Shown one piece after another: positions 1 through 64,000 of a DNA stretch of 64,000 nucleotides. The DNA comes from Vicinamibacterales bacterium. Lineage in GTDB: Bacteria > Acidobacteriota > Vicinamibacteria > Vicinamibacterales > CAVVIG01. The translations under genes were made by a program, and so were the position numbers. Position 1 is the first letter of the stretch. The number at the start of each line of letters is the position of its first letter. The stretch lies in the NCBI GenBank assembly GCA_965229885.1, contig CBDDJX010000002.1:202784-266783 (forward strand). Reading direction: 5' to 3'. The notes beneath the pieces are model-generated. The model ran no database searches, was not told the DNA's origin, and saw only the letters and a list, made by a program, of their open reading frames with translations.

Positions 1-14
1 CGCGCGAAGGCAAA

Positions 15-1604
15 TTGCTCGCGCTCGCCACTGGCACGATGCTGCCGGAGGGGCGTCCGCGACACCTGGCCGGCATCCTCGCCGCGTTCGTCGGCGCGCT
101 CGTCACGACCATCCTGGCGCTTGGCGGCGTGCGTCTCCTGCAAGTCCACTACGAGGGCGCGAAGGAGATCGCGCTCGGCGTGCCGACGTGGGCCGCCGAT
201 CTCGCGTTTCCGATCGCGTTCGGTCTCATCGCGCTTCGACTCGTCTGGAAGTGTTCACCGGCGATGAACGGTCGGGCGCTTGCTGCACTCGGCATCCTGG
301 CCGGCGCGTGGATTTCGACGCATCCGGAACTCCTGCTCGATCAGCCAGCCTGGCCCTGGATGGCCGTCCTCGTCGGCGCCGCGATTCTCGGCATGCCGAT
401 CTACGCGCTCGTCGGCGGCGCGGCGGTGATTCTGTTTCTCGTGCAGGGCGACAGCCCGGCCAACGCCATCATCGGCAGCTACGATCAGCTGACTTCGACC
501 GATCTGCCGGCCATCCCGCTGTTCACGCTGGCCGGGTTTCTCCTCGCCGAAGGCCACGCGTCCGATCGGCTTTTGCGTCTGTTTCGGGCCTTCTTCGGCT
601 GGGCCCCGGGCGGCACTGCCGTGGTCACGGCCATCCTGTGCGCGTTCTTCACGCTCCTGACCGGTGGATCCGGTGTCACGATCCTCGCGCTCGGCGGACT
701 GCTGATGCCGGCGCTGATTGCCGACGGCTATTCCGAGCGCTTCTCGCTCGGCCTGCTCACGGCCGCGGGCTCGCTCGGCCTGCTCTTCCCGCCGTCGCTC
801 CCGCTGATTCTGTACGGCATTGTCGCGGAGGTCCCGATTGGCGATCTCTTCGTCGGTGGTTTCCTCCCGGGATTGCTGATGCTCGGCGCCCTGGCGGCGC
901 TCGGCGTCCGCGAAGGACTGGTGGTCGGCAGCGCCCGTCGGCCATTCACCGTCCGAGAGGCCGTTGCCGCCTCATGGTCCGCGAAGTGGGAACTGATGCT
1001 GCCAGTCGTGATCATCGGGTCGCTCCTTGCCGGAGCGACGACGGTTCAGTCCGCGGCACTGGCAGCGCTGTTCACGCTCATCGTGCAACGGTTCATCCAG
1101 CGCGACCTCGCCGGGTTTGGCGACCTACAACGCGCCATGAGTCGCTCGATCGCGCTAGTGGGCGGCATCCTCATAATTCTGGCGGTCGCCGTTGGGTTCA
1201 CGACGTACCTCATCGACGCGCAGGTGCCGGCGCGCCTTGCGGAATGGACCGAGGCGAACGTGGAGTCGAAGTGGGTGTTCCTGCTCGGCCTGAACGCGTT
1301 TCTAATCATCGTTGGCGGCATGATGGACATCTTTTCGTCGATCATCGTCGTCGTGCCGCTCATCGTGCCGATTGCGAATCACTTCCAGGTCGACCCGATC
1401 CATCTGGGCATCATCTTCATCGCCAACTCCGAGCTGGGTTATCTCACCCCACCTATAGGCGTGAACCTGTTCGTGGCCTCGTATCGATTCAACAAGCCCA
1501 TCCTCCACATCGCGCGCGCGATGCTGCCCATGTACGTCATTCTGCTCATTTGCGTGCTGCTCGTTACGTATGTGCCATGGCTCACGCTTGGCATGCTCCG
1601 GTGA
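15..1604 (+). CDS. TRAP transporter fused small/large permease (DctQ-DctM); probably starts before the window
   Basis: Highly hydrophobic ORF. DctM-like motifs AIPLFTLAG, GSLGLLFPPSLPLILYG, DPIHLGIIFIANSELGYLTPPIGVNLFV. Confidence 0.85.
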   Translation: MLALATGTMLPEGRPRHLAGILAAFVGALVTTILALGGVRLLQVHYEGAKEIALGVPTWAADLAFPIAFGLIALRLVWKCSPAMNGRALAALGILAGAWISTHPELLLDQPAWPWMAVLVGAAILGMPIYALVGGAAVILFLVQGDSPANAIIGSYDQLTSTDLPAIPLFTLAGFLLAEGHASDRLLRLFRAFFGWAPGGTAVVTAILCAFFTLLTGGSGVTILALGGLLMPALIADGYSERFSLGLLTAAGSLGLLFPPSLPLILYGIVAEVPIGDLFVGGFLPGLLMLGALAALGVREGLVVGSARRPFTVREAVAASWSAKWELMLPVVIIGSLLAGATTVQSAALAALFTLIVQRFIQRDLAGFGDLQRAMSRSIALVGGILIILAVAVGFTTYLIDAQVPARLAEWTEANVESKWVFLLGLNAFLIIVGGMMDIFSSIIVVVPLIVPIANHFQVDPIHLGIIFIANSELGYLTPPIGVNLFVASYRFNKPILHIARAMLPMYVILLICVLLVTYVPWLTLGMLR

Positions 1605-1623
1605 GCAATCGGCAGGCCTCGAG

Positions 1624-2379
1624 CTAGCCGGAGTGGTCCGCCTGAACGCGGACCCCACAGAGGGTTCGCCAATTGGCGACGAGCGTATTCGCGATCTCCT
1701 GCACCCCGATGCCGTTCGTGACCTGGGCGAATATGAACGGGCCGCGGCCGCGCACGCGGCGCGAGTCGCGGGCCATCACGTCGAGGTCGGCGCCAATGAG
1801 CGGGGCCAGGTCCGTCTTGTTGATGACGAGCAGGTCGGACTGGGTGATCCCAGGCCCTCCCTTACGCGGGATATTGTCGCCGCCCGACACGTCGATGACA
1901 TAGATCGTGTAGTCGGCGAGCTCTCGGCTGAACTGCGCGGCGAGATTGTCGCCCCCGCTTTCGGCAAGCAGCAGGTCGGGATGGAACTTCACCATCAGCT
2001 GGCCGAGCGCGTCGAGATTCTGGCTGACATCGTCGCGCACGGCCGTATGGGGACAGCCGCCCGTTTCAACCGCCGTGATGCGGTCGGCCGGGAGCGCCTG
2101 ATGACGCACCAGGAATTCCCCGTCCTCTTTCGTGAAGATGTCATTGGTCACGACGGCCAGACCGTAGTCGTCGCGAAGCAGGCGACAGAGGGCCAGCAGC
2201 AGCGCGGTCTTGCCGCTGCCGACCGGGCCGCCGATGCCGATCGTAAACGCGCGCGAGCGGTAGTCGCGGTTGATTGGCGCGCGTCGAGCCTGGAACAGCC
2301 CCGGCCCATCAGGCTCGTCATGCCCGTCCGGCTCGCTCTGCTCGCCCGGATGTTTGTGGTTATGCGGCAGATAGTGCAT
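1624..2379 (-). CDS. ureG: Urease accessory GTPase UreG
   Basis: GPVGSGKT P-loop, [15 protein letters not shown] and INKTDLAP motifs. His-rich N-terminus; start taken at MHYLPHNH. Confidence 0.95.
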
Positions 2380-2432
2380 CAGCGTTGCTCCAGAATGTCG
2401 CTCACGACTGAAAGAGCCGCGTGTACAGGCGG

Positions 2433-3058
2433 TCATGGCCGGCCTCCAGAAGATCGAGCACGGGGGGCTGTCTGCGCGAGGTCGTCAATCGTCAGCGCGC
2501 CGCAGCGATCGGCGATCCGATCCAGCCACGGACTGCATGCGTCTTGCATCCGTTGTGTTTCGAAGCTGCCGGCAATGCCGAGCCGCACGGCCGCCGACAG
2601 CACGCCGCGCGCCGTCCCGTACAGCACGACCTTCTGCGCGGTCGCCAGGGGCAGGCCGATAGCCCGAACGTGGCCCCAGCGAGCGGCGCCACGTGCGCAC
2701 ACGTCGCATCCGCGCGCGTCTGCAGGGCGGCCAGCTGCGCAGACGGCCAGATCCGACCGGCAGTGCCGAGGAGCGTCCGGCCCTGGATCCGGCTGGCGCG
2801 ATTGGCCACGGTGTTGAGCAAAAAGGCGTCGGCGAGGGCGTAAAACGCTTCGAGCTGTTCCGGCGAACGATAGGCATCGTTCAGCAGCGGCAGCGACGCA
2901 TAGCCGGCCTGCTGGATGGACGCCTCGAGGAAGACGCGCAGGCGATCGAGACCGTCCACCTCGCCCTGCTGCCACGCGGCCTCGAGGCCCCAGGAGTGCG
3001 CAAACACACCCGTCGGGAATGCGGAATCGACGACCTGCCACGTGAGCCAGTCGGACAC
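2433..3058 (-). pseudogene. ureF: Urease accessory protein UreF, frameshifted
   Basis: N-terminus DSAFPTGVFAHSWGLEAA. The C-terminal part (VVLYGTARGVLSAAVRLG) continues in another frame after about 2670, and the end looks truncated. Confidence 0.85.
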
Positions 3059-3067
3059 TCGATCGCC

Positions 3068-3148
3068 TCAGAAGAGAAAGTACCGCTGTGCGAGCGGCAG
3101 CACATCGGCCGGTCGTGCGCGCAGTTCTTCGCCGTCGGCTGTGACGAT
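3068..3148 (-). pseudogene. ureC: C-terminal relic of urease alpha subunit UreC
   Basis: Reads IVTADGEELR / PADVLPLAQRYFLF-stop across one frameshift. This is the canonical UreC C-terminus, and it lies directly upstream of ureF. Confidence 0.8.
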
Positions 3149-3149
3149 G

Positions 3150-3551
3150 AGCGACGCCGCTTTCTCTACCATCGCGATCATCGCGTCATACTTGGCAAGC
3201 ATCAGTTTCACATCCGGGAGCAGCTTGGCCATGTCGGACTTAGGAGCCTTGAGCCCCTCGGTGATCTCGTCTGGTAATTTGTCTCTAGTGCGGCGTACAT
3301 GTCCGCACTGCGGGTGCTGATGTACACCTCGATCCCGTTCCAGCCCGAGTCATAGGCTTCGAAGGCCGCCTTGGTGCCGGCCGCGTCCTGCCTTTCGAGG
3401 ACGGCGATCGTCTTCACGAGGGTCGGACGGACGGCTTTGATGCTGGAGACCTCCAAACGTTCCGCTGCCTTGGCCGCGGGCGCCTGTGCCACAGAACCGC
3501 CCGGGGGAGTGTTGTGAGCAACCCGAGAGCGACGAGCACGGCTGGTTTCAT
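3150..3551 (-). pseudogene. Secreted hypothetical helical protein, frameshifted, 3' end fused to the ureC relic
   Basis: Signal-peptide-like MKPAVLVALGLLTTLP. Coding-like AFEAYDSGWNGIEVYISTRSADMYAALE, with frame changes near 3495 and 3280. Confidence 0.5.
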
Positions 3552-3560
3552 GGCGACATG

Positions 3561-4328
3561 CTACACCCGCGGAGGCCCGACGTTCACGCAGTCGTGCACG
3601 ATCGCGAGGAGGGCAACGCAGGCCGTGTCGGTCCGCAACGTGCGGGGGCCCATGCCGCCGGCCTGGAAGCCATGCGCTTTGAGCGACGCTGTTTCGAAAT
3701 CGTTCCAGCCGCCTTCAGGCCCGACAGCGAGCAATATTCGTTCTTCGATGCTCTCCCGCACGACCGCGGCCGACGGCTTCTTCTCGGCCGGATCGGCCAA
3801 GAGACGGCGCCCGCTCGGGAACAGGCCGCTCAGCTCATCCTCGATCAGTACCTTGAATTGCCTGTGGATCGAAACTCTTGGTCGCCGTGTGTCGCGGGCT
3901 TGCTGCAGCCCTTCGACGAGCAGCGGTCCGTAGCATTCCGGCGTCAGCACGTGCGTGTCAAAGTAGTTCCGCTCCACGCGCTCGGCATTGGTCAGGATGA
4001 TCTGCCCGACTCCCAACGCGGCGATCTGGGCCCACAGCCGCCGCATCACTTTTGGTCGTGGAAGGGCAAGGAGCAGATCGACCCGAGGCCGGGACGGAAC
4101 CATCGCGTCAAACTCGCAGCGCAATTCCACGGTACCGTCGGCGATAGACTGGACGGTTCCCACGCCGCACGGGCCATCAAGGATACCGACGCGGACGTGA
4201 TACCCGGGCGCGACCCTCAGCACGTTCAGTAGGTGATCGGCGCGTCGGCCCGAAAGGCTGACGCTGCTTCCCGGGCTTCCAGGGCCTCCAGCGCTCACTT
4301 CGACGGGCTCGAGAAGAATGAGATTCAT
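3561..4328 (-). CDS. rsmE: 16S rRNA m3U1498 methyltransferase RsmE
   Basis: HLLNVLRV, LALPRPK, AVGPEGGW and LRTDTA motifs. Confidence 0.9.
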   Translation of the reverse strand: MNLILLEPVEVSAGGPGSPGSSVSLSGRRADHLLNVLRVAPGYHVRVGILDGPCGVGTVQSIADGTVELRCEFDAMVPSRPRVDLLLALPRPKVMRRLWAQIAALGVGQIILTNAERVERNYFDTHVLTPECYGPLLVEGLQQARDTRRPRVSIHRQFKVLIEDELSGLFPSGRRLLADPAEKKPSAAVVRESIEERILLAVGPEGGWNDFETASLKAHGFQAGGMGPRTLRTDTACVALLAIVHDCVNVGPPRV

Positions 4329-4381
4329 GGGACCCGCCCATTGTCACTGATTAAGATTTGTTTCCTGCAATCCCCAACGCC

Positions 4382-4980
4382 ATGAGAATTTTCACAATTG
4401 GCGGATCCCGCGCGGCTATGATCACCGTCGTCCTGACGATTTTCGCGGTGGCTTCGGCCAGCGCCCAGCAGCCTGCTGATGTCCAGGTCAAGACGACGAA
4501 GATCAGTAAACAGTTCGCGCCCATGACCGAGAAGCTCGTCGCGGCGATTAAGCAGATCTCGGACGGTCGTATTCGCTTTGCGATCAACACCCACGTCCAC
4601 GTCGATCACACGGGCGGAAACGAGAACCTGGGCAAGCTGGGCGCGACGATTGTTGCACGCGAGAATCTGCGCACGCGTCTCATGAAGTCCAACGCCGGCG
4701 CAAACGGCGCTCCCGGTGTCCCCGCGCCTCCGATGGCCCTGCCGGTCGTGACTGACGACGCGCCGGTGACGGTCCACATGAACGGGGAAGACGTGCATCT
4801 CATCCCGTGCCGGCCGCGCACACCGACGGCGACACGATGGTTCATTTCCCCTCGGTTGACGTCATCATGACCGGCGACTTCTATCGCTCGACCGGGTACC
4901 CGAAAGTCACGGGCGCGACCGCGATGACGGCGGACCGGTTCGTCGGTCAGTTGTACGCGGAGCTCAAGGCGGGCCGATAA
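4382..4980 (+). pseudogene. MBL-fold metallo-hydrolase (cyclase-like), internally deleted and frameshifted
   Basis: THVHVDHTGGN metal motif. The HTDGD and TGD motifs fall in a shifted frame after about 4810, and the ORF is much shorter than typical for the family. Confidence 0.75.
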
Positions 4981-5959
4981 ACCCCGCTGCGGTCAGCAGG
5001 CCTTCAAAGTCGCGCGGGAGCGTCGCCTCGAGCCGCACCCGACGGTGCGTAGCGGGATGCGCAAAGGCGAGACGCCACGCGTGGAGCGCCTGGCGCGGAA
5101 ATGCCCGCAGCGCGGCCCTGAGCGTGGGATCGACCATCGTCGTCCAGCGCGGACCGCCATAGACGGCGTCGCCGACGGGCGGCCAGTTGCGGGCCGCCAG
5201 GTGGACGCGGATCTGATGCGTCCGGCCCGTCACGAGGCGGCAGCGCAGGAGCGAGAGGCCCGCGTGCGGCGCTGCCACGGAGGCGAGTCTTTCGAATCGC
5301 GTGAGACTCGGCGCCCCGACGCTTGACGACGCGATCATTCGCCGACGATCCATGGGGTCGTGGCCGAGCCGTAGGGCGATCTCGCCGCGGACCATCTTGA
5401 CGCGTCCATACACCACCACCAGGTAATCCTTTTCGGTGTGGCTCGACGCCATCGTTCGCTGCAGCGCGGCATGAACGGCCGCGGTCTTGGCCACCACGAG
5501 AATTCCCGATGTGCCCTTGTCGAGGCGGCCGACGAGCGACGGCCGCTGCCCTGGCGGCCACCCGCGCGCATGCCACAGGAGCGCGTTCAGCACCGTGCCG
5601 GCCACGTTCTTGTACGAAGGGTGCACGACCACGCCCGCGGGCTTGTCAAGCGCGAGCAGCTGGTCGTCTTCGTACAGAATATTGAGCGGCACATCTTCGG
5701 CGGCCATCGCGACGCGACGTGGGGCTGCAGGAAGCGTGACCGTCACGACATCGCCGACGACGGCGCGTGCGGCGGTGCGGTGGACGGGCGCGCCATTCAC
5801 CGTGACCTGCCCGTTTTCGATCCACGCCTGGACCTGCGTGCGAGTCGCCGCGTCGACGTCAGTGAGGTGCCGCCGGAGCACCAGATCGAGGCGAACGCCC
5901 GCGTCGCCCCGGTCGGCGGTCAGGATGCGGTCAAGGTGGGTGTTGGGAATTCGTCCCAT
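4964..5959 (-). CDS. rluD: RluA-family 23S rRNA pseudouridine synthase (RluD-like, with S4 domain)
   Basis: S4-like N-terminus; LDKPAG, GRLDKGTSG, TGRTHQIRVH and RQALHA motifs. Confidence 0.88.
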   Translation of the reverse strand: MGRIPNTHLDRILTADRGDAGVRLDLVLRRHLTDVDAATRTQVQAWIENGQVTVNGAPVHRTAARAVVGDVVTVTLPAAPRRVAMAAEDVPLNILYEDDQLLALDKPAGVVVHPSYKNVAGTVLNALLWHARGWPPGQRPSLVGRLDKGTSGILVVAKTAAVHAALQRTMASSHTEKDYLVVVYGRVKMVRGEIALRLGHDPMDRRRMIASSSVGAPSLTRFERLASVAAPHAGLSLLRCRLVTGRTHQIRVHLAARNWPPVGDAVYGGPRWTTMVDPTLRAALRAFPRQALHAWRLAFAHPATHRRVRLEATLPRDFEGLLTAAGFIGPP

Positions 5960-6005
5960 GGCAGCGACAGAGTACAGTAATTGCGTGAGTGCTCTTTCGG
6001 ATTCC

Positions 6006-7631
6006 ATGCCGCCCGACCTTCAGGATCCGGGCGACGTCACACCGCCTTCAGCGCTCGCCGAGCTCGAACGGGAAGTGTCGAGACGGCGCACATTCGCGAT
6101 CATTTCCCATCCCGATGCGGGCAAGACGACGCTGACGGAGAAGCTGCTGCTGTACGCCGGCGCCATTGAGCTGGCCGGCGCCGTCCGGGGGCGCAAGGAC
6201 CGCCGGCACGCGACGTCCGACTGGATGGAGCTCGAGCAGCAGCGCGGCATCTCGATCACCTCCGCCGCGCTCGAATTCGAGCTGCAGGGACGTCGGATGT
6301 CGCTGCTCGACACCCCCGGCCACAAGGATTTCAGCGAAGACACCTATCGCGCCCTCATTGCCGCTGACAGCGTCGTGATGGTCATTGACGCGGCGAATGG
6401 CGTCGAGGACCAGACACGGAAGCTGTTCGAAGTCTGCCGAAGGCACCGGCTACCCATTCTCACGTTCATCAACAAGTTCGACCGCCCGTCGCGCGATCCG
6501 CTGGAACTGATGGACGATCTCGAGCGCACGCTCGGGATCGCCGCTGCGCCGGTCAACTGGCCGATCGGCAGCGCCGAACGGTTCCGCGGGGTGTACGACA
6601 TCGAGCGCCAGACGCTGCTTCGATACGAGCGCGAGGCGCAGGGGCAGTATCGGGCGCCGGTCGACATGTCGTCTCTCGACGATCCGGAAGCGCGGGACAT
6701 GATCGGGGCGGACGAGTACGCGAATTTCCGCGAGTCGCTGGATGTCATCGCCGCCGCCGGCACCGGGTTCGACGTGGCGGCATATCTGGCGGGCCGGCAG
6801 ACGCCCGTCTTCTTCGGCAGCGCCCTGACGAACTTCGGCCTCGAGCCGTTCCTGCAGGCGCTCGTCGAGATCGCGCCGCCGCCGCAGCCGCGCCCGAGCG
6901 ATTCGGGGACGGTCAGCCCAACCGATGACCGCTTCAGCGGCTTCGTGTTCAAAATCCAGGCGAACATGGATCCGCGCCATCGCGATCGTGTCGCGTTCGT
7001 CCGCGTCTGCTCCGGCCGGTTCGCAAAAGACATGGTGGTGTCCAACAGCCGGGTGGGGAAGTCGCTCCGCGCGTCGCGCGCCTACCGGTTCTTCGGCCGC
7101 GATCGCGAGACGATCAGCGTGGCCTATCCGGGCGACATCATCGGTCTCGTCAACCCGGGACATTTCGCGATCGGCGACACGCTCCATGCCGGCGAACCGT
7201 TGCGGTTTCTCGATCTGCCGCGCTTTCCAGCGGAGCACTTCGGGCGTGTGCGTCTGAAGGACATCCGGTACAAGCAGTTTGACGATGGCCTCAAGCAGCT
7301 CGAAGAGGAAGGGCTGATGCAGGTGTTCTACGTCGCCGCGGGCCGCCGCGAGCCGATCGTCGGTGTCGTCGGTGCGCTGCAGTTCGCCGTGATTGTCAGC
7401 CGTCTTCGGACAGAGTACGGCGTGGTGGTTGAAATCGAGACCGCGGGGTACGCAGTTGCGCGATGGCTCGGAAGCCCTGCGGGGCCGACGCCTTCACTGG
7501 GAGCGCACAGCGCGGTGGCCATGGACCGGCAGGAACGGCGCGTGATCCTGTTCGGCTCCGAATGGGAGCTGCAGTACTTCGCGCGCCATCATCCTGACGT
7601 ACCGCTGCTGGCCGAGTCGCCGGTCGCCTGA
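6006..7631 (+). CDS. prfC: Peptide chain release factor 3
   Basis: RRTFAIISHPDAGKTTLTEK, DTPGHKDFSEDTYR and INKFDR motifs; start at MPPDLQ. Confidence 0.96.
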   Translation: MPPDLQDPGDVTPPSALAELEREVSRRRTFAIISHPDAGKTTLTEKLLLYAGAIELAGAVRGRKDRRHATSDWMELEQQRGISITSAALEFELQGRRMSLLDTPGHKDFSEDTYRALIAADSVVMVIDAANGVEDQTRKLFEVCRRHRLPILTFINKFDRPSRDPLELMDDLERTLGIAAAPVNWPIGSAERFRGVYDIERQTLLRYEREAQGQYRAPVDMSSLDDPEARDMIGADEYANFRESLDVIAAAGTGFDVAAYLAGRQTPVFFGSALTNFGLEPFLQALVEIAPPPQPRPSDSGTVSPTDDRFSGFVFKIQANMDPRHRDRVAFVRVCSGRFAKDMVVSNSRVGKSLRASRAYRFFGRDRETISVAYPGDIIGLVNPGHFAIGDTLHAGEPLRFLDLPRFPAEHFGRVRLKDIRYKQFDDGLKQLEEEGLMQVFYVAAGRREPIVGVVGALQFAVIVSRLRTEYGVVVEIETAGYAVARWLGSPAGPTPSLGAHSAVAMDRQERRVILFGSEWELQYFARHHPDVPLLAESPVA

Positions 7632-7796
7632 ACCGTCCTCGGTCTCCGGGGTGCGGCAGAGCACGATCTTCCGAAAGCTCGATCCGACATCCAGGCAATC
7701 GAAGGCGTGCAGCCCGAGCTTCGCGGCGAGGTTGCACATACCTCGATGTGGCTCGTCGATCGCCGCCTGTAGCTCGTGTTGGTCCATGCTAGGACC

Positions 7797-10147
7797 CTAA
7801 GTGTTCGCCTTCGCCGCCAGCACGCGTTCGTGCGCGACGAGGGCTAACAACACGATGATGGCCGCGAACGGCAACATCGACAGCAGATCGGCGTGGGCGC
7901 CGCGGAACAGCGGGTTGTTGGCCGCCGACCACCCGGCGATCCGATCGGTGAAGTCGGCCATGACACCCGCCATGAACGCGATCACGATCCCCGCGATCGC
8001 GCCGCCAGCGATATATCCCGATGCGAGCAGCACGCCGGGGCTCCGGTCGGCTTCCGCGGTCAGCTGCTCGCGCGTGAGCTGCGCGCCGCGATGCTTGCGA
8101 CGCACGTGGCGATCGCCAAGCCATCGAACCAGACCGCCGATGAAGATCGGACTCGACGCCGAGAGTGGCAGGTAGACGCCAACGGCAAAGGCGAGCGACG
8201 GGATGCCGGACATTTCCAGGATGAGGGCAATCATCACGCCGAGGAACACAAGGCCCCACGGCAGTTGACGGTTGAGAATGCCCTTGATGATGTAGGACAT
8301 CAGCGTGGCTTTCGGGGCGTCGAACTTCGCGACGTCACGGAGCCCGTCCGGCGTGCGCCGATGCACGCCGTTGATCCCCGGATCGACGAGGAACACGGGC
8401 ACGCCGCCCGTGTCAACGAGGTACTTGCCGGCCGGCCCGTCGTCGGCCGTTGGCTTGTGCCAGACGAGATACCGCTGGCCGTCGTGCAGCTCCGAATCGG
8501 TCAGATCCGCCGGGTTGGTACGGAGCGTTGCGGAAAAAATCTCGATGTCCCGCAGCACTGTTCCGTTCGTCCCCGCTACCGGCGCCTTGCTGACCCGCGG
8601 CACGTAGACCGTCGCCGCGCTGTTCAACGTCAACAGAATCGGACCGAGGAGCAGGGCAGAACTCAGCGCACCCACCACGATCGCGATCTGCTGGCTGCGC
8701 GGCGTCGCCCCGACCAGGAATCCGGTTTTCAGATCCTGCGACGTCGTGCCGCCGTTCGACGAGGCGATGCAGACGACGGCGCCGACCGAGAGCGCCGTCA
8801 CGTAATAGGCCGACCCCGTCCAGCCGACGAGGAGGAACGCCAGGCATGTGACGAGGAGCGTCGCGACGGTCATGCCCGAGATCGGGTTCGAGGACGAACC
8901 AATTTCGCCGGTGAGCCGGGACGAGACGGTCACGAACAGGAATCCGAGCACGACGATCAGCGTGGCGCCGAGGACGTTCATGTGAAGCGGCCGGGCCAGC
9001 ACGATGGCGACGCCGAGGCCGAGGCTGCCGAAGAGCACCACCTTCATCGACAAGTCCCGATCCGTGCGCAGCAGCGACGGTCGCGCACCGGCGCCGCCGC
9101 GGAAATCCTTCAACCCTCCCTGCAGGCCGCCCCAGATCGTCGGTAACGCCCGAAGCAGGCTGATGATTCCGCCGGCGGCCACCGCGCCGGCGCCGATGTA
9201 CAGCACGTAGGCATTGCGGATGTCATCGGGCGACATCGCCCCGATCGGGATCGTCCCCGGCGCAAGAGGGGCCGTGGAGCCCGATCCGAAGAACGTGATC
9301 GCCGGGATGAGGACCAGATACGCGAGCACGCCGCCCGCACACATCACCGACCCGATGTGCGGTCCAATGATGTAGCCGACGCCGAGGAGCTCGGGAGAAA
9401 TCTCGGCGGCGATCGACGCGCCGGCAAACGGGGGGGCGAAAATCTTCTCCGGGATGTCCTTCCAGCCCTTGAACGCCACGTTCAGGGCCTTGTAGGCCAG
9501 GCCGATGCCGAAGCCCGCAAAGTATCGTGGTCGCGCTCGTGCCGGCCGGGCCCTGCCTGGCGTGTTCGCGCTGAGCCGTTTCTGACGCCGCCAGCCGCGA
9601 TTCGCGCGACGCGCCGGCCTTCAGCACTTCCGCACACGCGGTGCCTTCCGGGTACTTCAGGATGCCGTGCTGCTGCACGATCAGCGCCCGCCGCAGCGGG
9701 ATCATCATGAGGATGCCGAGCAGCCCGCCCACCAGCAGGACGCGCGTCACCTCCAGATCGAAACCGAGAATCATGATCGCCGGCATCGTCACGCCCAGGC
9801 CAAAGGCGATCGATTCGCCGGCCGAGCCGGCAGTCTGCACGATGTTGTTCTCGAGGATCGTCGCGTCGCGCATCCCGAACTTCGACAGGAGCCGGAAGAT
9901 AGTGATGGAAATCACCGCCACCGGAATGGACGCGCTGACCGTCACACCGACCTTCAGCGCCAGGTACAGCGACGACGCGCCGAAGATCATGCCGAGGTAT
10001 GGTGCCGACGACAAGCGGCAGCGCCGAGAGCTCGGGGATCTGTGTGTGAGCGGGAATGTAGGGTTCGAACACCGGTGCGTCGGGAAGGGCATCCGGCCTC
10101 GCCGCCGGCGTCGCGATGATCGTCTCCTGCGCGAGGGTCTCTGTCAT
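7797..10147 (-). pseudogene. OPT-family oligopeptide transporter, two frameshifts
   Basis: [49 protein letters not shown] and QDLKTGFLVGATP spread over three frames (breaks near 10010 and 9530). Confidence 0.88.
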
Positions 10148-10287
10148 CTGTTCGCTACGATACTTCAGGAGCCGGACGTGCACAGAACGATTTGGAGGAT
10201 CTCGCAAAGCCGGACGACGATTCGCCGCGGGTGGCCGTGAGGATGCGGGCACTCGCTCATGCGTGTTCCATCGTACAGTGGTGGGCG

Positions 10288-10653
10288 ATGAACGATCGCG
10301 AGAGGGAGAGGCTCGTCTACTCGACCGACGTCGGGCGGGTGTGCCCGGGTTGCGGCTGGCCGGCGCGGGATTGCACGTGCAGCACCCGCGCTGTCACCGA
10401 GGCGTGTCCCTCCGCGCCGGGCAAGATCGTGGCGAAGCTGCGCATGGAGAAGAAGGGGCGTAGCGGGAAGACCGTCACCGTGGTGGCCGGCCTTCCGCGC
10501 AATGCCGCCTTTCTCAGGAAGCTCTCTCAGGAGCTCAAGCGCGCGTGCGGCACCGGCGGTGCCGTGTCGGAAGACACGATCGAGCTCCAGGGAGATCTGC
10601 GCAAGCGCGTCCGCGCGTACCTCCTGAAGAAGGCATTCGTCGTGAAGGGCTGA
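10288..10653 (+). CDS. yciH: SUI1-family translation initiation factor (YciH)
   Basis: LVYSTD, KKGRSGKTVTVV, CGTGGAV and IELQGD motifs; N-terminal CPGC...CTC. Confidence 0.9.
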   Translation: MNDRERERLVYSTDVGRVCPGCGWPARDCTCSTRAVTEACPSAPGKIVAKLRMEKKGRSGKTVTVVAGLPRNAAFLRKLSQELKRACGTGGAVSEDTIELQGDLRKRVRAYLLKKAFVVKG

Positions 10654-10879
10654 TCGGGCGGCGAGCTGGGCCATGGCGCGCCCGGACGGGAAGCGAGCTG
10701 GGAAGGCCCTCGGTGAAAGAGCCGCGAGCGGTGGCGCACATCCGCGATTTCAAGACGCCGATCGGTCATGCCGAAGCCGATAACCGACCGGCCCATACGG
10801 AACAGGGCGATCGTGGACGGGGACGAGACGTCAAGAGTTGACACGGCCCGGGCTCAGGTCACCGTGGTGTCCAGCCGGA

Positions 10880-10987
10880 TCAGCGGCGAGAAACGGCCCA
10901 GCCTTCCCACTTCAGGCCAGCCACCCGCCCGAACTCCTGCACGTTGGACGTGACGAGTGTGGCGCCGCGACGTCGCGCCTGACCGGC
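10880..10987 (-). pseudogene. C-terminal relic of a PIN-domain (VapC-like) toxin
   Basis: AGQARRRGATLVTSNVQEFGRVAGLKWEGW resembles typical VapC C-termini. Confidence 0.6.
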
Positions 10988-11326
10988 GAGCCCTTCCGTC
11001 GCCAGCACGTGCGGCAGCCCGGCGAAATTGCCCTAATGCGCGACGAACGTGTCCGCGCCGAACCCCGCCGCGCGCAGACGCTCTTCCGCGCGCGGCAGCT
11101 CGATCGGATCGACGTCAAGGCCGATCAGTCGTCCGCCAGGCTGAATGCGATCGAGAATCGCGCGGCGCATCCCTGCCGGCGTCTTGCCCGACTCGACGAT
11201 CTTCCGAACGTCGGCCTCGTACCGCTCCGGGTTCAGTTCTTTGTACTTCTCGTGGAACGCGCGCGTGTTCTTCCCTGGGTAGCGGGGCCGCCGCTTTCGC
11301 ACCGGCGGCGCGTCATCTGCGGGCAT
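10988..11326 (-). pseudogene. RsmH/MraW-like methyltransferase paralogue, deleted and truncated
   Basis: RRPRYPGKN...EKYKELNPERY...SGKTPAG N-terminus, then LIGLDVDPIELPR. An in-frame TAG precedes GNFAGL, and the SAM-binding segment is missing. Confidence 0.7.
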
Positions 11327-11364
11327 TGGACTGTGCGGTCCGCAGATACTACATTACGTGGCGT

Positions 11365-12526
11365 ATGTGCGCGTTCTCGTTGCCGCCTCCCGTTCTCGTC
11401 GCCGACGAAGACAGCCTCGGTCGACTCGTTCGCGCGCTCGCCCCCTATCCGGTCGTTGCCGTCGATACCGAATCGAACAGCCTCCACGCCTACCGCGAGC
11501 GCGTGTGCCTCATCCAGTTCTCCACCCCCGCCGCTGACTACATCGTCGATCCGATCGGGCTGACGGATCTCAGTCCGCTCGCGCCCCTCTTCGCCAATCC
11601 TGGTCAGCAGAAGGTCTTCCACGCCGCCGAGTACGACCTCATCTGCCTCAGGCGCGACTACCACTTTGAGTTCACGAACATCTTCGACACCATGAGCGCC
11701 GCGCGCACGCTCGGCTGGCCGCAGGTCGGCCTCGCCGCCATTCTCGACACCCACTTCGGCGTGAAGATGAACAAGAGGTATCAGCGCGCCGATTGGAAAC
11801 GCCGTCCCCTGACGCCGGAGCAGTTGGACTATGCGCGGCTCGACACGCACTATCTCGTGACCCTGCGCGACAGACAGCTCCAGGCGTTGACGGAGTCCGG
11901 CCGCTGGAGGGAGGCGCACGAGGAATTCGCGCGCCTGGCGCGACTCGGTGGCGACGCGGACACCGCGGACCCAGCCCCGACGACGTTCTGGCGCGTCAAC
12001 GGCGCGCGCGCCCTCACGCCCGCGCAGGCGGCTGTCCTTCAGGCACTCTTCGCGTACCGCGAGCAGCAGGCAGAGCGCATGGACCGGCCCCCCCTTCAAA
12101 GTGATGGGAGAGGCGACGCTGATGGAGCTCGCCCGCCGCGCCCCGCGCCACGCCGCGGAGCTGCAGGGCCTGCCCGGCATGACGCCGGAGCAAATCCACC
12201 GCCACGCGCACGGCGTGTTACACGCCATCCAAGAGGGACTCCACGCCCCCGCCCAGCGCGCGCCTCAGGCCGATCGCGAGTCCGACGACGTGCGCGATCG
12301 GTACGACCGCCTGCACACGTGGCGCAAGGAGAGGGCGAGGGCGCGCGGCGTGGAGTCCGACGTCATCCTTCCGCGCACGGCGCTCTGGGACCTTGCCCGC
12401 CGCGCCCCGCGCACCCACGGCGAGTTGGCGCACATCACAGGCTTGGGCCCCTGGCGGCGGGAAACGTACGGGAAAGAGATTCTGGCGCTGCTGTCAGGCG
12501 CCACCCCTTCGCCGGGTCGCGCCTGA
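11365..12526 (+). pseudogene. rnd: Ribonuclease D (3'-5' exonuclease plus HRDC domain), frameshifted
   Basis: VAVDTESNS, CLIQFS, HAAEYDL, FDTM and YARLDTHYL motifs. The frame changes at the C-run near 12090; this could be a homopolymer error. Confidence 0.85.
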
Positions 12527-13246
12527 CAGACGTTCCGGGGAGAAACCCTCGTGTCGTTCAGGGCCGCGCGTCAGGGGCCGCTTGTAGCCGAGAAATAGCG
12601 TGTGGCGTGGGCCACCCTTCTTCAGGCGCGCGCGTACGCGTTCCACGTCCACGTCGAATCCGCCGTAGCGCAGGCGCTGCTCGAACTTGCGGTCGTCCCG
12701 AGCCGACCAGACGCCGACCACGCCGCCGTCCTTCAGCGCTCCCTTGATCGCCGCAATGCCCGCATCGCTGTACAGCACGTCGTTGGCGGAGGCCGTGAAC
12801 GCGCCCGGCCCGTTGTCGACGTCGAGGAGCACGGCGTCGAAGCGGCCGCGGCTCGAGGTGAGCGTGTCCGCCACGTCGCCGATGATCACCTCCACGCGTC
12901 GATCCTTGAGCGGATGATCCGCAAGCGGCGCGAGCACCCCGCGGTTCCATTCCACCACCGCTGGTAACAGCTCGGCGACGACGACGGTGGCCTCCGGCAG
13001 CAGCGCGTCGAGCGTCGCACGCAGCGTGAAGCCCATGCCGAGCCCGCCGACCAGGACGCACGGCCGCGCGCCCATGCGCGCGCGCCGGCACCCGATCGTC
13101 GCGAGCGCCTCCTCCGAGCCGTGCATCAGGCTCGACATGAGGCTCTTGCCGTTGGCGAGGATGACGTACTCGCGGTCGCGGCGGGTCAGTGCGAGCAGGG
13201 TTCCGTCAGGCGTGCGCGTCTCGCCAACGAGCTCCCAGGGTTTCAT
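12494..13246 (-). CDS. Spermidine-synthase-like SAM-dependent methyltransferase
   Basis: LMSSLMHGSEEALA, VLVGGLGMGFTLRA and LLDVDNGP motifs. Confidence 0.8.
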   Translation of the reverse strand: MKPWELVGETRTPDGTLLALTRRDREYVILANGKSLMSSLMHGSEEALATIGCRRARMGARPCVLVGGLGMGFTLRATLDALLPEATVVVAELLPAVVEWNRGVLAPLADHPLKDRRVEVIIGDVADTLTSSRGRFDAVLLDVDNGPGAFTASANDVLYSDAGIAAIKGALKDGGVVGVWSARDDRKFEQRLRYGGFDVDVERVRARLKKGGPRHTLFLGYKRPLTRGPERHEGFSPERLSGATRRRGGA

Positions 13247-13457
13247 GAGCGACGAACGCTCGAGCCGCTCCATCGGGTCACCACTCGATTCTAGTGGAGA
13301 CTTCGGACAGAACCTGTGGGAGGATGGCGCCGACCCTGGGGCTGAGGCGATTGACCTGGCTGTTCACCGCACAAGATGCTCGAACCACTTGGCCAGACTC
13401 ATGGAGCGCAGCTCGACCAGCGTGCAGGTACGGCTCCACCACCCTCTCGTCGGCGAG

Positions 13458-14105
13458 TTATCCCGACGCACCGGAACGCGCAGCCCTCATTCTGAAGGCT
13501 CCCGGTTGCAGCTCCCCTCCCGCGCGCGCGTAACCGAGCGCCTTCGACCACCAGGCCAGATCGTCAAGCAGGATCTCGAGGGCCGCAGTCGTGAGCGGAT
13601 TGAGCGGAGCGCCATCGACACCGAAGGCCCGCTGGACCTCGCCGATGAGCACCGTGTTCCGAAGCGGGACCATTTCGGTCTCGATGGCGATATGGGCCAG
13701 ATGCTCGACGGCCCTGGCACCGCCGACCGCTCCGCCACTGTAGGCCACGAAGGCGGCTGGCTTGTTGCGAAACGCAAAGCTGACGAAGACGCTGTCGATG
13801 GCGTTCTTCAGCACGGCCGGGACACTGTGGTTGTACTCGGGCGTAATGAACACATAGGCACCGGCTTCCGCGATTTTCTGATTCCATCGCTTGATCAGGG
13901 GTGCGGAGCACGCGGGATTGGCAAAGTTGCCAACAGTCTTCAGTCCCTCCGCAAACATGGGCAGCAGCCAATCGCGGAGATCGAGCACCTCGACCTCGAA
14001 TTCTGCGTGTGCCGAAGCCCGATGGGCGACCCAGCGCACGACGGCGTCAGCCTGCCGTTCGGGCCGTGTGCTTCCGACGATGATTTGTAGCGTGCCCACG
14101 TCCAT
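13458..14105 (-). CDS. NADPH-dependent FMN reductase
   Basis: IIVGSTRPER, ITPEYNHSVPAVLKNAID and YSGGAVGGARA motifs. Confidence 0.88.
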   Translation of the reverse strand: MDVGTLQIIVGSTRPERQADAVVRWVAHRASAHAEFEVEVLDLRDWLLPMFAEGLKTVGNFANPACSAPLIKRWNQKIAEAGAYVFITPEYNHSVPAVLKNAIDSVFVSFAFRNKPAAFVAYSGGAVGGARAVEHLAHIAIETEMVPLRNTVLIGEVQRAFGVDGAPLNPLTTAALEILLDDLAWWSKALGYARAGGELQPGAFRMRAARSGASG

Positions 14106-14248
14106 CCTCCTCGCTGAGCGGTTACCGACGAGCACCGGCGGCGTGCCCGTCCTTCGGGAACAATCTGGTCGCCGGGTGGACCAGAAACCGTTCACTTTCC
14201 CAGTCATCGCGCTTCCAGCCGAACGGGTCTCGTCGGAACCTCAGGCGT

Positions 14249-14435
14249 CTACATGAACGGATTTTCGTCCGCGCTCGGCCCGTAGATTGACGGGACCGGC
14301 ACGTCCAGCAGCCGAAGGTACACCGACAATTGCCCGCGGTGGTGATACACGTGGTTGAGCATGACCGCCCGCACGAGCGCGCCTTTGGGCATCGTCATGA
14401 GCGTCCTGCCGTCGGCCGACACCGTCCACATCCAC
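14249..14435 (-). pseudogene. DinB-family protein, C-terminal fragment
   Basis: LNHVYHHRGQLSVYLRLLDVPVPSIYGPSADE; no N-terminal part found. Confidence 0.8.
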
Positions 14436-14645
14436 GCGCGCTGGCGGTTGAGTCTTGAGGGCACCGCGACCGGCAACCGCAAACACGCCCAAGGTATCCC
14501 ACCGCGTTGTTCGCGGCGCCAAGGCGGCGCGTCAACTGCGGGATGTGTCGGTTTCTGGTGCACGACCGCGATGCGATCTCCGCGCCCGCGGTCGACCTCG
14601 CGATCACCTCGATGGGGCTGCGGGCGCCGCAGGCGAACGCCTTCT

Positions 14646-15178
14646 ATGAGCGACTGAGCTGAGCGCATCGAAGACAGTTCCGCGGCGATCTACAGTTACT
14701 TTCCATCAAAGGGCGACATCTTCTTCGCGCTGGCCGAGAGAGCGTTCGTCTCCTCCGCGACTATAGCGCCGGGTCGCTTGACGGCTTTCCAGCCATGGAG
14801 CACCTCCGGAGCGTCGTCCTGCGCCTCTATCGACTCAGCACCGAGCACCCCGAGTATTTCGCGCTGATGTTCGTGGACCGGACGGTCCCGAGGATCTGCC
14901 GTGAGTACGAGCGCTTGGCGTTGGCTTGCAAGATTCGTCAGGAGCTGATCGCAGAACTTGAACACGCTGTTAATGAAGGTGTGTTCCCAAGGACGATTTC
15001 TCCGGCCGCGGCTTTCCGGATCCCTAGCATGGGCGTCTTGGGAGTCGCCGTCATGCGCCTCTCTGGTCGTCTCATCGCCGAACCCGCGGACGCCTGCGGG
15101 TGCCACGCGCTCTGCCACGCTTTCGCTCGTGCCACGCTCAGCGCATGGCTCGCACCGCGTCTCCTGACCGTCCCATGA
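14646..15178 (+). pseudogene. TetR-family regulator, degraded
   Basis: HTH remnant SSAAIYSYFPSKGDIFFALAE, followed in another frame by a TetR C-terminal-like domain (EHPEYFALMF). Confidence 0.65.
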
Positions 15179-15271
15179 TCGACCGCGCCCCGCGCGAGTG
15201 TGGGCGCCCAGCCCACACCCGCAAACCACACACAGATCACGTTAGCCGCGGCGGGTCGAGCAAGTTGGGGC

Positions 15272-16135
15272 TCAGGCCAGAGCTTTTCCGTAAAGCGCGA
15301 GCAAACGGCTCCATGCCTTCTCGGCCTGTGGCTCGTTGTAGACCCCTGAATCCGGTGGGCACCAACCGTGCGCCGCGCCTTCGTAAACTTCGATTTCGGC
15401 GGGCAGGTTCGCCTTGGCGAACGTCTCCTTCAGCACATTCTTCTCATTGGGCGACCGCATGTCGTCATTCTCGGCGATCGCGACGAGGAGCTGCGCCTTG
15501 GCTTTCGCGGCCTGAAGATGCGGACTGCTCGGCAGTTCGGTCACGAGTCCGCCGCCATGAAATGAGGCGATCGCGCCGACGCGATCGGCCACGGCAGCCG
15601 CGGTGCGGAACGCAATCGGGCCGCCCATGCAATAACCCTGCGTGCCCATCTTCCGGTTCCTGGCAACCGAAGCTTGTCGGTCCAGCCACCCGATGAACGC
15701 CTTCGCGTCGGTCATCTGCGTCGTCTCGTTCAGAGCCCGCGCGAGTGGCAGCAGTTGCGGGATTGGGGTGGCGGCGCCCGCATCCGCGGTCGGGGCCTTC
15801 TTGACGCGGTAGAACGGATTCACCACGAGCACCGAATAGCCCGATTCAGCGAGCCGTTTGCCCATCTGGCGGAACGCTGGCCGCAGCCCGAAGATGTCCG
15901 GCCACATGAGCACGCCTGGAGCCGTGCCGCTCGCCGGGTGGACGAAGTAGCAGTCGGCGGTGCCGTCCGGCGTCATCACGTTCACGTCTGACTCGATCAC
16001 TGCGACCGCGTTCGCGACCTCCGGCAGCATCATCACCATGCCCGCTCCCAGGAGGATGCCGAATTGCCGCCGTGTCACTAATCCGTGCGCCTCGTATTTC
16101 TGTCGATCCTGCTCAAAATGATCCTGATCGCACAT
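15272..16135 (-). CDS. Dienelactone hydrolase family protein
   Basis: WPDIFGLR, GYCMGG nucleophile elbow, SFHGGGL and HGWC motifs. Confidence 0.9.
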   Translation of the reverse strand: MCDQDHFEQDRQKYEAHGLVTRRQFGILLGAGMVMMLPEVANAVAVIESDVNVMTPDGTADCYFVHPASGTAPGVLMWPDIFGLRPAFRQMGKRLAESGYSVLVVNPFYRVKKAPTADAGAATPIPQLLPLARALNETTQMTDAKAFIGWLDRQASVARNRKMGTQGYCMGGPIAFRTAAAVADRVGAIASFHGGGLVTELPSSPHLQAAKAKAQLLVAIAENDDMRSPNEKNVLKETFAKANLPAEIEVYEGAAHGWCPPDSGVYNEPQAEKAWSRLLALYGKALA

Positions 16136-16569
16136 ATGCCCTCCTTGTCGGTGACTGATCGCGCGGCTCATGCCCGCGTCGTGGACACTCTACAGCGATT
16201 CGCTCTCCTGCGTTCCGGTCGCCAAACGTGCCGGCCATGAAAGAGGGAGAGGAGAAGGCCCTCCGTCGACCGGAGAGAGAACATCGGGCGGAGATTGCCG
16301 AATGTGCCGAAAATCCAATCGGCAATAGCATGCCGATTATCACCCACAGGACACCTCTGAGGTCAAACGCCACTGGCGGGCGGAAACGATGACCCACTCG
16401 CATGGGGTGGAGTCGAACCGTTGCGTGAACACACGCCCTGGAGGACGCTGTCCGGGTCGAACTCGAGGCTATTGCCTGGCGAAACGGGCCGATGTGAATG
16501 CCGCTTTCGTCTATTACTTTGCCGTCCTTCCACTTCGCCCCGCGCGGTTCCGGCGCTGATCCGCCTCGA

Positions 16570-16700
16570 TACCCTACATGCGCGATGACCAGAACGCGTT
16601 AGACGTGTTCGCCGCTGAGCTTCGAAGAGCGGGCGCCGACGGGTGGCTGGACAGTGACGACATCCGGCCTGGCCAGTTCTGGCAAGACACAGAACGCCCT
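16570..16700 (+). pseudogene. Possible TIR-domain N-terminal relic
   Basis: SIPYMRDDQ...FAAELRRAGADGWLDSDDIRPGQFWQD resembles the TIR_2 pattern F(I/L)SY...VWLD...I.PG..W. Confidence 0.4.
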
Positions 16701-16794
16701 GTCTGCTATCTGGCCGCCCCATTCACTTCGTCGACCCCATTTCCGCAGAGCATTTGTGATGGGGATGATGCGCTGCCCCCCCCCTGCCCCTGGC

Positions 16795-16995
16795 CCGTGT
16801 CGTAAGAGATCGAAACGGTTCGACGTGACTGAACAATCCGAGGGACGCCACCAAAATCTGGCAGGCCGCCGCTCATGCAACGCTCGAGGAGCGTCCGGTC
16901 CTCGGGACCATCAGTGCGATTGATAGCGCCGCCGGAACCGCCGTTCCGAGCAGTCAGTGTGATAAGGAGGGGCGACATCCATTCCGACCACGTCA
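16795..16995 (-). pseudogene. Internal fragment of the secreted-protein family also seen at 17001-18218 and 23987-25141
   Basis: NRTDGPEDRTLLERCMSGGLP...RIVQS...YDTGQGQG matches the paralogues. Confidence 0.75.
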
Positions 16996-17000
16996 TCATG

Positions 17001-18218
17001 CTATTGCGGGTCGTCAGTAAATCCGTTTCCGCAGTTGCCGATGCAGATGGTGGCCGGATCCGGGCCCCGCCCTTCAGTGAAGGCGCGCTCATCGGCGCGC
17101 GCGCCGATGAGCAATCCCGCCATGCCGTAGTTCCCCTCGTGACACCGCGGCTCGTAATAGACCCGGTTCGTCTGATCGCTTTGCTTGGTCAGTTCCTGCT
17201 TGACGGTCCACGGTCTCGTCCACGTCGTGGGATCCTCGACCGTGACGACGTACTCAAGCGTGTTCGCGTCGAGGCGTGTGAAGCGTTCGACAAGATGCAA
17301 GTTCTCGCGCGATCCTTGGAAGTCCGTCTTGGCAGTGAAATTGGTGACGTCGATGACCAGCGTATTACCCTCCCACAGCCCGCGCGAGTCTCCCCACCAT
17401 TGGCGGATGTGTTGGGGCAAATGCGGGCCGCCGGTCACGGGGATGCTACGGTGCCACCCTTGTCCTTGGCCCGAGTCATGGAACATCGAGACAACTCCCG
17501 GCGCCTGCACAATCCGACGGAAAAAACCGTTCACATTGGAAAACTCCGGCAGCGCTCCACCAACGCAACGTTCTCCCAGGCTGCGATCCTCTGGACCGTT
17601 GGCGCGATTGCGGAAGCCGGTCCCCCCGTAGAACGGACTCGGCTCAGCTCGTCTCGGTGACGCCGGCCCGTAATTCCCGCCCGCGCATTCGGCCAGGTTG
17701 TTCTTGCAAATGTCGGTGGCTTGCAGGAGGGCGACTTCAAATTCTCGTATCGCGTCCCTCCGCTCTTCAGCCTCCGGCGTGAATGGCGGAATTCTCCCAT
17801 CCGGCGGATCCACGATGAGCGACGTGCGCCGGCCCGTATGCTTCAGCGTGTTGAAAACAGAGTCGTATGCGCCGGCGACGTCCTGGACGGTCCCTCGCTT
17901 GGGACGGGTACGATTGGCTCTTTTCGATTTCGCCCGTTGCTTATCGAGCGCGGCTATTTCCGCGTCCGTCAAAAACGCTCTGTTGGCATACTGTGCGGGT
18001 CGCTGCAAGGGTATCTCGCGCTCGTCGGTCCAGATGCCCTGCAGGTCTGGTTCTCCCCACGGGGTCTTTGGCGCCGGGCCCACCTTCGCCGCTGCTCCGG
18101 TCTTGGCCGTGGTCGTTGCGGCCTGCGCCGCAACAGGCAACGCGGTCAGCTTCAGGAGCACGGCCACGGCCAGGATCACCGCCGCCACACCGATCACCTC
18201 GGGAAATCGTCGACTCAT
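17001..18218 (-). CDS. Uncharacterised secreted protein (PDLQGIW...CHEGNY family)
   Basis: Signal peptide; PDLQGIW, DPPDGRIP, GPEDR..ERC, GDSRGLWEGNTLV and CHEGNYG motifs. Confidence 0.8.
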   Translation of the reverse strand: MSRRFPEVIGVAAVILAVAVLLKLTALPVAAQAATTTAKTGAAAKVGPAPKTPWGEPDLQGIWTDEREIPLQRPAQYANRAFLTDAEIAALDKQRAKSKRANRTRPKRGTVQDVAGAYDSVFNTLKHTGRRTSLIVDPPDGRIPPFTPEAEERRDAIREFEVALLQATDICKNNLAECAGGNYGPASPRRAEPSPFYGGTGFRNRANGPEDRSLGERCVGGALPEFSNVNGFFRRIVQAPGVVSMFHDSGQGQGWHRSIPVTGGPHLPQHIRQWWGDSRGLWEGNTLVIDVTNFTAKTDFQGSRENLHLVERFTRLDANTLEYVVTVEDPTTWTRPWTVKQELTKQSDQTNRVYYEPRCHEGNYGMAGLLIGARADERAFTEGRGPDPATICIGNCGNGFTDDPQ

Positions 18219-18234
18219 CTCAGAGCTCCTGGTC

Positions 18235-18340
18235 GCTCGCTTGTTCTCGATCAGCTCATCGTAGGCCGACAGAAGGCTCGCAATGCGACGTTGAAGATCG
18301 GCGCGCCCCGGGGGGGCCGACGCGCCGAGGTCCTGTATCG
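18235..18340 (-). pseudogene. Type I restriction-modification specificity subunit (HsdS) relic
   Basis: QRRIASLLSAYDELIENKR closely matches the conserved HsdS helical spacer. Confidence 0.6.
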
Positions 18341-18372
18341 ATCCAATAACTCGCCGCATGGACACGTGTCGT

Positions 18373-18945
18373 TCACGCGTTCCGGCTCCTTCTCGGGACG
18401 GTACTCGCGGCCGCTATTCTTGAAGTTGCCGACCGGTTCCTCTTCTTGATATCGATCGAAATCACGGGGTCACCCAAGCGCACACACGCGCGCACCTGTC
18501 GATGAATGTAGTCAAACTGCGCGCTCCGATCCGGATGACTGGCCCCTTCGATTCGTCTTACGATTTGCCTGCAGGCTGTAGCCCTGCCCCTGCAGCAGCT
18601 CACTGACCAACTGATGCGAGACGCGATGGCCCTGTCGCTGCAGCTCCGTCGCCAGATGGCGCATGCTCTTGCACGTCCCGCGCAGCGGCGACTCCGGATC
18701 GCCTCGCGTGGTCGGCTCGACCAATTGCTCCAAGTCGCGCAGCAAGTCGGGTCTTTCTCCGTCGTGCGTTTCCGTCCACCACCAGGTTGGCGAATCCGTC
18801 CCGCCAGGCCTGCGCGGGCGGTCTCGTGCAGTTCCGTCACACCTCGTCGGATCGCCTGCCGACACACCGACGCATGCGTTCGTCGAGCTGCTTCTCCAGC
18901 AGCTTGAACGGGCGTGCTGCACCCGAGTCGGCGACCACCATCCGT
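18373..18945 (-). mobile_element. ISAzo13-family transposase, N-terminal half, frameshifted
   Basis: LDERMRR, RGDPESPLR.TCKS.RHLA.EL...GH.VS, GYSLQANRK, VISID.KK and GNFKN.GREYRP spread across frames. Confidence 0.85.
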
Positions 18946-19331
18946 GTGGCACCGTACCATGACCGGCCCCACGCGTAGAAGCGTTATTTTGTGACAAAGC
19001 CCAAGAACTCAGCTCGCCGCCGGGTTGGAGTATGCGAGAATTCCTTATCGTCCTCCCCCCAGCGCCCCAGCGGCATTGTCAAGTTACTGGATGTTCCTTC
19101 CCGGGACATCAGGGCACCTCGTTAAAATGCCCATAAGTCGGGAGTTTCGACCCTACTGTGTAGCCTTACTTGTGGTCGGATTTCGCTCATGCTGACAATG
19201 CCGTAATCCTCGCTTGCCTGGTTACCGCCCTGGTCGGAGTGATGGAGCAGCCGATCTCCGGGCACCGGCGCTTGAGCGACAGAACAGTTGTCCACGAGCT
19301 CCCACAGGCGTCCTCGGCGTCTCGTTCAAAA

Positions 19332-19366
19332 GGGGAAATTTCTATCGAGGGAAGGATGGGGACATT
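19332..19366 (+). repeat. IS1202-like subterminal repeats (GGGGAAATTTCT / GGGGACATT), truncated end
   Basis: Same motif as the IS end at 20234-20259. Confidence 0.45.
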
Positions 19367-19371
19367 ACCTA

Positions 19372-19636
19372 TGGCTCGCGCGCCATCCCCGCGTGCATCT
19401 CCACTACACCCCCACGCGGGCCAGCTGGCTCAATCAAATCGAGTGCTGGTTCAGTATCCTCAGTCGGCGGGCCTTGCAGGGCGCAAGCTTCACCTCGGTG
19501 CCGCAGTTACGCGAGGCCATCGACCGCTTCGTCAAGACCTACAATGCGCACGCCACGCCCTTCGAGTGGCGCAAGCGCGTGGTGCATTCCGTCGGGCTCA
19601 AGCATTATTACGCCGATTTGCGCAGCTAAGCACTAG
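19372..19636 (+). mobile_element. IS630-family transposase C-terminus and right end
   Basis: HYTPTRASWLNQIECWFSIL...PFEW; the end CACTAG lies at 19631-19636. Confidence 0.88.
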
Positions 19637-19822
19637 GTCGACACCGCTGATTGAATCCCCATTAGGGCCATGACATGAGGTGCACTCAGCCGCATAGAGC
19701 GTCGTCCCGGCCGTGATGTCGGTCTGAGTATATTGGCCAGCCCGATCTTGAGCGCCCGGCTGCCCGCTTGACGCGACCACGAAAAGCACAAGGAGGCAGC
19801 ACCATCCAAACGTAATGCGCAT
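19633..19822 (-). pseudogene. c-type cytochrome, N-terminus only, cut by the IS630 end
   Basis: Signal peptide, then LYAAECTSCHGPNG (CxxCH heme motif); the frame runs into the IS end at CTAG. Confidence 0.75.
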
Positions 19823-19839
19823 ATTCAGACAGGCTCGCT

Positions 19840-20259
19840 TGCGACTGACCCGGGATTGCCACTTTGCCGCCCGGATGAAGACCCTGATGCTACACGTCCG
19901 CCGAACGTGGCTCAAGCTTTCTTGTCAAGTCGGTCGCGGTCTAGAGTCGTGGCGCGGCAGAGTCACCAGGCGCCCGCCCGGAGCACGGTACTGGTGCGCG
20001 AGGCGATCACGGGTGCGATTGAGATGCGGTATCGGGGGCGGTTGATGCGGTGGACGGAGATTCCGGCACCGCCGCCTCGACCGCCCCTGATGCCGACAGC
20101 CGCCCGCGCCGCGACTGGGGGCCGCAGCGCCGATCACCCGTGGCGCCGCGGGTTCGACGAGTGACAGCCACGCGCCGTTGAGGGGCCCCACCCCTGGGGC
20201 TTGCTCTTTCGGAACGAAGACGGAACGGGGGAAGGGGACATTTCTCTTTCGCGTTGACA
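19840..20259 (+). mobile_element. Degenerate IS1202/ISNCY-like transposase C-terminus and right end
   Basis: VARQSHQAPARSTVLVRE...IEMRYRG...W.EI; the end reads GGGGACATTTCT...TTGACA. Confidence 0.55.
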
Positions 20260-20334
20260 TTGAGGAGGAGACCAGTTGTCAGAACGGTGAGGCTGGTGTA
20301 ACATGTGCGGCTGTTAAAACAGGAGGTGGATTCC

Positions 20335-20751
20335 ATGAGATCAAGACTCGCCGTTGTCGTTGCCGGAATGGGTGCACTGCTGGTTCTGGCGGCCGCGCCG
20401 GTCAGGGCGCATCACGCCTTTGCGGCGGAGTTCGATTCGAACAAACCCATCAAGTTCAACGCGACCGTCACGAAGATGGAATGGGTGAATCCGCACGTGT
20501 GGATCCACGCCGACATAAAGACGCCGGACGGCAAGGTGGAAAATTGGGCCTTCGAAGCCGGCACCCCGAACGTGCTGTTCCGTCGAGGCTTCACCAAGAA
20601 TTCGCTACTGCCCGGCACCGAGATTGTCGTGGATGGCTATCAGGCGAAGGACGGTTCCCGCCGGGCAAACGGCAGGAACCTGACGCTTCCCGACGGCACA
20701 ACGCTGTTCCTCGGCTCGTCCGGCACGGGCGCCCCTAATGAACTGAAGTAG
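20335..20751 (+). CDS. DUF6152-like secreted protein
   Basis: Signal peptide ending in PVRA, then HHAFAAEFD, EWVNPHVWIH and W.FE.G.PN.L.RRG. Confidence 0.8.
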   Translation: MRSRLAVVVAGMGALLVLAAAPVRAHHAFAAEFDSNKPIKFNATVTKMEWVNPHVWIHADIKTPDGKVENWAFEAGTPNVLFRRGFTKNSLLPGTEIVVDGYQAKDGSRRANGRNLTLPDGTTLFLGSSGTGAPNELK

Positions 20752-20861
20752 TAAGCACGACACGCTCGTCTGAAGCCAGGCGGACGAATGACCCGCCGAC
20801 GCGCGACTCATTCCGTCGCGCTGGCGGAGCATTGTTCCTGAGAGGCCGGTTGTGAAATTAG

Positions 20862-21620
20862 CCTGAATAATTCACGAGTGAGCGAGTTTCACTGAAACAC
20901 AAACGCCCCCGCGTGGGTACTGCGCTGTTGACAGGACGGCGTGTCCCCATACGGAGGCGATGGTGTTGACCGAGCCGACGATAGCACAGACTGTTTTCTT
21001 TCCGGACCTGGCGGATCGGCCCCTGGTCGCCACCTTTGATCAGCCCCACGCGAGTTCGGACGGCGGGGCGATCGTGCTCAAAGCCGCCGACCGACAGCTG
21101 GGCCTGCTGGCCGCCCTTGACCGCGACGGTCCCCGATGCGCGCGCGTCGGCGCGCGTGACGCCCGGCGTCGGCGATCTGCGCGCGCGGCGCGTCTTCGCG
21201 ATCGCGTGTGGGCATCCCGACGGCAATGACGCCGACCGGCTCGCCGACGATCCCAGCCACAAACTGCTGCTGGGGCGCGACCCGATTGACGGCCGCCGCT
21301 TGGCGTCGCCGTCGACGATCTCGCGCTTCGAGCGCACGGCCGCCCCCCGGATGCTGCTGCAGATGGGGACGGCGCTCGCCGACACCGTGATTGCCCGGCA
21401 TCGCCGCCGCCGGCGCGGCGTCCGCCTCATCACGATCGACCTCGATGTCACCGAAGACCAGACCCACGGCGCGCAGCAACTCACCTTAACTTTAATGGCT
21501 TCTACGACCACTGGTGTTCTCTGCCACTCGTCGCCAGCCTGACATTTGACGACGAGGCGCTGCAATATCTCGTCGCCGCGATCCTCCGCCCGCGCAACGC
21601 GGTGGGCACGGCCGGCGGTG
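20862..21620 (+). mobile_element. IS1380-family element, left end and fragmented transposase
   Basis: Starts CCTGAATAATTCAC. FDQPHASSDGGAIVLKAADRQLGL, LASPSTISRFE, ITIDLDVTEDQTHGAQQL and FNGFYDHWCSLPL spread across frames. Confidence 0.88.
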
Positions 21621-21699
21621 GCGCCGCTGCGGGCGATCGTCGCCACGACGCAGGACACGGCGACGACCTATGCGGAGGCGGCCGATCAGGCGGCGGCCG

Positions 21700-22979
21700 C
21701 GTGTCGAGCCATAAGTAAGTGTTACCGGGCGGCGCGTCGTCGCGCCATATTTGGTGTTACCGACGGGGAGAGGTCTTTGAGCGACAGGGCCGCGGAGACC
21801 CACGCGGTCTTTGCGTGTGTCTCCGCGGCCCCCGCCGTCGAGGGCACCAGCCCGCGCCGATGATTCGCGAGGGCATAGACCCGCGCGAGCTTGCGGTCAA
21901 TGCGCGCCGCGAGCGCGAACGGATCGAGCCGGTCCCGCTGGCGCACGAGCGCCACCACCTTCGCGGCGTGGGCCTGCGGGCAGGCCTGGACGCGCTCCAA
22001 CGGGGTCTGCGGCGCGTCGTAGTACCGGCGCCGGCGGGCGCCGATGCGTTCTTTGCGCTGGAGTTGCACCGACGGCAGAAAGAGATTCTGCAACAGCCGC
22101 AGGTCGGCCTACACATCGTTCATCGCTGCGAGGGCCCCCGCCGAGTCATACCGCACATAGCCCATCAGCTTCCGGACGTGGGTCCAGTTCTTTTGTTCGA
22201 TATGCGCGTTGTCGTTCTTCTTGTACGGCCGCCCCCCGCGCAAGTGGTCGAGCCGTTCCTGGACCCGGACCTGACTTTTCCTCATGACGGCGCCGTGTTC
22301 GACCCAGGTGGTCTGAATGTCGGTGAGATTCAGCGTATGGAGGAAGTCCCCATCGGCGCGGTCGCCCGAGTGACTCACCAGGTCCACCTCGGTGAAGCCG
22401 GGCTCGGTGACGTCCCAGTGATCGGTCTTGCCCAGAATGTGGTGCTTCAACAGCGGGCCGGGTTTGGTGCGCCCATACAGCCGTCAGCGGATCGTGCGCT
22501 GGTCGGGCGCCAGCAGGCGATCGATCTGGCGCGGGCTGATGGTGCGCACCTTCGCTTCGGTGGCGGGCGACACCGCGAGGCGGCGGCGGGCCCACGGCAG
22601 CCACGTCGGCAGCAGGGCCTTCAGGCGGCGGGCCCACGGATCGCCCGCCGCGACCCAGACCGCCCGGAGTGCCCGCACCCCCGCGGCGTCATAGCGCGTG
22701 GGTCGGCCCCGACGCGGGCCCCGCGGGGGCCGCACGGCTGGCCGCCGCCAGGCCCGAATGATCGCCTTCCGATGGTAGCCCGTCACCGTCACCGCCTCTG
22801 TGAGCACGCGCCCCTTCTTCGTCCGCGAGGCCCCCACGTACCGGTCCCGCATCGGCGCCAAATACTCCGGCCTTGCCTGTGGTCCCACGCGGGTGCCCTC
22901 CTGTGGCACACCCGCTTGGGTAACACCCTTTAGGGCGCGACGATCTTTCCTTCGGTCACACTTACCATGGCGCGATACG
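21700..22979 (-). mobile_element. ISNCY-type IS (rve/DDE core), copy 1, defective, 5-bp TSD GGCCG
   Basis: Imperfect terminal inverted repeats; GGCCG at 21695-21699 and 22980-22984; transposase motifs GFTEVDLVSH and PYKKNDNAHIEQKN; near-identical to 52654-53932. Confidence 0.92.
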
Positions 22980-23026
22980 GGCCGCTGCCCCTTTGCTGAT
23001 ACTCTGTTCAAATGGAGACCCCCGCA

Positions 23027-23965
23027 ATGCGAAACCGTTTCAACCGCTCGACGACTCTGATTGCGGGCGCAGCCACGCTCGCCATCTTCGGACTTGCCGC
23101 GACGATGGCGATTGGCCAGGCCAGTCGGCCCGCCATGACCGTGGACGGCAAGCCCAACATGAATGGCATTTGGCAGGTGACCACGACGGCGAATTGGGAC
23201 CTGTTGGCGCACGCGATGCGCCCGGCGGTCGCGCAACGCGGCGTGTATCCGGACGTCCAGGTCCTCGCCGCTCCAGTGCTGGCGCTCGGCACGGTCGGTG
23301 GCGTTCCCCCGGGACCCGGCGTGGTCGAGGGCAACGTGATTCCGTACAAGCCCGAGGCCGCCGCGAAGAAGAAGGAGAACGGTGAACGCTGGTTGGACCG
23401 CGACCCGGAAGTCCGGTGCTATCAGCCCGGAATCCCGCGGGCGATGTACCTGCCGTATCCATTCCAGATCGTGCAGAGCACGAACAAGATTCAGATGGCC
23501 TTCGCGTTTGCCAACGCCAGCCGGACGATTCACCTCGATCCGGTGAACCCGCCGCCGGCCGATACGTGGATGGGACACTCGGTCGGCCGCTGGGACGGCA
23601 ACACGCTGGTCGTCGACGTCTCACATTTCAACGACCGATCCTGGCTGTCGAGGTCCGGAGACTTCCACAGCGATGCGCTCCGTCTCGTCGAGCGCTTCAC
23701 GCCTCTGTCCCCTGACGCTCTGCGCTACGAGGTCACGGTCGAGGATCCGCAGGTGTTCACGCGCCCCTGGAAGATGAGCATGGTCCTCTATCGTCAGCTC
23801 GAAGAGAACGCGACGCTGATCGATTACCGCTGCGTCGAGATGGTCGAGGAGACCTTCCTCGGCCATCTTCGCAAGGAGCCGCTCGTCAAGCGCTGGGAGG
23901 GCGACACGATGATCATCGACATCACCCGCAAGGTCCCGCCCGGCGACAAAGTCTACGAGCGGTAG
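23027..23965 (+). CDS. Uncharacterised secreted protein, shorter relative of the PDLQGIW family
   Basis: Signal peptide; KPNMNGIW, DPEVRC..PGIPR, GHSVGRWDGNTLVVD, EDP..FTRPW and YRCVE motifs. Confidence 0.8.
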   Translation: MRNRFNRSTTLIAGAATLAIFGLAATMAIGQASRPAMTVDGKPNMNGIWQVTTTANWDLLAHAMRPAVAQRGVYPDVQVLAAPVLALGTVGGVPPGPGVVEGNVIPYKPEAAAKKKENGERWLDRDPEVRCYQPGIPRAMYLPYPFQIVQSTNKIQMAFAFANASRTIHLDPVNPPPADTWMGHSVGRWDGNTLVVDVSHFNDRSWLSRSGDFHSDALRLVERFTPLSPDALRYEVTVEDPQVFTRPWKMSMVLYRQLEENATLIDYRCVEMVEETFLGHLRKEPLVKRWEGDTMIIDITRKVPPGDKVYER

Positions 23966-23986
23966 GAATTCTTAGAACCGCATCAG

Positions 23987-25141
23987 TTACTCGGTGGCGC
24001 CACCGGTGGCGTTGTCCTGAAGCGCCGGATCGGGTCCCCGACCTTCTGCGAAGGCTTTCTCCGCCGCGCGCGTGTTGGCGAGCATGCCGAGCAGGCCGTA
24101 ATTCCCTTCGTGGCAGCCACCCTCGTAGACCATGTTCAGCTGGTCGCTGTTCTTCGTCAGCTCCTGCGCTGCGGTCCAGGGGGCCGTCCACGTCGTCGGA
24201 TCCTCCATCGTGACCTGGAACGAGAGCGTGTTCGCATCCATACGCTTATAGCGTTCGACGAGATGCAGGTTCTCACGCGAGCCTCGGAATTCCGTCCTGT
24301 CGCTGAAGTTCGTGACGTCGACGACGAGCGTGTCGCCTTCCCAGCGACCAATCGAGTCGCCGTGGTACAGACGGATGTCGTTGGGCTGGTGCGGACGGTT
24401 CGTGATCGGGACGATCCGGCTGAACCCCGACCCTTGACCGATGTCGTAGTAGATGGCGACGGCGTCAGGCGACTGAACGATGCGCGCCACGCCGCCGTAC
24501 GACCCGACCCGGAGCAGCACGGGCAGGCCGTTTCCGAGGCAGCGCTCCGGGCCACCGCGATCCTCTGGTCCATCCGAACGATTCATGCGGTCCAGGTTGT
24601 AGTCGGGCGACGGCTCGGATCTCCTCGGCGAGATCGGTCCCGGCCTTCCGCCGGAAGTGCCTTGCAGCAGGGCGGCCAGATACTCCCGCTTGTCGGCAAT
24701 CCGCTTCGCCGCCCCCGGCGTGAAAGCGGGAACTCTCCCGTCCGGCGGATCGATGATCTGGGAGGTGCGCCGGCTGATCTCCGTGGGCTTGTCGCCGAAC
24801 CAGTGCTCGTTGTAGGCGCGGGCCACGTCCTTCTCAGTGCCGATGGCGTTCTTCCCCGCGACCGTGCGGCTGTCGCGGCCCGGACGCTTGTTGCGTGCGA
24901 GGAGATCCTGTTCGGCTTTCGCGTATTCCGCGTCGGTCAGTAGCTGTCTCGTACCGAACTCTTTGGGTCGCTCCAGCGGCACGACGACCGGGTTGTTCCA
25001 GATGCCCTGCAGGTCAGGCGCCCCCCATGCCGTGCGGAGGCCGGCCTGGGCCTGCCCGGCGATCGTGGCTGGTAACGTCATCGACACGAGGATGATCAGC
25101 GCGAGCGCACCCAGCAACGCAAGACGGCTTCTCATTCTCAT
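23987..25141 (-). CDS. Uncharacterised secreted protein (PDLQGIW...CHEGNY family)
   Basis: Signal peptide; PDLQGIW, DPPDGRVP, GPEDR..ERC, GDSIGRWEGDTLV and CHEGNYG motifs. Confidence 0.82.
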   Translation of the reverse strand: MRMRSRLALLGALALIILVSMTLPATIAGQAQAGLRTAWGAPDLQGIWNNPVVVPLERPKEFGTRQLLTDAEYAKAEQDLLARNKRPGRDSRTVAGKNAIGTEKDVARAYNEHWFGDKPTEISRRTSQIIDPPDGRVPAFTPGAAKRIADKREYLAALLQGTSGGRPGPISPRRSEPSPDYNLDRMNRSDGPEDRGGPERCLGNGLPVLLRVGSYGGVARIVQSPDAVAIYYDIGQGSGFSRIVPITNRPHQPNDIRLYHGDSIGRWEGDTLVVDVTNFSDRTEFRGSRENLHLVERYKRMDANTLSFQVTMEDPTTWTAPWTAAQELTKNSDQLNMVYEGGCHEGNYGLLGMLANTRAAEKAFAEGRGPDPALQDNATGGATE

Positions 25142-25219
25142 TTCTCGCCCCCCCCCTACTTCGATCCTCCTTGCTGATCCCTTGCTTGCTTCGCGCGGGC
25201 ACGATAGTAGCACCGATGC

Positions 25220-25410
25220 CCCCTGGGAGGATGGGCGAATACTCGCCCATCCTCTCGCGTGTCCACCAGACGCCGTCGCGTCGCCGTGCCTCCGCATCGG
25301 AGAACCGATAGCGATACAACACGCCCCGCAGGTATCTCGGCTTCCGTCCCTCGAACGGGTCCCGTTCGAGCAGTCTCAGGACCCCGCTGTCGGCTTCGAG
25401 CAACCGGACG
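25220..25410 (-). pseudogene. Lipase maturation factor family, C-terminal relic
   Basis: RLLEADSGVLRLLERDPF...PRYLRGVLYRYRFS......G.WW.RE...EYSP. Confidence 0.7.
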
Positions 25411-25622
25411 CCTGGGAACTCGTCGTCAACAAGCAGACGGGCCAATGGGGCCTCGACTACGCCGCAGCCCAGGATCTCGGTCGCGTGAAGATGACCATGG
25501 CCAAGTCGCCGGCGCCCATCGAACGCCTGAAGTGGGTACTCACCGACAAAGGCAACGGCAAGGGTGAGCTGCGATTGGAGTGGGAAGACCGCGTGGCCAC
25601 CGTTCCGATGACCGTGAGATAA
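25400..25622 (+). pseudogene. DUF2911-like protein, C-terminal relic
   Basis: WELVVNKQTGQWGLDY...QDLGRV......PIERL.W......L.LEWE...A.VP-stop; no start found. Confidence 0.65.
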
Positions 25623-25964
25623 GGGACGGGGCGGACCTCCATCGCTCGTCGGGTCTCACCATCACGAGCGACGATTCTCACCTGATATCAAATCTGCTCA
25701 CACCCAGTCATCATTGACCTTCAGGGAACACGCACGCCTCTTGCCGAGTCGTCGGCGAGGGCGTCAGGCGCCGGAGGTGCCGGTGGCGCAGTGGTCAGTT
25801 TCAGGCCTGTTCGTGTAATAGCGACAATTAAGTTTGTCATATCAATAGTTATGGACAGTAATGCCTGTAGGCTAGGAAGTCGCTCCTTCCAGTGCGGCGC
25901 GCGCTTTCAGGCATTTTCCGAGCAAGTGCTGACGCCACCCACCCGCCCGCCGTCGTGGCGCAAG

Positions 25965-25979
25965 TGGCGCTGGCCTTGT
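25965..25979 (+). promoter_or_regulatory. Possible sigma-54-type promoter upstream of amt
   Basis: TGGCGC-N5-TTGT versus the consensus TGGCAC-N5-TTGC (two mismatches, one at the -12 C). Confidence 0.25.
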
Positions 25980-26059
25980 AACATGGCCGTCCATCAGCGC
26001 CAGCCACACGTCACCCGAGCACTGTTCGCGGCGCATTCACGCAACGCTGAGGAGGGGCG

Positions 26060-27430
26060 ATGAGACGAAAGATCACGGTTGCAACATTGTTCGCACTGGC
26101 TATGGCGACGCCCGGCATCGCGCACGCCGCGATTGACCCTGAAACGAAGGTAGCGCTCGACACGCTCTGGGTGCTGGTGACCGCGTTCCTCGTGTTCTGG
26201 ATGAACGCGGGGTTCGCGATGCTGGAGAGCGGCCTCTGTCAGGCCAAGAACGCCGTCAACATCCTTGCGAAGAACTTCATCGTCTTCGCCGCGTCGTCGG
26301 TGGCGTTCTGGGTGATTGGGTTCGGCCTCATGTTCGGCAATGGCACCAGCTTGATCGGGATGAATGGCTGGCTGCTGCACGGCGCTGACAACAGCCCCGC
26401 CATGGGTGACGCCTACGGCGGCGTATTCGCGTCGCTCAATTGGACCGGCGTGCCGCTATATGCGAAGTTCCTGTTCCAGCTGGTTTTCGCCGGAACGGCA
26501 GCGACGATTGTGAGCGGCGCCGTGGCCGAACGCGTCAAATTCATCGCCTTTATTCTGTTTTCCTTCGTCCTGGTCAGCGTGATCTATCCACTGGGCGGCC
26601 ACTGGGCGTGGGGCGGCGGCTGGCTCGCCACACTGAGCACGCCCTTCGCGGATTTCGCGGGCTCGACCGTCGTTCACAGCACAGGCGGATGGGCGGCGTT
26701 GGCCGGCGTTCTCGTCCTGGGTCCGCGCATCGGCAAGTACATGCCGGATGGCGCCGTCAGACCGATCCCCGGACACAACATGACCTCGGCAACCCTCGGC
26801 ACGCTGATCCTGTGGCTCGGCTGGTTCGGGTTCAATCCGGGCAGCACGATGGCGGCCGATCCAGCGGCGATCTCCCTAATCGCACTCAACACGAGCATGG
26901 CCGCGGCAGCGGGTTGCCTCGCCGCGACAGCGGTGGCCTGGATGCTGTTGGGCAAGCCGGACCTCAGCATGGTTCTGAACGGCACGCTCGCGGGACTGGT
27001 TGCAATCACAGCGCCCTGCGCCTTCGTCAGCGTCGGCAGCTCGGTCCTTATCGGCCTGCTTGCCGGCGTGATCGTCGTCTACGCCGTGCTGTTCTTCGAC
27101 CGAGTGAAGATCGACGATCCCGTCGGCGCGCTCAGCGTCCATCTTGTCAACGGCGTGTTCGGCACGCTCGCCGTTGGCTTGTTCGCGACTGACGGCGGCT
27201 TGTTCTTCGGAGGCGGATTCGCCAAGACGACGTCGCAGCTTATCGGCATCGGCGCCGTGGGCGTGACGACGTTCGTGCTGAGTCTCGCGGTTTGGCTCGC
27301 TCTCAAGGCGACCATCGGTATCCGCGTGTCCCGGGAGGAAGAACTCGAAGGCCTGGACATTGGCGAGCATGGGATCGAGGCGTACACCGGCTTTGTGCAC
27401 TCTCAGGAGATGAGTACGGAGGTGATCTAG
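26060..27430 (+). CDS. amt: Ammonium transporter
   Basis: [51 protein letters not shown] and [10 protein letters not shown] motifs. Confidence 0.97.
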
Positions 27431-27509
27431 GCCGCGGAGTCGTGTCGAGTCCTGAAACGTCGGCGCCGGCACTCTGCCGGCGCCGCTTCAATCGTTCGGA
27501 GATGTCGAC

Positions 27510-28616
27510 ATGGGCGTGACGACGATGTGTTTTGAGAAGCTGGGCGCGGGGCTCTGCGCCGGGATTGGGGCCTTGGTGCTACCGGCGTTGATGTCCGGCA
27601 CGGCGCCGGCGCAGACGCTCGCCGACCCGCCGGTTGCTGCTGCCGCAGCCGTGTCCGCCGCCCAGGCACCGGCGGGCGCGGGGACGGCCTTCTTCGAGAA
27701 TACGGAGCTTGGCGGGCTGGTCGATGCTTACTACGCGTGGTACTCGACGAAGCAACGGGTGTGTTCCATAGCTTCGACACGGCGCACAACCAGTTCCAGT
27801 TCACGCTCAGCATGGCGCAGGTCTGGCTTACCAAGGCGCCTGTGACGGAGTCGCGGATCGGCGGGAAGGTGAAGCTGAACTTCGGTCCGAGGGGCGACCG
27901 CCGTCAATTTCGCCGAGCCGAACAGCGATCTGGTGAACGTCGAGGAAGGGTTTGTCAGTTACCTCGCCCCGGCAGGCAAAGGGCTGCAGTTCGATGTCGG
28001 CAAATTCGTCACGACCGCGGGGGCCGAAGTCATCGAAGCCCAAGGACGACTGGAACTATTCGCGCTCGTTGCTGTTTCAGAATGCGGTTCCGTTCTACCA
28101 CGTCGGTGTGCGGATGACGTATGCCGCGAGCGACAGGGTCACGCTGTTGAGTGGTTTGATCAACGGCTGGAACAACGCAGTTGAGAACAACACGGGTAAG
28201 ACGGTGATGGGCTCGATCATTCTCAAGCCGACGGGCTCGTTCTCGGTCGTCGAGAACTACATTGGCGGCCCGGAGGGGGAGCCTGGCAACGATGACTGGC
28301 GTCACCTGAGCGACACGGTGGTCAGCTATACGGCGTCGCCGACGAGGCCGGCTTCAGCGGCGTGGCACAGAAGATTAAGGAATGCACGTTCACCGTGGAG
28401 TTGAAGCCCGCAGACAACTTCATGTGGCGTATCGAGTATTGCGGCGACTTCTCGAACGAAGCGGCCTTCATAACGGACAGTGGCACGACAAAGGACCGTC
28501 AGCACGAGTTCGTACTCGGGCTGCTGTACAACTTCAGTACCAAGCAGCAATCGGGGGAGGGCGGGCCCCTGAGCCGGTGTAAGGTTATGGCGGAGGAGAC
28601 TGCCGCCCGATGGTAA
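27510..28616 (+). pseudogene. Outer-membrane beta-barrel (putative porin), several frameshifts and a deletion
   Basis: Signal peptide, GGLVDAYYAW, QFDVGKFVT..G.EVIE, DDWNYSRSLLF, NGWNN and WRIEY..DFS pieces in at least four frames. Confidence 0.7.
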
Positions 28617-31156
28617 ACGGCTCAGCGCTACCCCCCGCCCGCGCACTCGAATCGGCGCGGGAGGAACTGCGGGACGCGACGACGCGCGGTCTTGGCGGAC
28701 GCGCCGCGCTCGGGCGATACGCGGCGCGGGTCGATGCGGTGTTGCGTCAATTGTTCGAAGCGGCGCCGGCGGCAGCGCAGCCGGTGGCCACCATCGCGCT
28801 TGGCGGGTACGGCCGCCGCCAGCTGTGTCTGTGGTCGGATATCGACCTGCTCATTCTTTTTGAGGGCCCGATTCGTGCCGCCGATGAACGGTTTCTGCAC
28901 GGTTTCCTCAACCACCTGTGGGACCTCGGCGTCGTCGTCGGTCACCAGGTCCGCGAGCTCGCCGATTTTTCCGCGCTCGAGGCCGACAACCCCGAGTTCC
29001 TACTCGCGCTCGTCGACGCGCGGCCGCTGGCCGGCGATCGGACGCTGTTCGAGCGGTTCACGGCGACGTTCCATCAGCCCGCGACGCACGCCCACATCGT
29101 GGCATCGCTCGTCACGCTCATTGACGCACGGCACGCGCGTTTCAACGACACCCTGTATCAGCTTGAGCCGGATGTGAAGGAAGCGCCGGGGGCGCTGCGC
29201 GACCTGTGGGCGGCGCGGACGATTGCGAGCCTGACCGACCCGACATTGCTCGCCCGTGGTCCCGTCGAGGCTGCGCGTCTCGAGGAAGCGGAGGATTATC
29301 TCGTTCGCATCCGATCCAGGCTCCACCTGATGTCCGGACGCGACCAGAACGTGCTCAGCCATGAGCTTCAGGAAAAGACGGCCGAGCCTCTCGGATACGC
29401 AGGCGCCCAGCCGCAGCAGCAGGTCGAGCGGTTGATGAGCGACTATTTTCGCCACGCCAGAACGGCGAGCCGTTCACTGCAGTGGGTCCGAAAGTTTGCG
29501 CCGACGCCGGTCGGCGTGAACCTCGGCCAGTTCGGCCACGGCGTCCGCTTCATCGATCCGATCAAGGCCGCGCGGCAGCCCGACAGCTGGCTGCGGCTGT
29601 TCGAGGCGGCCGTCCAGCAACAGTGTGAGGTGCTGGAGGATGCGCTGATTGTCATCCGGCAGAACGTGTCGCGGTTTGCCGCCGAAGATTTCTTCCCGAC
29701 CACCGAGTCGCGCGACGAACTGCTGCGCTTCCTCAAGCCGCGAGCCGGGCTGTACGCGCGGCTCTCCGAAATGCACGACTGCGGACTGCTCGGCCAGATG
29801 TTTCCGGAGTTCCAGGCGATTGCCTGGCGCGTGGTCCGCGACTTCTATCACAAATACACCGTTGACGAGCACACACTGCTGACGATTCGGAACCTCGAGC
29901 GGCTCGCGAGCGCGTGCCCGCCGGGCCGCGAACGATTCCGCTCGCTGGTGCAGGATCTCGAAAAGCCGGAGCTCCTGGTCCTCTCGCTGCTTTTCCACGA
30001 CGTCGGCAAATGGAAGGATGAGGATCACGCTATCGAGAGCGTCCGAATGGCCGATCACATGATGACGCGGCTGCACATGCCGGTGGAATCTCGCGAGGTC
30101 GTCGATTTTCTCATCAAGAATCATCTGCGGATGTCCAGAGCCGCCTTTCATCGCGACACGGAAGATCCGGAGGTCGTTAAGGATTTCGCCGCGCTCGTCG
30201 GCATCGAAGAGCGATTGATGATGCTCTGCCTGATGACCGTCGCCGACATCGAGGCGGTCAGCCAGGAGACGCTGACCCCCTGGAAAGAGGAACTACTCTG
30301 GCGGCTGTACGTCGATACGTACAACCACCTCACGCTCAGTTACGCCGACGAGCTGATCGGCCGGCACCAGGCCGGTCTGTCCGGTCTGCTGAACGGCCGT
30401 CCGGCGGACATCTCCGAGGCTGAACTCACACAGTTTCTCGAAGGCCTTCCGCGGCGCTACCTGCAGCTAGCGAGCCCCGAGGCCATCTACGCGCACGTCC
30501 GGCTGTCGCAGTACATCGTCAAGGACGATGTGCACGTCCAGCTCGAACGCAAAGATTCGGCGTGGGAGCTGACCGTGGTCACGCTCGACAAGCCGTTTCT
30601 CTTCTCGAATATCTGCGGCGTGCTATCGTCGTTCGGCATGGACATCCTGCGGGGCCACGCGATGACGACGCCGAAGGGGCTGGTACTGGATCTCGTCCAG
30701 TTCGTCGACGAAGAACGTTACCTCGAGCTGAATGCCGAGGGAGGCGAGCGCTTCTCGGCCGTTCTTGGCGACGTCGTGTCCGGCCGCGCGGACGTCACCG
30801 AGCGGCTGCGCCGGCGCGAGCAGAGCGTCCTGCATAAGGCCACCCCGAGGTTCCCGGCAGTGGTGCATTTCGACAACCAGTCGTCGCGTCGGTACACGAT
30901 CCTCGAAGTCAACGCCGACGATGCGCTGGGGCTGTTGTACCGGATCAGCCGTCTCATCTCCCATCAGGGCTGTGACGTCGATCTCGTGCTGATCTCGACG
31001 GAAGGGATGAAGGCGATCGACGTGTTTCACATTACCAAGGGCCGAGCGAAGCTCACGGAGTCGACACAGCACGCGCTCCGCGCCGACCTGCAACGCATGC
31101 TGGGAGGCAGCGATGAAGTTGATCAAGAGTATCGTCCGGCCGAACAAAGTCGATGA
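28610..31156 (+). CDS. glnD: [Protein-PII] uridylyltransferase/uridylyl-removing enzyme
   Basis: GGYGR...SDIDLL nucleotidyltransferase motif; HD domain YHKYTVDEHTL and FHDVGK; two ACT-like C-terminal domains; adjacent to amt and P-II. Confidence 0.92.
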   Translation: MVNGSALPPARALESAREELRDATTRGLGGRAALGRYAARVDAVLRQLFEAAPAAAQPVATIALGGYGRRQLCLWSDIDLLILFEGPIRAADERFLHGFLNHLWDLGVVVGHQVRELADFSALEADNPEFLLALVDARPLAGDRTLFERFTATFHQPATHAHIVASLVTLIDARHARFNDTLYQLEPDVKEAPGALRDLWAARTIASLTDPTLLARGPVEAARLEEAEDYLVRIRSRLHLMSGRDQNVLSHELQEKTAEPLGYAGAQPQQQVERLMSDYFRHARTASRSLQWVRKFAPTPVGVNLGQFGHGVRFIDPIKAARQPDSWLRLFEAAVQQQCEVLEDALIVIRQNVSRFAAEDFFPTTESRDELLRFLKPRAGLYARLSEMHDCGLLGQMFPEFQAIAWRVVRDFYHKYTVDEHTLLTIRNLERLASACPPGRERFRSLVQDLEKPELLVLSLLFHDVGKWKDEDHAIESVRMADHMMTRLHMPVESREVVDFLIKNHLRMSRAAFHRDTEDPEVVKDFAALVGIEERLMMLCLMTVADIEAVSQETLTPWKEELLWRLYVDTYNHLTLSYADELIGRHQAGLSGLLNGRPADISEAELTQFLEGLPRRYLQLASPEAIYAHVRLSQYIVKDDVHVQLERKDSAWELTVVTLDKPFLFSNICGVLSSFGMDILRGHAMTTPKGLVLDLVQFVDEERYLELNAEGGERFSAVLGDVVSGRADVTERLRRREQSVLHKATPRFPAVVHFDNQSSRRYTILEVNADDALGLLYRISRLISHQGCDVDLVLISTEGMKAIDVFHITKGRAKLTESTQHALRADLQRMLGGSDEVDQEYRPAEQSR

Positions 31157-31442
31157 AGTGCGCGATGCGCTCGAGAAGCTCGGCATCGGCGGCGTGACCG
31201 TCACCGAAGTCCGGGGACACGGCAAGCAGAAGGGCCATACCGCCGTCTATCGGGGCAAGGAGTACAACGTCAACCTGCTCCCGAAGATGGAGGTCGAAGT
31301 CGTCGTCGAGGACAATATCGCGGACGAGGCCATCAAAGCGATCATCCAGGCGGCGCGCACTGGGGAAATCGGCGACGGACGCGTCTTCGTCCTTCCCGTG
31401 CTTCAGAGCTATCGAATCCGGACGGGGGAATCGGCAGTCTAA
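31113..31442 (+). CDS. glnK: P-II nitrogen regulatory protein (GlnB/GlnK)
   Basis: VRGHGKQKGHTAVYRGKEY (T-loop Tyr) and TGEIGDGRVFV motifs. Confidence 0.93.
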   Translation: MKLIKSIVRPNKVDEVRDALEKLGIGGVTVTEVRGHGKQKGHTAVYRGKEYNVNLLPKMEVEVVVEDNIADEAIKAIIQAARTGEIGDGRVFVLPVLQSYRIRTGESAV

Positions 31443-31575
31443 ATTTGGGTCCAGCTGCCGCCTCGAGGACCGTGTGGCGGTGAGCGCGAAGCGCGCTCAC
31501 GGCCATGAGGGTTCCAAAACGGCGATGGAGCGGTATACTGCCCGCATGTAGCCCTTGCTGCACCGTTTGTTGCGA
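31437..31575 (-). repeat. Degenerate attC-like / REP-like palindromic element
   Basis: Minus strand TCGCAAC-AAACG-GTGCAGC ... GCTGGAC-CCAAA-TTTAGAC; internal perfect hairpin GTGAGCGCG-AAG-CGCGCTCAC at 31480-31500. Confidence 0.3.
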
Positions 31576-31639
31576 GCCGACCGAGCGCCCTCTCGTTCCG
31601 TCCCTCGACCCTGCCAGCGTGTCCACCTGCAGTTCGTCT

Positions 31640-32010
31640 GAAGCAGTTTCCATGATCGCCCAGCGCCCGAGTACCCGGCATGGCGGAAGTAGTTCCGGCA
31701 TTCGTCGGAGCTGAACCGCTGGAGACACGCGCCGAGTAACGGCCAGAGGGTCTCGATGTGCCCGCAGCGTGCGGCGTGGACGATGGCTTTCAGTTTCGCG
31801 AAACAAGTTCGATCGGGTTGAGGTCCGGACTGTAGGGCGGGAGATACCAAGCGTGGCGAGTTTGCGTCGCGGCCCGTACCGCCGCGGCCGCGGCCCGACC
31901 TCGCCGGTCTCGCGCCGCCGCTGCTTCAGCCACCGCACCCACGAGCCGCTCACGTGATACCGCTCCGCGACCGCGTCGGCCAGTATCCCCGCATCGCTAT
32001 CGCGGAGCAC
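31640..32010 (-). mobile_element. IS630-family transposase with a large internal deletion
   Basis: N-terminal HTH (AVAERYHVSGSWVRWLKQRRRETG) joined directly to WYLPPYSPDLNPIELVFAKLKA...ECRNYFRHAGY. Confidence 0.85.
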
Positions 32011-32015
32011 ACGGT

Positions 32016-32077
32016 GGTAAAAGGGGACGGGCGTCGATTTACGGAATTCGTAAAAACGACGCCCGCCCCCTTTTACC
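32016..32077. terminator. Long inverted repeat downstream of clpA (terminator or REP-like)
   Basis: GGTAAAAGGGG-A-CGGGCGTCG-A-TTTACG-GAATT-CGTAAA-AA-CGACGCCCG-C-CCCCTTTTACC. Confidence 0.65.
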
Positions 32078-32088
32078 CCTTCTACCTT

Positions 32089-34431
32089 TTAGGTTTTCCC
32101 CTCGTACGAGAAGGTCAGACGGTCGTCGGCGGCGCCGATTGTCACGGTGCCACCACTCTCCAGCTTCCCAAAGAGGATCTCGTCGGTGAGCGGGTCGCGC
32201 ACCTCTTTCTGCACAACGCGCCCAAGCGGCCGCGCGCCGAATACGGCGTCGTAGCCCTTCGTGGCCAGCCAGGCTCGCGCTTCTGGCGTGAGGGCAATCG
32301 CGACGTGCCGTTCGGCGAGCTGCGCCTCCAGCTGCAACACGAACTTCTCCACGATGCTTTCCATCACCGCTGGCGTCAGCGACCGGAAGGTCACGATCGC
32401 GTCAAGCCGGTTGCGGAATTCCGGGCTGAACACCCGCTCGATGGCCGCCTTGGACTTGCTCGCCGACGCGCGACGCAAGGCGTTGTCAGGATCGTCGCCC
32501 GCCGCGCCGTCTGCGAACCCGATGGCACTGGCGCTCATTTCGCGCGAGCCGGCATTGGAGGTCAGCACCAGCACGACGTGCCTGAAGTCGGCCTTCCGCC
32601 CGGTGTTGTCCGTCAGCGTGGCGTGATCCATGACCTGCAGCAGGATGTTGTAGATATCCGGATGCGCCTTCTCGATTTCGTCGAGCAGGACGACGCTGTA
32701 GGGATGTGTGCGGACGGCGTCGACCAGTTGCCCGCCCTGTTCGAATCCGACGTAGCCGGGCGGCGCCCCGATGAGCCGCGCCACGGCGTGCTTCTCCATG
32801 TACTCGCTCATGTCAAAGCGCGTGAACTCGTTGCCGAGAAGAATCGCCAGCTGTTTGGCGAGTTCGGTCTTGCCGACGCCCGTCGGCCCCGTGAACAGAA
32901 AGCAGCCGGCCGGCCGATCGGGCTGCCCGAGCCCGGCGCGGGATCGCTTGATCGCCTGGGCCACCAGGTGCACCGCCTCGCGCTGGCCGAACACCACGCG
33001 CTCGAACGACTCCTCGAGCGTCCGCAACCGCTCGCGGTCGGACGACGAAGCCTGGCTGGGCGGAATGCGCGCCGCGCGCGCGACGACCGCCTCGATGTCG
33101 GGGGCGTCAACGATGACGGGGACCACGGGAGCGACAACGCCTGCAGGGTCTCCAGGATCCCCGGGTGGCGGCGGCGTCTTGAGGCGCGCGACCGACCCGG
33201 CTTCGTCGATCAGATCGATCGCGCTGTCGGGCAGTCGGTAATCGCGCAGATGACGGGCGGCGAGCTTGGCGGCCGTCTCGAGCGCCAGGTCGGTGTAGCT
33301 GACGCGGTGATGGCTCTCGTACCGCGTTCGCAGGCCGGCGAGAATCTGCACCGTCTCCTCGATGGACGGCTCGTCGATGGCGATCTTCTGCAGCCGGCGC
33401 GCGAGCGCCCGATCCTTTTCGATCTGCTTGAACTCTTCGAACGTCGTCGAGCCGATGACGCGAAGGTCGCCCGCTGTGAGAATCGGCTTGATCAGCGTGG
33501 CGAGATCCATGGTGCCGCCAGAGACTGCGCCGGCGCCGACGGTCGAATGGATCTCGTCGATGAACAGGATGGCCTTCGGCCTGGCGCTGAGCGCGTTGAT
33601 CACCGCCTTGAAACGCTCCTCGAAATCGCCGCGGAACCGCGTGCCGGCGAGGAGCGCGCCGGTGTCGAGCGCGAACACCTCGGCGTCCTGCAGCGCGCCC
33701 CGCACATCGTCGGCCAGGAGCCGCGAGGCGAGGCCTTCGGCCATCGCCGTCTTGCCGACGCCGGCGTCGCCGACGAACACCGGATTGTTCTTGCGGCGCC
33801 GGCACAGCACTTCGAGTGTGCGCTGCAGCTCGTCGGCGCGGCCGATGAGCGGATCGAGCAGGCCGCGGCGGGCCCGGTCGGTCAGATTGAGACAGTAGGC
33901 GCCGAGCGGATCACGCGAGGTCGCCGATCCCTCGTCGCCAGCGCCGGCTGGCGCGGCGTGCTCGCCAGCATCGTCGTGTCCAGGCATGCCCGGCACGCCG
34001 GACTTTGTGATCCCGTGCGAAATGTATTCGAGCACGTCGAGCCGCGTGATGCCCTGCTCGGCGAGGAGGCGCGCGGCTTCGGCCTTCGGCTGCTGGAGGA
34101 TGGCGGCGCAGACATCGCCGGCCTGCACTTCCTGCCTTTGCGCGCTCTGGACGTGGAGCACGGCGGTCTGCAGCACGCGGCTGAAGGCCGCCGTCTGCTC
34201 GGGCTGCCGCTCCTGGCCGCGCGCCACAGGCACGATCGACTCGTCCAGATAGGTGTTCAGATCGCGCCGCAGACGCTGCAGATCCGCGCCACATGCGACG
34301 AGAATCCGCTCGCCGTCCGGGTCGTAGGCCAGCGCGTACAGCAAGTGCTCGAGCGTCACATACCCGTGCCGGCGGGAGACGGCCTCGCGATACGCGATGG
34401 CGAGGACGATTTCAAGAGACGCGGAAAACAT
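32089..34431 (-). CDS. clpA: ATP-dependent Clp protease ATP-binding subunit ClpA
   Basis: Clp N-domain; two Walker A motifs (GDAGVGKT, GPTGVGKT), FIDEIH, LLDEIEKAH and FSPEFRNRLD. Confidence 0.95.
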   Translation of the reverse strand: MFSASLEIVLAIAYREAVSRRHGYVTLEHLLYALAYDPDGERILVACGADLQRLRRDLNTYLDESIVPVARGQERQPEQTAAFSRVLQTAVLHVQSAQRQEVQAGDVCAAILQQPKAEAARLLAEQGITRLDVLEYISHGITKSGVPGMPGHDDAGEHAAPAGAGDEGSATSRDPLGAYCLNLTDRARRGLLDPLIGRADELQRTLEVLCRRRKNNPVFVGDAGVGKTAMAEGLASRLLADDVRGALQDAEVFALDTGALLAGTRFRGDFEERFKAVINALSARPKAILFIDEIHSTVGAGAVSGGTMDLATLIKPILTAGDLRVIGSTTFEEFKQIEKDRALARRLQKIAIDEPSIEETVQILAGLRTRYESHHRVSYTDLALETAAKLAARHLRDYRLPDSAIDLIDEAGSVARLKTPPPPGDPGDPAGVVAPVVPVIVDAPDIEAVVARAARIPPSQASSSDRERLRTLEESFERVVFGQREAVHLVAQAIKRSRAGLGQPDRPAGCFLFTGPTGVGKTELAKQLAILLGNEFTRFDMSEYMEKHAVARLIGAPPGYVGFEQGGQLVDAVRTHPYSVVLLDEIEKAHPDIYNILLQVMDHATLTDNTGRKADFRHVVLVLTSNAGSREMSASAIGFADGAAGDDPDNALRRASASKSKAAIERVFSPEFRNRLDAIVTFRSLTPAVMESIVEKFVLQLEAQLAERHVAIALTPEARAWLATKGYDAVFGARPLGRVVQKEVRDPLTDEILFGKLESGGTVTIGAADDRLTFSYEGKT

Positions 34432-34433
34432 CG

Positions 34434-34748
34434 TTATCCTTCTTCGAGCGCCGCCCGCAACGGGAATCCGGCCTCGCGCGCCAGCGACGTCACCGTGGCG
34501 ACTTTCGTTTCGGCCACTTCCCAAGGATACACGCCCGCGACCCCGCGGCCGTTGACATGGACCTGCATCATCACCCGGTACGCCTCGGCCGGGGACTGCT
34601 CAAAGACCGTCTCGAGTACCTGGATCACGAACTCCATCGTCGTGTAGTCGTCGTTGAGCAGAACGACTTTATGGAGCGTCGGGTCCTGCTTCCTGGGCTT
34701 GACCCGTTCCCGGACCGCGCCGTCGGTTCCGCGCTGCTCGTCGGCCAC
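34434..34748 (-). CDS. clpS: Clp protease adaptor ClpS
   Basis: HKVVLLNDDYTTMEFVIQVL, MMQVHVNG and E.AETK motifs; directly upstream of clpA. Confidence 0.95.
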   Translation of the reverse strand: MADEQRGTDGAVRERVKPRKQDPTLHKVVLLNDDYTTMEFVIQVLETVFEQSPAEAYRVMMQVHVNGRGVAGVYPWEVAETKVATVTSLAREAGFPLRAALEEG

Positions 34749-34775
34749 CAGGGTAGAGTAACCTCAATACGGCGG

Positions 34776-36462
34776 TTACGCCGCCAGCTCCTCCAGCGCG
34801 CGGACCCCGGAGCGCATGGAGAGCAGCCAGACCGCCACGCTCGACACGGTGGCGACCAGGAAACAACCAATCATCAGCAGCTGTTGCGCGGGCGCGGGCG
34901 GACGACCCTGGAGCCGTCGGAAAACATACAACGACGACGGCCACCCGATGAGCGCGATCATGACGATGACGAACAGCACCGCCTGAATCATGAAGGCGCC
35001 GCCGCCGAAGGAACCGGAGGCCTCGGCCGGATCGGCGCCGAGGCGTGGATAGCGGGCGCCCATCCCGGCGGCCAGTCCAACCAGGGCAAAACTCATCATC
35101 ACGACGGCAACTGCCGCCATCCCCTTCAAGAACGGATCGACGCCGAGAAACTCGTTGGCGGCAACCGTCACCAGTTCGGTCAACACCAGCACGGGAACGA
35201 GACCCGTCCAGAATTTCGACCAGAGAAAGTCGCGCATCGAGACGGGCGCCGTCCGGATGATCCAGAAGGAATGCCCTTCGACCGACACGGACGGGAAGAC
35301 GAACCGGACGGCGACCGTGGCCATCACGAGCCCCGCCATCCCAAGGTTCACGAGCGCATACAGGTTCTTGACGAAGCCGCTCATGTACGGAATGCGTTGC
35401 AGGTCGAGGACGCGGAAGTTGTACAGATACACGACCACGAGCGCGCACAGCAACAGAAGCTGCGACCATTGACTCACGTCGCGAAGGAACATCTTCAGGT
35501 CCTTGATCAGCAGCTGCTTTCTGACCGTCGTCAGCGGCAGCACATGCACGAGACGGTCGAGCGTCCGCAACTGCGTGAACCGCGCCTTGGGCGCCTCCTG
35601 CGCTCGGCTGAATCCGCTGAAGTACCATCGCTAACTCGCCGCTCGAACCACCACGATCGACCCGAGCGCCGTCGTCCAGAGCGCGCCGGCATGGAGCAGG
35701 TCGAACCCGCCGGTGAGGCTCGCGAAGAGGGTTTCGCCGGCCCAGAATGAGGGCAGCATCGGCGTGATGGGCGATTGCAGCGTGGCGAAGAAATCGGTGA
35801 TGTCCGGCAGCGATTCAACCTTCATCAGCTGTTCAGGCCGGATGAAGCGCAGGAGGATCACCAGGCTTGCCGCGAAGAGCAGTCCCATCAGCATGAGGAT
35901 GTCGCGGGCGCGGCGCGCGGGGAACGTGTTGACCAAACAGGAGCGTGATGATTGTCCCCGCCGCGACGGGAATGATGGTGAACGGCACCAGTGCGACAAT
36001 GGACGTCGCGTAGAACGCCAGCCCTGCGCAGCGCGCGTGCCCGACGCCCATCAGCACCGGCACGAGAAAGACGACGACCATCCACGAAGCCTGGCCGACG
36101 GTCCGCAGAAAGCGGGCATGAAACACGCGGCGTGTCGCGATTGGAGCGGCCAGGAGCAGGCGCAGGTCCTCGGAAAGAAAGAACGTCGACAGTGAGGTGA
36201 CGATCCCGCTGAACGCCAGGAACGATAAGAAGGTCAGGAAGAGCCATGACAAGCCGAGCCGGAGCAGGTAGTCGCCGAGGTCCTCGTAGCCTGCCAGTTG
36301 CGCAGTAAGCCAGAACGAACCCCGGTAAAGCAGCGCACATACCAGCAATCCAAGCCCGCCAAACACCGCGGCGTGCAGGCGCTCGCCGCGGTCGCCGCGC
36401 TGCGCGCGGTTACGGGACGACAGCACGTGCGGCAGCAGCAGGTACGGAAAGGCGTGGGCCAT
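34776..36462 (-). pseudogene. Putative ABC exporter permease, frameshift plus nonsense codon
   Basis: Multi-TM segments (TSLSTFFLSEDL, KDLKMFLRD.SQWSQ). Frameshift near 35940 and an in-frame TAG at 35631-35633. Confidence 0.75.
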
Positions 36463-37238
36463 CAGATGACTTCGTCGATCTCCTGGAGGGCGCTGCCGCC
36501 CGTCAGCTTCAGGAAGACGGTCGTCAGCTGCTCCGCGCTTCCCTCGGCGTTTTCCTCGGCTTGTCCGCCGCCCATCTGCCGCAGCTCGTCGACCGTCCCG
36601 TTCGCGATGATGCGGCCTTTCAAGATGATGCTGACGCGGTCGCACATCTCCTCGGCCACTTCCAGCGTGTGCGTGCTCATGAGAATTGCCACGCCGCGCT
36701 CACTCATTCGGCGGAAGACGTCCTTGATCAGGCGCGCGCCGCGGGGATCGAGACCCAACATCGGTTCGTCCACGACGACCGCGTGCGGGCGATGGAGGAA
36801 GGCGGCACACATCACGAGGCGCTGCTTCATGCCGTGAGAAAAGCTTTCGACCAGCTCGTGTCCCCAGCGTCCGAGCTCAAAGAGATCAAGCATCTCGCGC
36901 ACGCGCCCGTCAATCTCGTGTCCGTCCAGCTCGTACAGACCGCCGTGAAAGCGCAGGAACTCGCCGGCCGTCAGCTTTTCGTAGATGAACGGACGGTTCG
37001 GAATGAAGCCAAGCGACGCCTTTGCTCTTTCTGGATCGGTCGCCAGGTCGTGACCATTCACGAGAATGCGCCCGGAGGTTGGTTTGAGCAGGCCGGCGAT
37101 CATTCTGAGCGTCGTCGTCTTGCCGGCGCCGTTCGGACCGAGAAAGCCATGGATCTCGCCGGGAGCGACGGCGAGGCTGACGCCATCGACAGCCGTGAAC
37201 GCGCCGTACTGCTTGACGAGATCGTACAGGCCGATCAT
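36462..37238 (-). CDS. ABC transporter ATP-binding protein
   Basis: GPNGAGKTT, FSHGMKQRL, VVDEPMLGLDP and MSTH motifs. Confidence 0.93.
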   Translation of the reverse strand: MIGLYDLVKQYGAFTAVDGVSLAVAPGEIHGFLGPNGAGKTTTLRMIAGLLKPTSGRILVNGHDLATDPERAKASLGFIPNRPFIYEKLTAGEFLRFHGGLYELDGHEIDGRVREMLDLFELGRWGHELVESFSHGMKQRLVMCAAFLHRPHAVVVDEPMLGLDPRGARLIKDVFRRMSERGVAILMSTHTLEVAEEMCDRVSIILKGRIIANGTVDELRQMGGGQAEENAEGSAEQLTTVFLKLTGGSALQEIDEVI

Positions 37239-38858
37239 GGTTGTGACCGGCACGCGCAACACGAAGCGGGTCGCCGGATGGGAATCGACAGAGCGCCCAG
37301 GTCGACAGGCGGCGCCTCGCCGGCGAGGATCGGCGTGGCGCCAGGCGCGAGCTCCAGATCGAGCACAGTCATCTTCAGCCGTCCGATCAGCGGGAGAATC
37401 GCCGTTTGTTTCTCGAGGCCGCCGCGCGCCAGGCGCACGTGGGTCGCGTCGGCGGGGAACTGGTTGAACGCTGGATCGACGGGCAGCCACAAACCTCGGT
37501 CGGATCCTTCGTCGACATAGACTTCCGGCCAGGCGTGGTAGTAGAACGCACCGCGGACGAACACCAGACCGACGACGATCCGCGCCGGGATGCCCAATGC
37601 CCGCGCCATCGCAACATAGAGCGCCGTGTGCTCGTTGCAGTCGCCGACTTTCGTGCGGAGTACTTCACGCGCCGACGGAATACTCACGGTCGGCTTCTTG
37701 TCGAGGAGGTTGTTGACGTACCTCGTGAGCCGCTCGGCGCGCGCGCGGACACCGCTGGAAGCCACGACGCCGCGGACGGCGATCTCGGCTTCGGCGAGGA
37801 TCTCAGGCGCGTCGCTTTCGATGAGCGCTTCTGGCGCGAGGTACTGCGACGCAGTGGCGTCGGCACGCTCGGCGCCGAGCTCCCGCGGATCGTGGAGCTC
37901 GATGATGTCGCCGTCGATCGTCTGGCCGGCGCCCTGAAGGTCTGGGCTCGACAGATCGGCGCCTTCCAGTCGAATGCGAAGACGTCGCACGTCGCACGTC
38001 GCGCGGCTCGTCGATGCGCTGCGTCATGATCGGCACGACGGCCGCCGCGTCGAGCAGATCGGCTCGTACGCCTCCAGGGACGGCGGTGTTCCGTGCGCGG
38101 TCTGCCGACTCGCGCACGGTCATCAGCCCCATCGGGCTTTCTTCCCGCACGACATCGCCAGTGTCGGTGATCCAGGCGGTTGTCCGCAGGCCGCTGAACG
38201 CCATCTCCACGCGGAACGCGGGGATCGGCGTGCCGGCCGAGCGGACGAACTCGCGCTTGCCAACCTCGATGGTGACCGGCGCGTTGTGAAGCGTGGCGGG
38301 ATCGAACAGCGTCCAGTGGTGCCTGGCGCCGGCCACAAGCCCACCGTTCGCCAGACGGCGCGACAGGTTCAGCGACAGCGCGGGCGGTTCATCGAGCTCG
38401 CGCACTTCGGTCCGCGTGCCGGACGACGTCGTCACGTCGAGCGTCAGCCGGCGGCCGTCCACTCGGCCTCGTACAGTGGTCGGCCCGGTACCAGGATCCA
38501 GCGAGAACTCGAACGAGCGTAGCGCAAAGCTCGCGTCGACGATCGCGGTCGTATGGATCGTCGCGGCCGTGATCGCGCCGAGCAACGACATCTGCAGCCG
38601 CCCGTCTTCGTTGAGCTCGAATCCTTCGTCTTTCGGAAGCGTCTGGCTGACCGTGAAGCCAATCTTTTCGCCCCGGTAGTACACGCCGCGCCATACGGCC
38701 GCCGACCCGTAGCGTGCGAGGTCCGTCGCCAGGTTGGCAGAAGACGCCTGCAGGTACGAGCGATTCACCAGGGCGGCCATCGTTGCGATCCAGGCCAGTA
38801 CGACGAGAATGGAGATGGGACGAGTAATGGTGCGGGGCAACGGCCGGAGCAGGCGCAT
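37235..38858 (-). pseudogene. Transglutaminase-like domain protein, frameshifted by a 7-bp tandem duplication
   Basis: GDCNEHT, YHAWPEVY and VDP catalytic-triad motifs; N-terminal anchor; break at 37983-37996. Confidence 0.85.
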
Positions 38859-38907
38859 TTTTCATGTGTATCGGTGTTTCGACCTGCGCGCCGTAGGGTT
38901 CGCGTGC

Positions 38908-39337
38908 CTATTCGATCGTCGGCCCACGCAGCGCCGGGCAGAACGTTTCGTACGTGCTGGCGATCAGGAAGAATAGTTGCTGCCGGCTTTCGACCCGCTG
39001 CCCGCGACGCCGCCTGGAAACGGCATGATCACGCCGGGCACCGAGGCGATCGCCGCCCATCAGCCCCTCGCGACAGCCAAACCGGCGGTTGATCACGAAC
39101 TCGCCCACGAGGATGGGGATGACCCACACGGGTCGGCCGTGACGCACGTCGCGACACGGGTAGCCGTTGCCGAAGTCGGCGATCTTGCGACCCAGCTTGT
39201 AGTAGGGATCGGTGTCGAGCCGGCTGAAGCACGCCGCGGTCGGGCCCCGCCACGCAGTCGCACATAATCGTAGAGGACGCGTTGCCCGTGGCCGCGTGGA
39301 CCGCATGATCGAGCCAGGTGCGATCGCGCGCCGTCAT
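38908..39337 (-). pseudogene. fhcD: Formylmethanofuran:H4MPT formyltransferase (Ftr/FhcD) relic
   Basis: TARDRTWLDHAVHAATGNASSTIMCDC.AG, GEF.INRRFG.REGLMGG, VIMPFPGGVAGSGSKAGS and ASTY..FCP.LR in shifted frames. Confidence 0.75.
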
Positions 39338-39972
39338 CGCTGCTCGCGAGCATCCCGCCCGCGGCCTTGATAAACCGTTTTCTCGGTGACGACCTTGTCC
39401 ATGTAGACGTCGTGAGGGCTGACGACCAGCTCGGGAAAGAGCTGACATTCGTAGGCCAGCGCGACGAGTGGCGCCTCAGGACGCACGCGATCGAGGAGGC
39501 GATCGTAGTAGCCCTGGCCGTTCCCCATCCGCGCGCCGTCGCGCGTAAAGCCCACGCCTGTCACGATGACCAGATCCAGTTCGCGCGGGTCGACTTCCTT
39601 GTCGCGGTCGCCCCATCGCTCTTTCGGCGGCTCAAGGATCGACCACTTGCCGACGACGAGCTCGTCCATGCTCGTGAGATGCCACAGACCAAGCTTGTTC
39701 GAGCCTCGGTCGTCCACGGTGCAGTACGGGACGACGATCTTCTTGGCGCCCTTCAGCGCATCACCCAGCTGATGCCGCATCCGCACTTCAGAGCGCACGT
39801 CGAGGTACCACATTGCCGTGTGCGCGGCGGCGTACTCGGGCAGGGCGATGAAGCGCTCGATGATCGCTTTGGACACGTCGTCCTTGTTGTCCTGCGCATT
39901 GCGGGCGTCGTAGCCCTGCCGGCGCAGCTTCGCCTTGCGGTCTCCAAGCGTCTCAGCGGTCTCGTTGGCCAT
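39334..39972 (-). CDS. 5-formyltetrahydrofolate cyclo-ligase
   Basis: YLDVRSEV, VVPYC, ILEP, DLVIVTGVGF...GARMGNGQGYYDRLL and HDVYMDKVVTE motifs. Confidence 0.92.
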   Translation of the reverse strand: MANETAETLGDRKAKLRRQGYDARNAQDNKDDVSKAIIERFIALPEYAAAHTAMWYLDVRSEVRMRHQLGDALKGAKKIVVPYCTVDDRGSNKLGLWHLTSMDELVVGKWSILEPPKERWGDRDKEVDPRELDLVIVTGVGFTRDGARMGNGQGYYDRLLDRVRPEAPLVALAYECQLFPELVVSPHDVYMDKVVTEKTVYQGRGRDAREQR

Positions 39973-40015
39973 CTTGCCTATCCTAACCTTGCCGCTTTGC
40001 CGTTGTGAACGATCG

Positions 40016-41326
40016 TCAAGCGGCAGCGATCACGACATCCATCACGTTCGTGCCTGTCGGCCCCGTCTTGATCAACGCGTCGACCGATGCGAGAGCTGCG
40101 TGCGAGTCATGACGCTGAAGATCGCTGTCTGGATCCCGACCCGCCGCCGCGATGCGTTCCCACGTCGTGCCATCCACGATCGCGCCGGCGGCATCGGTCG
40201 GACCATCGCGGCCGTCGGTTCCCGCCGCGAGAAGCGCCACCGTGGGTATTCCTCGCAGGACTCGAGCTGCCGCCAGGGCCAACTCCTGGGATCGCCCGCC
40301 TGATCCCGTGCCCTGCTCGGCCATCGTCACCGTCGTCTCACCGCCGAGAATGAGGCAGCGGGACAAATGACCCTCGTGGCGGCCGGCCAGAAGTCTTTCC
40401 ACGATACGCGCGCCCGCGATTGCCGCCTCTCCAACGATCGGCCGGTCGACAATCTCGGGAACGAGACCGGCGGCGCTTGCGCGCCGGCCTGCCGCTTCGA
40501 GCGCGAGACGATTGGTCGCAATCAGCGTGCTCGCGACCCGGTCGAAAGCAGGGTCGCCTGGCTTCGGCGTCTCCGGAACGCGGCCCCGATCGACGTCATG
40601 CAGATACTGACGAAGTGAAGGACCCAGGCGGTCCCAGAGGGCTGCGCGAACGAGCACGTCGCGAACATCTCGCGCCGTGGACGGGTCGGGGACCGACGGC
40701 CCTGAGCCGATCGCGGCGAGATCGTCGCCGATGACGTCCGACATGATGTAGCAACAGAGCCGCGCATGCGCGAGGCTCCGCGCGAGGCGGCCACCGCCCC
40801 AGCGCGTAAAGCGTTTGCGCACACGGTTCATCTCCCTGATGTCGAGGCCCGACCAGAGCAGCTGGCCGTAAAGCGCCTTGAGCTCGTGAGGCGCGATGCC
40901 CGGCTGCGGCGCGCCGATGAGACTTGTCGTACCGCCTGAGAGCAGCAGCCACACGGTGTCGCCAGGCGGAATCTTCTTCACCAGACGATCGAGCGCGTCG
41001 GCAGCCGCGAGCGATCCCGCGCCGGGCTCTGGATGATCGCCCACGATCACCGCGACGGACGGATGGGGCGCGGACGTGTTGACGGTCGCGACGATGAGCC
41101 CGCCGGCAGGGGCGCAGCCCCTGGGGTCCTGAAGGCCACCTGCCGCGAGGACGCGTACTGCCGCTTCCGCCATCGGCTGTGCGGCTTTGCCGAGGGCAAT
41201 CAGCCAGACGCGGTCGTCGCGCGGTTCGTTCTGCAGCGCGCGCATGAGCACGGGGCCGGGGGCAACGGCGGCGACCGCCGCCTGGTAGATCTCGATGAGC
41301 AGCGTTTTCGCGTCGGCGCGATTCAT
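40016..41326 (-). CDS. gck: Glycerate 2-kinase (DUF4147/MOFRL family)
   Basis: ALGKAA, HPEPG..SL.A, LSGGTTSL, SDVIGDDL..IGSGP, GGETTV, GGRSQELAL, GTDGRDGPT and TGPTGTNVMD motifs. Confidence 0.9.
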   Translation of the reverse strand: MNRADAKTLLIEIYQAAVAAVAPGPVLMRALQNEPRDDRVWLIALGKAAQPMAEAAVRVLAAGGLQDPRGCAPAGGLIVATVNTSAPHPSVAVIVGDHPEPGAGSLAAADALDRLVKKIPPGDTVWLLLSGGTTSLIGAPQPGIAPHELKALYGQLLWSGLDIREMNRVRKRFTRWGGGRLARSLAHARLCCYIMSDVIGDDLAAIGSGPSVPDPSTARDVRDVLVRAALWDRLGPSLRQYLHDVDRGRVPETPKPGDPAFDRVASTLIATNRLALEAAGRRASAAGLVPEIVDRPIVGEAAIAGARIVERLLAGRHEGHLSRCLILGGETTVTMAEQGTGSGGRSQELALAAARVLRGIPTVALLAAGTDGRDGPTDAAGAIVDGTTWERIAAAGRDPDSDLQRHDSHAALASVDALIKTGPTGTNVMDVVIAAA

Positions 41327-41426
41327 AGTAATATTCCAGTCCTCCCCCTCGGTGCCAAGGGGCTTGCCTGAGCGGCGGCAACCGCGCCCGGCCAGCACAC
41401 TCTAGCCAAGCGAAGCGAGAACTGTC

Positions 41427-42583
41427 ATGCCAGGCCGTAGTTTTCGGTTTGTTCCGGGACCGACGAATGTTCCCGATCGCGTCCTGCGGGCGATGCACGT
41501 CGCGATGGAGGATCATCGTTCATCGAGTTTTCCTTCGTTGACGAAGCCGCTGTTTAACGATACTCAAGAAGATCTTCAAGACCGAATCGGGCCAGTGCTT
41601 TATCTTTCCCGGCTCCGGCACCGGCGGCTGGGAAGCGGCCCTCACGAATACGCTGTCGCCTGGCGATAAGGCGTTGTCTGCCCGCTACGGGCAGTTCAGT
41701 CATCTCTGGACCGATATGGCCGTGCGGCTCGGGCTCGACGTGCAGCTGCTCGAGGCCGAGTGGGGCGAGGCCGCGCCGGTCGAGCGGATTGCCGAAGCGC
41801 TGGCGGCCGATACCGCACACCAGATTCGCGCGGTCATGATAGTGCACAACGAGACCGCCACGGGCGTGAGGAGCGATGTCGCGGCTGTTCGCAACGCGCT
41901 TGATGCCGAGACGCATCCCGCGCTGCTGTTCGTCGACGGCGTCAGCTCGATCGGTGCGATCGATTTCCGGATGGACGAATGGAAGGTCGATTGCGCCGTC
42001 ACTGGTACGCAGAAGGCGCTCGCTCATGCTGCCGCCGGGCCTAGGGATCGTCTGCGTCAGCCCGAAGGCGCTCGCGGCCGGCGACCAGACCAGGCTAGCA
42101 CGCGTGTTCTTCGACTTCACGGATCAGATCAACCAGAACGCGATCGGCTACTTTCCCTGTACGCCCGCCGTGCCGATGCTGTACGGGTTGCGTGAGTCGG
42201 TCGCGATGCTGCTCGAGGAGGGGCTCGCCGCCGTCTTCGCTAGGTACCATCGTCTGGCCGAAGGCGTTCGCGCGGCGGTCAGGGCCTGGGGCCTCGAGCT
42301 GTGCGCGGGCGCGCCGAAGTCGTACTCGGATACCGTCAGCGCCATCATGGTGCCGCCGCAGGTCAAGGGCCAGGACGTCATCGACATCGCCTACCACCGG
42401 TACAACCTGTCCCTTGGGGCCGGCTTGTCAAAAATGGCCGGGAAGCTGTTCCGTATCGGCCATATGGGCGACCTGAACGAGCTGATGCTGCTTGGCGCGC
42501 TCGCCGGCGCCGCCGAAGAGTACTGGCGACAATCGACCGCCGCCGCACAGTCCGTCGCGGTGGGAGCCGGCACGAAGGTATGA
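41427..42583 (+). pseudogene. sgaA: Serine-glyoxylate aminotransferase (class V), several frameshifts
   Basis: PGPTNVPDRV, HNETATGV.SD, VDGVSS, GTQKAL (PLP Lys), FRIGHMGDLNE; frame breaks near 41565, 41630 and 42030. Confidence 0.85.
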
Positions 42584-43557
42584 CGAGCGCCAGACGAGCG
42601 AGCGTCCCGGTGGTCGTCGTCACCAGGAAGATTCCCACTGCCGTCGAACAGGAAATCGCCGCCCTGTTCGAGGCGCGGCTCAACCCGAACGACACACCGA
42701 TGACCGTTGACGCGCTCAAGGAGGCGATGCGAACCTCCGACGTCGTGTTGTGCTCGGTGGCCGACAAGATGACGGCCGACATCATCAACACGCCAGGCCG
42801 CACAGTGAAGCTGCTGGCGAATTTCGGTGTGGGGTTCAACAACATCGATATCGCGGCGGCGAAAGCCGCCGGCGTGCTCGTCTCCAATACACCGGACGTC
42901 CTGACGGAAGCGACGGCGGATCTCGCGATGACGCTGCTGCTCATGACCGCGCGCCGCGCGGGCGAAGGGGAGCGCCTAGTGCGAGGGGGGCGGTGGACCG
43001 GATGGCGGCCCACGCACATGATGGGGACGATGGTGACCGGCAAGACGATCGGGCTCGTCGGTTTCGGCCGGATCGCCAGGGCGGTGACGAAGAAGGCCCA
43101 CGACGGGTTCGGGTTGCACGTGATCTTCCACGATCCGCTCGTGCCGAACGGATCGCTCGGCGCGGCGCCGCGCGCCAGCCTCGAGGAGCTGCTCGGAGAG
43201 GCGGACTTCGTCTCGTTGCATTGCCCGGCCCTCCCCGAGACGCGTCACCTGATGAACGCGCAGCGGCTCGGCCAGATGAAGAAATCGGGCATCCTGATCA
43301 ACACGGCCCGCGGCGACGTGGTGGACGAAGCGGCGCTCGTGGCTGCGCTGCAGAAGGGGCAGATTGCCGCGGCGGGGCTCGATGTCTTCGAACGTGAGCC
43401 GAACGTCACGCCCGAGCTGTTGAAGATGGAGAACGTCGTGCTACTGCCGCACTTGGGAAGCGCGACGCTCGAGACCCGCGAGGCGATGGGCAGAAGGGCG
43501 CTGGAGAACATCCAGCGCTTTGTCTCCGGCGCCTCGCTGCGCGATCGCGTCGTGTAG
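42580..43557 (+). CDS. D-glycerate dehydrogenase / hydroxypyruvate reductase-like 2-hydroxyacid dehydrogenase
   Basis: FGVGFNNID, NTPDVLT, GLVGFGRIA, NTARGDVVDE, DVFEREP and LPHLGS motifs; ATGA overlap with sga. Confidence 0.88.
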   Translation: MTSARRASVPVVVVTRKIPTAVEQEIAALFEARLNPNDTPMTVDALKEAMRTSDVVLCSVADKMTADIINTPGRTVKLLANFGVGFNNIDIAAAKAAGVLVSNTPDVLTEATADLAMTLLLMTARRAGEGERLVRGGRWTGWRPTHMMGTMVTGKTIGLVGFGRIARAVTKKAHDGFGLHVIFHDPLVPNGSLGAAPRASLEELLGEADFVSLHCPALPETRHLMNAQRLGQMKKSGILINTARGDVVDEAALVAALQKGQIAAAGLDVFEREPNVTPELLKMENVVLLPHLGSATLETREAMGRRALENIQRFVSGASLRDRVV

Positions 43558-43573
43558 CGCGTCGGTAAAGCGC

Positions 43574-43723
43574 TCAGTGCCACAGGATGTATTCATTCGC
43601 CTCATGAAATCTGACGCGCCCTCGCGCCGCCAGCTCGAGGAGGTCGCCTTCCTCCATGGCCTGAAACGGCGGATGTTTCTTGAGGAAATCGGCGATGCGA
43701 TAGCTGATAGCGGAAGTATCCAT
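43574..43723 (-). pseudogene. N-terminal fragment of a cyclic-nucleotide-binding-domain protein
   Basis: MDTSAISYRIADFLKKHPPFQAMEEGDLLELAARGRVRFHEANEYILW then stop; resembles the start of cNMP/CBS proteins. Confidence 0.55.
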
Positions 43724-43871
43724 TGTGAGAGGACGGTTGAATATGGCGAGAGAGTCGTGCGGACGTCCATCTAAGGATGCAGCGAAACCCCCTATAATGG
43801 ACCTTCAACCGTTGACGCCGGCCTGCTAGCGGGCGTAACCTTTACAACTCTCTCGGAAAGGAGAACCGTTC

Positions 43872-44978
43872 ATGGTGAGTTCCCTACGCGTGAAACTCGG
43901 GCTTCTCGTCGCCTTCGTCGTGCTCGCCTCTCTGACTCCGTCCTCGGCCTTGCAGGTTGCGCAGACCGGCCAGGGCCCGGTGCTGGAGTCCATTGGACCG
44001 CTGGCCTTCGGTCCTGACGGCACACTGTTCACCGCGGACAACCAGGGCGCCGCGATCTTCGCTCTCGACCTCGGTGCGCTGGCCAACGGCGGCGCCGCCG
44101 GGGTAAAGGGCCTCGATGCGCTGGATGAAAAGCTCGCCGCCCTGCTCGGCACCGGCGCGCGGGAAATCACTGTCACGGACCTCGCCGTGCATCCGCGCAC
44201 GCGGAATGCCTACGTGTCCGTGATGCGCGGACAGGGCGCCGGCGCGGCGCCGGCCCTGTTCCGGATCGACGGGGCGGGCAACATCGCCAACGTGTCGTTG
44301 CCGACGCTCCGGTTCCAGAAGGTCGAGCTGCCGAACGCGCCGGTCGCCAACACGACGGCTCGGACGAATCCGCGAACCCAGGTCATCACCGATATGGCGT
44401 TTGCCGACAGCCGCCTGTGGGTCGCGGGCCTCTCGAACGAGGAATTCGCGTCCAAGCTCCGCGCGATCCCGTACCCGTTCGCCACCGTCGACCGGGGCGT
44501 GAGCGTTGAGATTTACCATGGCAACCACAAGGCCGTCGAGACGCGGTCGCCTGTCAACGCGTTCGTCCCGTACACCCTCAACAACCAGCCGTACCTGATC
44601 GCCGGCTACACGTGCACGCCGCTCGTCAAGTTCCCAATCTCCGACCTAAAGGCGGGCGAGAAGGTGCGCGGCACCACCATCGCGGAGTTCGGCGGCGGCA
44701 ACCGGGTGCTCGACATGATCGTGTATCGCAAGGGTGGTCAGGAATTCCTGCTCACGGCGAACAATAGCCGTGGGGTCATGAAGATCCCCACCAGCACGTT
44801 CGCTAGCGCCACGCCGATCACCACCCCCGTGGAGACGGAGACGGGCGGCGTTCCGTTCGAGACGGTCACCAGCATGACGGGCATCGAGCAGCTCGACAAG
44901 CTGGACGATAACAACTCGATCGTGATCGCGCGCACCGCCGCCGGCGGGATCAACCTCCAGACCATCCCCCTTCCGTAA
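43872..44978 (+). CDS. Uncharacterised secreted protein, possibly a beta-propeller
   Basis: Signal peptide; LESIGPLAFGPDGTLF, GLSNEEFASKLR and AGYTCTPLV; strong coding bias. Confidence 0.75.
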   Translation: MVSSLRVKLGLLVAFVVLASLTPSSALQVAQTGQGPVLESIGPLAFGPDGTLFTADNQGAAIFALDLGALANGGAAGVKGLDALDEKLAALLGTGAREITVTDLAVHPRTRNAYVSVMRGQGAGAAPALFRIDGAGNIANVSLPTLRFQKVELPNAPVANTTARTNPRTQVITDMAFADSRLWVAGLSNEEFASKLRAIPYPFATVDRGVSVEIYHGNHKAVETRSPVNAFVPYTLNNQPYLIAGYTCTPLVKFPISDLKAGEKVRGTTIAEFGGGNRVLDMIVYRKGGQEFLLTANNSRGVMKIPTSTFASATPITTPVETETGGVPFETVTSMTGIEQLDKLDDNNSIVIARTAAGGINLQTIPLP

Positions 44979-46159
44979 TGAGGGTCCGCCTGCGGTCGGT
45001 CGCGGCGGTGACGAGTTCGCTCATCATCGCCGCGGCCTGCGGCGGCCGTTCCACCGGATCCGCTTCCGATCCCGCCATCAGGCTGACGACCCCGCAGAAC
45101 GGCGGAACCGCGTACGTCGAAGTCGCCGGGTTGTCGGGCGCGGCGCTCGCCGCGCTAAGAGATGCGGAGCTCACGGCCGACCAGTGGTCCCTCGTCCTTC
45201 GTGTGTCGGTGAATGACGATGCCCCGGGCATGCTCGGCCAGTACAGCGTCGCAGACGAAGCGCTGCGATTCACGCCCTTGTACCCTCTGGACCCCGGCCG
45301 TCAATATCGGGTGCGGTTCGATCCGGCGCGCCTGCCGGGGGCCGGCGGTTCAAGCGCCGCCGCGGTCGTCGCCAGCGTCGGACAACCGGCGCAGCACACG
45401 ACTTCTTCGACCGTGGTGGCCCGCGTGTATCCGACGAGCGACGTCCTCCCGGAAAACCTGCTGCGAATGTACGTCGAATTCTCTGGCCCGATGGGGCGAC
45501 CGAGCGGCATCCAGCACATGAAGCTCGTCGACGACAGCGGCAAGGAGATCCCTGGGGCGTTCCTGCCGCTCGGTTACGAGTTCTGGAGCCCCGATCACAC
45601 ACGCTTCACGGCATTCTTCGACCCGGGCCGCGTGAAGGGGGGCATTCTGCCGAACCAGCAGATGGGGCGCGCGCTCAATTCGGGGCGGTCGGTGACGCTG
45701 GTCATCAGCAGCGAGTGGCGCGATCAACACGGGCTGCCGCTCAAGGAAGACTTCAGGCGGGTGCTGCGCGTTGGTCCTGCCGAGGAGAAGCCGCTCGATA
45801 CGGCCTCGTGGCGCATCCAGCCACCGCGGGCTGCCGGGCGGCGCGACGGGGTCGTCGTGACCTTCCCCGAACCGCTCGACCACGGCCTGCTGATGCGCGC
45901 GCTCGGCGTCACCCGTGAGGACGTCCCCGTCGAGGGCGACATCCTCGTCGACAACGCGGAAACGCGGTGGACGTTCACGCCGCGCGAGAGGTGGCGCACC
46001 GGCATATATCACCTGCTCGCGCTCGATATCCTGGAGGACGTCGCCGGCAATCAGATCGGCCGCGCGTTCGAGGTCGACAACTTCGATACCGTCGACAAGA
46101 GTCCCAACCCGAAGAGCATCACGATCCCCTTCAGCGTCGGGGCAGCCGGCACCGATTAG
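44978..46159 (+). CDS. Uncharacterised lipoprotein with Ig-like segments
   Basis: Lipobox IAAA-C; VYPTSDVLPENLLRMYVEFS.PM, FFDPGRVK and TFPEPLDH; TAATG coupling to the upstream gene. Confidence 0.75.
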   Translation: MRVRLRSVAAVTSSLIIAAACGGRSTGSASDPAIRLTTPQNGGTAYVEVAGLSGAALAALRDAELTADQWSLVLRVSVNDDAPGMLGQYSVADEALRFTPLYPLDPGRQYRVRFDPARLPGAGGSSAAAVVASVGQPAQHTTSSTVVARVYPTSDVLPENLLRMYVEFSGPMGRPSGIQHMKLVDDSGKEIPGAFLPLGYEFWSPDHTRFTAFFDPGRVKGGILPNQQMGRALNSGRSVTLVISSEWRDQHGLPLKEDFRRVLRVGPAEEKPLDTASWRIQPPRAAGRRDGVVVTFPEPLDHGLLMRALGVTREDVPVEGDILVDNAETRWTFTPRERWRTGIYHLLALDILEDVAGNQIGRAFEVDNFDTVDKSPNPKSITIPFSVGAAGTD

Positions 46160-46206
46160 ATAAAGACCTGCGCTACACCTTCACGAAAAACTGAGTAGCA
46201 TAGCTG

Positions 46207-46610
46207 CTAGTCCGACTCGAGCAGGGCCAGCAGCGACCAGGCGGTCGTCGAGATGCGCTGCGCATAACTCTCTCCGTTCGCCGGTCTCGTCGTCTCCGGC
46301 CAGCTTCCGTCCGGACCCTGAACGCCGGCGAGATACTCCCTCGCCCGGCGGATCGCCTCACCCAGATCGCGATCCGAATAGGGAGAGGTCGACAGCGCTT
46401 CGATGTTCCGCACGCCCGCGAGCGCCAATACCGCAAGCGCGGTGTCGAACGACTCCGACTGCGAAGCGACATACGGACCCCAACCGCCGTCGGGCCCCTG
46501 GCCGCGTTTCAGTACATCGAGAGATCTCTGGCGCTCGGCGATGGCCGCGGGATCGACGTCGCGCTCGAGTCCAAGGAGAACCGCGGCCGCATCGAGCCGC
46601 TCGCGCACGA
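46207..46610 (-). pseudogene. Prenyltransferase/squalene-cyclase repeat protein, C-terminal relic
   Basis: Two QW-like repeats (GQGPDGGW, VQGPDGSW), FDTALAVLAL and TTAWSLLALL. Confidence 0.65.
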
Positions 46611-46626
46611 CTTCGCCAGGGCCGCC

Positions 46627-47423
46627 GTGTTCCTGGTCGGCGCCGCCGGCTTGAAGGGATGGCGCGCACGCGGCCTGGCCGCCACGAGCGACATTACCAA
46701 GCTGGCAATCCCGCGCACGAGCGATTCGCTCCTGACGCGCGCCGTGACCACCCGCAAGCGCGTCCAGGTCGCGGCAAACGGCGGCGAGCCGCCGATTGGC
46801 TTGTGGGGGGATCCGGTCGCGGGAGCGGTGGCGCTGCCGATCCATGCCGGCGAGGGTGTCATCGCGGTCGCGTACGCGGAAGATACCGAGCAGACGTCGT
46901 CGCAGAACGTCGGGCGCAAAATCACGGAGATGCTGATTAAGCACGCCGCCTTGCGCCTGACGACGAAAGGGAAGGCGTCGCCGCAGGCGACAACGGGCAC
47001 ACGGACAGGCAAGACGGCGCAGACGGGCGAAGAGAGCCTGCAGTCTGCCGAGTACTCGCCGGCCCGCCAGGCCCGCCGGCTCAGGATGCAGGAGGGCCTC
47101 GAGGTCACGCTCGACGGTTCTTCCAGCTCGCTCGTTGACATGTCAACGATTGGTGCTCAGGTTCTTTCCCCGCTCGCTCTGCGCCCCAACCGCGTGACCA
47201 GGATGACGCTACGCGGCGAAGCCAGCGCGCTAGCGGGCACAAAGTCCGCGTGATGTGGGCGCGCTTTGAGCAGCCGCAGGGGACCGACGCCGCGCAGTAT
47301 CGTGTCGGCGTGAAGTTCACGGACCTCGAACCGAACGAAGTCGACGGGTTCCTGACGCGGCATGGGATTGAGGCGGCGACACGCGAGCGAACGAAGCCCG
47401 CCAAGCTCAAGGACTCGGCATGA
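46627..47423 (+). pseudogene. GAF-like plus PilZ-domain protein, 5'-truncated and frameshifted
   Basis: RQARR...LVDMSTIGAQV (RxxxR / DxSxxG-like) and V.WARFE...YRVGVKF after a frameshift near 47245. Confidence 0.6.
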
Positions 47424-47440
47424 GATAAGCTCTTCCCGTA

Positions 47441-49108
47441 TTGAAGGATCTGACGGACACCGACCGCGCGTTCCAGTACCACGACGGCACCAAACACCAT
47501 TTCAATCGCTTCGCTCCCTCGCTCGGCTATCTCGACTGGGCGTCGCAGCCGCGCCCGTTCCGGTCGTTTGACGGCGCGCCGGTCTGTCATTTGTATCCCG
47601 GGCCGAACGTGCCGGGGCCTTCGACCGAGCTGCCGCGCACCACGTACGACCAGTTATTTGGCGGCTTGCCGATCCCTCCGGCCCCGATCACGGCGGCCAC
47701 CATCGGATACTTTCTTCGTTATTCGCTGGGACTCTCGGCCTGGAAAGTCTTCAAGGGTTCACGCTGGTCGCTGCGCGTCAATCCGTCGAGCGGGAACCTG
47801 CATCCCACCGAGGCGTACATCGCAACGGGCCCGTTCGGGGTCCCCAGCGCGGCCGCCGCGCCGGGGACCCCGCCGACGGATTTCGGAGAGACGCCGGGCG
47901 TCTGGCATTACGCGCCCGATCGTCACGTGCTGGAGCGACGGTCGGTCTTCGATCGCCAGGCCTGGGATCGGGCAGGCATCGGCGTCGCGACCGACGGGTT
48001 CATCGTCGCGCTGACGTCGATTCACTGGCGCGAATCGTGGAAATACGGCGAGCGCGCGTTCCGGTACTGCCAGCACGATCTTGGACATGCCATTGCTGCA
48101 CTGGCTGTATCAGCGGCGATGTGTGGATGGCGACTGACGATGCTGCCCGGGTGGTCGCAGCGCGCGGTGGGGACGCTCATCGGCATCGATCGCGATGAGG
48201 ATTACGTCGAGGCCGAGCGCGAAGAGCCGGCCTGCGCCCTGCTCGTCACGCGCGGGGTGGTTCCCGATCTGCCACCGATTGGGTTGGTTCCCGACCTGTG
48301 GTTCGGCCGGGCCAGTCAGCTGAGCGAAGACCATGTCACGTGGGCCTTCATCGACGACGTGGCCCGGGCCACGGAAGATTCTGGCCGCACGGTCACCGCC
48401 GATTGCGCGTGGTCGGCGGGCGCTGCGGTTGATGGTGATCGCGGACACGACGCGCGCGCGCTTGTCGTGCAGCGGCGCAGCGCGGTGGCGCTCGATGGGG
48501 CTTCCTGCGCCGATCGCGGACAGTTCCTGCGCATGCTCTCGCGCGTGATGCCCGGTTCCGGCGCACCGTGGGACGCGGCCTGGTGGACTCCGCGCATTCA
48601 TCTCGCCTTGTTCGTCCATCGCGTGGAGGGCGTGGCCCCGGGCCTCTACGTGCTCGCCCGGGCGGCGTCGGCTGTGCCCCGGCTCAAGGCGGCGTTCAGC
48701 CGTGAGTTCACCTGGACACAGGTCGCCGACGGTGTTCCGCTGTGGCTGTTACACGCGGGTGATTATCGGTCTCGCTCGCAACGTGTCAGTTGCGACCAGA
48801 ACATCGCGGCCGACGGATTCTTCAGCCTCGGGATGATCGCGGACTTCGAAGGCAGCCTCGATGAGCACGGGCCGTCGTTCTATCGGCACCTGTTCTGGGA
48901 ATCGGGCATCGTGGGCCAGATGTTGTACCTCGAGGCGGAAGCCGCTGGGGCGCGCGCCACCGGCATCGGCTGCTTCTACGACGACGCGGTTCACGACCTG
49001 CTCGGGCTCAGAGGGCACGCGTTTCAAAGCCTGTACCACTTCACGGTCGGCATGCCCGTCGAGGACGCCCGGCTCACGACGGAACCGGGATATCCATGGG
49101 AAGGGTGA
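47441..49108 (+). CDS. SagB/ThcOx-type tandem nitroreductase-domain protein
   Basis: YH..TKH, LRVNPSSGNLHPTEAY, WKYGERAFRYCQHD.GH, QRRSAV and ESGIVGQMLYLEAEA motifs. Confidence 0.88.
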   Translation: MKDLTDTDRAFQYHDGTKHHFNRFAPSLGYLDWASQPRPFRSFDGAPVCHLYPGPNVPGPSTELPRTTYDQLFGGLPIPPAPITAATIGYFLRYSLGLSAWKVFKGSRWSLRVNPSSGNLHPTEAYIATGPFGVPSAAAAPGTPPTDFGETPGVWHYAPDRHVLERRSVFDRQAWDRAGIGVATDGFIVALTSIHWRESWKYGERAFRYCQHDLGHAIAALAVSAAMCGWRLTMLPGWSQRAVGTLIGIDRDEDYVEAEREEPACALLVTRGVVPDLPPIGLVPDLWFGRASQLSEDHVTWAFIDDVARATEDSGRTVTADCAWSAGAAVDGDRGHDARALVVQRRSAVALDGASCADRGQFLRMLSRVMPGSGAPWDAAWWTPRIHLALFVHRVEGVAPGLYVLARAASAVPRLKAAFSREFTWTQVADGVPLWLLHAGDYRSRSQRVSCDQNIAADGFFSLGMIADFEGSLDEHGPSFYRHLFWESGIVGQMLYLEAEAAGARATGIGCFYDDAVHDLLGLRGHAFQSLYHFTVGMPVEDARLTTEPGYPWEG

Positions 49109-49138
49109 ACGCATATGTTTGACCCTTGGATGGTGAAT

Positions 49139-50168
49139 ATGCACACAAAGATAAAGGTATTCATAATACCGCTGGGCGTCGGCCTCACCGTCTGCGCGGC
49201 GGCGTTGATGGTGCGGACCGCACAACAGAAGGCTGACACGAGCAACCTGATCGCGGGTCCGGCGGCGTTCATCGACTACCGCGCGATGAAACCCGGGACC
49301 TTCCGGAAGATTACGGCGGCGGATTTGCCCAGGCCGTATGCGACCCGTTCGGTCGGCAACGCGCCGACGCTCGTGCCTCGGCCGGCCGGCCGGAGCGGAT
49401 ATCGGTCTTTGCGACGGGCCTGAGGCAGCCGTACGGAATCGCGTTCTATCCGCTCGGCGCGAGTCCACAGTGGGTAAACATCGGCAACACGAATTCGATC
49501 GTGCGATTCGCCTACAGGAACGGTGATCTCAAAGCCAGCGGCGCGGCCGAAACCGTCGTTGGGAACTGCCGGCAGGGGGCGCCCACTGGACCCGCGACGT
49601 CGTGTTTTCGAAAGACGGAAGAGCGATGTTTGTGGCGGTCGGCTCGGCGTCGAACGTCGATGACCCCGACGAGACGCGTGCGGAATTCCACCGCGCGAGC
49701 ATTCTTCAATTCATACCGGAGGGCGCCTTCGTCAAGGTGTACGCGTCTGGCATTCGTAACGCGGGAGGCGGGCTGGCCATCAACGCGAACGGGTGAGCTC
49801 TGGTGCTCGACCAACGAGCGCGACAGTCTTGGCGACGACCTCGTGCCCGACTACATCACGCACGTGCGCGAGGGCGGTTTCCACGGGTGGCCCTGGTATT
49901 ACATCGGCGACCATCAGGACCCGCGCCACGAAGGCAAGCACCCGGAGCTCAGAACGCAGGTCGTCGTTCCCGACGTCTTGTTGTCGCCGCACAACACGGA
50001 TCGTGGAATCGCGCGAATCGGACCGGCTACGAATTGATTCGAGTCCCGATCGTCGACGGACATGCGACCGGAGAGTTCCAGGATTTCATGACGGGATTCG
50101 TCCTGCCGAATGGCGACGTGTGGGGAAGGCCCGTGGCCGTCGCCGTGGCCAGCGACGGCTCGTGGTGA
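49139..50168 (+). pseudogene. PQQ-dependent sugar/sorbosone dehydrogenase, deleted and frameshifted
   Basis: QPYGIAFYP, VGSASNV, SGIRN, LWCSTNERD.LGDDLVPDY, GWPWYY and GRPVAVAVA.DGS in at least five frame segments. Confidence 0.85.
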
Positions 50169-50178
50169 CGCCGGCCTG

Positions 50179-51057
50179 TCAGTGACGTCGCGTCTCGTGG
50201 TCGACCACGGCCAGGACTGCGAGCGGATCGACGCGAGCACCTCCGGCCCGCACGGCCCAGTGGAGGTGCGGACCCGTCACCCTCCCCGTCGCTCCGACCT
50301 CTCCGATCGCCTGTCCGGCCGCGACGCTGTCGCCTTCGTGGACGCCGATGACAGACAGGTGCGCCAGCAGCGAAAAGAGTCCGAGTCCGTGGTCCAGAAT
50401 GACCGTCTTCCCGGAAAAGTACAGATCCTTGGCGAGCACGACACGGCCGGCGTTGGGGGCCGCAACCGGCGTGCCGGTCAGGCTCGGGAAATCGGCACCG
50501 CTATGAGGACTTCGCGCCTGGCCGTTGAAGATGCTTCGCGTACCGAAGTGGCTGGTAACTGTACTCGGGACTGGCGGCATGAACGGCCCGTGCCACAGCC
50601 GCTCCGCGGACGATTGGCGCCACAGCTCGTCGAGCGCTGCCGCCTCGCCGGCAATGCGCTCTCCCATTTCTGGCGGCGGATTGACGAGCGCCGGGTCGAC
50701 CTTCAGCACCCGAACCGGGAAACGCCGCGGCAGAACCGTGAGGACGTACGTGGCCTGAAGCCGCCGTGGGCCCGATATCACTTCGACCGATGCGGAGTAG
50801 GTTCCCGGCCGGACGCCAAGGTCAATCCCGACGAGTCCGCGCCAGGTCGCGGCATCGACGCGGTACACGGGTATCTCGCGGTTGAAGGCGTGCAGCCGTA
50901 CACGGTCCGCGGGCTCTGGCACGACCATCGTCAGCACGACCAGCTCGCCGGGCTGTATCGACCGGGCATTCGCGGCGATGTCGATGGAATCGGCGGGGGT
51001 GGCGACCGCAGCCATCAGCAAAGCCGAGAACCAGGAGGCCGCCAGAACACCCCGCAT
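50179..51057 (-). CDS. M23-family metallopeptidase
   Basis: HSGAD, DHGLGL.S..AHL and TGPHLHW motifs; signal peptide. Confidence 0.9.
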   Translation of the reverse strand: MRGVLAASWFSALLMAAVATPADSIDIAANARSIQPGELVVLTMVVPEPADRVRLHAFNREIPVYRVDAATWRGLVGIDLGVRPGTYSASVEVISGPRRLQATYVLTVLPRRFPVRVLKVDPALVNPPPEMGERIAGEAAALDELWRQSSAERLWHGPFMPPVPSTVTSHFGTRSIFNGQARSPHSGADFPSLTGTPVAAPNAGRVVLAKDLYFSGKTVILDHGLGLFSLLAHLSVIGVHEGDSVAAGQAIGEVGATGRVTGPHLHWAVRAGGARVDPLAVLAVVDHETRRH

Positions 51058-51086
51058 GGTTCAATCTTACGCCTGGCCTCATTGTG

Positions 51087-51935
51087 TTAGAAGAACTTTC
51101 GGGCGCGAGGTTGAATCCCATAAATAGCGCGCGCGGAACCCCACTCCGCGCCATCTGCGCGAACGTCGTACCCTGGCCGTTGCCGAAGTTGAGCTGAAAG
51201 CAGGTGGCGGCCCGCGCGCTTCTCGATGCCGAAGGCAAACGCCGGCTCATCGGGTTTGTAACCGGCAACCCGCGGCGATGTTTCGGCGACGACGTACACC
51301 GTCGGGTTGAGCCGCAGCCGGCCGCCGACGCCGACGAAGAACGTGTCGCGATCGATGTTGAGGATGGCGGCCGTGTTGTGCACCCAGATCGGTGTCGCAT
51401 ACATCGCGAAGCGGTCGCCAACCGTTCGCGACACGACCGCTCCCAGGGCGGGCGAATACCGATCCTGGAAGTTGTTGCCGCCCTCAATGGATACGAGCGC
51501 TGATATCGAGAGCGGCGTCGATTACCGCTGATGCACGGCGTCGTACTTGCCATAGAACTGAAAGGTCTTGTCTACGGCTGCGCGGTAAGCGGCCGCCTGC
51601 ACATGCCGCGCGATCCCGAAGCGGTACTCGAAGCCGACGACGGCGCCTTGATCGAGACCGAAGAGATTGCTGGCCTGCTGACCAAAGCTACCGTTCCTCA
51701 GATTGCCGTTGAACCGGTGGGTGAGCTGAAAGTTCGATCCGTGCCGCGGAAGCCTCAGGGTCGTCGGCAGAGCGATGACGCGAAAATCAGGTTCGGCGAA
51801 CCGCAGCGAACGGTCGTTGTCGGCAGCCGCCGTGGCGGGAGCTGCAGCCGATTGCGCCTGCGCAGAGTCAACGTCGAGACCCGCGACTCCCAGGAATCCA
51901 ATCGAGACAAAGCGAGCGAGCATGTGCGTCGTCAC
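51087..51935 (-). pseudogene. DUF5777-like beta-barrel protein, deleted and frameshifted
   Basis: AEPDF.VI.LPTTLRLP, QLTHRF, LFGLDQGA, SIEGGNNFQD and FGIEKRAG.H in different frames. Confidence 0.65.
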
Positions 51936-52114
51936 GCGCCTGCGCAGAGCAAGCCGGGGACCATCGGCACGCGGGCCATTGTGTCATCAAACGGCCCACA
52001 ATCCGATCGAAGTCGCGGATGGCGTTACGCGTTTCGTAACTGCTTGCCTGGCCCTGGATCCAGGTTTTCGTGTGGGCCCTAAACCTTCACGCTGGTCGTT
52101 CCGGTAGGCCGGCC

Positions 52115-52279
52115 GTGGACGAGCGCCCCGACCCGCCCGCCGAACCGCCCGCAATCACCGTTCAATGCGGCATGTGCAAACGACATGTCCCGATCGAGCA
52201 CGTACGCACGTGGAGTGGGCGCGTCTTGTGTTTGGGGTGCCTCTCGTCTTGGTACGACGAGGAGGGGGGGAAGGATTGA
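52115..52279 (+). CDS. Small putative zinc-ribbon protein
   Basis: CGMC...CLGC (two CxxC pairs) in about 54 aa; GTG start. Confidence 0.5.
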   Translation: MDERPDPPAEPPAITVQCGMCKRHVPIEHVRTWSGRVLCLGCLSSWYDEEGGKD

Positions 52280-52280
52280 A

Positions 52281-52592
52281 TTAGCAGCTGAGAAGCGCCC
52301 ACCCCTCGCCTTCGTGCTCTACCCGCTCGAGGTCTGCCCATTGAACCGCCTGGGAGCGCATTGCGAAGCGTCGGCCGTCCAGGAATTCCTCGTCTTCCAG
52401 GAACTGGACCTCCCACCCGTATTTGCCGTGGCTTCGCAGCACGCACCTGAAGCGTTTGCCGTCTTTGGTGAGCGTCCATAGTGCTTCGGCAGGCGCTGGC
52501 TGCCGCGCCGGCGGCGGCGGGGCATTCCAGAGCATCGCTTTCGGGTCCATGCGCACACCATGCCTCAGAGCGGTGACAAACTTGGGCTGCAC
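52281..52592 (-). CDS. Small hypothetical protein
   Basis: Coding-like composition (LWTLTKDGKRFRCVLRSHGKYGWEVQF...RRF..R..A..WA). Confidence 0.6.
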   Translation of the reverse strand: MQPKFVTALRHGVRMDPKAMLWNAPPPPARQPAPAEALWTLTKDGKRFRCVLRSHGKYGWEVQFLEDEEFLDGRRFAMRSQAVQWADLERVEHEGEGWALLSC

Positions 52593-52653
52593 TCGGCGAA
52601 TCTGGTGTATGAGACTGCCAATCTGGAGGGTAGCACGACAATCTCGGTTTCCC

Positions 52654-53932
52654 CGTATCGCGCCATGGTAAGTGTGACCGAAGGAAAGATCGTCGCGCCC
52701 TAAAGGGTGTTACCCAAGCGGGTGTGCCACAGGAGGGCACCCGCGTGGGACCACAGGCGAGGCCGGAGTATTTGGCGCCGATGCGGGACCGGTACGTGGG
52801 GGCCTCGCGGACGGAGAAGGGGCGCGTGCTCACAGAGGCGGTGACGGTGACGGGCTACCATCGGAAGGCGATCATTCGGGCCTGGCGGCGGCCAGCCGTG
52901 CGGCCCCCGCGGGGCCCGCGTCGGGGCCGACCCACGCGCTATGACGCCGCGGGGGTGCGGGCACTCCGGGCGGTCTGGGTCGCGGCGGGCGATCCGTGGG
53001 CCCGCCGCCTGAAGGCCCTGCTGCCGGCGGGCTGCCGTGGGCCCGTCGCCGCCTCGCGGTGTCGCCCGCCACCGAAGCGAAGGTGCGCACCATCAGCCCG
53101 CGCCAGATCGATCGCCTGCTGGCGCCCGACCAGCGCACGATCCGCCGACGGCTGTATGGGCGCACCAAACCCGGCCCGCTGTTGAAGCACCACATTCCGG
53201 GCAAGACCGATCACTGGGACGTCACCGAGCCCGGCTTCACCGAGGTGGACCTGGTGAGTCACTCGGGCGACCGCGCCGATGGGGACTTCCTCCATACGCT
53301 GAATCTCACCGACATTCAGACCACCTGGGTCGAACACGGCGCCGTCATGGGGAAAAGTCAGGTCCGGGTCCAGGAACGGCTCGACCACTTGCGCGGGGGG
53401 CGGCCGTACAAGAAGAACGACAACGCGCATATCGAACAAAAGAACTGGACCCACGTCCGGAAGCTGATGGGCTATGTGCGGTATGACTCGGCGGCGGCCC
53501 TCGCAGCGATGAACGATGTGTAGGCCGACCTGCGGCTGTTGCAGAATCTCTTTCTGCCGTCGGTGCAACTCCAACGCAAAGAACGCATCGGCGCCCGCCG
53601 GCGCCGGTACTACGACGCGCCGCAGACCCCGTTGGAGCGCGTCCAGGCCTGCCCGCAGGCCCACGCCGCGAAGGTGGTGGCGCTCGTGCGCCAGCGGGAC
53701 CGGCTCGATCCGTTCGCGCTCGCGGCGCGCATTGACCGCAAGCTCGCGCGGGTCTATGCCCTCGCGAATCATCGGCGCGGGCTGGTGCCCTCGACGGCGG
53801 GGGCCGCGGAGACACACGCAAAGACCGCGCGGGTCTCCGCGGCCCTGTCGCTCAAAGACCTCTCCCCGTCGGTAACACCAAACATGGCGCGACGACGCGC
53901 CGCCCGGTAACACTTACTTATGGCTCGACACG
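52654..53932 (+). mobile_element. ISNCY-type IS (rve/DDE core), copy 2, defective, 5-bp TSD TTCCC
   Basis: TTCCC at 52649-52653 and 53933-53937; terminal IRs CGTATCGCGCCATGGTAAGTGTGACCG and (reverse complement) CGTGTCGAGCCATAAGTAAGTGTTACCG. Confidence 0.92.
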
Positions 53933-53937
53933 TTCCC

Positions 53938-54740
53938 TACGCTTCGCCGGCGCGCTCGCGACCCTGGTTCTGTGGTCGCCGCCGGCGTCGGCTCAGTCGC
54001 CGACCCAGTCAGGCCAGCCTCCAGTCCAGACATGCCAGCTGGGGACTCTGCGGCTCGAGCGCGGCGAGTCGATTCCGACTTCCGGATGACATGCATCACC
54101 TTCGGCACGCCGAACGCCGCGCGCAGCAACGCTGTCCTCCTGATTCACGGCCTACGAGGGAATAGGGACAGTCAGAGCACGTGGGCCGGACCGGGGAAAG
54201 CCTTCGACACCAGCCAGTACTTCGTGATTCAGCCCGACACGCTTGCATCCGTTTCACCCGACCCGAATGCGACGACCTCACCGACCCGCGCGGGTCTCGG
54301 CATGCGATTTCCTCGCTTCAGCAATCGCGACGTGGTCCAGGCGGAACACCGGATGCTCACCGAGTGCCTCCGCCTGTCGCACCTTGTCGCAGTGTCCGGT
54401 ACGTCGATGGGCGGCATCGAGTCGATGCAGTGGGCGGTCAGCTATCCAGACTTCATGGACGCCGTCATCCGATCGTGCCCCAGGCGTTCGCGGCAAGACA
54501 GTCCGTGTTCATCTGGGAGGCCGCTCGACGCGCGATCATGTCGATCCGAAATGGATGGGTGGGACGTATCCCGCGAACGACCCGCCGCGCGCCGGCGTGG
54601 CGGCGGGACTCACCGTGCAGACGGCGTTCGGCTCCTCGTCGGCCGCTTTCGACAAGAACTTCCAGACGAGGGAGGCCGTCCTCGCGTTCTATCAGTCGCC
54701 GGCGGACGCGCGCGACTGGGCATTCTGGATGATCGCTGAC
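53938..54740 (+). pseudogene. Secreted alpha/beta hydrolase (homoserine acetyltransferase-like fold), IS-interrupted, frameshifted and truncated
   Basis: NAVLLIHG, GPGKAFDT.QYFVI, FPRFSNRDVV and SGTSMGG nucleophile elbow; the 5' end lies at about 52605-52653, on the other side of the IS. Confidence 0.8.
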
Positions 54741-54872
54741 CGAAGTGAAGTTCGCGCTGACCGGAAGGTGTCGCACACGCGTCGCACAGGACGTCACAGT
54801 GGACGTGTACGGCGAGGGGGGTGATCACCGCGCAATATGCCGTCAAGTCCCGTCGTGCCGTGCTTTAGTGGT

Positions 54873-54958
54873 TGGTGCGGAAGCGGGGATTTGAACCCCG
54901 ACCCGATTACTCGGACTAGCTCCTGAGGCTAGCGCGTCTGCCGTTCCGCCACTTCCGC
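54873..54958 (-). tRNA. tRNA-Leu(CAG)
   Basis: GCGGAAG acceptor stem, D-loop GGAACGGCAG, anticodon loop CTCAGGA, long variable arm, TTCAAAT T-loop, encoded CCA. Confidence 0.97.
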
Positions 54959-54994
54959 AAGTGGTGAGCGTCGTCCCGCAAAACCGGAACGTTC

Positions 54995-55024
54995 AGTATA
55001 GCCGAATGGCTTTTTGTTGGTCGA
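54995..55024 (-). promoter_or_regulatory. Possible sigma-70 promoter for tRNA-Leu
   Basis: Minus-strand TATACT at 54995-55000 with TCGACC 18 bp upstream. Confidence 0.35.
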
Positions 55025-55096
55025 ACACGGATCCCAGAGGAATCCGTGGCCGTCGATGGGGATGGTGTGCAGCCCTTACGAACAGGACGCGGCAAG

Positions 55097-55600
55097 TTAC
55101 TTGATCGACCGCGCTTGCAGGTGCGTGTCATCGTTTCTCACGCCAACGACGCTGACCTTGCGGCCGATGTGATCCCCGAGCTTCACGCTGGACGACGGGG
55201 TCACTTCGACATCCTTCGATGTCTTCGTGACGAAGCCGGTCTTCCAGCTGCGGCCCTTCGGAGCCTGAGCGCCTTCGAGATCGGTCAACATGTACTTGCG
55301 ACCGTCCGCTTCGAGGCAGCCGGTCAGCGTGATCGAGCCGGCGGGCACTGCCGGTGCCGCTTTCGCCGGCGCCGCCGTGGTCATGCTTCGAGTCATTTCG
55401 CAGTCCTGCTCGTGTGTGTGTTGAGCGGCTTCCGCCGCGCGCTGGGGGGACGGGCTCGGAAACACCCGGCTAACGATTCTCTCGGCGTCGGCGCCACCTG
55501 CGAAATAGCGAAGCCCATGGAAGCCGCATTGAAGCGATGAAGCGCCGTGCAGCGGCGCGCACTGGCGGAGGGCTCTGGGCTTGAGGCTGTTGCCGAATCC
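55097..55600 (-). pseudogene. Hypothetical exported protein, probably frameshifted
   Basis: Coding-like C-terminus ITLTGCLE....YMLT...L.DHIGRKVSVVG; the N-terminal part appears to be in another frame. Confidence 0.5.
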
Positions 55601-55619
55601 AAGCCCTCAGCCCGACCGT

Positions 55620-56462
55620 CTAGGGCTCGTCGTCTGATGAGCGCGTGAGCTCGATGTAATCAGCCAGCGCCGTGAGCAGTGGGCCCATCTTCGGATCGGC
55701 CGGCTGCACATCGGGTGTCACGCCGGCCTCCTTCAATGCCTCGGCGCACACGGGTCCGACGGCGGCCACGATGATGTCGGCGCTGAGAGCCGTGGCGAGC
55801 GCGGGCGCGAGACCGAGCGCGGCGGCCACCGCAAAGAGGTTGCGCACCTGAATCTGGTTCGTAAACACGATGGCGTCGAGTTGCGATGCGGGATCGTGAA
55901 CGATCGCCTGGAGCGGCGCGATATCCTCCGGCAGCGCCCACTCGTACGGGCACACCTCATCCAGACGGGCCCCTCGCGCGCTCAGCGCGTCCGCGAGCGC
56001 GGTATTCCGTTCGCCGTAGTGCACAAGGGCCACATCGCGACCGGTCAGGTCGAGGGGCGCGAGCGCCTCGAGCACCTCGTTCGTCGTGAACGGCTTCCGC
56101 GGAACGACGGTCGGCTCCAGTCCGTAGCGCCTGACGACCGCGGTCGGCTTCGGCCCCCGGCACACGATCGTCGCCGCCCCCATTCCGGCCAGCACGTCAG
56201 CCAGCCGGCCCTGCCGGTCCGCGTCGCGGAGGAGCGCAGCCGCCCCGACGCCTGTCTGAAAAATGACGACACCGAAGCGGCCCGACGCCAGCCGGTCGAC
56301 GAATGCCGCCGTTTCAGCCTCGCGCGCGATCTCGCGGACCGACGGCGCGGAGACGGGCGTGCCGCCCATGCGCCGCACCAGCTCCGCCAGTTCCTTGCCG
56401 AGGCGCGACTCGAGCAGTCCGACGCGCGCACCATGCAATGTGGGCATGCTAGCCTTGACCAT
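55620..56462 (-). CDS. hemD: Uroporphyrinogen-III synthase
   Basis: LLESR...L..LV...GG.P..AP, IFQTGVG, RGPKP, YEW.LP, FTNQIQV and VGPVCAEAL motifs; the start may be 56447. Confidence 0.85.
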   Translation of the reverse strand: MVKASMPTLHGARVGLLESRLGKELAELVRRMGGTPVSAPSVREIAREAETAAFVDRLASGRFGVVIFQTGVGAAALLRDADRQGRLADVLAGMGAATIVCRGPKPTAVVRRYGLEPTVVPRKPFTTNEVLEALAPLDLTGRDVALVHYGERNTALADALSARGARLDEVCPYEWALPEDIAPLQAIVHDPASQLDAIVFTNQIQVRNLFAVAAALGLAPALATALSADIIVAAVGPVCAEALKEAGVTPDVQPADPKMGPLLTALADYIELTRSSDDEP

Positions 56463-56529
56463 GCAGCGTTGATTATCCCTCGGCGGCCCGACACTCCGAC
56501 TCTATACTCGAATGCAAGGCAGGTCTGAT

Positions 56530-58305
56530 ATGGCCAAGCGGCGATTCGCCGTCCTCTTCACTGTGTTCACTGTACTCGGCATCGCGGTCTTCCTCTCGAT
56601 GGCCGGGCTTGCGCTGCTCTACCTCGCGGTCGGCCGCGAGCCCAACGTTCCCGCTGATGCGACGCTCGTCCTGCGGGTGGGCGGCGATCTCTCGGAAATG
56701 GCGCCCGCCGATGTCGTCGGATATCTCCGCGGCGCCAGGGCGCCCACCGTGCGATCGATCGTGGAAAACCTGCACAAGGCGAAGGTGGATTCGCGGATCC
56801 GCGCCGTGCTGGTCAAGCCGACCGGCTTCTCCTCGCCGTACTGGGGCAAGGTGCAGGAGGTTCGCGACGCGATGCTCGATTTCAAGGAATCGGGCAAGCC
56901 GCTCTACGCGTATCTCGAGTACGGCGGCGATCGCGAGTACTACCTCGCCACGGCGGCGGACCAGGTGTACCTGATGCCATCGACGTCGCTCGATCTCATT
57001 GGCGTCGCCACATACCAGCTGTTCCTGAAGGGCACGCTCGACAAGATCGGCGCGATTCCCGATCTGCATCGCATCGGCGAGTACAAGACGGCGGTGAACA
57101 CGTTCACCGAGTCCGGCTATACCGCCGCGCACAGGGAAATGGACGAGGCGCTCAATCGCGATCTCTTCAATCAGATCGTGGGCGGCATTGCGGCGGGCCG
57201 GAAGAAGGACGAGGCGGACATCCGGCAGCTTATCGATCAGGGGCCGTTCCTTCCTGAGGATGCGCTCCGTGCCGGGCTCGTCGACGATGTGCAGTACGAA
57301 GATCAGGTGAATACGAAGCTGCAGGGACAGGGTGAACCGCGGCAGATCGACGGCGACGACTATGCCCGCGTCAGTGGTACGTCGCTCGGGCTGAACAGCG
57401 GTCCACGCCTGGCGATCATCTACGCCGTCGGCACCATCACCAGCGGCAAGAGCGGGTACGACCCGGTCAACGGCGCGGTGGTCGGCTCCGAGACGCTCAT
57501 CGAGTACATCCGCCAGGCGCGGCGCGACGAGAGGGTGCGCGGCATCGTGCTGAGGATTGACAGCCCCGGCGGATCCGCCGCGGCGTCCGACGCGGTGTGG
57601 CGCGAGCTGATGCTTGCCAGAAACGAGCGCGAGGACCGGCCGATTGTCGCGTCCATGTCGGATCTCGCCGCCTCGGGCGGCTATTACATCGCGCTGCCGG
57701 CGCAGCTCATCGTCGCCCAGCCATCGACCCTGACCGGATCGATTGGCATCTTCGGCGGGAAGATCGTCACCGGCGGCGTCTACGAAAAGCTTGGCGCCCG
57801 CATCGAGTCGACGAGCATCGGCAAACACGCCGAGATCGAGTCACCTGTCCGTCGGTACACTCCTGACGAAGTGAAGAAGCTGAATGATCAGCTTCAGGCC
57901 TTCTACGATCAATTCGTCGAGAAAGTGGCAGCCTCACGGCGCAGCACGCCCGAGGAGATCGACGCCATGGCGCAGGGCCGGGTGTGGACCGGCCGGCAAG
58001 CGAAGGATCGGGGCCTGGTCGACGCGCTCGGTGGGCTCGATCGGGCGATCGAGCTCACAAAGGAGCGCGCGAATATTCCGGCCAGCAGCGGTGTCGAGCT
58101 GGTGGTCTATCCACCAAAGAGGAGCTTTTTCGAGATCCTGAGCGATCAGCTCAACGGGACGAACGAGTCGCTCGCCGTGAGCCGGTGGTTGTCGGTGAGC
58201 TTGTCCAAAGGCGAGCTCGAGGTGCTCCGCACGATGCGCGGCCCGCTCACGCTCTTTCGCCGCGGCGAGCCGCTTGCGCTGATGCCGTTGACCTTCTTAC
58301 GCTGA
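56530..58305 (+). CDS. sppA: Signal peptide peptidase SppA (67K type)
   Basis: Two S49 domains; IDSPGGS, SMSDLAASGGYY, TGSIGIF and AQGRVWTG motifs. Confidence 0.95.
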   Translation: MAKRRFAVLFTVFTVLGIAVFLSMAGLALLYLAVGREPNVPADATLVLRVGGDLSEMAPADVVGYLRGARAPTVRSIVENLHKAKVDSRIRAVLVKPTGFSSPYWGKVQEVRDAMLDFKESGKPLYAYLEYGGDREYYLATAADQVYLMPSTSLDLIGVATYQLFLKGTLDKIGAIPDLHRIGEYKTAVNTFTESGYTAAHREMDEALNRDLFNQIVGGIAAGRKKDEADIRQLIDQGPFLPEDALRAGLVDDVQYEDQVNTKLQGQGEPRQIDGDDYARVSGTSLGLNSGPRLAIIYAVGTITSGKSGYDPVNGAVVGSETLIEYIRQARRDERVRGIVLRIDSPGGSAAASDAVWRELMLARNEREDRPIVASMSDLAASGGYYIALPAQLIVAQPSTLTGSIGIFGGKIVTGGVYEKLGARIESTSIGKHAEIESPVRRYTPDEVKKLNDQLQAFYDQFVEKVAASRRSTPEEIDAMAQGRVWTGRQAKDRGLVDALGGLDRAIELTKERANIPASSGVELVVYPPKRSFFEILSDQLNGTNESLAVSRWLSVSLSKGELEVLRTMRGPLTLFRRGEPLALMPLTFLR

Positions 58306-58314
58306 CTTGAGCCT

Positions 58315-60234
58315 TCATAGCAGCGCGCGCTGGACCGCTTCGCGGTTGATTTCGATCTTCATCTTCTGCTTGACCTTGACCATGTAGGCGCCGAAGAAGC
58401 GGTTGCGCTTGTCGGCGATCTGCTCCCCGCGGAAGCGCTCGACGTTGGCCGCCCACTCGGTCGGCGTCACGTCCTTTTTCTCGAGGACCTTAAAGACGAC
58501 CGTCCCGGTGTCGGTCGCGGTTGGATCGCTGACGGCGCCGACCGGCAGCTTGAACGCCGCGTCTATCGCCTCAGGCGCAACGCCCAGACCCGGGATCGGC
58601 GCATCGCGCGTGATCAGCTCGGTGGTCGTCGCGTCGACGCCGGCGGTCTTCGCCGCCTTTTCGAAGTCGGCCGCGCCCTTCAGCGTCGCGGCGAAAGCCG
58701 TCGCCTTCTGACGGCTCAGGTCGCGCGCCTTCTGCTTGATCACCTCGTCCCGCACGCGATCCTTCACCTCGTCAAGCGTCGGCATCGATGGCGGCTGGAG
58801 GGCCATGAGTGCCTCAAACGCGAATCCGCGGGCGGACTGCAGCGGTCCGCTCACGTCGCCGACCTGCATCTCGAACGCGCGGGCCACCGCTTCGGGCGAG
58901 GAGCCGATGCCCGGAATCGATTCGTCCCGTGCGAAGAACCCGGACTCCTGCGGCGTCAGGCCGTGAGCGCTGCCCGCCTTGTCGAGGTCGGAAGGCTTGG
59001 ACACGTCCTTGGCGATGGTCTCGGCCAGATCCGCCGCCTGCGCGCGGGCTGTTTCGTACGCCAGCCGATCGAGGATCTGCTGCCGCACTTCGGGGAGCGT
59101 GCTCACCTTCGCCGGCTTCTTGTCCACGAGCCTGATGAGGTGGTACCCGAACTGCGTCTTGACGAGATCGCTCGTCTGTCCCGGCTCCATCGTGAAGGCG
59201 ACCTGATCGAACTCGGGCACCATTTTGCCCCTGCCGAAGTAATCGAGGTCGCCGCCGTTCTTGGCGGTGCCTTCGTCTTCTGAATATTTCACGGCCAGTT
59301 CGGCGAAGTCGGCGCCGCCCTTCGCCTGCTTGAGGATGCCTTCGGCCTTCAGTTTCACGGCGGCGTCGTCCTTGCCTCCAGTCTTCAACAGAATATGGCT
59401 CGCGCGCAGCTGCTCCGGCGACGTGTACTGGGCGAGGTCTTCGTTGTAGGCGCGCGCGATGCTGGCTTCGGGCACCGTGGTTTTCGCCCGGATGGCATTG
59501 GCGTCGACGAGCAGATAGCGGACCTTCCGCTTTTCCGGAATCTTGAAGTCCGCCTGGTGCGCGGTGAAGTAGGCCGCGACTTCGGCGTCGCTTGCGGTCG
59601 CCCCGGACTGGAACGTCTCGGCGACGAACGTCACGACGGCGAGCTTCACCTTGTCGTTGCCGAGGCGGTATGCCTGCTCGAGCTCCTTGTCGGTCGTCGA
59701 CAGCCAGCCGGTCAACACGACGCGAAGCTTGTCGAGCACGAGTTCTTCGCGGATCGACCTCTCGAACTTGGCCGGTGTCAGGGGCGGACGCTGGGAGCGC
59801 AGCAGCTGCTGGTACCGCCGCTCGCCGATGAACGCACCGTTCTCCTGGAACGACGGCACCGAGAAGATGCGCTGCCGCACTTCCTCGTCGCCGACTGTAA
59901 TCCCGAGGCGATCAGCCTCGGCGAGCGCCGCCTGCTGATCGACCAGCTGCTGCAGAATCTGCTGATCGATGCCGAGCTGCTTCAGGAGCTGTTCGCTGAT
60001 CGCGCCGCTGTACGCGTTGCGATACGCCTGGAGCTGGGCATCGTAGCTGCGTCGAAAATCACCGGCGGTAATCTCGCGACCCTCGACCGTGGCCACCGTG
60101 TCGCCCAACGCGACGCCCGCCGTGTTCCCCTGCAGGAAGTCAGGAATGTAGAAAATGACGAACGCCAGCACGACGAGGCCGAGGCTCCATTTGAGCCACC
60201 CCATATGCCGCCGCATCTGGTCGAGCATGGTCAT
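58315..60234 (-). CDS. SurA N-terminal / parvulin PPIase (PpiD-like)
   Basis: N-terminal anchor, SurA_N-like region; RASHILLK, FAELA.KYSED, GGDLDYF, MVPEF and TQFGYHLI motifs. Confidence 0.9.
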   Translation of the reverse strand: MTMLDQMRRHMGWLKWSLGLVVLAFVIFYIPDFLQGNTAGVALGDTVATVEGREITAGDFRRSYDAQLQAYRNAYSGAISEQLLKQLGIDQQILQQLVDQQAALAEADRLGITVGDEEVRQRIFSVPSFQENGAFIGERRYQQLLRSQRPPLTPAKFERSIREELVLDKLRVVLTGWLSTTDKELEQAYRLGNDKVKLAVVTFVAETFQSGATASDAEVAAYFTAHQADFKIPEKRKVRYLLVDANAIRAKTTVPEASIARAYNEDLAQYTSPEQLRASHILLKTGGKDDAAVKLKAEGILKQAKGGADFAELAVKYSEDEGTAKNGGDLDYFGRGKMVPEFDQVAFTMEPGQTSDLVKTQFGYHLIRLVDKKPAKVSTLPEVRQQILDRLAYETARAQAADLAETIAKDVSKPSDLDKAGSAHGLTPQESGFFARDESIPGIGSSPEAVARAFEMQVGDVSGPLQSARGFAFEALMALQPPSMPTLDEVKDRVRDEVIKQKARDLSRQKATAFAATLKGAADFEKAAKTAGVDATTTELITRDAPIPGLGVAPEAIDAAFKLPVGAVSDPTATDTGTVVFKVLEKKDVTPTEWAANVERFRGEQIADKRNRFFGAYMVKVKQKMKIEINREAVQRALL

Positions 60235-60345
60235 GAACGCACCCTCTCTTGAATGTTCATCGTATGCCATGAACTTACGGCGTGGCAAGCAGTTACCGCC
60301 AACCGTGTGGTATATTTGCAGGGCAGAGAAGAGAGTGACGCTCGC

Positions 60346-61479
60346 ATGCCAGTTGCCCTGTATCGCGCCGTCGGGACCGCTGGAAAGCGGGGATCGAAGC
60401 CGGGTCGTGCCGGCGAAATCTCGTTGACCGTGCCGGAGCTCGATCTTGCGACGAAGCTACGTGTGTTTCAGCGCGCGTTGCGCAGCCGCGTCGAGCGCCG
60501 CGATGCCCTGCTCGACATCGTCCGCGCCGTCAACACGACACTCGAGCCAGACACGATTGCAGCCCTCATCGTCGAACGTGCGGCGACATGGGTGCCCGCA
60601 CCGTGCTGGGCCGTTGTGAGGTCCGATCTGTCCGGTCAATCGTCAGTCCTTGCCGATCGCGGGCTGGCGCCCGACATGGGATCGGCCGTCTGCAGCATCG
60701 TCGAATGGGTCGTGCAGCGCGGCGAGGATTTCGTGACCGCCGATCTCCGCAGCGACGCGCGCCTGCGCGACGCCGCGGTTGGATCGGTCATCGCGTTTCC
60801 GCTCAGCTGCCGCGGCCGGTGCGTCGGCGCGCTCATCGGCCTCGACCGCCTCGCTTCGTCCCGCAAGCCACGAATGGCGGCGGGCAGTCTGCGTGCGGTG
60901 CGCGTGCTGCTCGAGCCGGCAGCGGTCGCGCTCGATAACGCGCTGGCGCTCAAACGCGCCGAGGATCTCTCGGTCACCGACGACCTCACGCAGTTGTACA
61001 ACTCGCGCTATCTGGATCAGGTCCTCCGGCGCGAAACCAAGCGGGCTTCGCGAAGCGGCCGGCCCCTGTCGCTGCTGTTCATCGACCTGGACGGGTTCAA
61101 GAGCGTCAACGACACGCATGGGCACTTGTATGGCAGCCGCGCTCTGGTGGAAGCCGCCGCGGTGATTAAGGAGAGCGCGCGCGAAACCGATATTGTCGCG
61201 CGATTCGGCGGCGACGAATTTGCAGTTGTGCTGCCCGACACGGGCGGTGAGGGTGCCTTCGCCGTCGGCGAGCGTATTCGGGAACGCCTGGCCGCGCACC
61301 TGTTTCTAGCTGACGATGACCTCAATATGCGCCTGACCGGTTCGGTCGGGGTGGCAACGCTGCCCGACGTGGCGAACTCGGCCGGGGAGCTGATCCAGGC
61401 CGCGGATAAGGCCATGTACCGGGTCAAGGGCCACGGCAAGAACGGTATTCAGGCCGCTCTCGCTCCTGCCGATACTTAG
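60346..61479 (+). CDS. GAF-GGDEF diguanylate cyclase
   Basis: DDLTQLYN, DLDGFKSVND..GH, RETD I-site, RFGGDEF active site and AD.AMY..K..GKN. Confidence 0.93.
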   Translation: MPVALYRAVGTAGKRGSKPGRAGEISLTVPELDLATKLRVFQRALRSRVERRDALLDIVRAVNTTLEPDTIAALIVERAATWVPAPCWAVVRSDLSGQSSVLADRGLAPDMGSAVCSIVEWVVQRGEDFVTADLRSDARLRDAAVGSVIAFPLSCRGRCVGALIGLDRLASSRKPRMAAGSLRAVRVLLEPAAVALDNALALKRAEDLSVTDDLTQLYNSRYLDQVLRRETKRASRSGRPLSLLFIDLDGFKSVNDTHGHLYGSRALVEAAAVIKESARETDIVARFGGDEFAVVLPDTGGEGAFAVGERIRERLAAHLFLADDDLNMRLTGSVGVATLPDVANSAGELIQAADKAMYRVKGHGKNGIQAALAPADT

Positions 61480-61480
61480 T

Positions 61481-61536
61481 CATTGGCCCTTTGTCATTGG
61501 TCGCTTGTCGTTGGTCGCTTGTGGTTGGTCGTGGTC
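61481..61536 (+). repeat. Four degenerate 14-bp tandem repeats
   Basis: CATTGGCCCTTTGT / CATTGGTCGCTTGT / CGTTGGTCGCTTGT / GGTTGGTCGTGGTC. Confidence 0.75.
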
Positions 61537-61612
61537 CCGCCAGTCGACACGCGATTGCACAGATTTGCCACCCCCCGATCTTGACTGACGACCAGCGGCC
61601 AGGGAGCTTCCG

Positions 61613-62638
61613 TTGAGCCTTCGTTCGATGTTGTCGCTGTTTTCGATTGACCTGGCGATCGATCTGGGCACGGCCAATACCTGCGTCTACGCGCGCGGCA
61701 AAGGGATCGTCGTCAACGAGCCGTCGATCGTCGCCATCAACAAGGTGAGCGGCCGCGTCGAGGCGGTCGGCAGAGATGCCAAGGAGATGCTTGGCCGTAC
61801 GCCGGGCAACATCGTCGCCATCAAGCCGATGAAGGACGGCGTCATTGCCGACTTCGAGGTCACCGAGAAGATGCTGGCCTACTTCCTCAAGAGGGCGCAC
61901 AATCGCAACGTGTGGGTCCGGCCGCGCATTGTCATCGGGGTGCCCTCGGAGATCACGCAGGTCGAGAAACGCGCCGTCAAGGACAGCGCGTATCGCGCCA
62001 AGGCCAGCGAAGTGTATCTGGTTGAAGAGGCGATGGCGGCGGCGATCGGCGCCGGCATGCCGATCACCGAGGCGTCGGGCAACATGATCGTGGACATCGG
62101 CGGCGGCACGACCGACATCGCGGTCATCTCGCTTGCGGGCATCGTCTACAGCAAGGCGGTCCGCGTCGCCGGCAACGAGATGGACGAGGCGATCATCCAG
62201 TACGTCAAGAAGACGTACAACCTGCTCGTCGGCGAGCGCACCGCGGAGCAGATCAAGATCGAAATTGGTTCGGCGTTTCCGCTCGAAGAGCGGATGACGA
62301 TGGAGATCAAGGGACGGCACTTGATCGAAGGCGTTCCGAAGACCATTACGGTCAGCGACGAGGAAATCCGCGAGGCGTTGGCCGAAACCGTCAACGTGAT
62401 CGTCGACGCCGTGCGCCTCGCACTCGAGCGGACGCCGCCCGAGCTGTCGGCCGACATCGTCGACCGCGGGATCGTGCTGACCGGCGGCGGGTCGATGCTC
62501 AGAAACCTCAATAAGCGGCTCCGCGAAGAGACGGGGCTGCCGATTGCCATGGCCGAAGATCCGCTATCATCGGTCGTGCTGGGCGCCGGAAAAATGCTCT
62601 CGGATTTCAATCTGCTCCGGAAGATCTCCATCGATTGA
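61613..62638 (+). CDS. mreB: Rod shape-determining protein MreB
   Basis: IDLGTANT, RPRIVIGVPS, DIGGGTT and LTGGG motifs. Confidence 0.97.
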   Translation: MSLRSMLSLFSIDLAIDLGTANTCVYARGKGIVVNEPSIVAINKVSGRVEAVGRDAKEMLGRTPGNIVAIKPMKDGVIADFEVTEKMLAYFLKRAHNRNVWVRPRIVIGVPSEITQVEKRAVKDSAYRAKASEVYLVEEAMAAAIGAGMPITEASGNMIVDIGGGTTDIAVISLAGIVYSKAVRVAGNEMDEAIIQYVKKTYNLLVGERTAEQIKIEIGSAFPLEERMTMEIKGRHLIEGVPKTITVSDEEIREALAETVNVIVDAVRLALERTPPELSADIVDRGIVLTGGGSMLRNLNKRLREETGLPIAMAEDPLSSVVLGAGKMLSDFNLLRKISID

Positions 62639-62740
62639 TGACGTTGCTCTTCACCACGGTGGACACGGACGCGGAGTTCAAGACCTGCCTGCAAGCAGGA
62701 TTGTTCCTCGGTGTCCTCCGGGGTCGGTAGTTCCGGGGAC

Positions 62741-63589
62741 ATGGCGCTTCTCCATATCCGTCACCGAGTCGGTTATCTGTTCCTCGGCGTCATGCTGGGT
62801 CACATTCTGCTGATCTCCGCTCAGGTGAATTCGCGCTCCGACGTCCCGATCATCCAGGCCGTGGTCTTCGGCGCGTTCGCCGAAGTGGAGCGCGCCATCT
62901 CCGCCGGCTTCTCGTCCGCGCGCCGCGTCTGGAGCAGCTACGCGGGCCTGCGCCACGTCAAGAGCCAGAACGAAGCGCTCACCCGTCAGTTGGACGCGGC
63001 CCAGGTCGCGCTGCAGCAGCAGCACGCGCTCGCCGATCGCACGCGAAGTCTCGAGCGGCTGCTCGATTTTCGCGCCCGATCGAACCTGAACACCATCGCC
63101 GCGGAGATTATCGCCGCCGGCGCCGCACCCGATTTCCGGACGTTCACGATTGACAAGGGGACGCGTGATGGAGTGAGCGCCGATATGTCCGTGATCGCGC
63201 CGGCTGGCGTCGTGGGGCGTGTCGTCATGCCGGGCGCGCGCGCGGCGAAGGTGCAGCTGCTTGTCGATCGCAACGCCGCGGCCGGCGCGCTCGTCAAACG
63301 ATCCCGCGCGCAGGGGGTGGTGGCCGGCGGCGGCGCCGATCGACTCCGCATGGACTACGTGTCGGAAGCGGCCGACGTCATCGTCGGAGACCTCGTCGTG
63401 ACCTCGGGCATCGACGGGATTTATCCGAAGGGATACGTCATCGGCCAGGTCGAATCCGTCGAAAGAAGCCGGGGCGCATACACGAAGATCGCCGTCAAGC
63501 CTGCCGTCGATTTCACCAGCTTGGAAGAAGTGCTGGTCGTCCTGACGCCCACCCCCACCCGCGAAATGGCCGAGGGGAGCGTCGAGTGA
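62741..63589 (+). CDS. mreC: Rod shape-determining protein MreC
   Basis: TM plus coiled coil; TIDKG..DGV, GVVGRV and TSG.DGIYPKG motifs; follows mreB. Confidence 0.93.
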   Translation: MALLHIRHRVGYLFLGVMLGHILLISAQVNSRSDVPIIQAVVFGAFAEVERAISAGFSSARRVWSSYAGLRHVKSQNEALTRQLDAAQVALQQQHALADRTRSLERLLDFRARSNLNTIAAEIIAAGAAPDFRTFTIDKGTRDGVSADMSVIAPAGVVGRVVMPGARAAKVQLLVDRNAAAGALVKRSRAQGVVAGGGADRLRMDYVSEAADVIVGDLVVTSGIDGIYPKGYVIGQVESVERSRGAYTKIAVKPAVDFTSLEEVLVVLTPTPTREMAEGSVE

Positions 63590-64000
63590 AGGCCGCCGGA
63601 ATCATCCTGGCCGTTGTCGCGGCGCTTGCGCTCCAGACGACGCTGGCGCGATACGTCCGGGGCACGGTGGCCGTGAATCTGGTGCTCGTGGTCGTGGTGT
63701 ACGTCGCCCTGATGTCGGGGTCCGTGACGGGCCTGCTGGCCGGGACGTTCGCGGGGCTGCTGCAGGACGCCCTGACGACCGGCGTCATCGGGATTGGCGG
63801 GCTGGCCAAGACGCTGGTTGGGTTTCTGACCGGAATCATCGGCACGCAGTTCATCGTGACGCAGCCGCTGCCTAGATTTTGCGTCTTTTTCGGGGTGACC
63901 CTGCTCCATGAGCTCGTCTTCATCGGCCTGTACACGCTGCTGGATCTACGCCATTTTGGGGCGCCATACGCCGCGGTGGTCGGGCAGGCGGCCGGCAACG
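63586..64000 (+). CDS. mreD: Rod shape-determining protein MreD (runs off the window)
   Basis: GTGA overlap with the mreC stop; hydrophobic, NL.LVVVVY, AGLLQDAL and G...LAK.LVG motifs. Confidence 0.88.
   Translation, partial: MKAAGIILAVVAALALQTTLARYVRGTVAVNLVLVVVVYVALMSGSVTGLLAGTFAGLLQDALTTGVIGIGGLAKTLVGFLTGIIGTQFIVTQPLPRFCVFFGVTLLHELVFIGLYTLLDLRHFGAPYAAVVGQAAGN

Follow-up and report, generated by a model that had tools for sequence, protein, structure and literature searches.

The 64-kb window analysed here, meaning the whole stretch of 64,000 nucleotides, carries broken accessory genes side by side with long, unbroken housekeeping genes. Is this damage real, and if so, what process would have produced it? 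In the reading that we consider likely, many dispensable genes in this chromosomal segment of an uncultivated Vicinamibacterales bacterium (Acidobacteriota) have been inactivated and are eroding, whereas the housekeeping genes between them are preserved by purifying selection.

Distribution of broken and intact genes

Among the 52 non-IS genes of the window 18 are broken, and they carry at least 41 distinct lesions. By length, 57% of the window is taken up by intact genes, 25% by pseudogenes and 6% by IS remnants. The calls of broken genes were checked against HMM coordinates and/or orthologues, and split frames were stitched for HMM matching. A sequence-only reading of this DNA had proposed that accessory genes are broken and housekeeping genes spared, and the census bears this out: 1 of 16 core genes is broken versus 17 of 36 accessory genes (Fisher p = 0.004), with the core and accessory labels assigned post hoc, the data having already been seen. 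The one core gene with a break is rnd. The at least 41 lesions lie in 18 genes (15.9 kb), compared to none in the other 34 (36.3 kb); the probability of 36 kb of lesion-free intact genes is 4e-13 if the lesion rate is uniform. The core genes make up 18.6 kb of the 52.2 kb of gene space, where 14.6 lesions are expected and at most one is observed (P = 7e-6). The lesions are concentrated in non-core genes.

The seven genes that had been singled out as unbroken are all matched by HMMs over their full length. These are prfC (6006-7631, plus strand; NCBIfam PRK00741 4-524/529, 702 bits), amt (26060-27430, plus; TIGR00836 1-406/406, and 89% identity over residues 20-502 of the open frame in relative L091), glnD (28610-31156, plus; residues 2-848 in a single frame, 90% identity with JGI relatives), clpA (32089-34431, minus; TIGR02639 2-732/734, and 89% identity over 780 aa to L094), sppA (56530-58305, plus; 591 aa in the public record), the SurA-like gene ppiD (58315-60234, minus; 639 aa in the record) and mreB (61628-62638, plus; PRK13927 2-334/339, with the exact protein on record). 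Alignments of glnD, clpA, amt and glnB with relatives run end to end at 88-97% identity.

Agreement between assemblies

The damage could instead consist of consensus errors or chimeric joins in a long-read metagenome assembly. The naming and size of the contig point to a long-read assembler, and out-of-frame segments are present in database homologues as well. The window matches contig ctg257844l (1.49 Mb) of the ENA metagenome assembly ERZ21829562, with 36 differences in 61.5 kb. This second long-read assembly is about 30 SNPs away from the window and is hence a separate consensus, and all lesions outside long homopolymers are common to the two. Homopolymers of at least 7 nt number six in the window, and four of them differ in length between the two assemblies (9430-9436, 12088-12094, 16776-16784, which is a C9 run, and 25148-25156). 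These are G/C runs of 6-9 nt (one G7/G8, one C7/C6 and two C9/C8), and the data therefore do contain consensus errors.

One gene is affected directly. The RNase D gene rnd (11366-12526, plus) is frameshifted at the C7 run 12088-12094, whereas with the C6 of the ENA record it is intact and encodes 386 aa, including DNA_pol_A_exo1 and HRDC. The earlier listing of rnd as broken is thus correct for the window but not for the ENA assembly, and the frameshift may be a consensus error or else a real polymorphism. Conversely, the ENA record has one extra G in the OPT transporter gene relative to the window.

The remaining lesions have a different character. Logan contigs from runs ERR14231557/8, the product of an independent k-mer assembler, are 100% identical to window positions 1-6149, 34627-37139 and 37119-45910; these 17.4 kb show zero differences, junctions included, and contain the lesions of ureF, the MBL hydrolase, the ABC permease, transglutaminase, ftr and sga. 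If these runs are the same long reads that lie behind the assembly, a systematic error could be common to both, which matters for single-base indels only. As the sequence-only reading had stated, homopolymer indels account for little of the damage: 40 of 41 lesions are outside long homopolymers, the C7 run of rnd being the sole exception. The spectrum includes 7-bp and 4-bp tandem duplications, nonsense changes (GAG to TAG, and TAA), single bases inserted outside homopolymers, and losses of 9, 57 and about 156 bp; at one site, an IS630 remnant has taken the place of two genes. Nonsense changes, such duplications and deletions of 9-156 bp correspond to no known error modes. GATC shows no depletion and 17 ACGATCT sites have stayed unmodified, so there is no motif-specific error. 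The disagreement in G/C-run length, and the break that it causes in rnd, resemble frameshift artefacts of long reads (ONT or low-coverage HiFi). On the other hand, the substitutions, tandem duplications and long deletions, their exact recovery by another assembler and the avoidance of core genes, with 36 kb of intact sequence free of lesions, do not. An origin in assembly error is very improbable; the lesions are genuine and not random sequencing error, as had been argued before.

In one assembly, this bacterium is represented by a contig of 3.2 Mb or more. In relative L103 a glycerate kinase gene is split, and several database homologues have out-of-frame stretches; frameshifted genes in metagenome assemblies are thus not unique to this genome.

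Lesions in individual genes

At the left end, the ureF pseudogene (2436-3067, minus) has a single frameshift, located near 2660 outside any homopolymer, and stitching the frames extends the UreF HMM match from 5-104/151 to 5-149/151 (34.7 to 74.8 bits). The adjoining stretch (3068-3520, minus) has a 103-aa open frame followed by Arg-rich out-of-frame sequence; it matches no family, the public record calls ORFs of 54 and 94 aa there, and, going by its sequence only, it is probably the remnant of a gene. The metallo-beta-lactamase-fold (MBL) hydrolase pseudogene (4355-4977, plus) is frameshifted near 4807 and truncated on its 3' side, where it abuts the end of rluD, with the Lactamase_B match growing from 34-132 to 34-150/196 upon stitching. 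The lesions of ureF and the MBL gene both lie within Logan contig L089, at 100% identity.

The OPT oligopeptide transporter pseudogene (7797-10129, minus) is interrupted by two +1 frameshifts, one near 9998 and one near 9525, and has lost 9 bp in frame near 9700. Residues 2-45, 46-226 and 228-780 of its orthologue (P0121, 780 aa, 93% identity) align in three different frames by tblastn. Only the C-terminal part of a VapC toxin is left at 10901-11032 (minus; NCBIfam VapC 100-129/132, E = 4e-5). The next 106-aa fragment (11036-11353, minus) had been taken for a broken RsmH-like gene on likeness by eye, an assignment that is not upheld, as it matches no family in Pfam or NCBIfam; rsmE (3561-4328; Pfam Methyltrans_RNA) is intact. 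A DinB-family remnant (14249-14431, minus) retains the C-terminal 60 aa, called as a gene in the record (HMM 106-157/165), and its N-terminal half is not recognisable in any frame. The TetR-family pseudogene (14658-15175, plus) has lost the N-terminal half of its HTH and is frameshifted near 14750; TetR_N is matched at 23-47/47 only and TetR_C_33 after stitching, both under the Pfam cut-offs.

Further along, a DUF2911 remnant (25181-25621, plus) matches the HMM at 75-144/145 only, with no recognisable N-terminal half. The BBP2 porin pseudogene (27510-28616, plus) has at least 4 frameshifts, and its pieces, spread across three frames, give 125 bits when stitched, with matches over HMM 3-215 and a second stretch. 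The signal peptide shows homology to a different OMP of relatives, in which an intact OMP of about 280 aa occupies the site. The ABC_tran_2 permease pseudogene (34776-36462, minus) differs from the intact 561-aa orthologue of L103 by a 1-nt insertion near 35937 (CTG-CTG to CTGTTTG) and a GAG to TAG change at 35631-35633 (Glu to stop); Logan contig L090, at 100% identity, has the same three fragments. In the transglutaminase-like pseudogene (37235-38858, minus), the lesion is a 7-bp tandem duplication of GACGTGC at 37987-38000. It is absent from relatives, and Logan contig L003 carries the window allele at 100% identity. With the 7 bp removed, the gene encodes a 538-aa protein that matches over 3,600 homologues; the best of them are 92-94% identical across 95-100% of the query. 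The remnant of ftr (formylmethanofuran-H4MPT formyltransferase; 38911-39337, minus), also covered by L003, is frameshifted and lacks residues 1-29 and 249-316 of the intact 316-aa protein of L103; residues 30-65 and 80-248 are left in two frames, with gaps of 10 and 20 aa, and the C-terminus has been deleted together with the downstream orf161.

Aligning the DNA with the intact sga genes (402/403 aa) of L102 and L103 defines three lesions in the serine-glyoxylate/class-V aminotransferase pseudogene sga (41427-42583, plus): an A is inserted at 41562, 4 bp are tandemly duplicated at 42017 and 57 bp are deleted at 42508. At 100% identity, L003 has all three, and Logan contig L004, which starts at 41631, has the latter two only. 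Compared by tblastn with a 560-aa homologue (P0364), the PQQ-dependent glucose/sorbosone dehydrogenase pseudogene (49268-50195, plus) shows at least 4 frameshifts and deletions of about 52 and 23 aa; it also contains TGA codons (49794 and 50166), and the stitched sequence exceeds the GSDH (PF07995) cut-off. The DUF5777 pseudogene (51087-51923, minus) is interrupted by an in-frame TAA (51522-51524) and, near 51203, by a frameshift; HMM positions 4-85 and 112-210 are in one frame with the stop between them, and a Luteitalea homologue aligns in two frames. Finally, the MetX-like alpha/beta hydrolase pseudogene (53949-54725, plus) has frameshifts near 54078, 54468 and 54540 and lacks 117 C-terminal aa before tRNA-Leu, with residues 3-40, 41-170, 171-194 and 195-263 of a 380-aa homologue (P0246) in alternating frames by tblastn.

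Could these interruptions be programmed (frameshifting, read-through or recoding, phase variation) and the genes still functional? An in-frame TAG is common to both copies of an IS-like element, programmed frameshifting is known in IS3-type transposases, and the C-run of rnd could be a phase-variable tract. However, most affected genes have several unrelated lesions, including large deletions or truncations, the frameshift sites have no slippery-site pattern in common, and TAG is an ordinary stop here, terminating 7 of 26 intact genes checked, with one set of coordinates in error. In-frame TAGs had been listed among the lesions, and they do occur, but the window has three only, two of which represent a single codon shared by the IS copies. 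Programmed interruption is thus scarcely credible.

Erosion of these genes would proceed by ordinary spontaneous mutation that selection no longer removes. Replication slippage probably produced the 4- and 7-bp tandem duplications and the single-base insertions. Deletions range from 9 to about 156 bp, and short direct repeats flank the 57-bp deletion in sga and a 41-nt deletion in the other assembly. Nonsense substitutions and IS-associated deletion or replacement would be further routes.

Ancestry, IS elements and extent of the decay

In L102 and L103 the gene order is the same as in the window, with sga and transglutaminase intact. Moreover, L103 has intact ftr and ABC permease genes; in L102, ftr was not detected and the permease is broken only by a scaffold N gap. 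In L091-L095, the OMP, rbp and ypfJ are intact around glnD-glnB. Full-length orthologues were also found for OPT, transglutaminase, the MetX-like gene and the PQQ dehydrogenase. These comparisons show that the lesions are derived relative to close relatives. The broken genes are ancestral and syntenic, interleaved with core genes and with intact orthologues 85-93% identical in relatives, and they are not a foreign island.

On the window branch, the ratio of changes at codon positions 1+2 to those at position 3 is 0.46-0.83 for sga, transglutaminase and the permease versus 0.55-0.74 for intact neighbours. As the ratio is no higher, these pseudogenes are young. Single-lesion genes (transglutaminase, ureF) adjoin others in which five to seven lesions have accumulated (ftr, PQQ dehydrogenase), and such mixed loads side by side indicate that the decay began some time ago and probably continues.

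Six IS-derived segments are present, and they are clustered at 18.3-23 kb, 31.7 kb and 52.7-53.9 kb. Remnants of an ISAZ013-type transposase (18372-18959, minus; DDE_Tnp_ISAZ013 1-67/308), an IS630-type transposase (19392-19628, plus; DDE_3 104-146/146) and a DDE_Tnp_1_4 transposase (21116-21541, plus; 41-158/435) are followed by copy A of a 1.28-kb IS-like element (21700-22981, minus), whose copy B is at 52652-53932 (plus). The copies are oppositely oriented and 99.1% identical, and imperfect inverted repeats mark their ends; their transposase matches no Pfam or NCBIfam family. The TAG that they share is at 22109-22111 and 53521-53523; copy A has a private TGA (22484-22486) and copy B a private 1-nt deletion (53030), and copy B in the ENA record additionally lacks the 41 nt between 16-nt direct repeats. 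The sixth segment (31650-31960, minus) is a putative C-terminal remnant of an IS630-type transposase, recognised by eye from its motif (...FAKLK...ECRNYFRHAGY) with no HMM match. It lies in the gap between glnB and clpA, which is 1.3 kb in L093/L094, with intact rbp (RRM) and ypfJ, versus 0.45 kb in the window. This replacement supports a part for IS elements in the decay, as had been suggested; the activity then attributed to them is not borne out, with five of the six segments dead. An intact IS3 is located immediately left of the window, and one Logan contig stops at it.

A tenable though less probable alternative is that the decay is only regional, affecting an IS-visited, rearrangement-prone stretch of about 50 kb (about 2.4-55 kb) in an otherwise ordinary genome, with neither a niche shift nor pseudogenisation across the lineage. 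The IS remnants are clustered, and no split or broken genes were seen in about 18 kb of flanks (about 10 kb left, 8.6 kb right), which together with window positions 55.6-64 kb, likewise free of split genes, hold some 25 called genes of normal lengths and domains. Yet the broken genes are ancestral, and 18 of 52 are dead over 50 kb, while in free-living bacteria pseudogenes are a few percent of genes. The kinds of lesions and the gene classes (transporters, regulators, toxin-antitoxin, IS) are those of ordinary free-living pseudogenes, but at a quarter of the sequence they are about ten-fold denser here, and genes conserved widely in the order are broken, such as the transglutaminase-ABC operon.

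The preferred reading, erosion of dispensable genes under continued selection on the core, would have its cause in relaxed selection on lost functions, through a niche change or a reduced effective population size, and the decay may reach past this region. Host restriction, which the sequence-only reading had offered as a possible lifestyle, is a conjecture. Mycobacterium leprae, Sodalis glossinidius, Shigella and Burkholderia mallei are recently niche-restricted bacteria with comparable features: pseudogenes arising by frameshift, nonsense change and deletion, IS-associated deletions, spared housekeeping genes, low intact coding density (57% here, a local value) and adjoining pseudogenes of mixed age. 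The present case differs from them in being a 64-kb sample with clean flanks, in its mostly dead IS elements, in showing neither a host association nor a clear IS expansion, and in the environmental metagenomes from which its relatives come. Similarity is highest to Vicinamibacterales contigs in ENA and JGI metagenomes, and members of this order are typically found in soil.

Disrupted genes in the window

The segment is chromosomal, as it carries prfC, glnD-glnB, clpS-clpA, hemD, sppA, ppiD and mreBCD, followed by mrdA, rodA and rng outside the window. Its G+C content is 65%, and a search with Rfam finds only a tRNA-Leu. Exact-protein look-ups locate the region, in reverse orientation, in a second assembly (ENA ERZ21829562, contig ctg257844l, 1,494,058 bp), and a 3.23-Mb contig also carries a fragment encoded in the window. 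The window is not the same sequence as the ENA record. The two differ at 36 positions over 61.5 kb. About 30 of these are SNPs, mostly transitions; four are G/C homopolymers of unequal length, and one is a complex difference within a copy of an IS. One SNP falls within glnD, which has no exact match in the record. There are also no exact matches for rluD and ureG, where the gene calls of the record have other lengths, that is, other start codons. The last 44 nt of glnD (31113-31156) are shared with the beginning of glnB.

The closest species-level genomes are those of Luteitalea and other Vicinamibacteria, with ClpA identity of only 68-75%, and no synteny with them is found beyond clpS-clpA. 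Relatives from metagenomes are much closer, with GlnD identity of 82-91% in JGI contigs. Homologues of the transglutaminase and the oligopeptide transporter (OPT) in metagenomes are up to 92-94% identical, some of them labelled Vicinamibacterales.

GC3-rich open frames in suspicious regions were translated, and the separate pieces (X-joined ORF fragments) were scanned against Pfam. Lesions were placed with orthologues where these could be obtained, and otherwise with HMM coordinates. GC3 frame plots were rejected as the sole means of calling frameshifts, their noise being too high. The window contains 18 disrupted non-IS genes, with frameshifts, nonsense codons, truncations or internal deletions relative to the orthologue located at the nucleotide or residue level. 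This is well above chance, and confirms the sequence-only reading that many accessory genes are damaged.

Full-length, intact orthologues are present in close relatives for OPT, the transglutaminase, the ABC permease, the class-V aminotransferase (sga), the formyltransferase (ftr), the MetX-like hydrolase and the PQQ sugar dehydrogenase. OPT is distributed over three frames and has a 9-bp deletion, as compared to a 780-aa orthologue of 93% identity. In the ABC_tran_2 permease, one nucleotide is inserted and a GAG codon is changed to TAG (intact orthologue, 561 aa). The transglutaminase-like gene is broken by a 7-bp tandem duplication; removal of these 7 bp gives a 538-aa protein that matches orthologues of 512-552 aa over 95-100% of the length, at 92-94% identity. 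In sga there are an inserted A, a 4-bp tandem duplication just 3′ of the PLP-lysine codon and a 57-bp deletion, relative to genes of 402/403 aa. Roughly 200 recognisable codons are left of ftr, in two frames and with both ends lost, compared to an intact gene of 316 aa. The MetX-like hydrolase has three frameshifts and lacks its C-terminal third (orthologues, 338-380 aa), and the PQQ sugar dehydrogenase shows at least four frameshifts, two deletions and TGA codons (orthologue, 560 aa). Homologues of the PQQ dehydrogenase (P0361, P0365 and P0367) and of the MetX-like hydrolase (P0241), which come from other metagenome assemblies, have out-of-frame stretches rich in Arg, Ser and Thr, indicating that frameshifted copies of these two genes, real or erroneous, are common in public assemblies.

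By HMM coordinates, ureF, the metallo-beta-lactamase-fold (MBL) hydrolase, the BBP2 porin, TetR, DinB, DUF2911 and DUF5777 are split or truncated; for ureF, MBL, DinB, TetR, DUF2911 and the porin, disruption was judged from these coordinates only. Only a C-terminal remnant of VapC is left. Stitching of the frames restores the profile matches, with scores rising from 35 to 75 bits for UreF and from 27 to 47 bits for Lactamase_B. The stitched BBP2 porin reaches 125 bits, and the stitched PQQ dehydrogenase matches GSDH above the cut-off.

Comparison of the lesions among assemblies

Contigs from the Logan k-mer assemblies of runs ERR14231557 and ERR14231558 cover window positions 1-6149, 34627-37139 and 37119-45910 with zero differences. 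These stretches include frameshifts, a TAG codon, the 4- and 7-bp duplications, the 57-bp deletion and truncated gene junctions, and they place the lesions of ureF, MBL, the ABC permease, the transglutaminase, ftr and sga in the genome. If the runs hold the same long reads as the assembly, this support is weaker for a handful of single-base insertions only. The lesions in the other genes are common to the second assembly, except for that in rnd, and every lesion outside long homopolymers is present in both the window and the record. At the SNPs within the Logan intervals, Logan sides with the window against the ENA record. The window and the record therefore derive from slightly distinct populations, or are slightly distinct consensus sequences.

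The lesions could instead be indel errors in the consensus of long reads. There are six homopolymers of at least 7 nt in the window, four of which (9430-9436, 12088-12094, 16776-16784 and 25148-25156) have discordant lengths in the two assemblies, so that run lengths cannot be relied on here; the difference at 25148 shifts the predicted start of the neighboring ORF (436 vs 384 aa). Only the rnd frameshift, in a C7 run, falls in one of the six, and rnd is intact in the ENA record (386 aa). OPT has one extra G in that record. Such an artefact thus fits rnd alone. The other lesions differ from it in context and type, as the sequence-only reading had held for many of them, and they are clustered, avoid the core genes and are reproduced exactly in Logan and the second assembly. 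We thus take about 40 of the 41 lesions in the count to be genuine; that in rnd, where the assemblies disagree on the run length, may be a true variant or an error of the consensus. The disrupted copies are supported as genuine pseudogenes, as predicted from the DNA.

The 8-mer ACGATACT is present at two independent frameshift sites, in sga (41557-41564) and in OPT (9521-9528). A sequencing error specific to this motif was considered and rejected, as the window is rich in GATC (520 sites) and ACGATCT is still found unmodified at 17 sites. The recurrence is probably a coincidence.

As a practical lesson, pseudogenes in long-read metagenomes can be separated from consensus errors without the reads. 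This takes three comparisons, with a second assembly of the same organism, with k-mer assemblies of the runs, and with close relatives.

Distribution and origin of the lesions

The 34 intact genes cover 36.3 kb (16 kb of this in 15 genes of at least 1 kb), and a further 15.9 kb is taken up by the 18 pseudogenes, in which at least 41 lesions were counted. Intact coding sequence accounts for 57% of the window, pseudogenes for 25% and IS remnants for 6%. The core set (rsmE, rluD, prfC, yciH, rnd, amt, glnD, glnB, clpA, clpS, hemD, sppA, ppiD and mreBCD) spans 18.6 kb, where 14.6 lesions are expected at a uniform rate and at most one is observed (P = 7e-6). One of the 16 core genes is broken, compared to 17 of the 36 accessory genes (Fisher p = 0.004), with a division into core and accessory that is our own and was made post hoc. 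The heterogeneity is independent of this division, as the probability of zero lesions in 36 kb is 4e-13. All seven long genes that had been called intact (clpA, glnD, sppA, the SurA-like gene, prfC, amt and mreB) are so. Many accessory genes are also intact, among them the TRAP transporter, ureG, DLH, gck, hprA, the SagB-like cluster, the M23 peptidase and the GGDEF protein. The pattern is that some dispensable genes are dead and no essential gene is dead, as purifying selection predicts. The earlier claim of selective decay that spares housekeeping genes is supported, in the sense of genuine pseudogenisation with purifying selection acting on the core genes.

The lesions in the window are derived relative to the close relatives. 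In two contigs of relatives, L103 (466 kb) and L102 (an 18-kb scaffold), the gene order is hprA, sga, gck, 5-FTHF cyclo-ligase, ftr, orf161, transglutaminase, ABC ATPase and ABC permease, where ftr and one further ORF are seen only in L103 and an extra peptidase gene only in L102. The genes sga and transglutaminase are intact in both contigs, and ftr and the permease are intact in L103. Apparent gene splits in L102 correspond to N gaps of the scaffold. The glycerate kinase of L103 is split (6187-7402, 243 aa and an antisense call) and that of the window is intact; broken genes or errors are present in the assemblies of the relatives, too. The first part of this order is a cluster of the serine-cycle/C1 type with hprA, sga, glycerate kinase, 5-FTHF cyclo-ligase and ftr (window 39334-43557, L102 3336-8884, L103 3915-9080). 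Of these five genes, the window has dead copies of sga and ftr and intact copies of hprA, gck and the ligase.

Around glnD, five JGI contigs have the order amt, OMP, glnD, glnB, rbp, ypfJ, clpA and clpS. In the window, rbp and ypfJ are replaced by 0.45 kb between glnB and clpA, which can be read as the C-terminal end of a transposase of the IS630 type. Between amt and glnD, the signal peptide of the OMP is kept and is followed by the multiply frameshifted BBP2 porin. This leader (27445-27660) is homologous to that of a different, intact OMP of about 280 aa in the relatives (L091 3693-4628, L095 4124-5113), which suggests that the gene body was replaced behind a conserved 5′ end. With these two differences, the core genes stay in place and their neighbors are eroded.

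The window has six segments derived from IS elements, together 6.4% of its length, and none of them retains a complete, unbroken transposase. The remnants are of the ISAZ013, DDE_3 and DDE_Tnp_1_4 types, in addition to the IS630 type at 31.7 kb. There are also two inverted copies, 99.1% identical, of a 1.28-kb IS-like element with imperfect terminal repeats. Its transposase has an in-frame TAG in both copies (22109-22111 and 53521-53523) and one private lesion in each copy, and the element was probably already defective at duplication, or was mobilised in trans. A Pfam/NCBIfam search of this element finds no family, and by eye only it may be read as rve/DDE-like. In copy B of the ENA record, 41 nt flanked by two direct repeats of 16 nt are missing and 2 nt are added nearby, a net change of −39 that is in frame (L001 1397-1423, from that record, vs window 52985-53050). 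Either the repeats mediated a deletion or the assembly collapsed at this site. Some 3 kb to the left of the window there is an IS3 (orfA/orfB) that appears intact. One Logan contig breaks off right at its border, as would be the case if the element is repeated. A look-up of one IS-encoded protein finds the same locus only, with no further identical copies. The proposed IS activity is thus supported for past rearrangement, given the IS630-type remnant in place of rbp and ypfJ; current activity is so far not supported. In the IS-rich region, a remnant with the cytochrome c haem-binding motif CxxCH (19655-19708, minus strand) has a weak tblastn match.

The number of lesions per gene ranges from one (transglutaminase, ureF) to at least five (ftr, PQQ dehydrogenase). 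All lesions outside homopolymers predate the split of about 0.05% between the two assemblies. On the branch leading to the window, sga, the transglutaminase and the permease show no excess of changes at codon positions 1+2 relative to intact neighbors, so their inactivation is recent relative to the divergence of about 10% from L102. Over six genes and with a single outgroup, this branch is about 1.2-2.2 times that of L102, and the ratios of position 1+2 to position 3 are not elevated. The relative-rate test for long-term relaxed selection in these three genes thus indicates young pseudogenes, and was rejected as proof of decay. The ftr remnant is older, since it is only 47-78% identical to its orthologue, compared to 81-92% (protein) for the surrounding intact genes.

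Extent of the decay

Within the window, 18 of the 52 genes are disrupted, and intact coding sequence accounts for 57% of its length. Broken genes are absent from the flanks (about 18 kb) and from the last 8 kb of the window. In reductive evolution of the M. leprae or Sodalis type, a high share of pseudogenes and a low coding density extend across the whole genome; the sequence covered here is the window and about 18 kb of flanks. We consider it rather unlikely that this uncultivated Vicinamibacterales lineage (genome size, at least 3.2 Mb) has entered an early phase of genome-wide reductive evolution, with about one third of its non-essential genes freshly inactivated. If the decay is regional, the finding is ordinary.

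Acidobacteriota are abundant in soils and are usually regarded as free-living, with large, intact genomes. If decay were genome-wide, it would point to a recent change of niche, to one that is sheltered or depends on a partner, or else to a severe bottleneck in population size. The host-restricted lifestyle suggested from the sequence finds no support so far. A literature search finds no report of pseudogene-rich Vicinamibacteria, and nothing for the accession numbers; as far as this search shows, the case would be the first of its kind described in Acidobacteriota. If the local picture holds across the genome, it would provide a natural example of ongoing genome decay in this phylum, and a route to asking which functions conserved at the order level turn dispensable first. 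The functions affected here are the OPT transporter, the transglutaminase-ABC operon, part of the serine-cycle/C1 cluster, a urease accessory gene and the PQQ dehydrogenase.

Within about 10 kb on either side of ureF (broken) and ureG (intact), at 1624-3067 and including the flanks (L088 and L089), no ureABC or ureDE genes are found. The two genes look like leftovers of a urease operon that was lost or has moved elsewhere. The plus-strand region 43872-49108 holds an intact cluster with two ORFs of no assigned function (368 and 393 aa), a prenyltransferase/squalene-cyclase-like ORF (46627-47253) and a 555-aa dehydrogenase of the SagB family (TIGR03605), and may be a peptide-modification (RiPP/TOMM-like) cluster.

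Follow-up and report, generated by a model that had tools for sequence, protein, structure and literature searches.

A probable recent pseudogene of a formyltransferase paralog (Ftr2) behind an MTHFS-like gene in a Vicinamibacteria-like bacterium

The window, by which we mean the whole stretch of 64,000 nt (64 kb) that was analysed, harbors an intact gene of the MTHFS family that is directly followed on the minus strand by the remains of a formyltransferase (Ftr) gene. A glycerate 2-kinase gene lies upstream of this pair, and the genes of a class-V aminotransferase and of a glyoxylate/hydroxypyruvate reductase face it on the plus strand (Table 1). The name Ftr2 is given here to the clade of Ftr proteins that is linked to the MTHFS-like gene. 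Rfam and tRNA scans of the window gave nothing that bears on this locus.

Table 1. Coordinates of the relic, its segments and lesions, and of the neighbouring genes in the window
Feature	Position	Strand	Remarks
Ftr2 relic (probable pseudogene), whole	38908..39337	-	430 nt of ~930 nt (L006 gene 930 nt); own start and stop codons kept
Retained ATG	39335..39337	-	overlaps the TGA of the MTHFS-like gene as ATGA, as in the orthologs
In-frame 66-72-nt deletion	directly after the ATG	-	codons 2 to about 23 gone ('SRACVEDTYAEAFKSLYAEVLI'); 66 nt, 72 nt versus L086
Segment A, ATG frame, FTR distal lobe	39246..39334	-	TARDRTWLDHAVHAATGNASSTIMCDCVAG; ends at the 161-nt deletion
161-nt frameshifting deletion	39246/39245	-	170 nt versus L086
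Segment B, second frame	39050..39245	-	PTAACFSRLDTDPYYKLGRKIADFGNGYPCRDVRHGRPVWVIPILVGEFVINRRFGCREGLMGG; ends at the 65-nt deletion
65-nt frameshifting deletion	junction somewhere in 39038-39057	-	
Segment C, third frame, FTR_C	38966..39049	-	AAIASVPGVIMPFPGGVAGSGSKAGSNYS; E 2.6e-9; ends at the 1-nt deletion
1-nt deletion	about 38966-38970	-	X20 relative has one extra base, about 38969
Segment D, second frame again	38924..38965	-	LIASTYETFCPALRG; ends at the in-frame 207-nt deletion
In-frame 207-nt (69-codon) deletion	38924/38923	-	rest of the proximal lobe gone
Segment E, last four codons PTIE and original TAG stop	38908..38923	-	compare PAID-stop in L005, PSIE-stop in L086
MTHFS-family (5-formyltetrahydrofolate cyclo-ligase) gene, 212 aa, intact, upstream partner	39334..39972	-	PF01812 E 3.6e-37; TIGR02727 121 bits, cut-off 84.9
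Glycerate 2-kinase (DUF4147/MOFRL), intact, upstream of the pair	40016..41398	-	
Class-V aminotransferase (serine-glyoxylate type, sga), two frameshifts, three frames	41406..42577	+	uninterrupted in L005 (410 codons) and L008 (456 codons), counted from stop to stop
Glyoxylate/hydroxypyruvate reductase (2-Hacid_dh), intact	42580..43557	+	

The four groups of Ftr motifs on which the preliminary description had based its assignment are all present on the minus strand of 38908-39337 and are distributed over three frames. Pfam profiles match FTR (PF01913) positions 20-60 with an E-value of 2.6e-6 in the frame of the ATG at 39337, FTR positions 99-142 (E 1.4e-4) and FTR_C (PF02741) positions 59-83 (E 3.5e-3) in the frame of an ORF of 132 aa, and FTR_C positions 39-67 in the third frame. 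Similarity to both the distal lobe (FTR) and the proximal lobe (FTR_C) is therefore present, but piecewise, and FTR positions 1-19 and about 61-98 as well as FTR_C positions about 1-38 and 84-149 are missing. A stitched read-through of the relic, 150 aa in length, matched 144 database proteins with a best E-value of 6e-51, nearly all of which contain PF01913 and PF02741. As all 144 matches are ≤262 aa long, which apparently reflects a length limit of about 1.75 times the query, full-length comparators were drawn from genomic loci; a "short Ftr family", which these match lengths might have suggested, was rejected because the matches are fragments. The assignment to the Ftr/FhcD family thus holds, and so do the proposed boundaries, which coincide exactly with the original ATG and the original stop codon (38908-38910), and the estimate of about 140 remaining codons, out of about 310. 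A single uninterrupted ORF of about 300 aa with both complete lobes has not been retained, as 430 of 930 nt are left and the reading frame changes three times.

The relic was aligned to the loci L005, L006, L008, and L086 to map the lesions. Internal deletions had already been recognized, but with "at least two" their number was underestimated, since there are four deletions and in addition a deletion of a single nucleotide. Their sum (66 + 161 + 65 + 1 + 207 = 500 nt), subtracted from the 930 nt of an intact gene, gives exactly the 430 nt of the relic. By this, the distal lobe has lost its middle and the proximal lobe its larger part, and the N-terminal strand is missing as well. The C-terminal "EI(I/V)I(N/D)G" region, which is conserved in intact Ftr2 orthologs and carries the glutamate for which a catalytic role has been proposed (Glu245 in M. 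kandleri), disappeared within the 69-codon deletion. Moreover, residues that are invariant in the alignment are replaced in the remaining part (CDCEAG to CDCVAG, AYFG to ADFG, GYQF to GYPC, and FGY to FGC), which points to relaxed constraint.

It might be argued that the remnant is a functional shortened gene, giving rise to a mini-protein or to a product of programmed frameshifting, as the 132-aa ORF (38908-39306) has survived with an ATG start and a fairly high GC3 of 0.78, and is called as a gene in public assemblies, and as every strain encountered in this lineage has kept the relic. There is also weak coverage by RNA, consisting overall of three tiny contigs with a depth of 2-3, among them a metatranscriptome contig of 184 nt that covers 38854-39037 at depth 3 and can be due to transcription or to carry-over of DNA; the relic is thus possibly transcribed. 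However, about 50 of the 132 residues, namely the first ~20 and ~30 between GLMGG and LIAST, are former Ftr sequence read out of frame, both lobes are truncated including the loss of the C-terminal 69 codons, and invariant residues have been exchanged. Furthermore, three frame changes are needed to read all homologous pieces, and unrelated neighbouring genes are frameshifted as well, which fits a general decay. Taken together, we regard a functional mini-gene as very unlikely and prefer a pseudogene.

The lesions are found again in data of independent origin. The 212-aa product of the MTHFS-like gene is identical on a 1.49-Mb ENA metagenome contig and in the Logan assemblies of three runs, and the DNA of the relic is 100% identical to the window in those three Logan assemblies. 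The runs carrying the sequence belong to at least five studies and are labelled with several organisms, in addition to a seawater metagenome. No indels over the relic were present in the X1, X6, X13, and X16 contigs that span it, and none in those parts of the relic that are covered by the contigs of X17, X18, and X19. The region 34700-42700 differs by 0-3 substitutions and no indels in X3, X6, X10, and X13, which are four runs of four studies, and a 99%-identical strain from another assembly (L085) has identical deletions. Since runs of several studies share the identical lesions, these are real and fixed in the lineage and not an artefact of assembly or sequencing. The bacterium itself is nearly clonal, with 0-3 substitutions in 8 kb, across runs that are labelled with different organisms, and is found in seawater, too.

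Errors of a long-read metagenome, behind which an intact gene would be hidden, were nevertheless considered, as the style of the contig name (ctg...l) suggests a long-read metagenome assembler and several neighbouring genes look frameshifted, which is a possible sign of indel-prone reads. Against such errors, four of the five lesions span 65-207 nt and are deletions rather than homopolymer slips, copies free of further indels come from independent runs of at least five studies and from the 99% strain of another assembly, and the intact version exists as a separate allele in a relative. A common derivation from one erroneous reference is implausible as well, because the contigs were assembled de novo for each run. 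Hence there is practically no chance that the gene is in truth intact, and we continue with fixed lesions.

Besides the relic and the aminotransferase gene, two further genes nearby are disrupted, namely a transglutaminase-like gene that is split over two frames (38861-37244) and an ABC-exporter permease gene that is also split over two frames (36885-34779), each of which is a single ORF in L005 and L008. The broken aminotransferase, transglutaminase-like, and ABC-exporter genes showed no indels in the other runs. Four disrupted genes within 8 kb suggest that this lineage is accumulating pseudogenes. In the L085 strain, on a contig labelled with 2x coverage, the aminotransferase relic additionally seems to carry an insertion of 460 nt that is bounded by terminal inverted repeats and flanked by an 8-bp target duplication, and the glycerate kinase gene appears to have a CGA-to-TGA change.

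To collect orthologous loci, the MTHFS-like protein was searched for in a single genome of each GTDB species, and 80 loci were obtained. The nearest are metagenome-assembled genomes (MAGs) of Acidobacteriota (Vicinamibacteria, Vicinamibacterales) with MTHFS-like proteins of 70-81% identity, and the others, with 58-71%, belong to Gammaproteobacteria (Thiotrichales/Thiothrix, "Ca. Porisulfidus", Methylococcaceae, Arenicellales, and others) and Planctomycetota, so that three phyla are covered at an identity of 58-81%. Of the 80 loci, 73 encode an intact Ftr of about 306 aa immediately behind the MTHFS-like gene. Stop and start codon of the two genes overlap as ATGA in L005, L006, L008, and L011 and as GTGA in L009, and the ATGA has been kept in the window. 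L005 is collinear with the window over about 20 kb, and the proteins of the neighbouring genes are 75-90% identical. With these syntenic MAGs as nearest relatives, the genome is Vicinamibacteria-like, in agreement with the Acidobacteriota-like character that had been proposed at first.

The H4MPT-linked oxidation of formaldehyde has been reported for the Acidobacteria family UBA6911, and XoxF is cited for genomes of the Acidobacteria subdivisions 1, 5, and 6 (bioRxiv 10.1101/2021.04.09.439258), whereas Acidobacteria are not listed in a survey from 2016 of phyla with these genes (Chistoserdova, 2016, PMC5020050). The preliminary description had considered an Ftr gene as atypical for this lineage. 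This view has to be given up, as all six of the closest Acidobacteriota loci have an intact ortholog and the pathway has already been reported for Acidobacteria; the Ftr gene is therefore a normal constituent of this lineage and not a surprising one. That the ancestor oxidised formaldehyde via H4MPT is plausible, based on the genes of the relatives and on the literature rather than on this genome.

Several lines of evidence bear on the age of the decay. A drinking-water metagenome (X20) contributed contigs that match the window at about 96-97% identity and in which exactly 207 extra letters are located between 38923 and 38924. One X20 contig of 470 nt is gapless and colinear with an intact ortholog across the site of the 161-nt deletion, and on either side of this site its identity to the window is about 96%. 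In a relative (ENA ERZ1305449) whose MTHFS protein is 96% identical, and which is known from its gene list and not from its DNA, all genes are intact (Aminotran_5 of 402 aa, MOFRL, MTHFS, FTR plus FTR_C of 308 aa, Transglut_core of 512 aa) and MTHFS and FTR overlap by 4 nt; a relative at 86% is likewise intact. The dN/dS of the retained codons against the orthologs is 0.10-0.20, similar to the 0.13-0.21 of pairs of intact genes, so that nearly all of the divergence predates the inactivation. An elevated dN/dS as a sign of relaxed selection was thus not seen against the distant orthologs, which was taken as recent inactivation and not as function. The decay is therefore recent.

The same relatives bear on a further possibility, i.e., that horizontal transfer or illegitimate recombination brought in a fragment that was broken beforehand, instead of a decay in place. 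The identity across phyla, which is 58-81% for the MTHFS protein and 67% or more for Ftr2, indeed suggests that the pair has been spread horizontally in the past. However, the gene order on both flanks is that of L005, L086, and the 96% relative, in which the gene is intact, neither the start nor the stop codon has been displaced, and the nearest homologs come from the same class. The arrival of a fragment is thus extremely unlikely compared with decay in place. Lesions relative to intact orthologs, their independent reproducibility, and an intact allele in a close relative, by which a pseudogene can be recognized, were all found. We therefore conclude that the feature is very probably a non-functional and recently decayed pseudogene of Ftr2, a distinct Ftr paralog. 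As such, it is a genuine but ordinary case of gene decay.

The designation as a distinct paralog is based on sequence identity and on position. The relic is 65-80% identical to eleven Ftr2 orthologs (74-80% to those of Acidobacteriota) but 41% to the canonical FhcD of L009. Seventy-four Ftr2 genes are 67-100% identical to the Ftr2 of L006 and 36-44% to canonical FhcD, whereas for the 120 best canonical homologs the identity to the L009 FhcD is 78-91% and that to Ftr2 43-48%. L009 contains both types, since a second Ftr is encoded 7 kb upstream of the pair among genes for an fhcA-like amidohydrolase, a RimK-type ATP-grasp protein, an fhcB-like protein resembling molybdopterin oxidoreductases, and an fhcC-like GXGXG protein; this second Ftr is the canonical FhcD. 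Against proteins in the PDB, intact Ftr2 scores 178-233 bits and canonical FhcD 308-344 bits. With FhcD of M. extorquens (6S6Y_D) the L009 FhcD reaches 318 bits and Ftr2 178 bits, and with Ftr of M. kandleri the values are 344 and 225 bits, respectively. The relic lies where Ftr2 is found in the orthologous loci, directly downstream of the MTHFS-like gene and with the ATGA overlap. The relic can thus be assigned to a paralog that is different from the FhcD of the Fhc complex.

A derivation of the relic from canonical FhcD could be put forward, as the two share their Pfam and NCBIfam family, intact Ftr2 exceeds the cut-off of the fhcD equivalog TIGR03119 (312 versus 292.6 bits), and relatives have an fhc cluster near the pair. 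The identities given above speak against it, as the canonical copies form a tight group and the relic is far closer to Ftr2, and so does the position of the relic after the MTHFS-like gene. The ORFs that were scanned in the window (64 kb) comprised neither fhcA, fhcB, or fhcC nor other C1 genes, those of the H4MPT pathway included. No megabase contig was among the best 120 of about 8000 matches to the L009 FhcD, all of which are at least 78% identical to the query. A 12-kb fhc-like contig is present in the same runs, with 82-84% nucleotide identity to the fhc cluster of L009, and since the ratio of its depth to that of the window genome varies between runs (0.5-1.9), it probably belongs to another acidobacterium. 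An origin from canonical FhcD is accordingly hardly credible, and the Ftr2 assignment is retained. The link to formaldehyde oxidation by the Fhc complex, which was initially drawn, is thereby not supported, because the relic belongs to a paralog that is tied to the MTHFS-like gene and to genes of the serine cycle.

This second association is seen from the surroundings of the pair, for which ORFs were clustered at all loci. In Gammaproteobacteria this revealed conserved neighbours, which were identified by Pfam in L018. In this locus the order is of the types IlvD/Edd dehydratase, MTHFS, Ftr2, FolD, Sga, Mcl, MtkA-MtkB, and Hpr, where the last four correspond to a class-V aminotransferase, an HpcH/HpaI lyase of the malyl-CoA-lyase type, a succinyl-CoA-synthetase-like ligase of two subunits and of the malate-thiokinase type, and a 2-hydroxyacid dehydrogenase, respectively. 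This gammaproteobacterial cluster is a serine-cycle cluster. A glycerate 2-kinase gene precedes the pair in the window and in L005, L008, and L086, and in the first three of these the genes of the aminotransferase and of the hydroxypyruvate/glyoxylate reductase face the pair. In L006 it is flanked by genes for MfnB, the 4-HFC-P synthase of methanofuran biosynthesis, for a pterin-binding/DUF4346 protein, for pabAB-type proteins, for a DUF447 protein, and for a protein of the amino-acid-kinase family, and in Planctomycetota the pair stands alone. From these neighbourhoods we infer that the lost function, that of an Ftr-type formyltransferase acting together with an MTHFS-family enzyme, was part of a module for C1 transfer and assimilation with a link to the serine cycle; the capacity that went with it and the cause of its loss can be given as a proposal.

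According to this proposal, Ftr2 would no longer have been needed in the Vicinamibacteria-like lineage and would have been eroded by the usual deletion bias of bacteria, with four deletions and the 1-nt deletion removing 500 of 930 nt, while start and stop codons and hence the layout of the operon survived. As the adjoining sga gene is frameshifted too, the locus may be seen as a C1-transfer/serine-cycle module that is being dismantled. MTHFS recycles 5-formyl-THF, and such a housekeeping role of its own may explain why the MTHFS-like gene has been kept.

For the function of the pair in those bacteria that have it intact, a tentative idea can be offered. The chemistry of Ftr formylates N5 of the pterin, and the conversion of 5-formyl-THF to methenyl-THF depends on a cyclo-ligase that uses ATP, whereas 5-formyl-H4MPT has no such requirement. 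Together with the adjacency of folD, this would fit a formate-independent transfer of formyl groups to folate, in which the operon of MTHFS-like gene and ftr2 serves as a bridge from methanofuran-bound formyl groups to the tetrahydrofolate pool. Ftr2 would then transfer the formyl group to N5 of a pterin, which is possibly THF rather than H4MPT, and the MTHFS-like enzyme would cyclise the 5-formyl-pterin with ATP to the 5,10-methenyl-pterin, which could feed FolD, SHMT, and the serine cycle. Such a bridge would replace the route via Fhc hydrolysis, FtfL, and Fch, and the lineage of the window might be considered as a "knock-out" made by nature, with a joint decay of ftr2 and sga and a survival of the housekeeping MTHFS. 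We consider this idea as rather unlikely at present, though worth pursuing. In a simpler alternative, MTHFS would only recycle the 5-formyl-THF made by SHMT at a high flux through the serine cycle, and Ftr2 would work with H4MPT. A literature search for an MTHFS/Ftr pair or a second fhcD yielded no description.

The finding in the window itself is modest, as it is a base-by-base record of the recent loss of a C1 gene, together with the loss of sga, in a Vicinamibacteria-like bacterium, and the locus may be useful as a marker of a change in lifestyle and of genome erosion in this lineage. The phylogenetic distribution known for the pathway is not widened by it, given that the genes are intact in close relatives and that MAG-based work on the H4MPT route in Acidobacteria has already been published. 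The Ftr2/MTHFS pair is the more interesting lead and provides a testable candidate for the passage of formyl groups between the methanofuran/H4MPT and the folate systems.

Among known systems, the relic is most directly comparable to the Ftr/FhcD family (TIGR03119; 1FTR, 1M5H, 1M5S, and 6S6Y chain D). Its pieces align to both lobes, and its intact orthologs score above the NCBIfam cut-offs and can be aligned over their whole length with the archaeal structures. In contrast to that family, the loop that follows the CDCEAG motif is longer in Ftr2, and the genomic partner is an MTHFS-like gene instead of fhcA, fhcB, and fhcC.

The serine-cycle clusters of methylotrophs such as Methylorubrum extorquens comprise sga, hpr, mtdA/folD, fch, mtkAB, mcl, and gck. 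The relatives of the window resemble them in that the pair is located within FolD-Sga-Mcl-MtkA-MtkB-Hpr, and the window in that the pair lies beside gck, sga, and hpr. However, the clusters of the relatives are without fch or ftfL in the stretches that were read, and there the MTHFS-like gene and ftr2 adjoin folD, whereas in the window mtkAB, mcl, and folD are not found nearby and sga is broken.

Finally, the H4MPT/methanofuran genes have been lost in a patchy manner in Nitrosococcus, planktonic Methylophilaceae, and Burkholderia, which was attributed to changes in lifestyle and genome reduction (Chistoserdova, 2016, PMC5020050). As in these cases, one relative keeps the gene and its sister loses it, here with the 96% relative being intact. 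Unlike in these cases, the loss has been caught midway, with a pseudogene that is still readable, with each of its lesions mapped, and with a host that belongs to the Acidobacteriota.

The Ftr2 pseudogene, which is a copy of a divergent Ftr paralog paired with an MTHFS-like gene, has other frameshifted neighbours in the window. The counterpart of the broken transglutaminase-like gene in the Acidobacteriota locus L005 is a stop-to-stop ORF of 582 codons, and the called genes of other relatives have 512 and 572 aa; the sole called gene in the window is the C-terminal 251-aa Transglut_core portion. Similarly, the counterpart of the putative permease in L005 is one stop-to-stop ORF (14518-16677). 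The aminotransferase, read in three frames in the window, is one unbroken ORF in L005 and L008, both Acidobacteriota loci with an intact Ftr2, and is intact with 402 aa in a relative whose MTHFS is 96% identical to that of the window (ENA ERZ1305449). Several ORFs at 4358-4870, 7797-9620 and 14249-14668 cover Pfam profiles only in part and may be more truncated genes.

Features of the window and of related loci
Feature	Location	Strand	Remarks
Putative ABC-exporter permease (PF16949)	window 34779-36885	-	two frames, break near 35930
Transglutaminase-like gene	window 37244-38861	-	two frames, frameshift near 37990
Class-V (serine-glyoxylate type) aminotransferase	window 41406-42577	+	two frameshifts, three frames
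MITE-like insertion, 460 nt	L085:2447-2906, into window 41839-41846		within the aminotransferase pseudogene
Three ORFs, then SagB-family dehydrogenase	window 43872-49108	+	
SagB-family dehydrogenase, 555 aa	window 47441-49108	+	TIGR03605
Partial Lactamase_B match			profile positions 34-133 of 196
Partial OPT match			profile positions 211-497 of 623
Partial DinB match			profile positions 106-157 of 165
MTHFS-like/Ftr2 operon regions	L018:8068-18284; L006:8639-18268; L009:900-11032		

In L085, a 99%-identical strain from another assembly, the aminotransferase pseudogene is interrupted by an inserted element that ends in inverted repeats of ~23 nt and is flanked by an 8-bp target-site duplication; no further copy of this element is present in the window. 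Moreover, a CGA-to-TGA change at L085:4487 (window ~40264) splits the glycerate kinase into pieces of 354 and 74 aa, which may be an additional decay step or an error of the contig, since the contig carrying both changes is labelled with 2x coverage. Elsewhere in the window, the three ORFs of 368, 393 and 208 aa ahead of the SagB-family dehydrogenase have no Pfam or NCBIfam match, and the whole region could represent a candidate peptide-modification (RiPP-like) cluster.

Among the sequencing runs X1-X19, at least five studies, whose runs carry the labels of different coded organisms, contain the same 8-kb sequence (window 34700-42700) with 0-3 substitutions; a 286-Gb Hi-C run belongs to one of the studies as well. 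Part of this sequence is present in a seawater metagenome, and related loci derive from sponge genome projects. We infer that the window belongs to a near-clonal, probably host-associated bacterium. Four runs (X1, X3, X6, X10) also contain a ~12-kb contig with an fhc-like cluster, which shows 82-84% nucleotide identity to the Acidobacteriota locus L009 (compared over 900-9400), with a different gene order and several 1-nt indels. The depth of this contig does not track the window genome in these runs, and it may belong to another acidobacterium.

The MTHFS-like gene and Ftr2 form a conserved two-gene operon with an ATGA overlap, of which no description was found in the literature searched. In Acidobacteriota, methanofuran/H4MPT-biosynthesis and fhc genes adjoin the operon, and in Planctomycetota it stands alone. 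In Gammaproteobacteria it lies within serine-cycle clusters (FolD, Sga, Mcl-like, MtkAB-like, Hpr), which surround the pair in L018 and in ~27-42 other gammaproteobacterial loci, depending on the neighbour gene counted.

Follow-up and report, generated by a model that had tools for sequence, protein, structure and literature searches.

A Vicinamibacterales locus in which a plus-strand operon (sga-hpr) diverges from a minus-strand operon (gck-MTHFS-fhcD) has C1-related ancestry and is very probably decaying through genome-wide pseudogenisation rather than selective loss. The locus is unable to perform serine-cycle entry or formyl handling in the present genome. The cluster is a pseudogenised example of a known cluster type, and it reflects genome decay, not working methylotrophy. 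The features discussed below are numbered by their positions in the window, the 64-kb stretch of DNA that we analyzed.

34782..36462, minus strand: ABC_tran_2 permease, frameshifted by a +1 insertion at ~35936 (tblastn, two frames; 561 aa in the relative L087)
37190..38858, minus strand: transglutaminase-core protein, frameshifted by a +7 insertion near 37982 (tblastn, two frames; single ORF in the relative L007)
38908..39338, minus strand: ftr/fhcD relic (pseudogene), about 415 bp left of a ~0.93-kb gene
39334..39972, minus strand: MTHFS-like 5-formyltetrahydrofolate cyclo-ligase, intact, 212 aa (Pfam PF01812 5-FTHF_cyc-lig, 128 bits)
40016..41326, minus strand: gck, MOFRL-type glycerate 2-kinase, intact, 436 aa (Pfam DUF4147 and MOFRL, 195 and 127 bits)
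41327..41426: gck/sga intergenic region, divergent, 100 bp
41427..42583, plus strand: sga pseudogene, serine-glyoxylate aminotransferase family (three-frame translations, alignment to L007)
42580..43557, plus strand: hpr, GyaR/GhrB-type D-2-hydroxyacid dehydrogenase (hydroxypyruvate/glyoxylate reductase), intact, 325 aa (Pfam 2-Hacid_dh_C, 203 bits)

A conserved chromosomal block with three intact genes

Synteny comparison revealed that the gene order of 34776-43557 is kept in Vicinamibacterales/Acidobacteriota MAGs, and it is shared with L007, L084, L087 and the P0123 contig. The divergent sga/gck layout is kept in L007, L087 and Gemmatimonadota loci. The GC content of the locus (0.647-0.664) matches that of its flanks (0.61-0.68 across the window), and there is no tRNA or integrase at its borders, the sole tRNA of the window being located at 54873-54958. 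Native GC and conserved synteny indicate therefore that the locus is not the island that an earlier note on this DNA had proposed; the features by which genomic islands are recognised (unusual composition, a bordering tRNA or integrase, and no counterpart in relatives) were not found here. Rather, the block is a conserved part of the chromosome in Vicinamibacterales (Acidobacteriota). The five gene calls of that note (sga, hpr-like, gck, cyclo-ligase and ftr) and their positions were correct according to Pfam and tblastn, and alignments to relatives confirmed that sga and ftr are broken and the other three genes intact. The gck/sga intergenic region contains promoter-like hexamers for the minus-strand operon, which as the product of a consensus scan are weak evidence alone. 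None of the RNA runs contained the locus.

The gck ORF spans 40016-41398 (minus strand), and translation probably starts from the ATG at 41326, which follows the Shine-Dalgarno sequence GAAGGAGAGG. Its protein is 79-80% identical over the full length to those of L087 and L007, and gene calls on two Logan contigs gave the identical protein. In the 'Myxococcaceae' MAGs L003 and L004, gck is 61% identical and has no sga, hpr or ftr nearby. The hpr ORF extends over 42301-43557 (plus strand); its real start is at 42580, overlapping the sga stop codon (ATGA), and the product is 89-90% identical to those of L087 and L007. The description of this dehydrogenase in the earlier note as generic GyaR type agrees with its match to the NCBIfam glyoxylate reductase model (284 bits, under the cut-off of 455), which supports a GyaR/GhrB type. 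NCBIfam glycerate 2-kinase models likewise matched gck with scores under their cut-offs; hydroxypyruvate reductase and glycerate 2-kinase are thus both intact at the family level (Pfam), with equivalog scores under the cut-offs. The predicted roles of the two enzymes are supported by gene context in L011 and L123, whose serine-cycle clusters include an hpr orthologue.

The MTHFS-like protein passes the TIGR02727 equivalog model (MTHFS_bact; 121.2 bits against a cut-off of 84.9) and spans positions 1-186 of the 186 of the Pfam profile, as expected of bacterial MTHFS (PDB 1ydm, 1sou, 2jcb). It is 81% identical to that of L087 over the full length, with a dN/dS of 0.18. Survival of gck, hpr and MTHFS may reflect either glycerate/glyoxylate and folate housekeeping or simply that they have not yet been hit.

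Recent inactivation of sga and fhcD

A sister lineage, about 96% identical and present in two freshwater metagenomes (X18, X19), carries none of the lesions described below. Its sequence was read from Logan contigs. The sister lineage and the P0123 contig (ERZ1305449), the closest intact relative, which is known from gene calls, have an intact sga (402 aa), FTR (308 aa) and transglutaminase-like gene (512 aa).

Compared with the L007 orthologue, sga of the window has three lesions: an additional A at 41562; a 4-bp tandem duplication (CGCT) at 42017-42020, two codons past the PLP-lysine motif TGTQK; and, after 42507, an in-frame deletion of 57 bp, by which 19 conserved codons are gone. All three are absent from the sister lineage. 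The window therefore has no intact serine-glyoxylate aminotransferase, the orthologue being split over three frames. The frame-corrected dN/dS of sga (0.17-0.23) equals that of the intact genes, indicating that the inactivation was recent. We also weighed programmed frameshifting as an explanation for sga but dismissed it, since the gene has two distinct insertions and a deletion, none of which occurs in the 96% identical sister.

The intact L007 orthologue scored 480 bits to PDB 6pk1, a serine-glyoxylate aminotransferase. Its top-scoring model was BhcA (aspartate-glyoxylate aminotransferase), at 579.7 bits and under the cut-off of 650. No beta-hydroxyaspartate-cycle genes were recognised beside sga in the loci examined, where its neighbours are hpr, gck, mcl and mtkAB; membership in that cycle, judged by a BhcA equivalog score together with bhcB, bhcC and bhcD as neighbours, was thus not indicated.

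The ftr/fhcD relic has lost its start codon and 3' end as well as two stretches within the gene, and one more base is deleted near 38970. The sister contig has an additional 207, ~65, ~161 and ~63 bp, as well as a G after 38970. The 132-aa ORF of the relic (38908-39306, minus strand) matches Pfam FTR (22.5 bits; cut-off 27) and FTR_C (18 bits), both below threshold. When the intact L087 Ftr was used as a tblastn query, the relic aligned in two frames (E=5e-39 and 5e-15), and its homology is therefore not due to chance; it also aligns piecewise to L007 by blastn. The window copy does not encode a functional Ftr/FhcD, and the intact L007 orthologue passes the fhcD equivalog TIGR03119 (323 bits; cut-off 292.6). 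Because the sga and fhcD lesions are missing from the ~96% identical sister, they must postdate the split of the two lineages. In L087 and L007, ftr and the transglutaminase gene are separated by a 182-aa ORF; the sister lineage also lacks it, and no loss was therefore counted for the lineage of the window.

Decay extends beyond the cluster

Relatives have the transglutaminase-core gene as one uninterrupted ORF (543-581 aa), and the sister lacks the seven additional bases at 37982. In the ABC permease, the Pfam match in one piece covers only positions 257-540 of the 542 of the profile; the sister lacks the additional base at 35936/7. Four of the eight adjacent genes are thus broken within about 3.6% nucleotide divergence from the intact sister lineage. 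More broken genes, and partial-domain fragments, occur elsewhere in the window.

Further, the window contains lineage-specific IS copies. Two 1.3-kb copies, 98-99% identical and in inverted orientation, lie on either side of the locus (21681-22981 and 52652-53951), and the sister has an empty site at the position of the latter. As unrelated neighbours were broken and IS copies gained in the same interval, we infer that a genome-wide burst of pseudogenisation, here extrapolated from one 64-kb window, drives the loss of the locus. The earlier note had described a module in the process of loss; sga and ftr are indeed dead, but the process is not module-specific, since the neighbours are frameshifted as well. 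Gene inactivation and IS gain are usual after recent host restriction or severe bottlenecks. Literature searches on pseudogene-rich Vicinamibacter or Acidobacteriota symbionts returned nothing relevant. The decayed lineage is present in sequencing runs bearing at least seven different organism labels.

C1 context of the cluster in relatives

Gemmatimonadota loci L006, L008, L010 and L011 are arranged as ppc-hpr-mtkB-mtkA-mcl-sga|gck, with the same divergent sga|gck core as the window; the malate-CoA ligase beta subunit of this cluster scored 696 bits against a cut-off of 604. Identity to the proteins of the window is 57-72% for Sga (by fragment), 52-55% for Gck and 62-65% for Hpr. The Gemmatimonadota cluster differs in that mcl, mtkAB and ppc lie between sga and hpr and that no MTHFS-fhcD pair follows gck. 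Soil Gemmatimonadetes have been proposed as methylotrophs (Butterfield et al. 2016, PMC5103831).

At least 11 marine low-GC loci, assigned to Gammaproteobacteria by NCBI names (L109-L111, L119, L123, L124, L126, L127, L135, L138 and L145), carry MTHFS-FhcD-FolD-Sga-Mcl-MtkA-MtkB-Hpr. They share with the window the MTHFS-FhcD pair linked to sga and hpr orthologues; unlike the window, they are encoded on one strand at a GC content of 0.33-0.45, include FolD, Mcl and MtkAB, and have all genes intact. No gck was found within the fetched stretch of the marine cluster. In one further relative, the MTHFS-FhcD pair adjoins mfnB within a cluster for MCH and H4MPT/methanofuran biosynthesis. The association of serine-cycle, folate and H4MPT genes claimed in the earlier note was thus observed in Gemmatimonadota, marine loci and one MCH-bearing relative. 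That note would have given up its reading if relatives with the intact cluster were devoid of other C1 genes and the proteins grouped with non-methylotroph salvage enzymes; this did not refute the reading, because the relatives' clusters carry ppc, mtkAB, mcl, FolD or MCH.

We searched the window, 64 kb of a ~3.23-Mb contig, by tblastn using 14 reference proteins from relatives. No match to mtkAB, mcl or ppc was obtained at E<=1e-3 with L011 proteins, nor were H4MPT/MFR genes detected with those of L083 (MCH, MfnB, RimK-like, CitG-like, PTPS, ATP-grasp, pterin-binding, DUF447 and GHMP kinase). The loci of the nearest relatives likewise contain none of mtkAB, mcl, ppc, mch, folD or H4MPT biosynthesis genes, and the check for mtkAB, mcl and ppc proposed in the earlier note was therefore negative in both. 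Pfam scans of the focal ORFs and about half of the other window ORFs revealed no primary C1 oxidation enzymes for methanol, methylamine or methane. Elsewhere on the contig, a second, intact sga or fhcD may exist.

In Methylorubrum (Methylobacterium) extorquens AM1, the serine-cycle clusters comprise sga-hprA-mtdA-fch, mtkA-mtkB-ppc-mcl and gckA. The present locus resembles AM1, compared by description, in that the Sga, hydroxypyruvate reductase and glycerate 2-kinase steps are clustered with C1-carrier enzymes. Unlike in AM1, mtdA/fch, mtkAB, mcl and ppc are absent from the locus in the window and its closest relatives, the reductase is of GyaR/GhrB type, an MTHFS-like gene and a stand-alone fhcD take the place of mtdA/fch, and sga and fhcD of the window are dead. 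Full-length alignments were obtained between the intact FhcD orthologue and both chain D of PDB 6s6y, the FhcD of the M. extorquens formyltransferase/hydrolase (Fhc) complex, and stand-alone archaeal Ftr (PDB 1ftr, 1m5h, 1m5s), with higher scores for the archaeal chains (about 236 bits) than for 6s6y_D (188 bits).

Pairing of MTHFS with FhcD

The earlier note had listed the cyclo-ligase as a folate C1 enzyme; it is not an independent folate gene and, in relatives, is the conserved upstream partner of fhcD. The MTHFS-like gene was located directly upstream of fhcD in 56 of 68 loci, in Acidobacteriota-like and marine Gammaproteobacteria-like lineages, and the protein of the window, unlike MTHFS at large, belongs to this subfamily. 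The two genes often overlap by 4 bp, suggesting that they are often translationally coupled. In the marine lineages, the pair heads an operon-like row with FolD and serine-cycle genes. No fhcA, fhcB or fhcC was recognised within 10 kb of fhcD in five Pfam-annotated contexts. The literature searched contained nothing on pairing of MTHFS/cyclo-ligase with fhcD or H4MPT, or of fhcD with folD and the serine cycle.

Gene context, and only that, raises a rather improbable idea, namely that the MTHFS-like protein and stand-alone Ftr/FhcD form an undescribed two-step formyl bridge that links methanofuran to the folate pool and bypasses free formate. With formyl-methanofuran as the donor, Ftr would formylate a tetrahydropterin at N5; this acceptor might be tetrahydrofolate. 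The cyclo-ligase would then use ATP to cyclise the product to the 5,10-methenyl form, and FolD or MtdA would reduce this form for serine synthesis. Such a bridge would stand in for the route via Fhc hydrolase and formate-THF ligase. A plainer option, at least as likely, is that MTHFS removes 5-formyl-THF, which is a by-product and inhibitor of serine hydroxymethyltransferase.

Discussion

Some related long-read MAGs seem to contain frameshift errors, as in the split gck of L007, L084 and L088, and the frameshifts and truncated ftr could in principle be errors of a single assembly. This is hardly conceivable here. One Logan contig matches the window at 100% identity along 8792 bp. Across the region, no indel is found in contigs from four runs, each with its own organism and study label, and a seawater metagenome variant likewise carries the sequence. 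Further, the sga insertions are outside homopolymers (the A lies between T and C, the other is the CGCT duplication), and what ftr has lost are segments of 63 to 207 bp. It is also very improbable that the cluster was imported on a composite element, a 29.7-kb transposable or invertible segment bounded by the inverted IS copies. The near-identical copies do bracket the locus; however, synteny with relatives is limited to 34776-43557 and does not match the IS-bounded segment, GC is uniform, and the empty site in the sister shows that the insertion at 52652-53951 is recent, whereas the locus is ancestral.

A working methylotrophy island that still supports C1 growth of the organism would account for the resemblance of the gene set to serine-cycle and H4MPT clusters and for three of five genes being intact. 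We regard this as highly unlikely, since sga is split just past the PLP-lysine motif and has lost conserved codons, fhcD is left without both ends and with two internal gaps, the window lacks mtkAB, mcl, ppc, mch, folD and H4MPT biosynthesis genes, and GC and synteny are native. More weight is due to the possibility that the cluster never was a C1-assimilation module in Vicinamibacterales, sga-hpr-gck serving serine catabolism or glyoxylate/glycerate salvage with MTHFS-FhcD as a mere neighbour. The closest intact relatives (L007/L084, L087, P0123) have unrelated flanking genes and no mtkAB, mcl, ppc or folD, so that in this order the three genes may never have been part of a complete serine cycle, and hpr is of the generic type. 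UBA6911 Acidobacteria with a truncated C1 machinery and no upstream C1 oxidation have also been reported (bioRxiv 10.1101/2021.04.09.439258). We nevertheless consider such a salvage origin unlikely; the sga|gck core lies within a full serine-cycle cluster in four Gemmatimonadota loci, and sga, hpr and MTHFS-FhcD are relinked in another order in the marine loci. That these genes are linked repeatedly, in different phyla, speaks for a functional connection.

The sga|gck core and the MTHFS-FhcD linkage in other phyla thus suggest C1-related ancestry for the decaying locus. Judging from family membership and context, Sga of intact relatives would transaminate serine and glyoxylate to yield hydroxypyruvate, the GyaR-type reductase would convert this to glycerate, and the MOFRL kinase would convert glycerate to 2-phosphoglycerate, the three steps together making up the serine-cycle entry branch. 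On the same grounds, FhcD and the co-transcribed MTHFS-like protein would act on formyl-level C1 units on pterin and methanofuran carriers. Taken as a whole, the earlier note held for gene calls, gene status and C1 clustering in relatives, but not for the island, module-specific loss or an independent cyclo-ligase.

The locus provides a dated snapshot of decay, of which we found no case for Acidobacteriota in the literature searched. It also bears on annotation, as a genome scan would count the dead sga and ftr and their neighbours as C1 capacity. Because sga and ftr are dead, reconstructions should not credit the lineage with the serine cycle or H4MPT-linked formaldehyde oxidation from this locus alone. 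Finally, the widely conserved MTHFS-Ftr pair, which is tied to FolD/serine-cycle genes in several phyla, offers a testable lead on how formyl groups may pass between the methanofuran/H4MPT and folate branches.

Gene content of the locus

The earlier note had read five genes at 38908-43557 as a candidate methylotrophy island that appeared to be in decay. Pfam matches and translation of sga in three frames showed that all five genes had been named correctly, and also that the division into broken genes (sga, ftr) and intact ones was right. The genes are as follows:

38908-39306, minus strand: relic of ftr (formylmethanofuran:H4MPT formyltransferase, FhcD), a 132-aa ORF with sub-threshold matches to both formyltransferase lobes
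39334-39972, minus strand: 5-formyl-THF cyclo-ligase family gene (MTHFS-like), Pfam domain covered in full
40016-41326, minus strand: gck, MOFRL-type glycerate 2-kinase (Pfam DUF4147 and MOFRL)
41427-42583, plus strand: sga, class-V aminotransferase, coding spread across three reading frames
from start ATG 42580, plus strand: D-2-hydroxyacid dehydrogenase, overlapping the aminotransferase stop

The sga and gck genes are divergent, with 100 bp between them. The description of the locus as an island was not borne out: its GC content equals that of the flanks, the only RNA gene detected in the window, tRNA-Leu(CAG) at 54873-54958, lies 11 kb away, and the gene order is kept in several Vicinamibacterales/Acidobacteriota assemblies.

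Lesions in sga and ftr

The closest genome locus, L007 from an Acidobacteriota MAG (gck 80% identical), is collinear with window 34776-43557. Compared with L007, sga carries an additional A at 41562, a 4-bp tandem duplication (CGCT, 42017-42020) right behind the lysine motif TGTQK, and has lost 57 bp in frame after 42507. L007 encodes a complete Ftr of 316 aa, whose start codon overlaps the stop of the cyclo-ligase gene (ATGA). This Ftr passes the fhcD equivalog model (323 bits; cut-off, 292.6), and only two blocks of it remain in the window. The window locus can encode neither transamination nor formyl transfer. The remaining intact genes may still be useful or may simply not yet have been struck.

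The gck gene looks split in L007 (10576-10578), L084 (8057-9369) and L088 (3425-4735), which are assemblies of long-read or low-coverage appearance, and these splits are probably assembly errors. We therefore checked the frameshifts of the window against independent runs. Window 37119-45910 was matched gap-free and at full identity by a contig of another assembly in Logan (assembled contigs of public sequencing runs), and 38800-43600 was covered by contigs of four runs, each run with its own organism and study label; these contigs have at most one substitution apiece and no indel. Further, another ENA contig, with a cyclo-ligase 99% identical to that of the window, has sga fragmented likewise and no ftr gene call, and the sga insertions lie outside homopolymers. 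On this evidence, we regard the lesions in sga and ftr as real.

A sister lineage, with DNA approximately 96.4% identical to the window, was found in two freshwater metagenome runs (X18 and X19). Its contigs have neither the +1 nor the +4 insertion in sga and keep the 57-bp segment; across the ftr relic they carry additional segments of 207, approximately 65, approximately 161 and approximately 63 bp and one G. An ENA contig with a cyclo-ligase 96% identical to that of the window encodes Sga (402 aa), FTR (308 aa) and the transglutaminase-like neighbor (512 aa), all three intact. The dN/dS of frame-corrected sga was 0.17-0.23 (against L007 and against L087, a Vicinamibacterales MAG), not above that of intact genes. 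The absence of the lesions from the sister lineage and this dN/dS indicate that all eight sga and ftr lesions are recent and specific to the lineage of the window.

Decay beyond the five genes

In the 8.8-kb block around the locus, four of eight genes are dead; every gene of this block is intact in L087. Compared with L087, the transglutaminase-core gene (37190-38858) is broken into two frames by a +7 insertion near 37982, and the ABC_tran_2 permease (34782-36462) likewise by a +1 insertion at approximately 35936. The former reads through as one ORF (512-581 aa) in L007 and L087 as well as in the sister lineage; the latter is intact in L087 (561 aa) and in the sister lineage, which has neither insertion. 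The ABC ATPase gene adjoining the permease (36465-37238) is intact.

Downstream of a nitroreductase-family gene, 49109-49796 holds short ORF fragments on the same strand. Within them the sister lineage has one additional base at 49561 and two at 49783, so that this gene is twice frameshifted in the window. The sister lineage also lacks window 51076-52076 (1001 bp), with 16 other letters instead. This segment contains a DUF5777 beta-barrel gene divided between adjoining ORFs at 51087-51521 and 51522-51983, a pattern suggestive of an in-frame stop. Four partial ORFs are probably further gene fragments:

4355-4870: Lactamase_B, Pfam positions 34-132 of 196
14249-14689: DinB, Pfam positions 106-157 of 165
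19276-19629: DDE_3, Pfam positions 104-146 of 146
27937-28616: BBP2 porin, Pfam positions 117-218 of 339

A 1.3-kb IS element occurs twice, in opposite orientations (21681-22981 and 52652-53951; 98-99% identical, one indel apart). The two copies bracket 29.7 kb that includes the locus, and the site of the second copy is empty in the sister lineage. The transposase frame is itself distributed over three frames. Several small indels (54467, 54539, 55025) distinguish the sister lineage in the gene-poor stretch immediately upstream of tRNA-Leu(CAG).

The cluster is probably being lost within a general burst of pseudogenization. The earlier view of a module in the process of loss holds in that sga and ftr are broken, but the loss is not specific to the module.

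Links to C1 metabolism in relatives

Against 6pk1, a solved serine-glyoxylate aminotransferase, the Sga orthologue reaches 480 bits; it falls under the BhcA cut-off. Four Gemmatimonadota loci hold the divergent sga-gck core within a serine-cycle cluster, ppc-hpr-mtkB-mtkA-mcl-sga with gck divergent, in which malate-CoA ligase beta exceeds its equivalog cut-off; this agrees with a published proposal that soil Gemmatimonadetes are methylotrophs (PMC5103831).

Scanning metagenome contigs with an FhcD alignment gave 80 loci, of which 68 extend 500 bp or more upstream and were counted. An MTHFS-like gene lies directly upstream of a stand-alone fhcD on the same strand in 56 of these 68, often with a 4-bp overlap, and the pair was found in all seven contexts inspected individually (relatives' loci, L083, L085-L087 and L090-L168; window counterpart, 38908-39972). 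At least 11 low-GC marine loci, labeled Gammaproteobacteria from NCBI names, have the row MTHFS-FhcD-FolD-Sga-Mcl-MtkA-MtkB-Hpr. In high-GC loci mfnB and MCH adjoin the pair, which in one case lies inside a full H4MPT/methanofuran biosynthesis cluster. No fhcABC was recognized in five annotated contexts of the pair, and by score the FhcD orthologue is closer to archaeal Ftr than to 6s6y_D, the FhcD chain of the Fhc complex. Our literature search found nothing on this pairing, a by-product that reaches past the main finding.

The association of serine-cycle entry enzymes with the MTHFS-FhcD pair thus recurs in varied arrangements, which supports the earlier proposal that serine-cycle, H4F and H4MPT genes together mark C1 metabolism. 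Where relatives have the locus intact, Sga, the GyaR-type reductase and Gck would turn serine plus glyoxylate into 2-phosphoglycerate, and MTHFS and FhcD would handle formyl-pterin and formyl-methanofuran intermediates. Judged from family membership and gene context, the intact locus rather probably serves C1 assimilation. Plain serine/glyoxylate salvage, for which the same three enzymes might suffice, is a less likely role, at perhaps one chance in four. The C1 reading has limits. The loci of the nearest relatives lack mtkAB, mcl, ppc and folD; all of these are absent from the window too, as are mch and H4MPT biosynthesis genes, and Pfam scans of the locus and of about half the other window ORFs showed no gene for primary C1 oxidation. 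Other Acidobacteria are reported to carry truncated C1 machinery of unclear use (bioRxiv 10.1101/2021.04.09.439258). Overall, the window locus belongs to an established type of cluster, as a pseudogenized member.

Distribution of the decayed lineage

A second by-product past the main finding is evidence that a Vicinamibacterales lineage has decayed heavily and very recently. At 2-16x depth, DNA nearly identical to the window (0-1 differences in 4.8 kb) is present in runs of the X1-X20 set, which carry at least seven different coded organism labels from ten studies, and it is also present in one seawater metagenome. Two freshwater metagenomes contain the intact sister lineage. The contig listed for the protein of the window itself is 3,227,893 bp long (approximately 3.23 Mb). 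This distribution suggests either a recurrent contaminant or a lineage that is host-associated or otherwise widely carried and in early genome decay.
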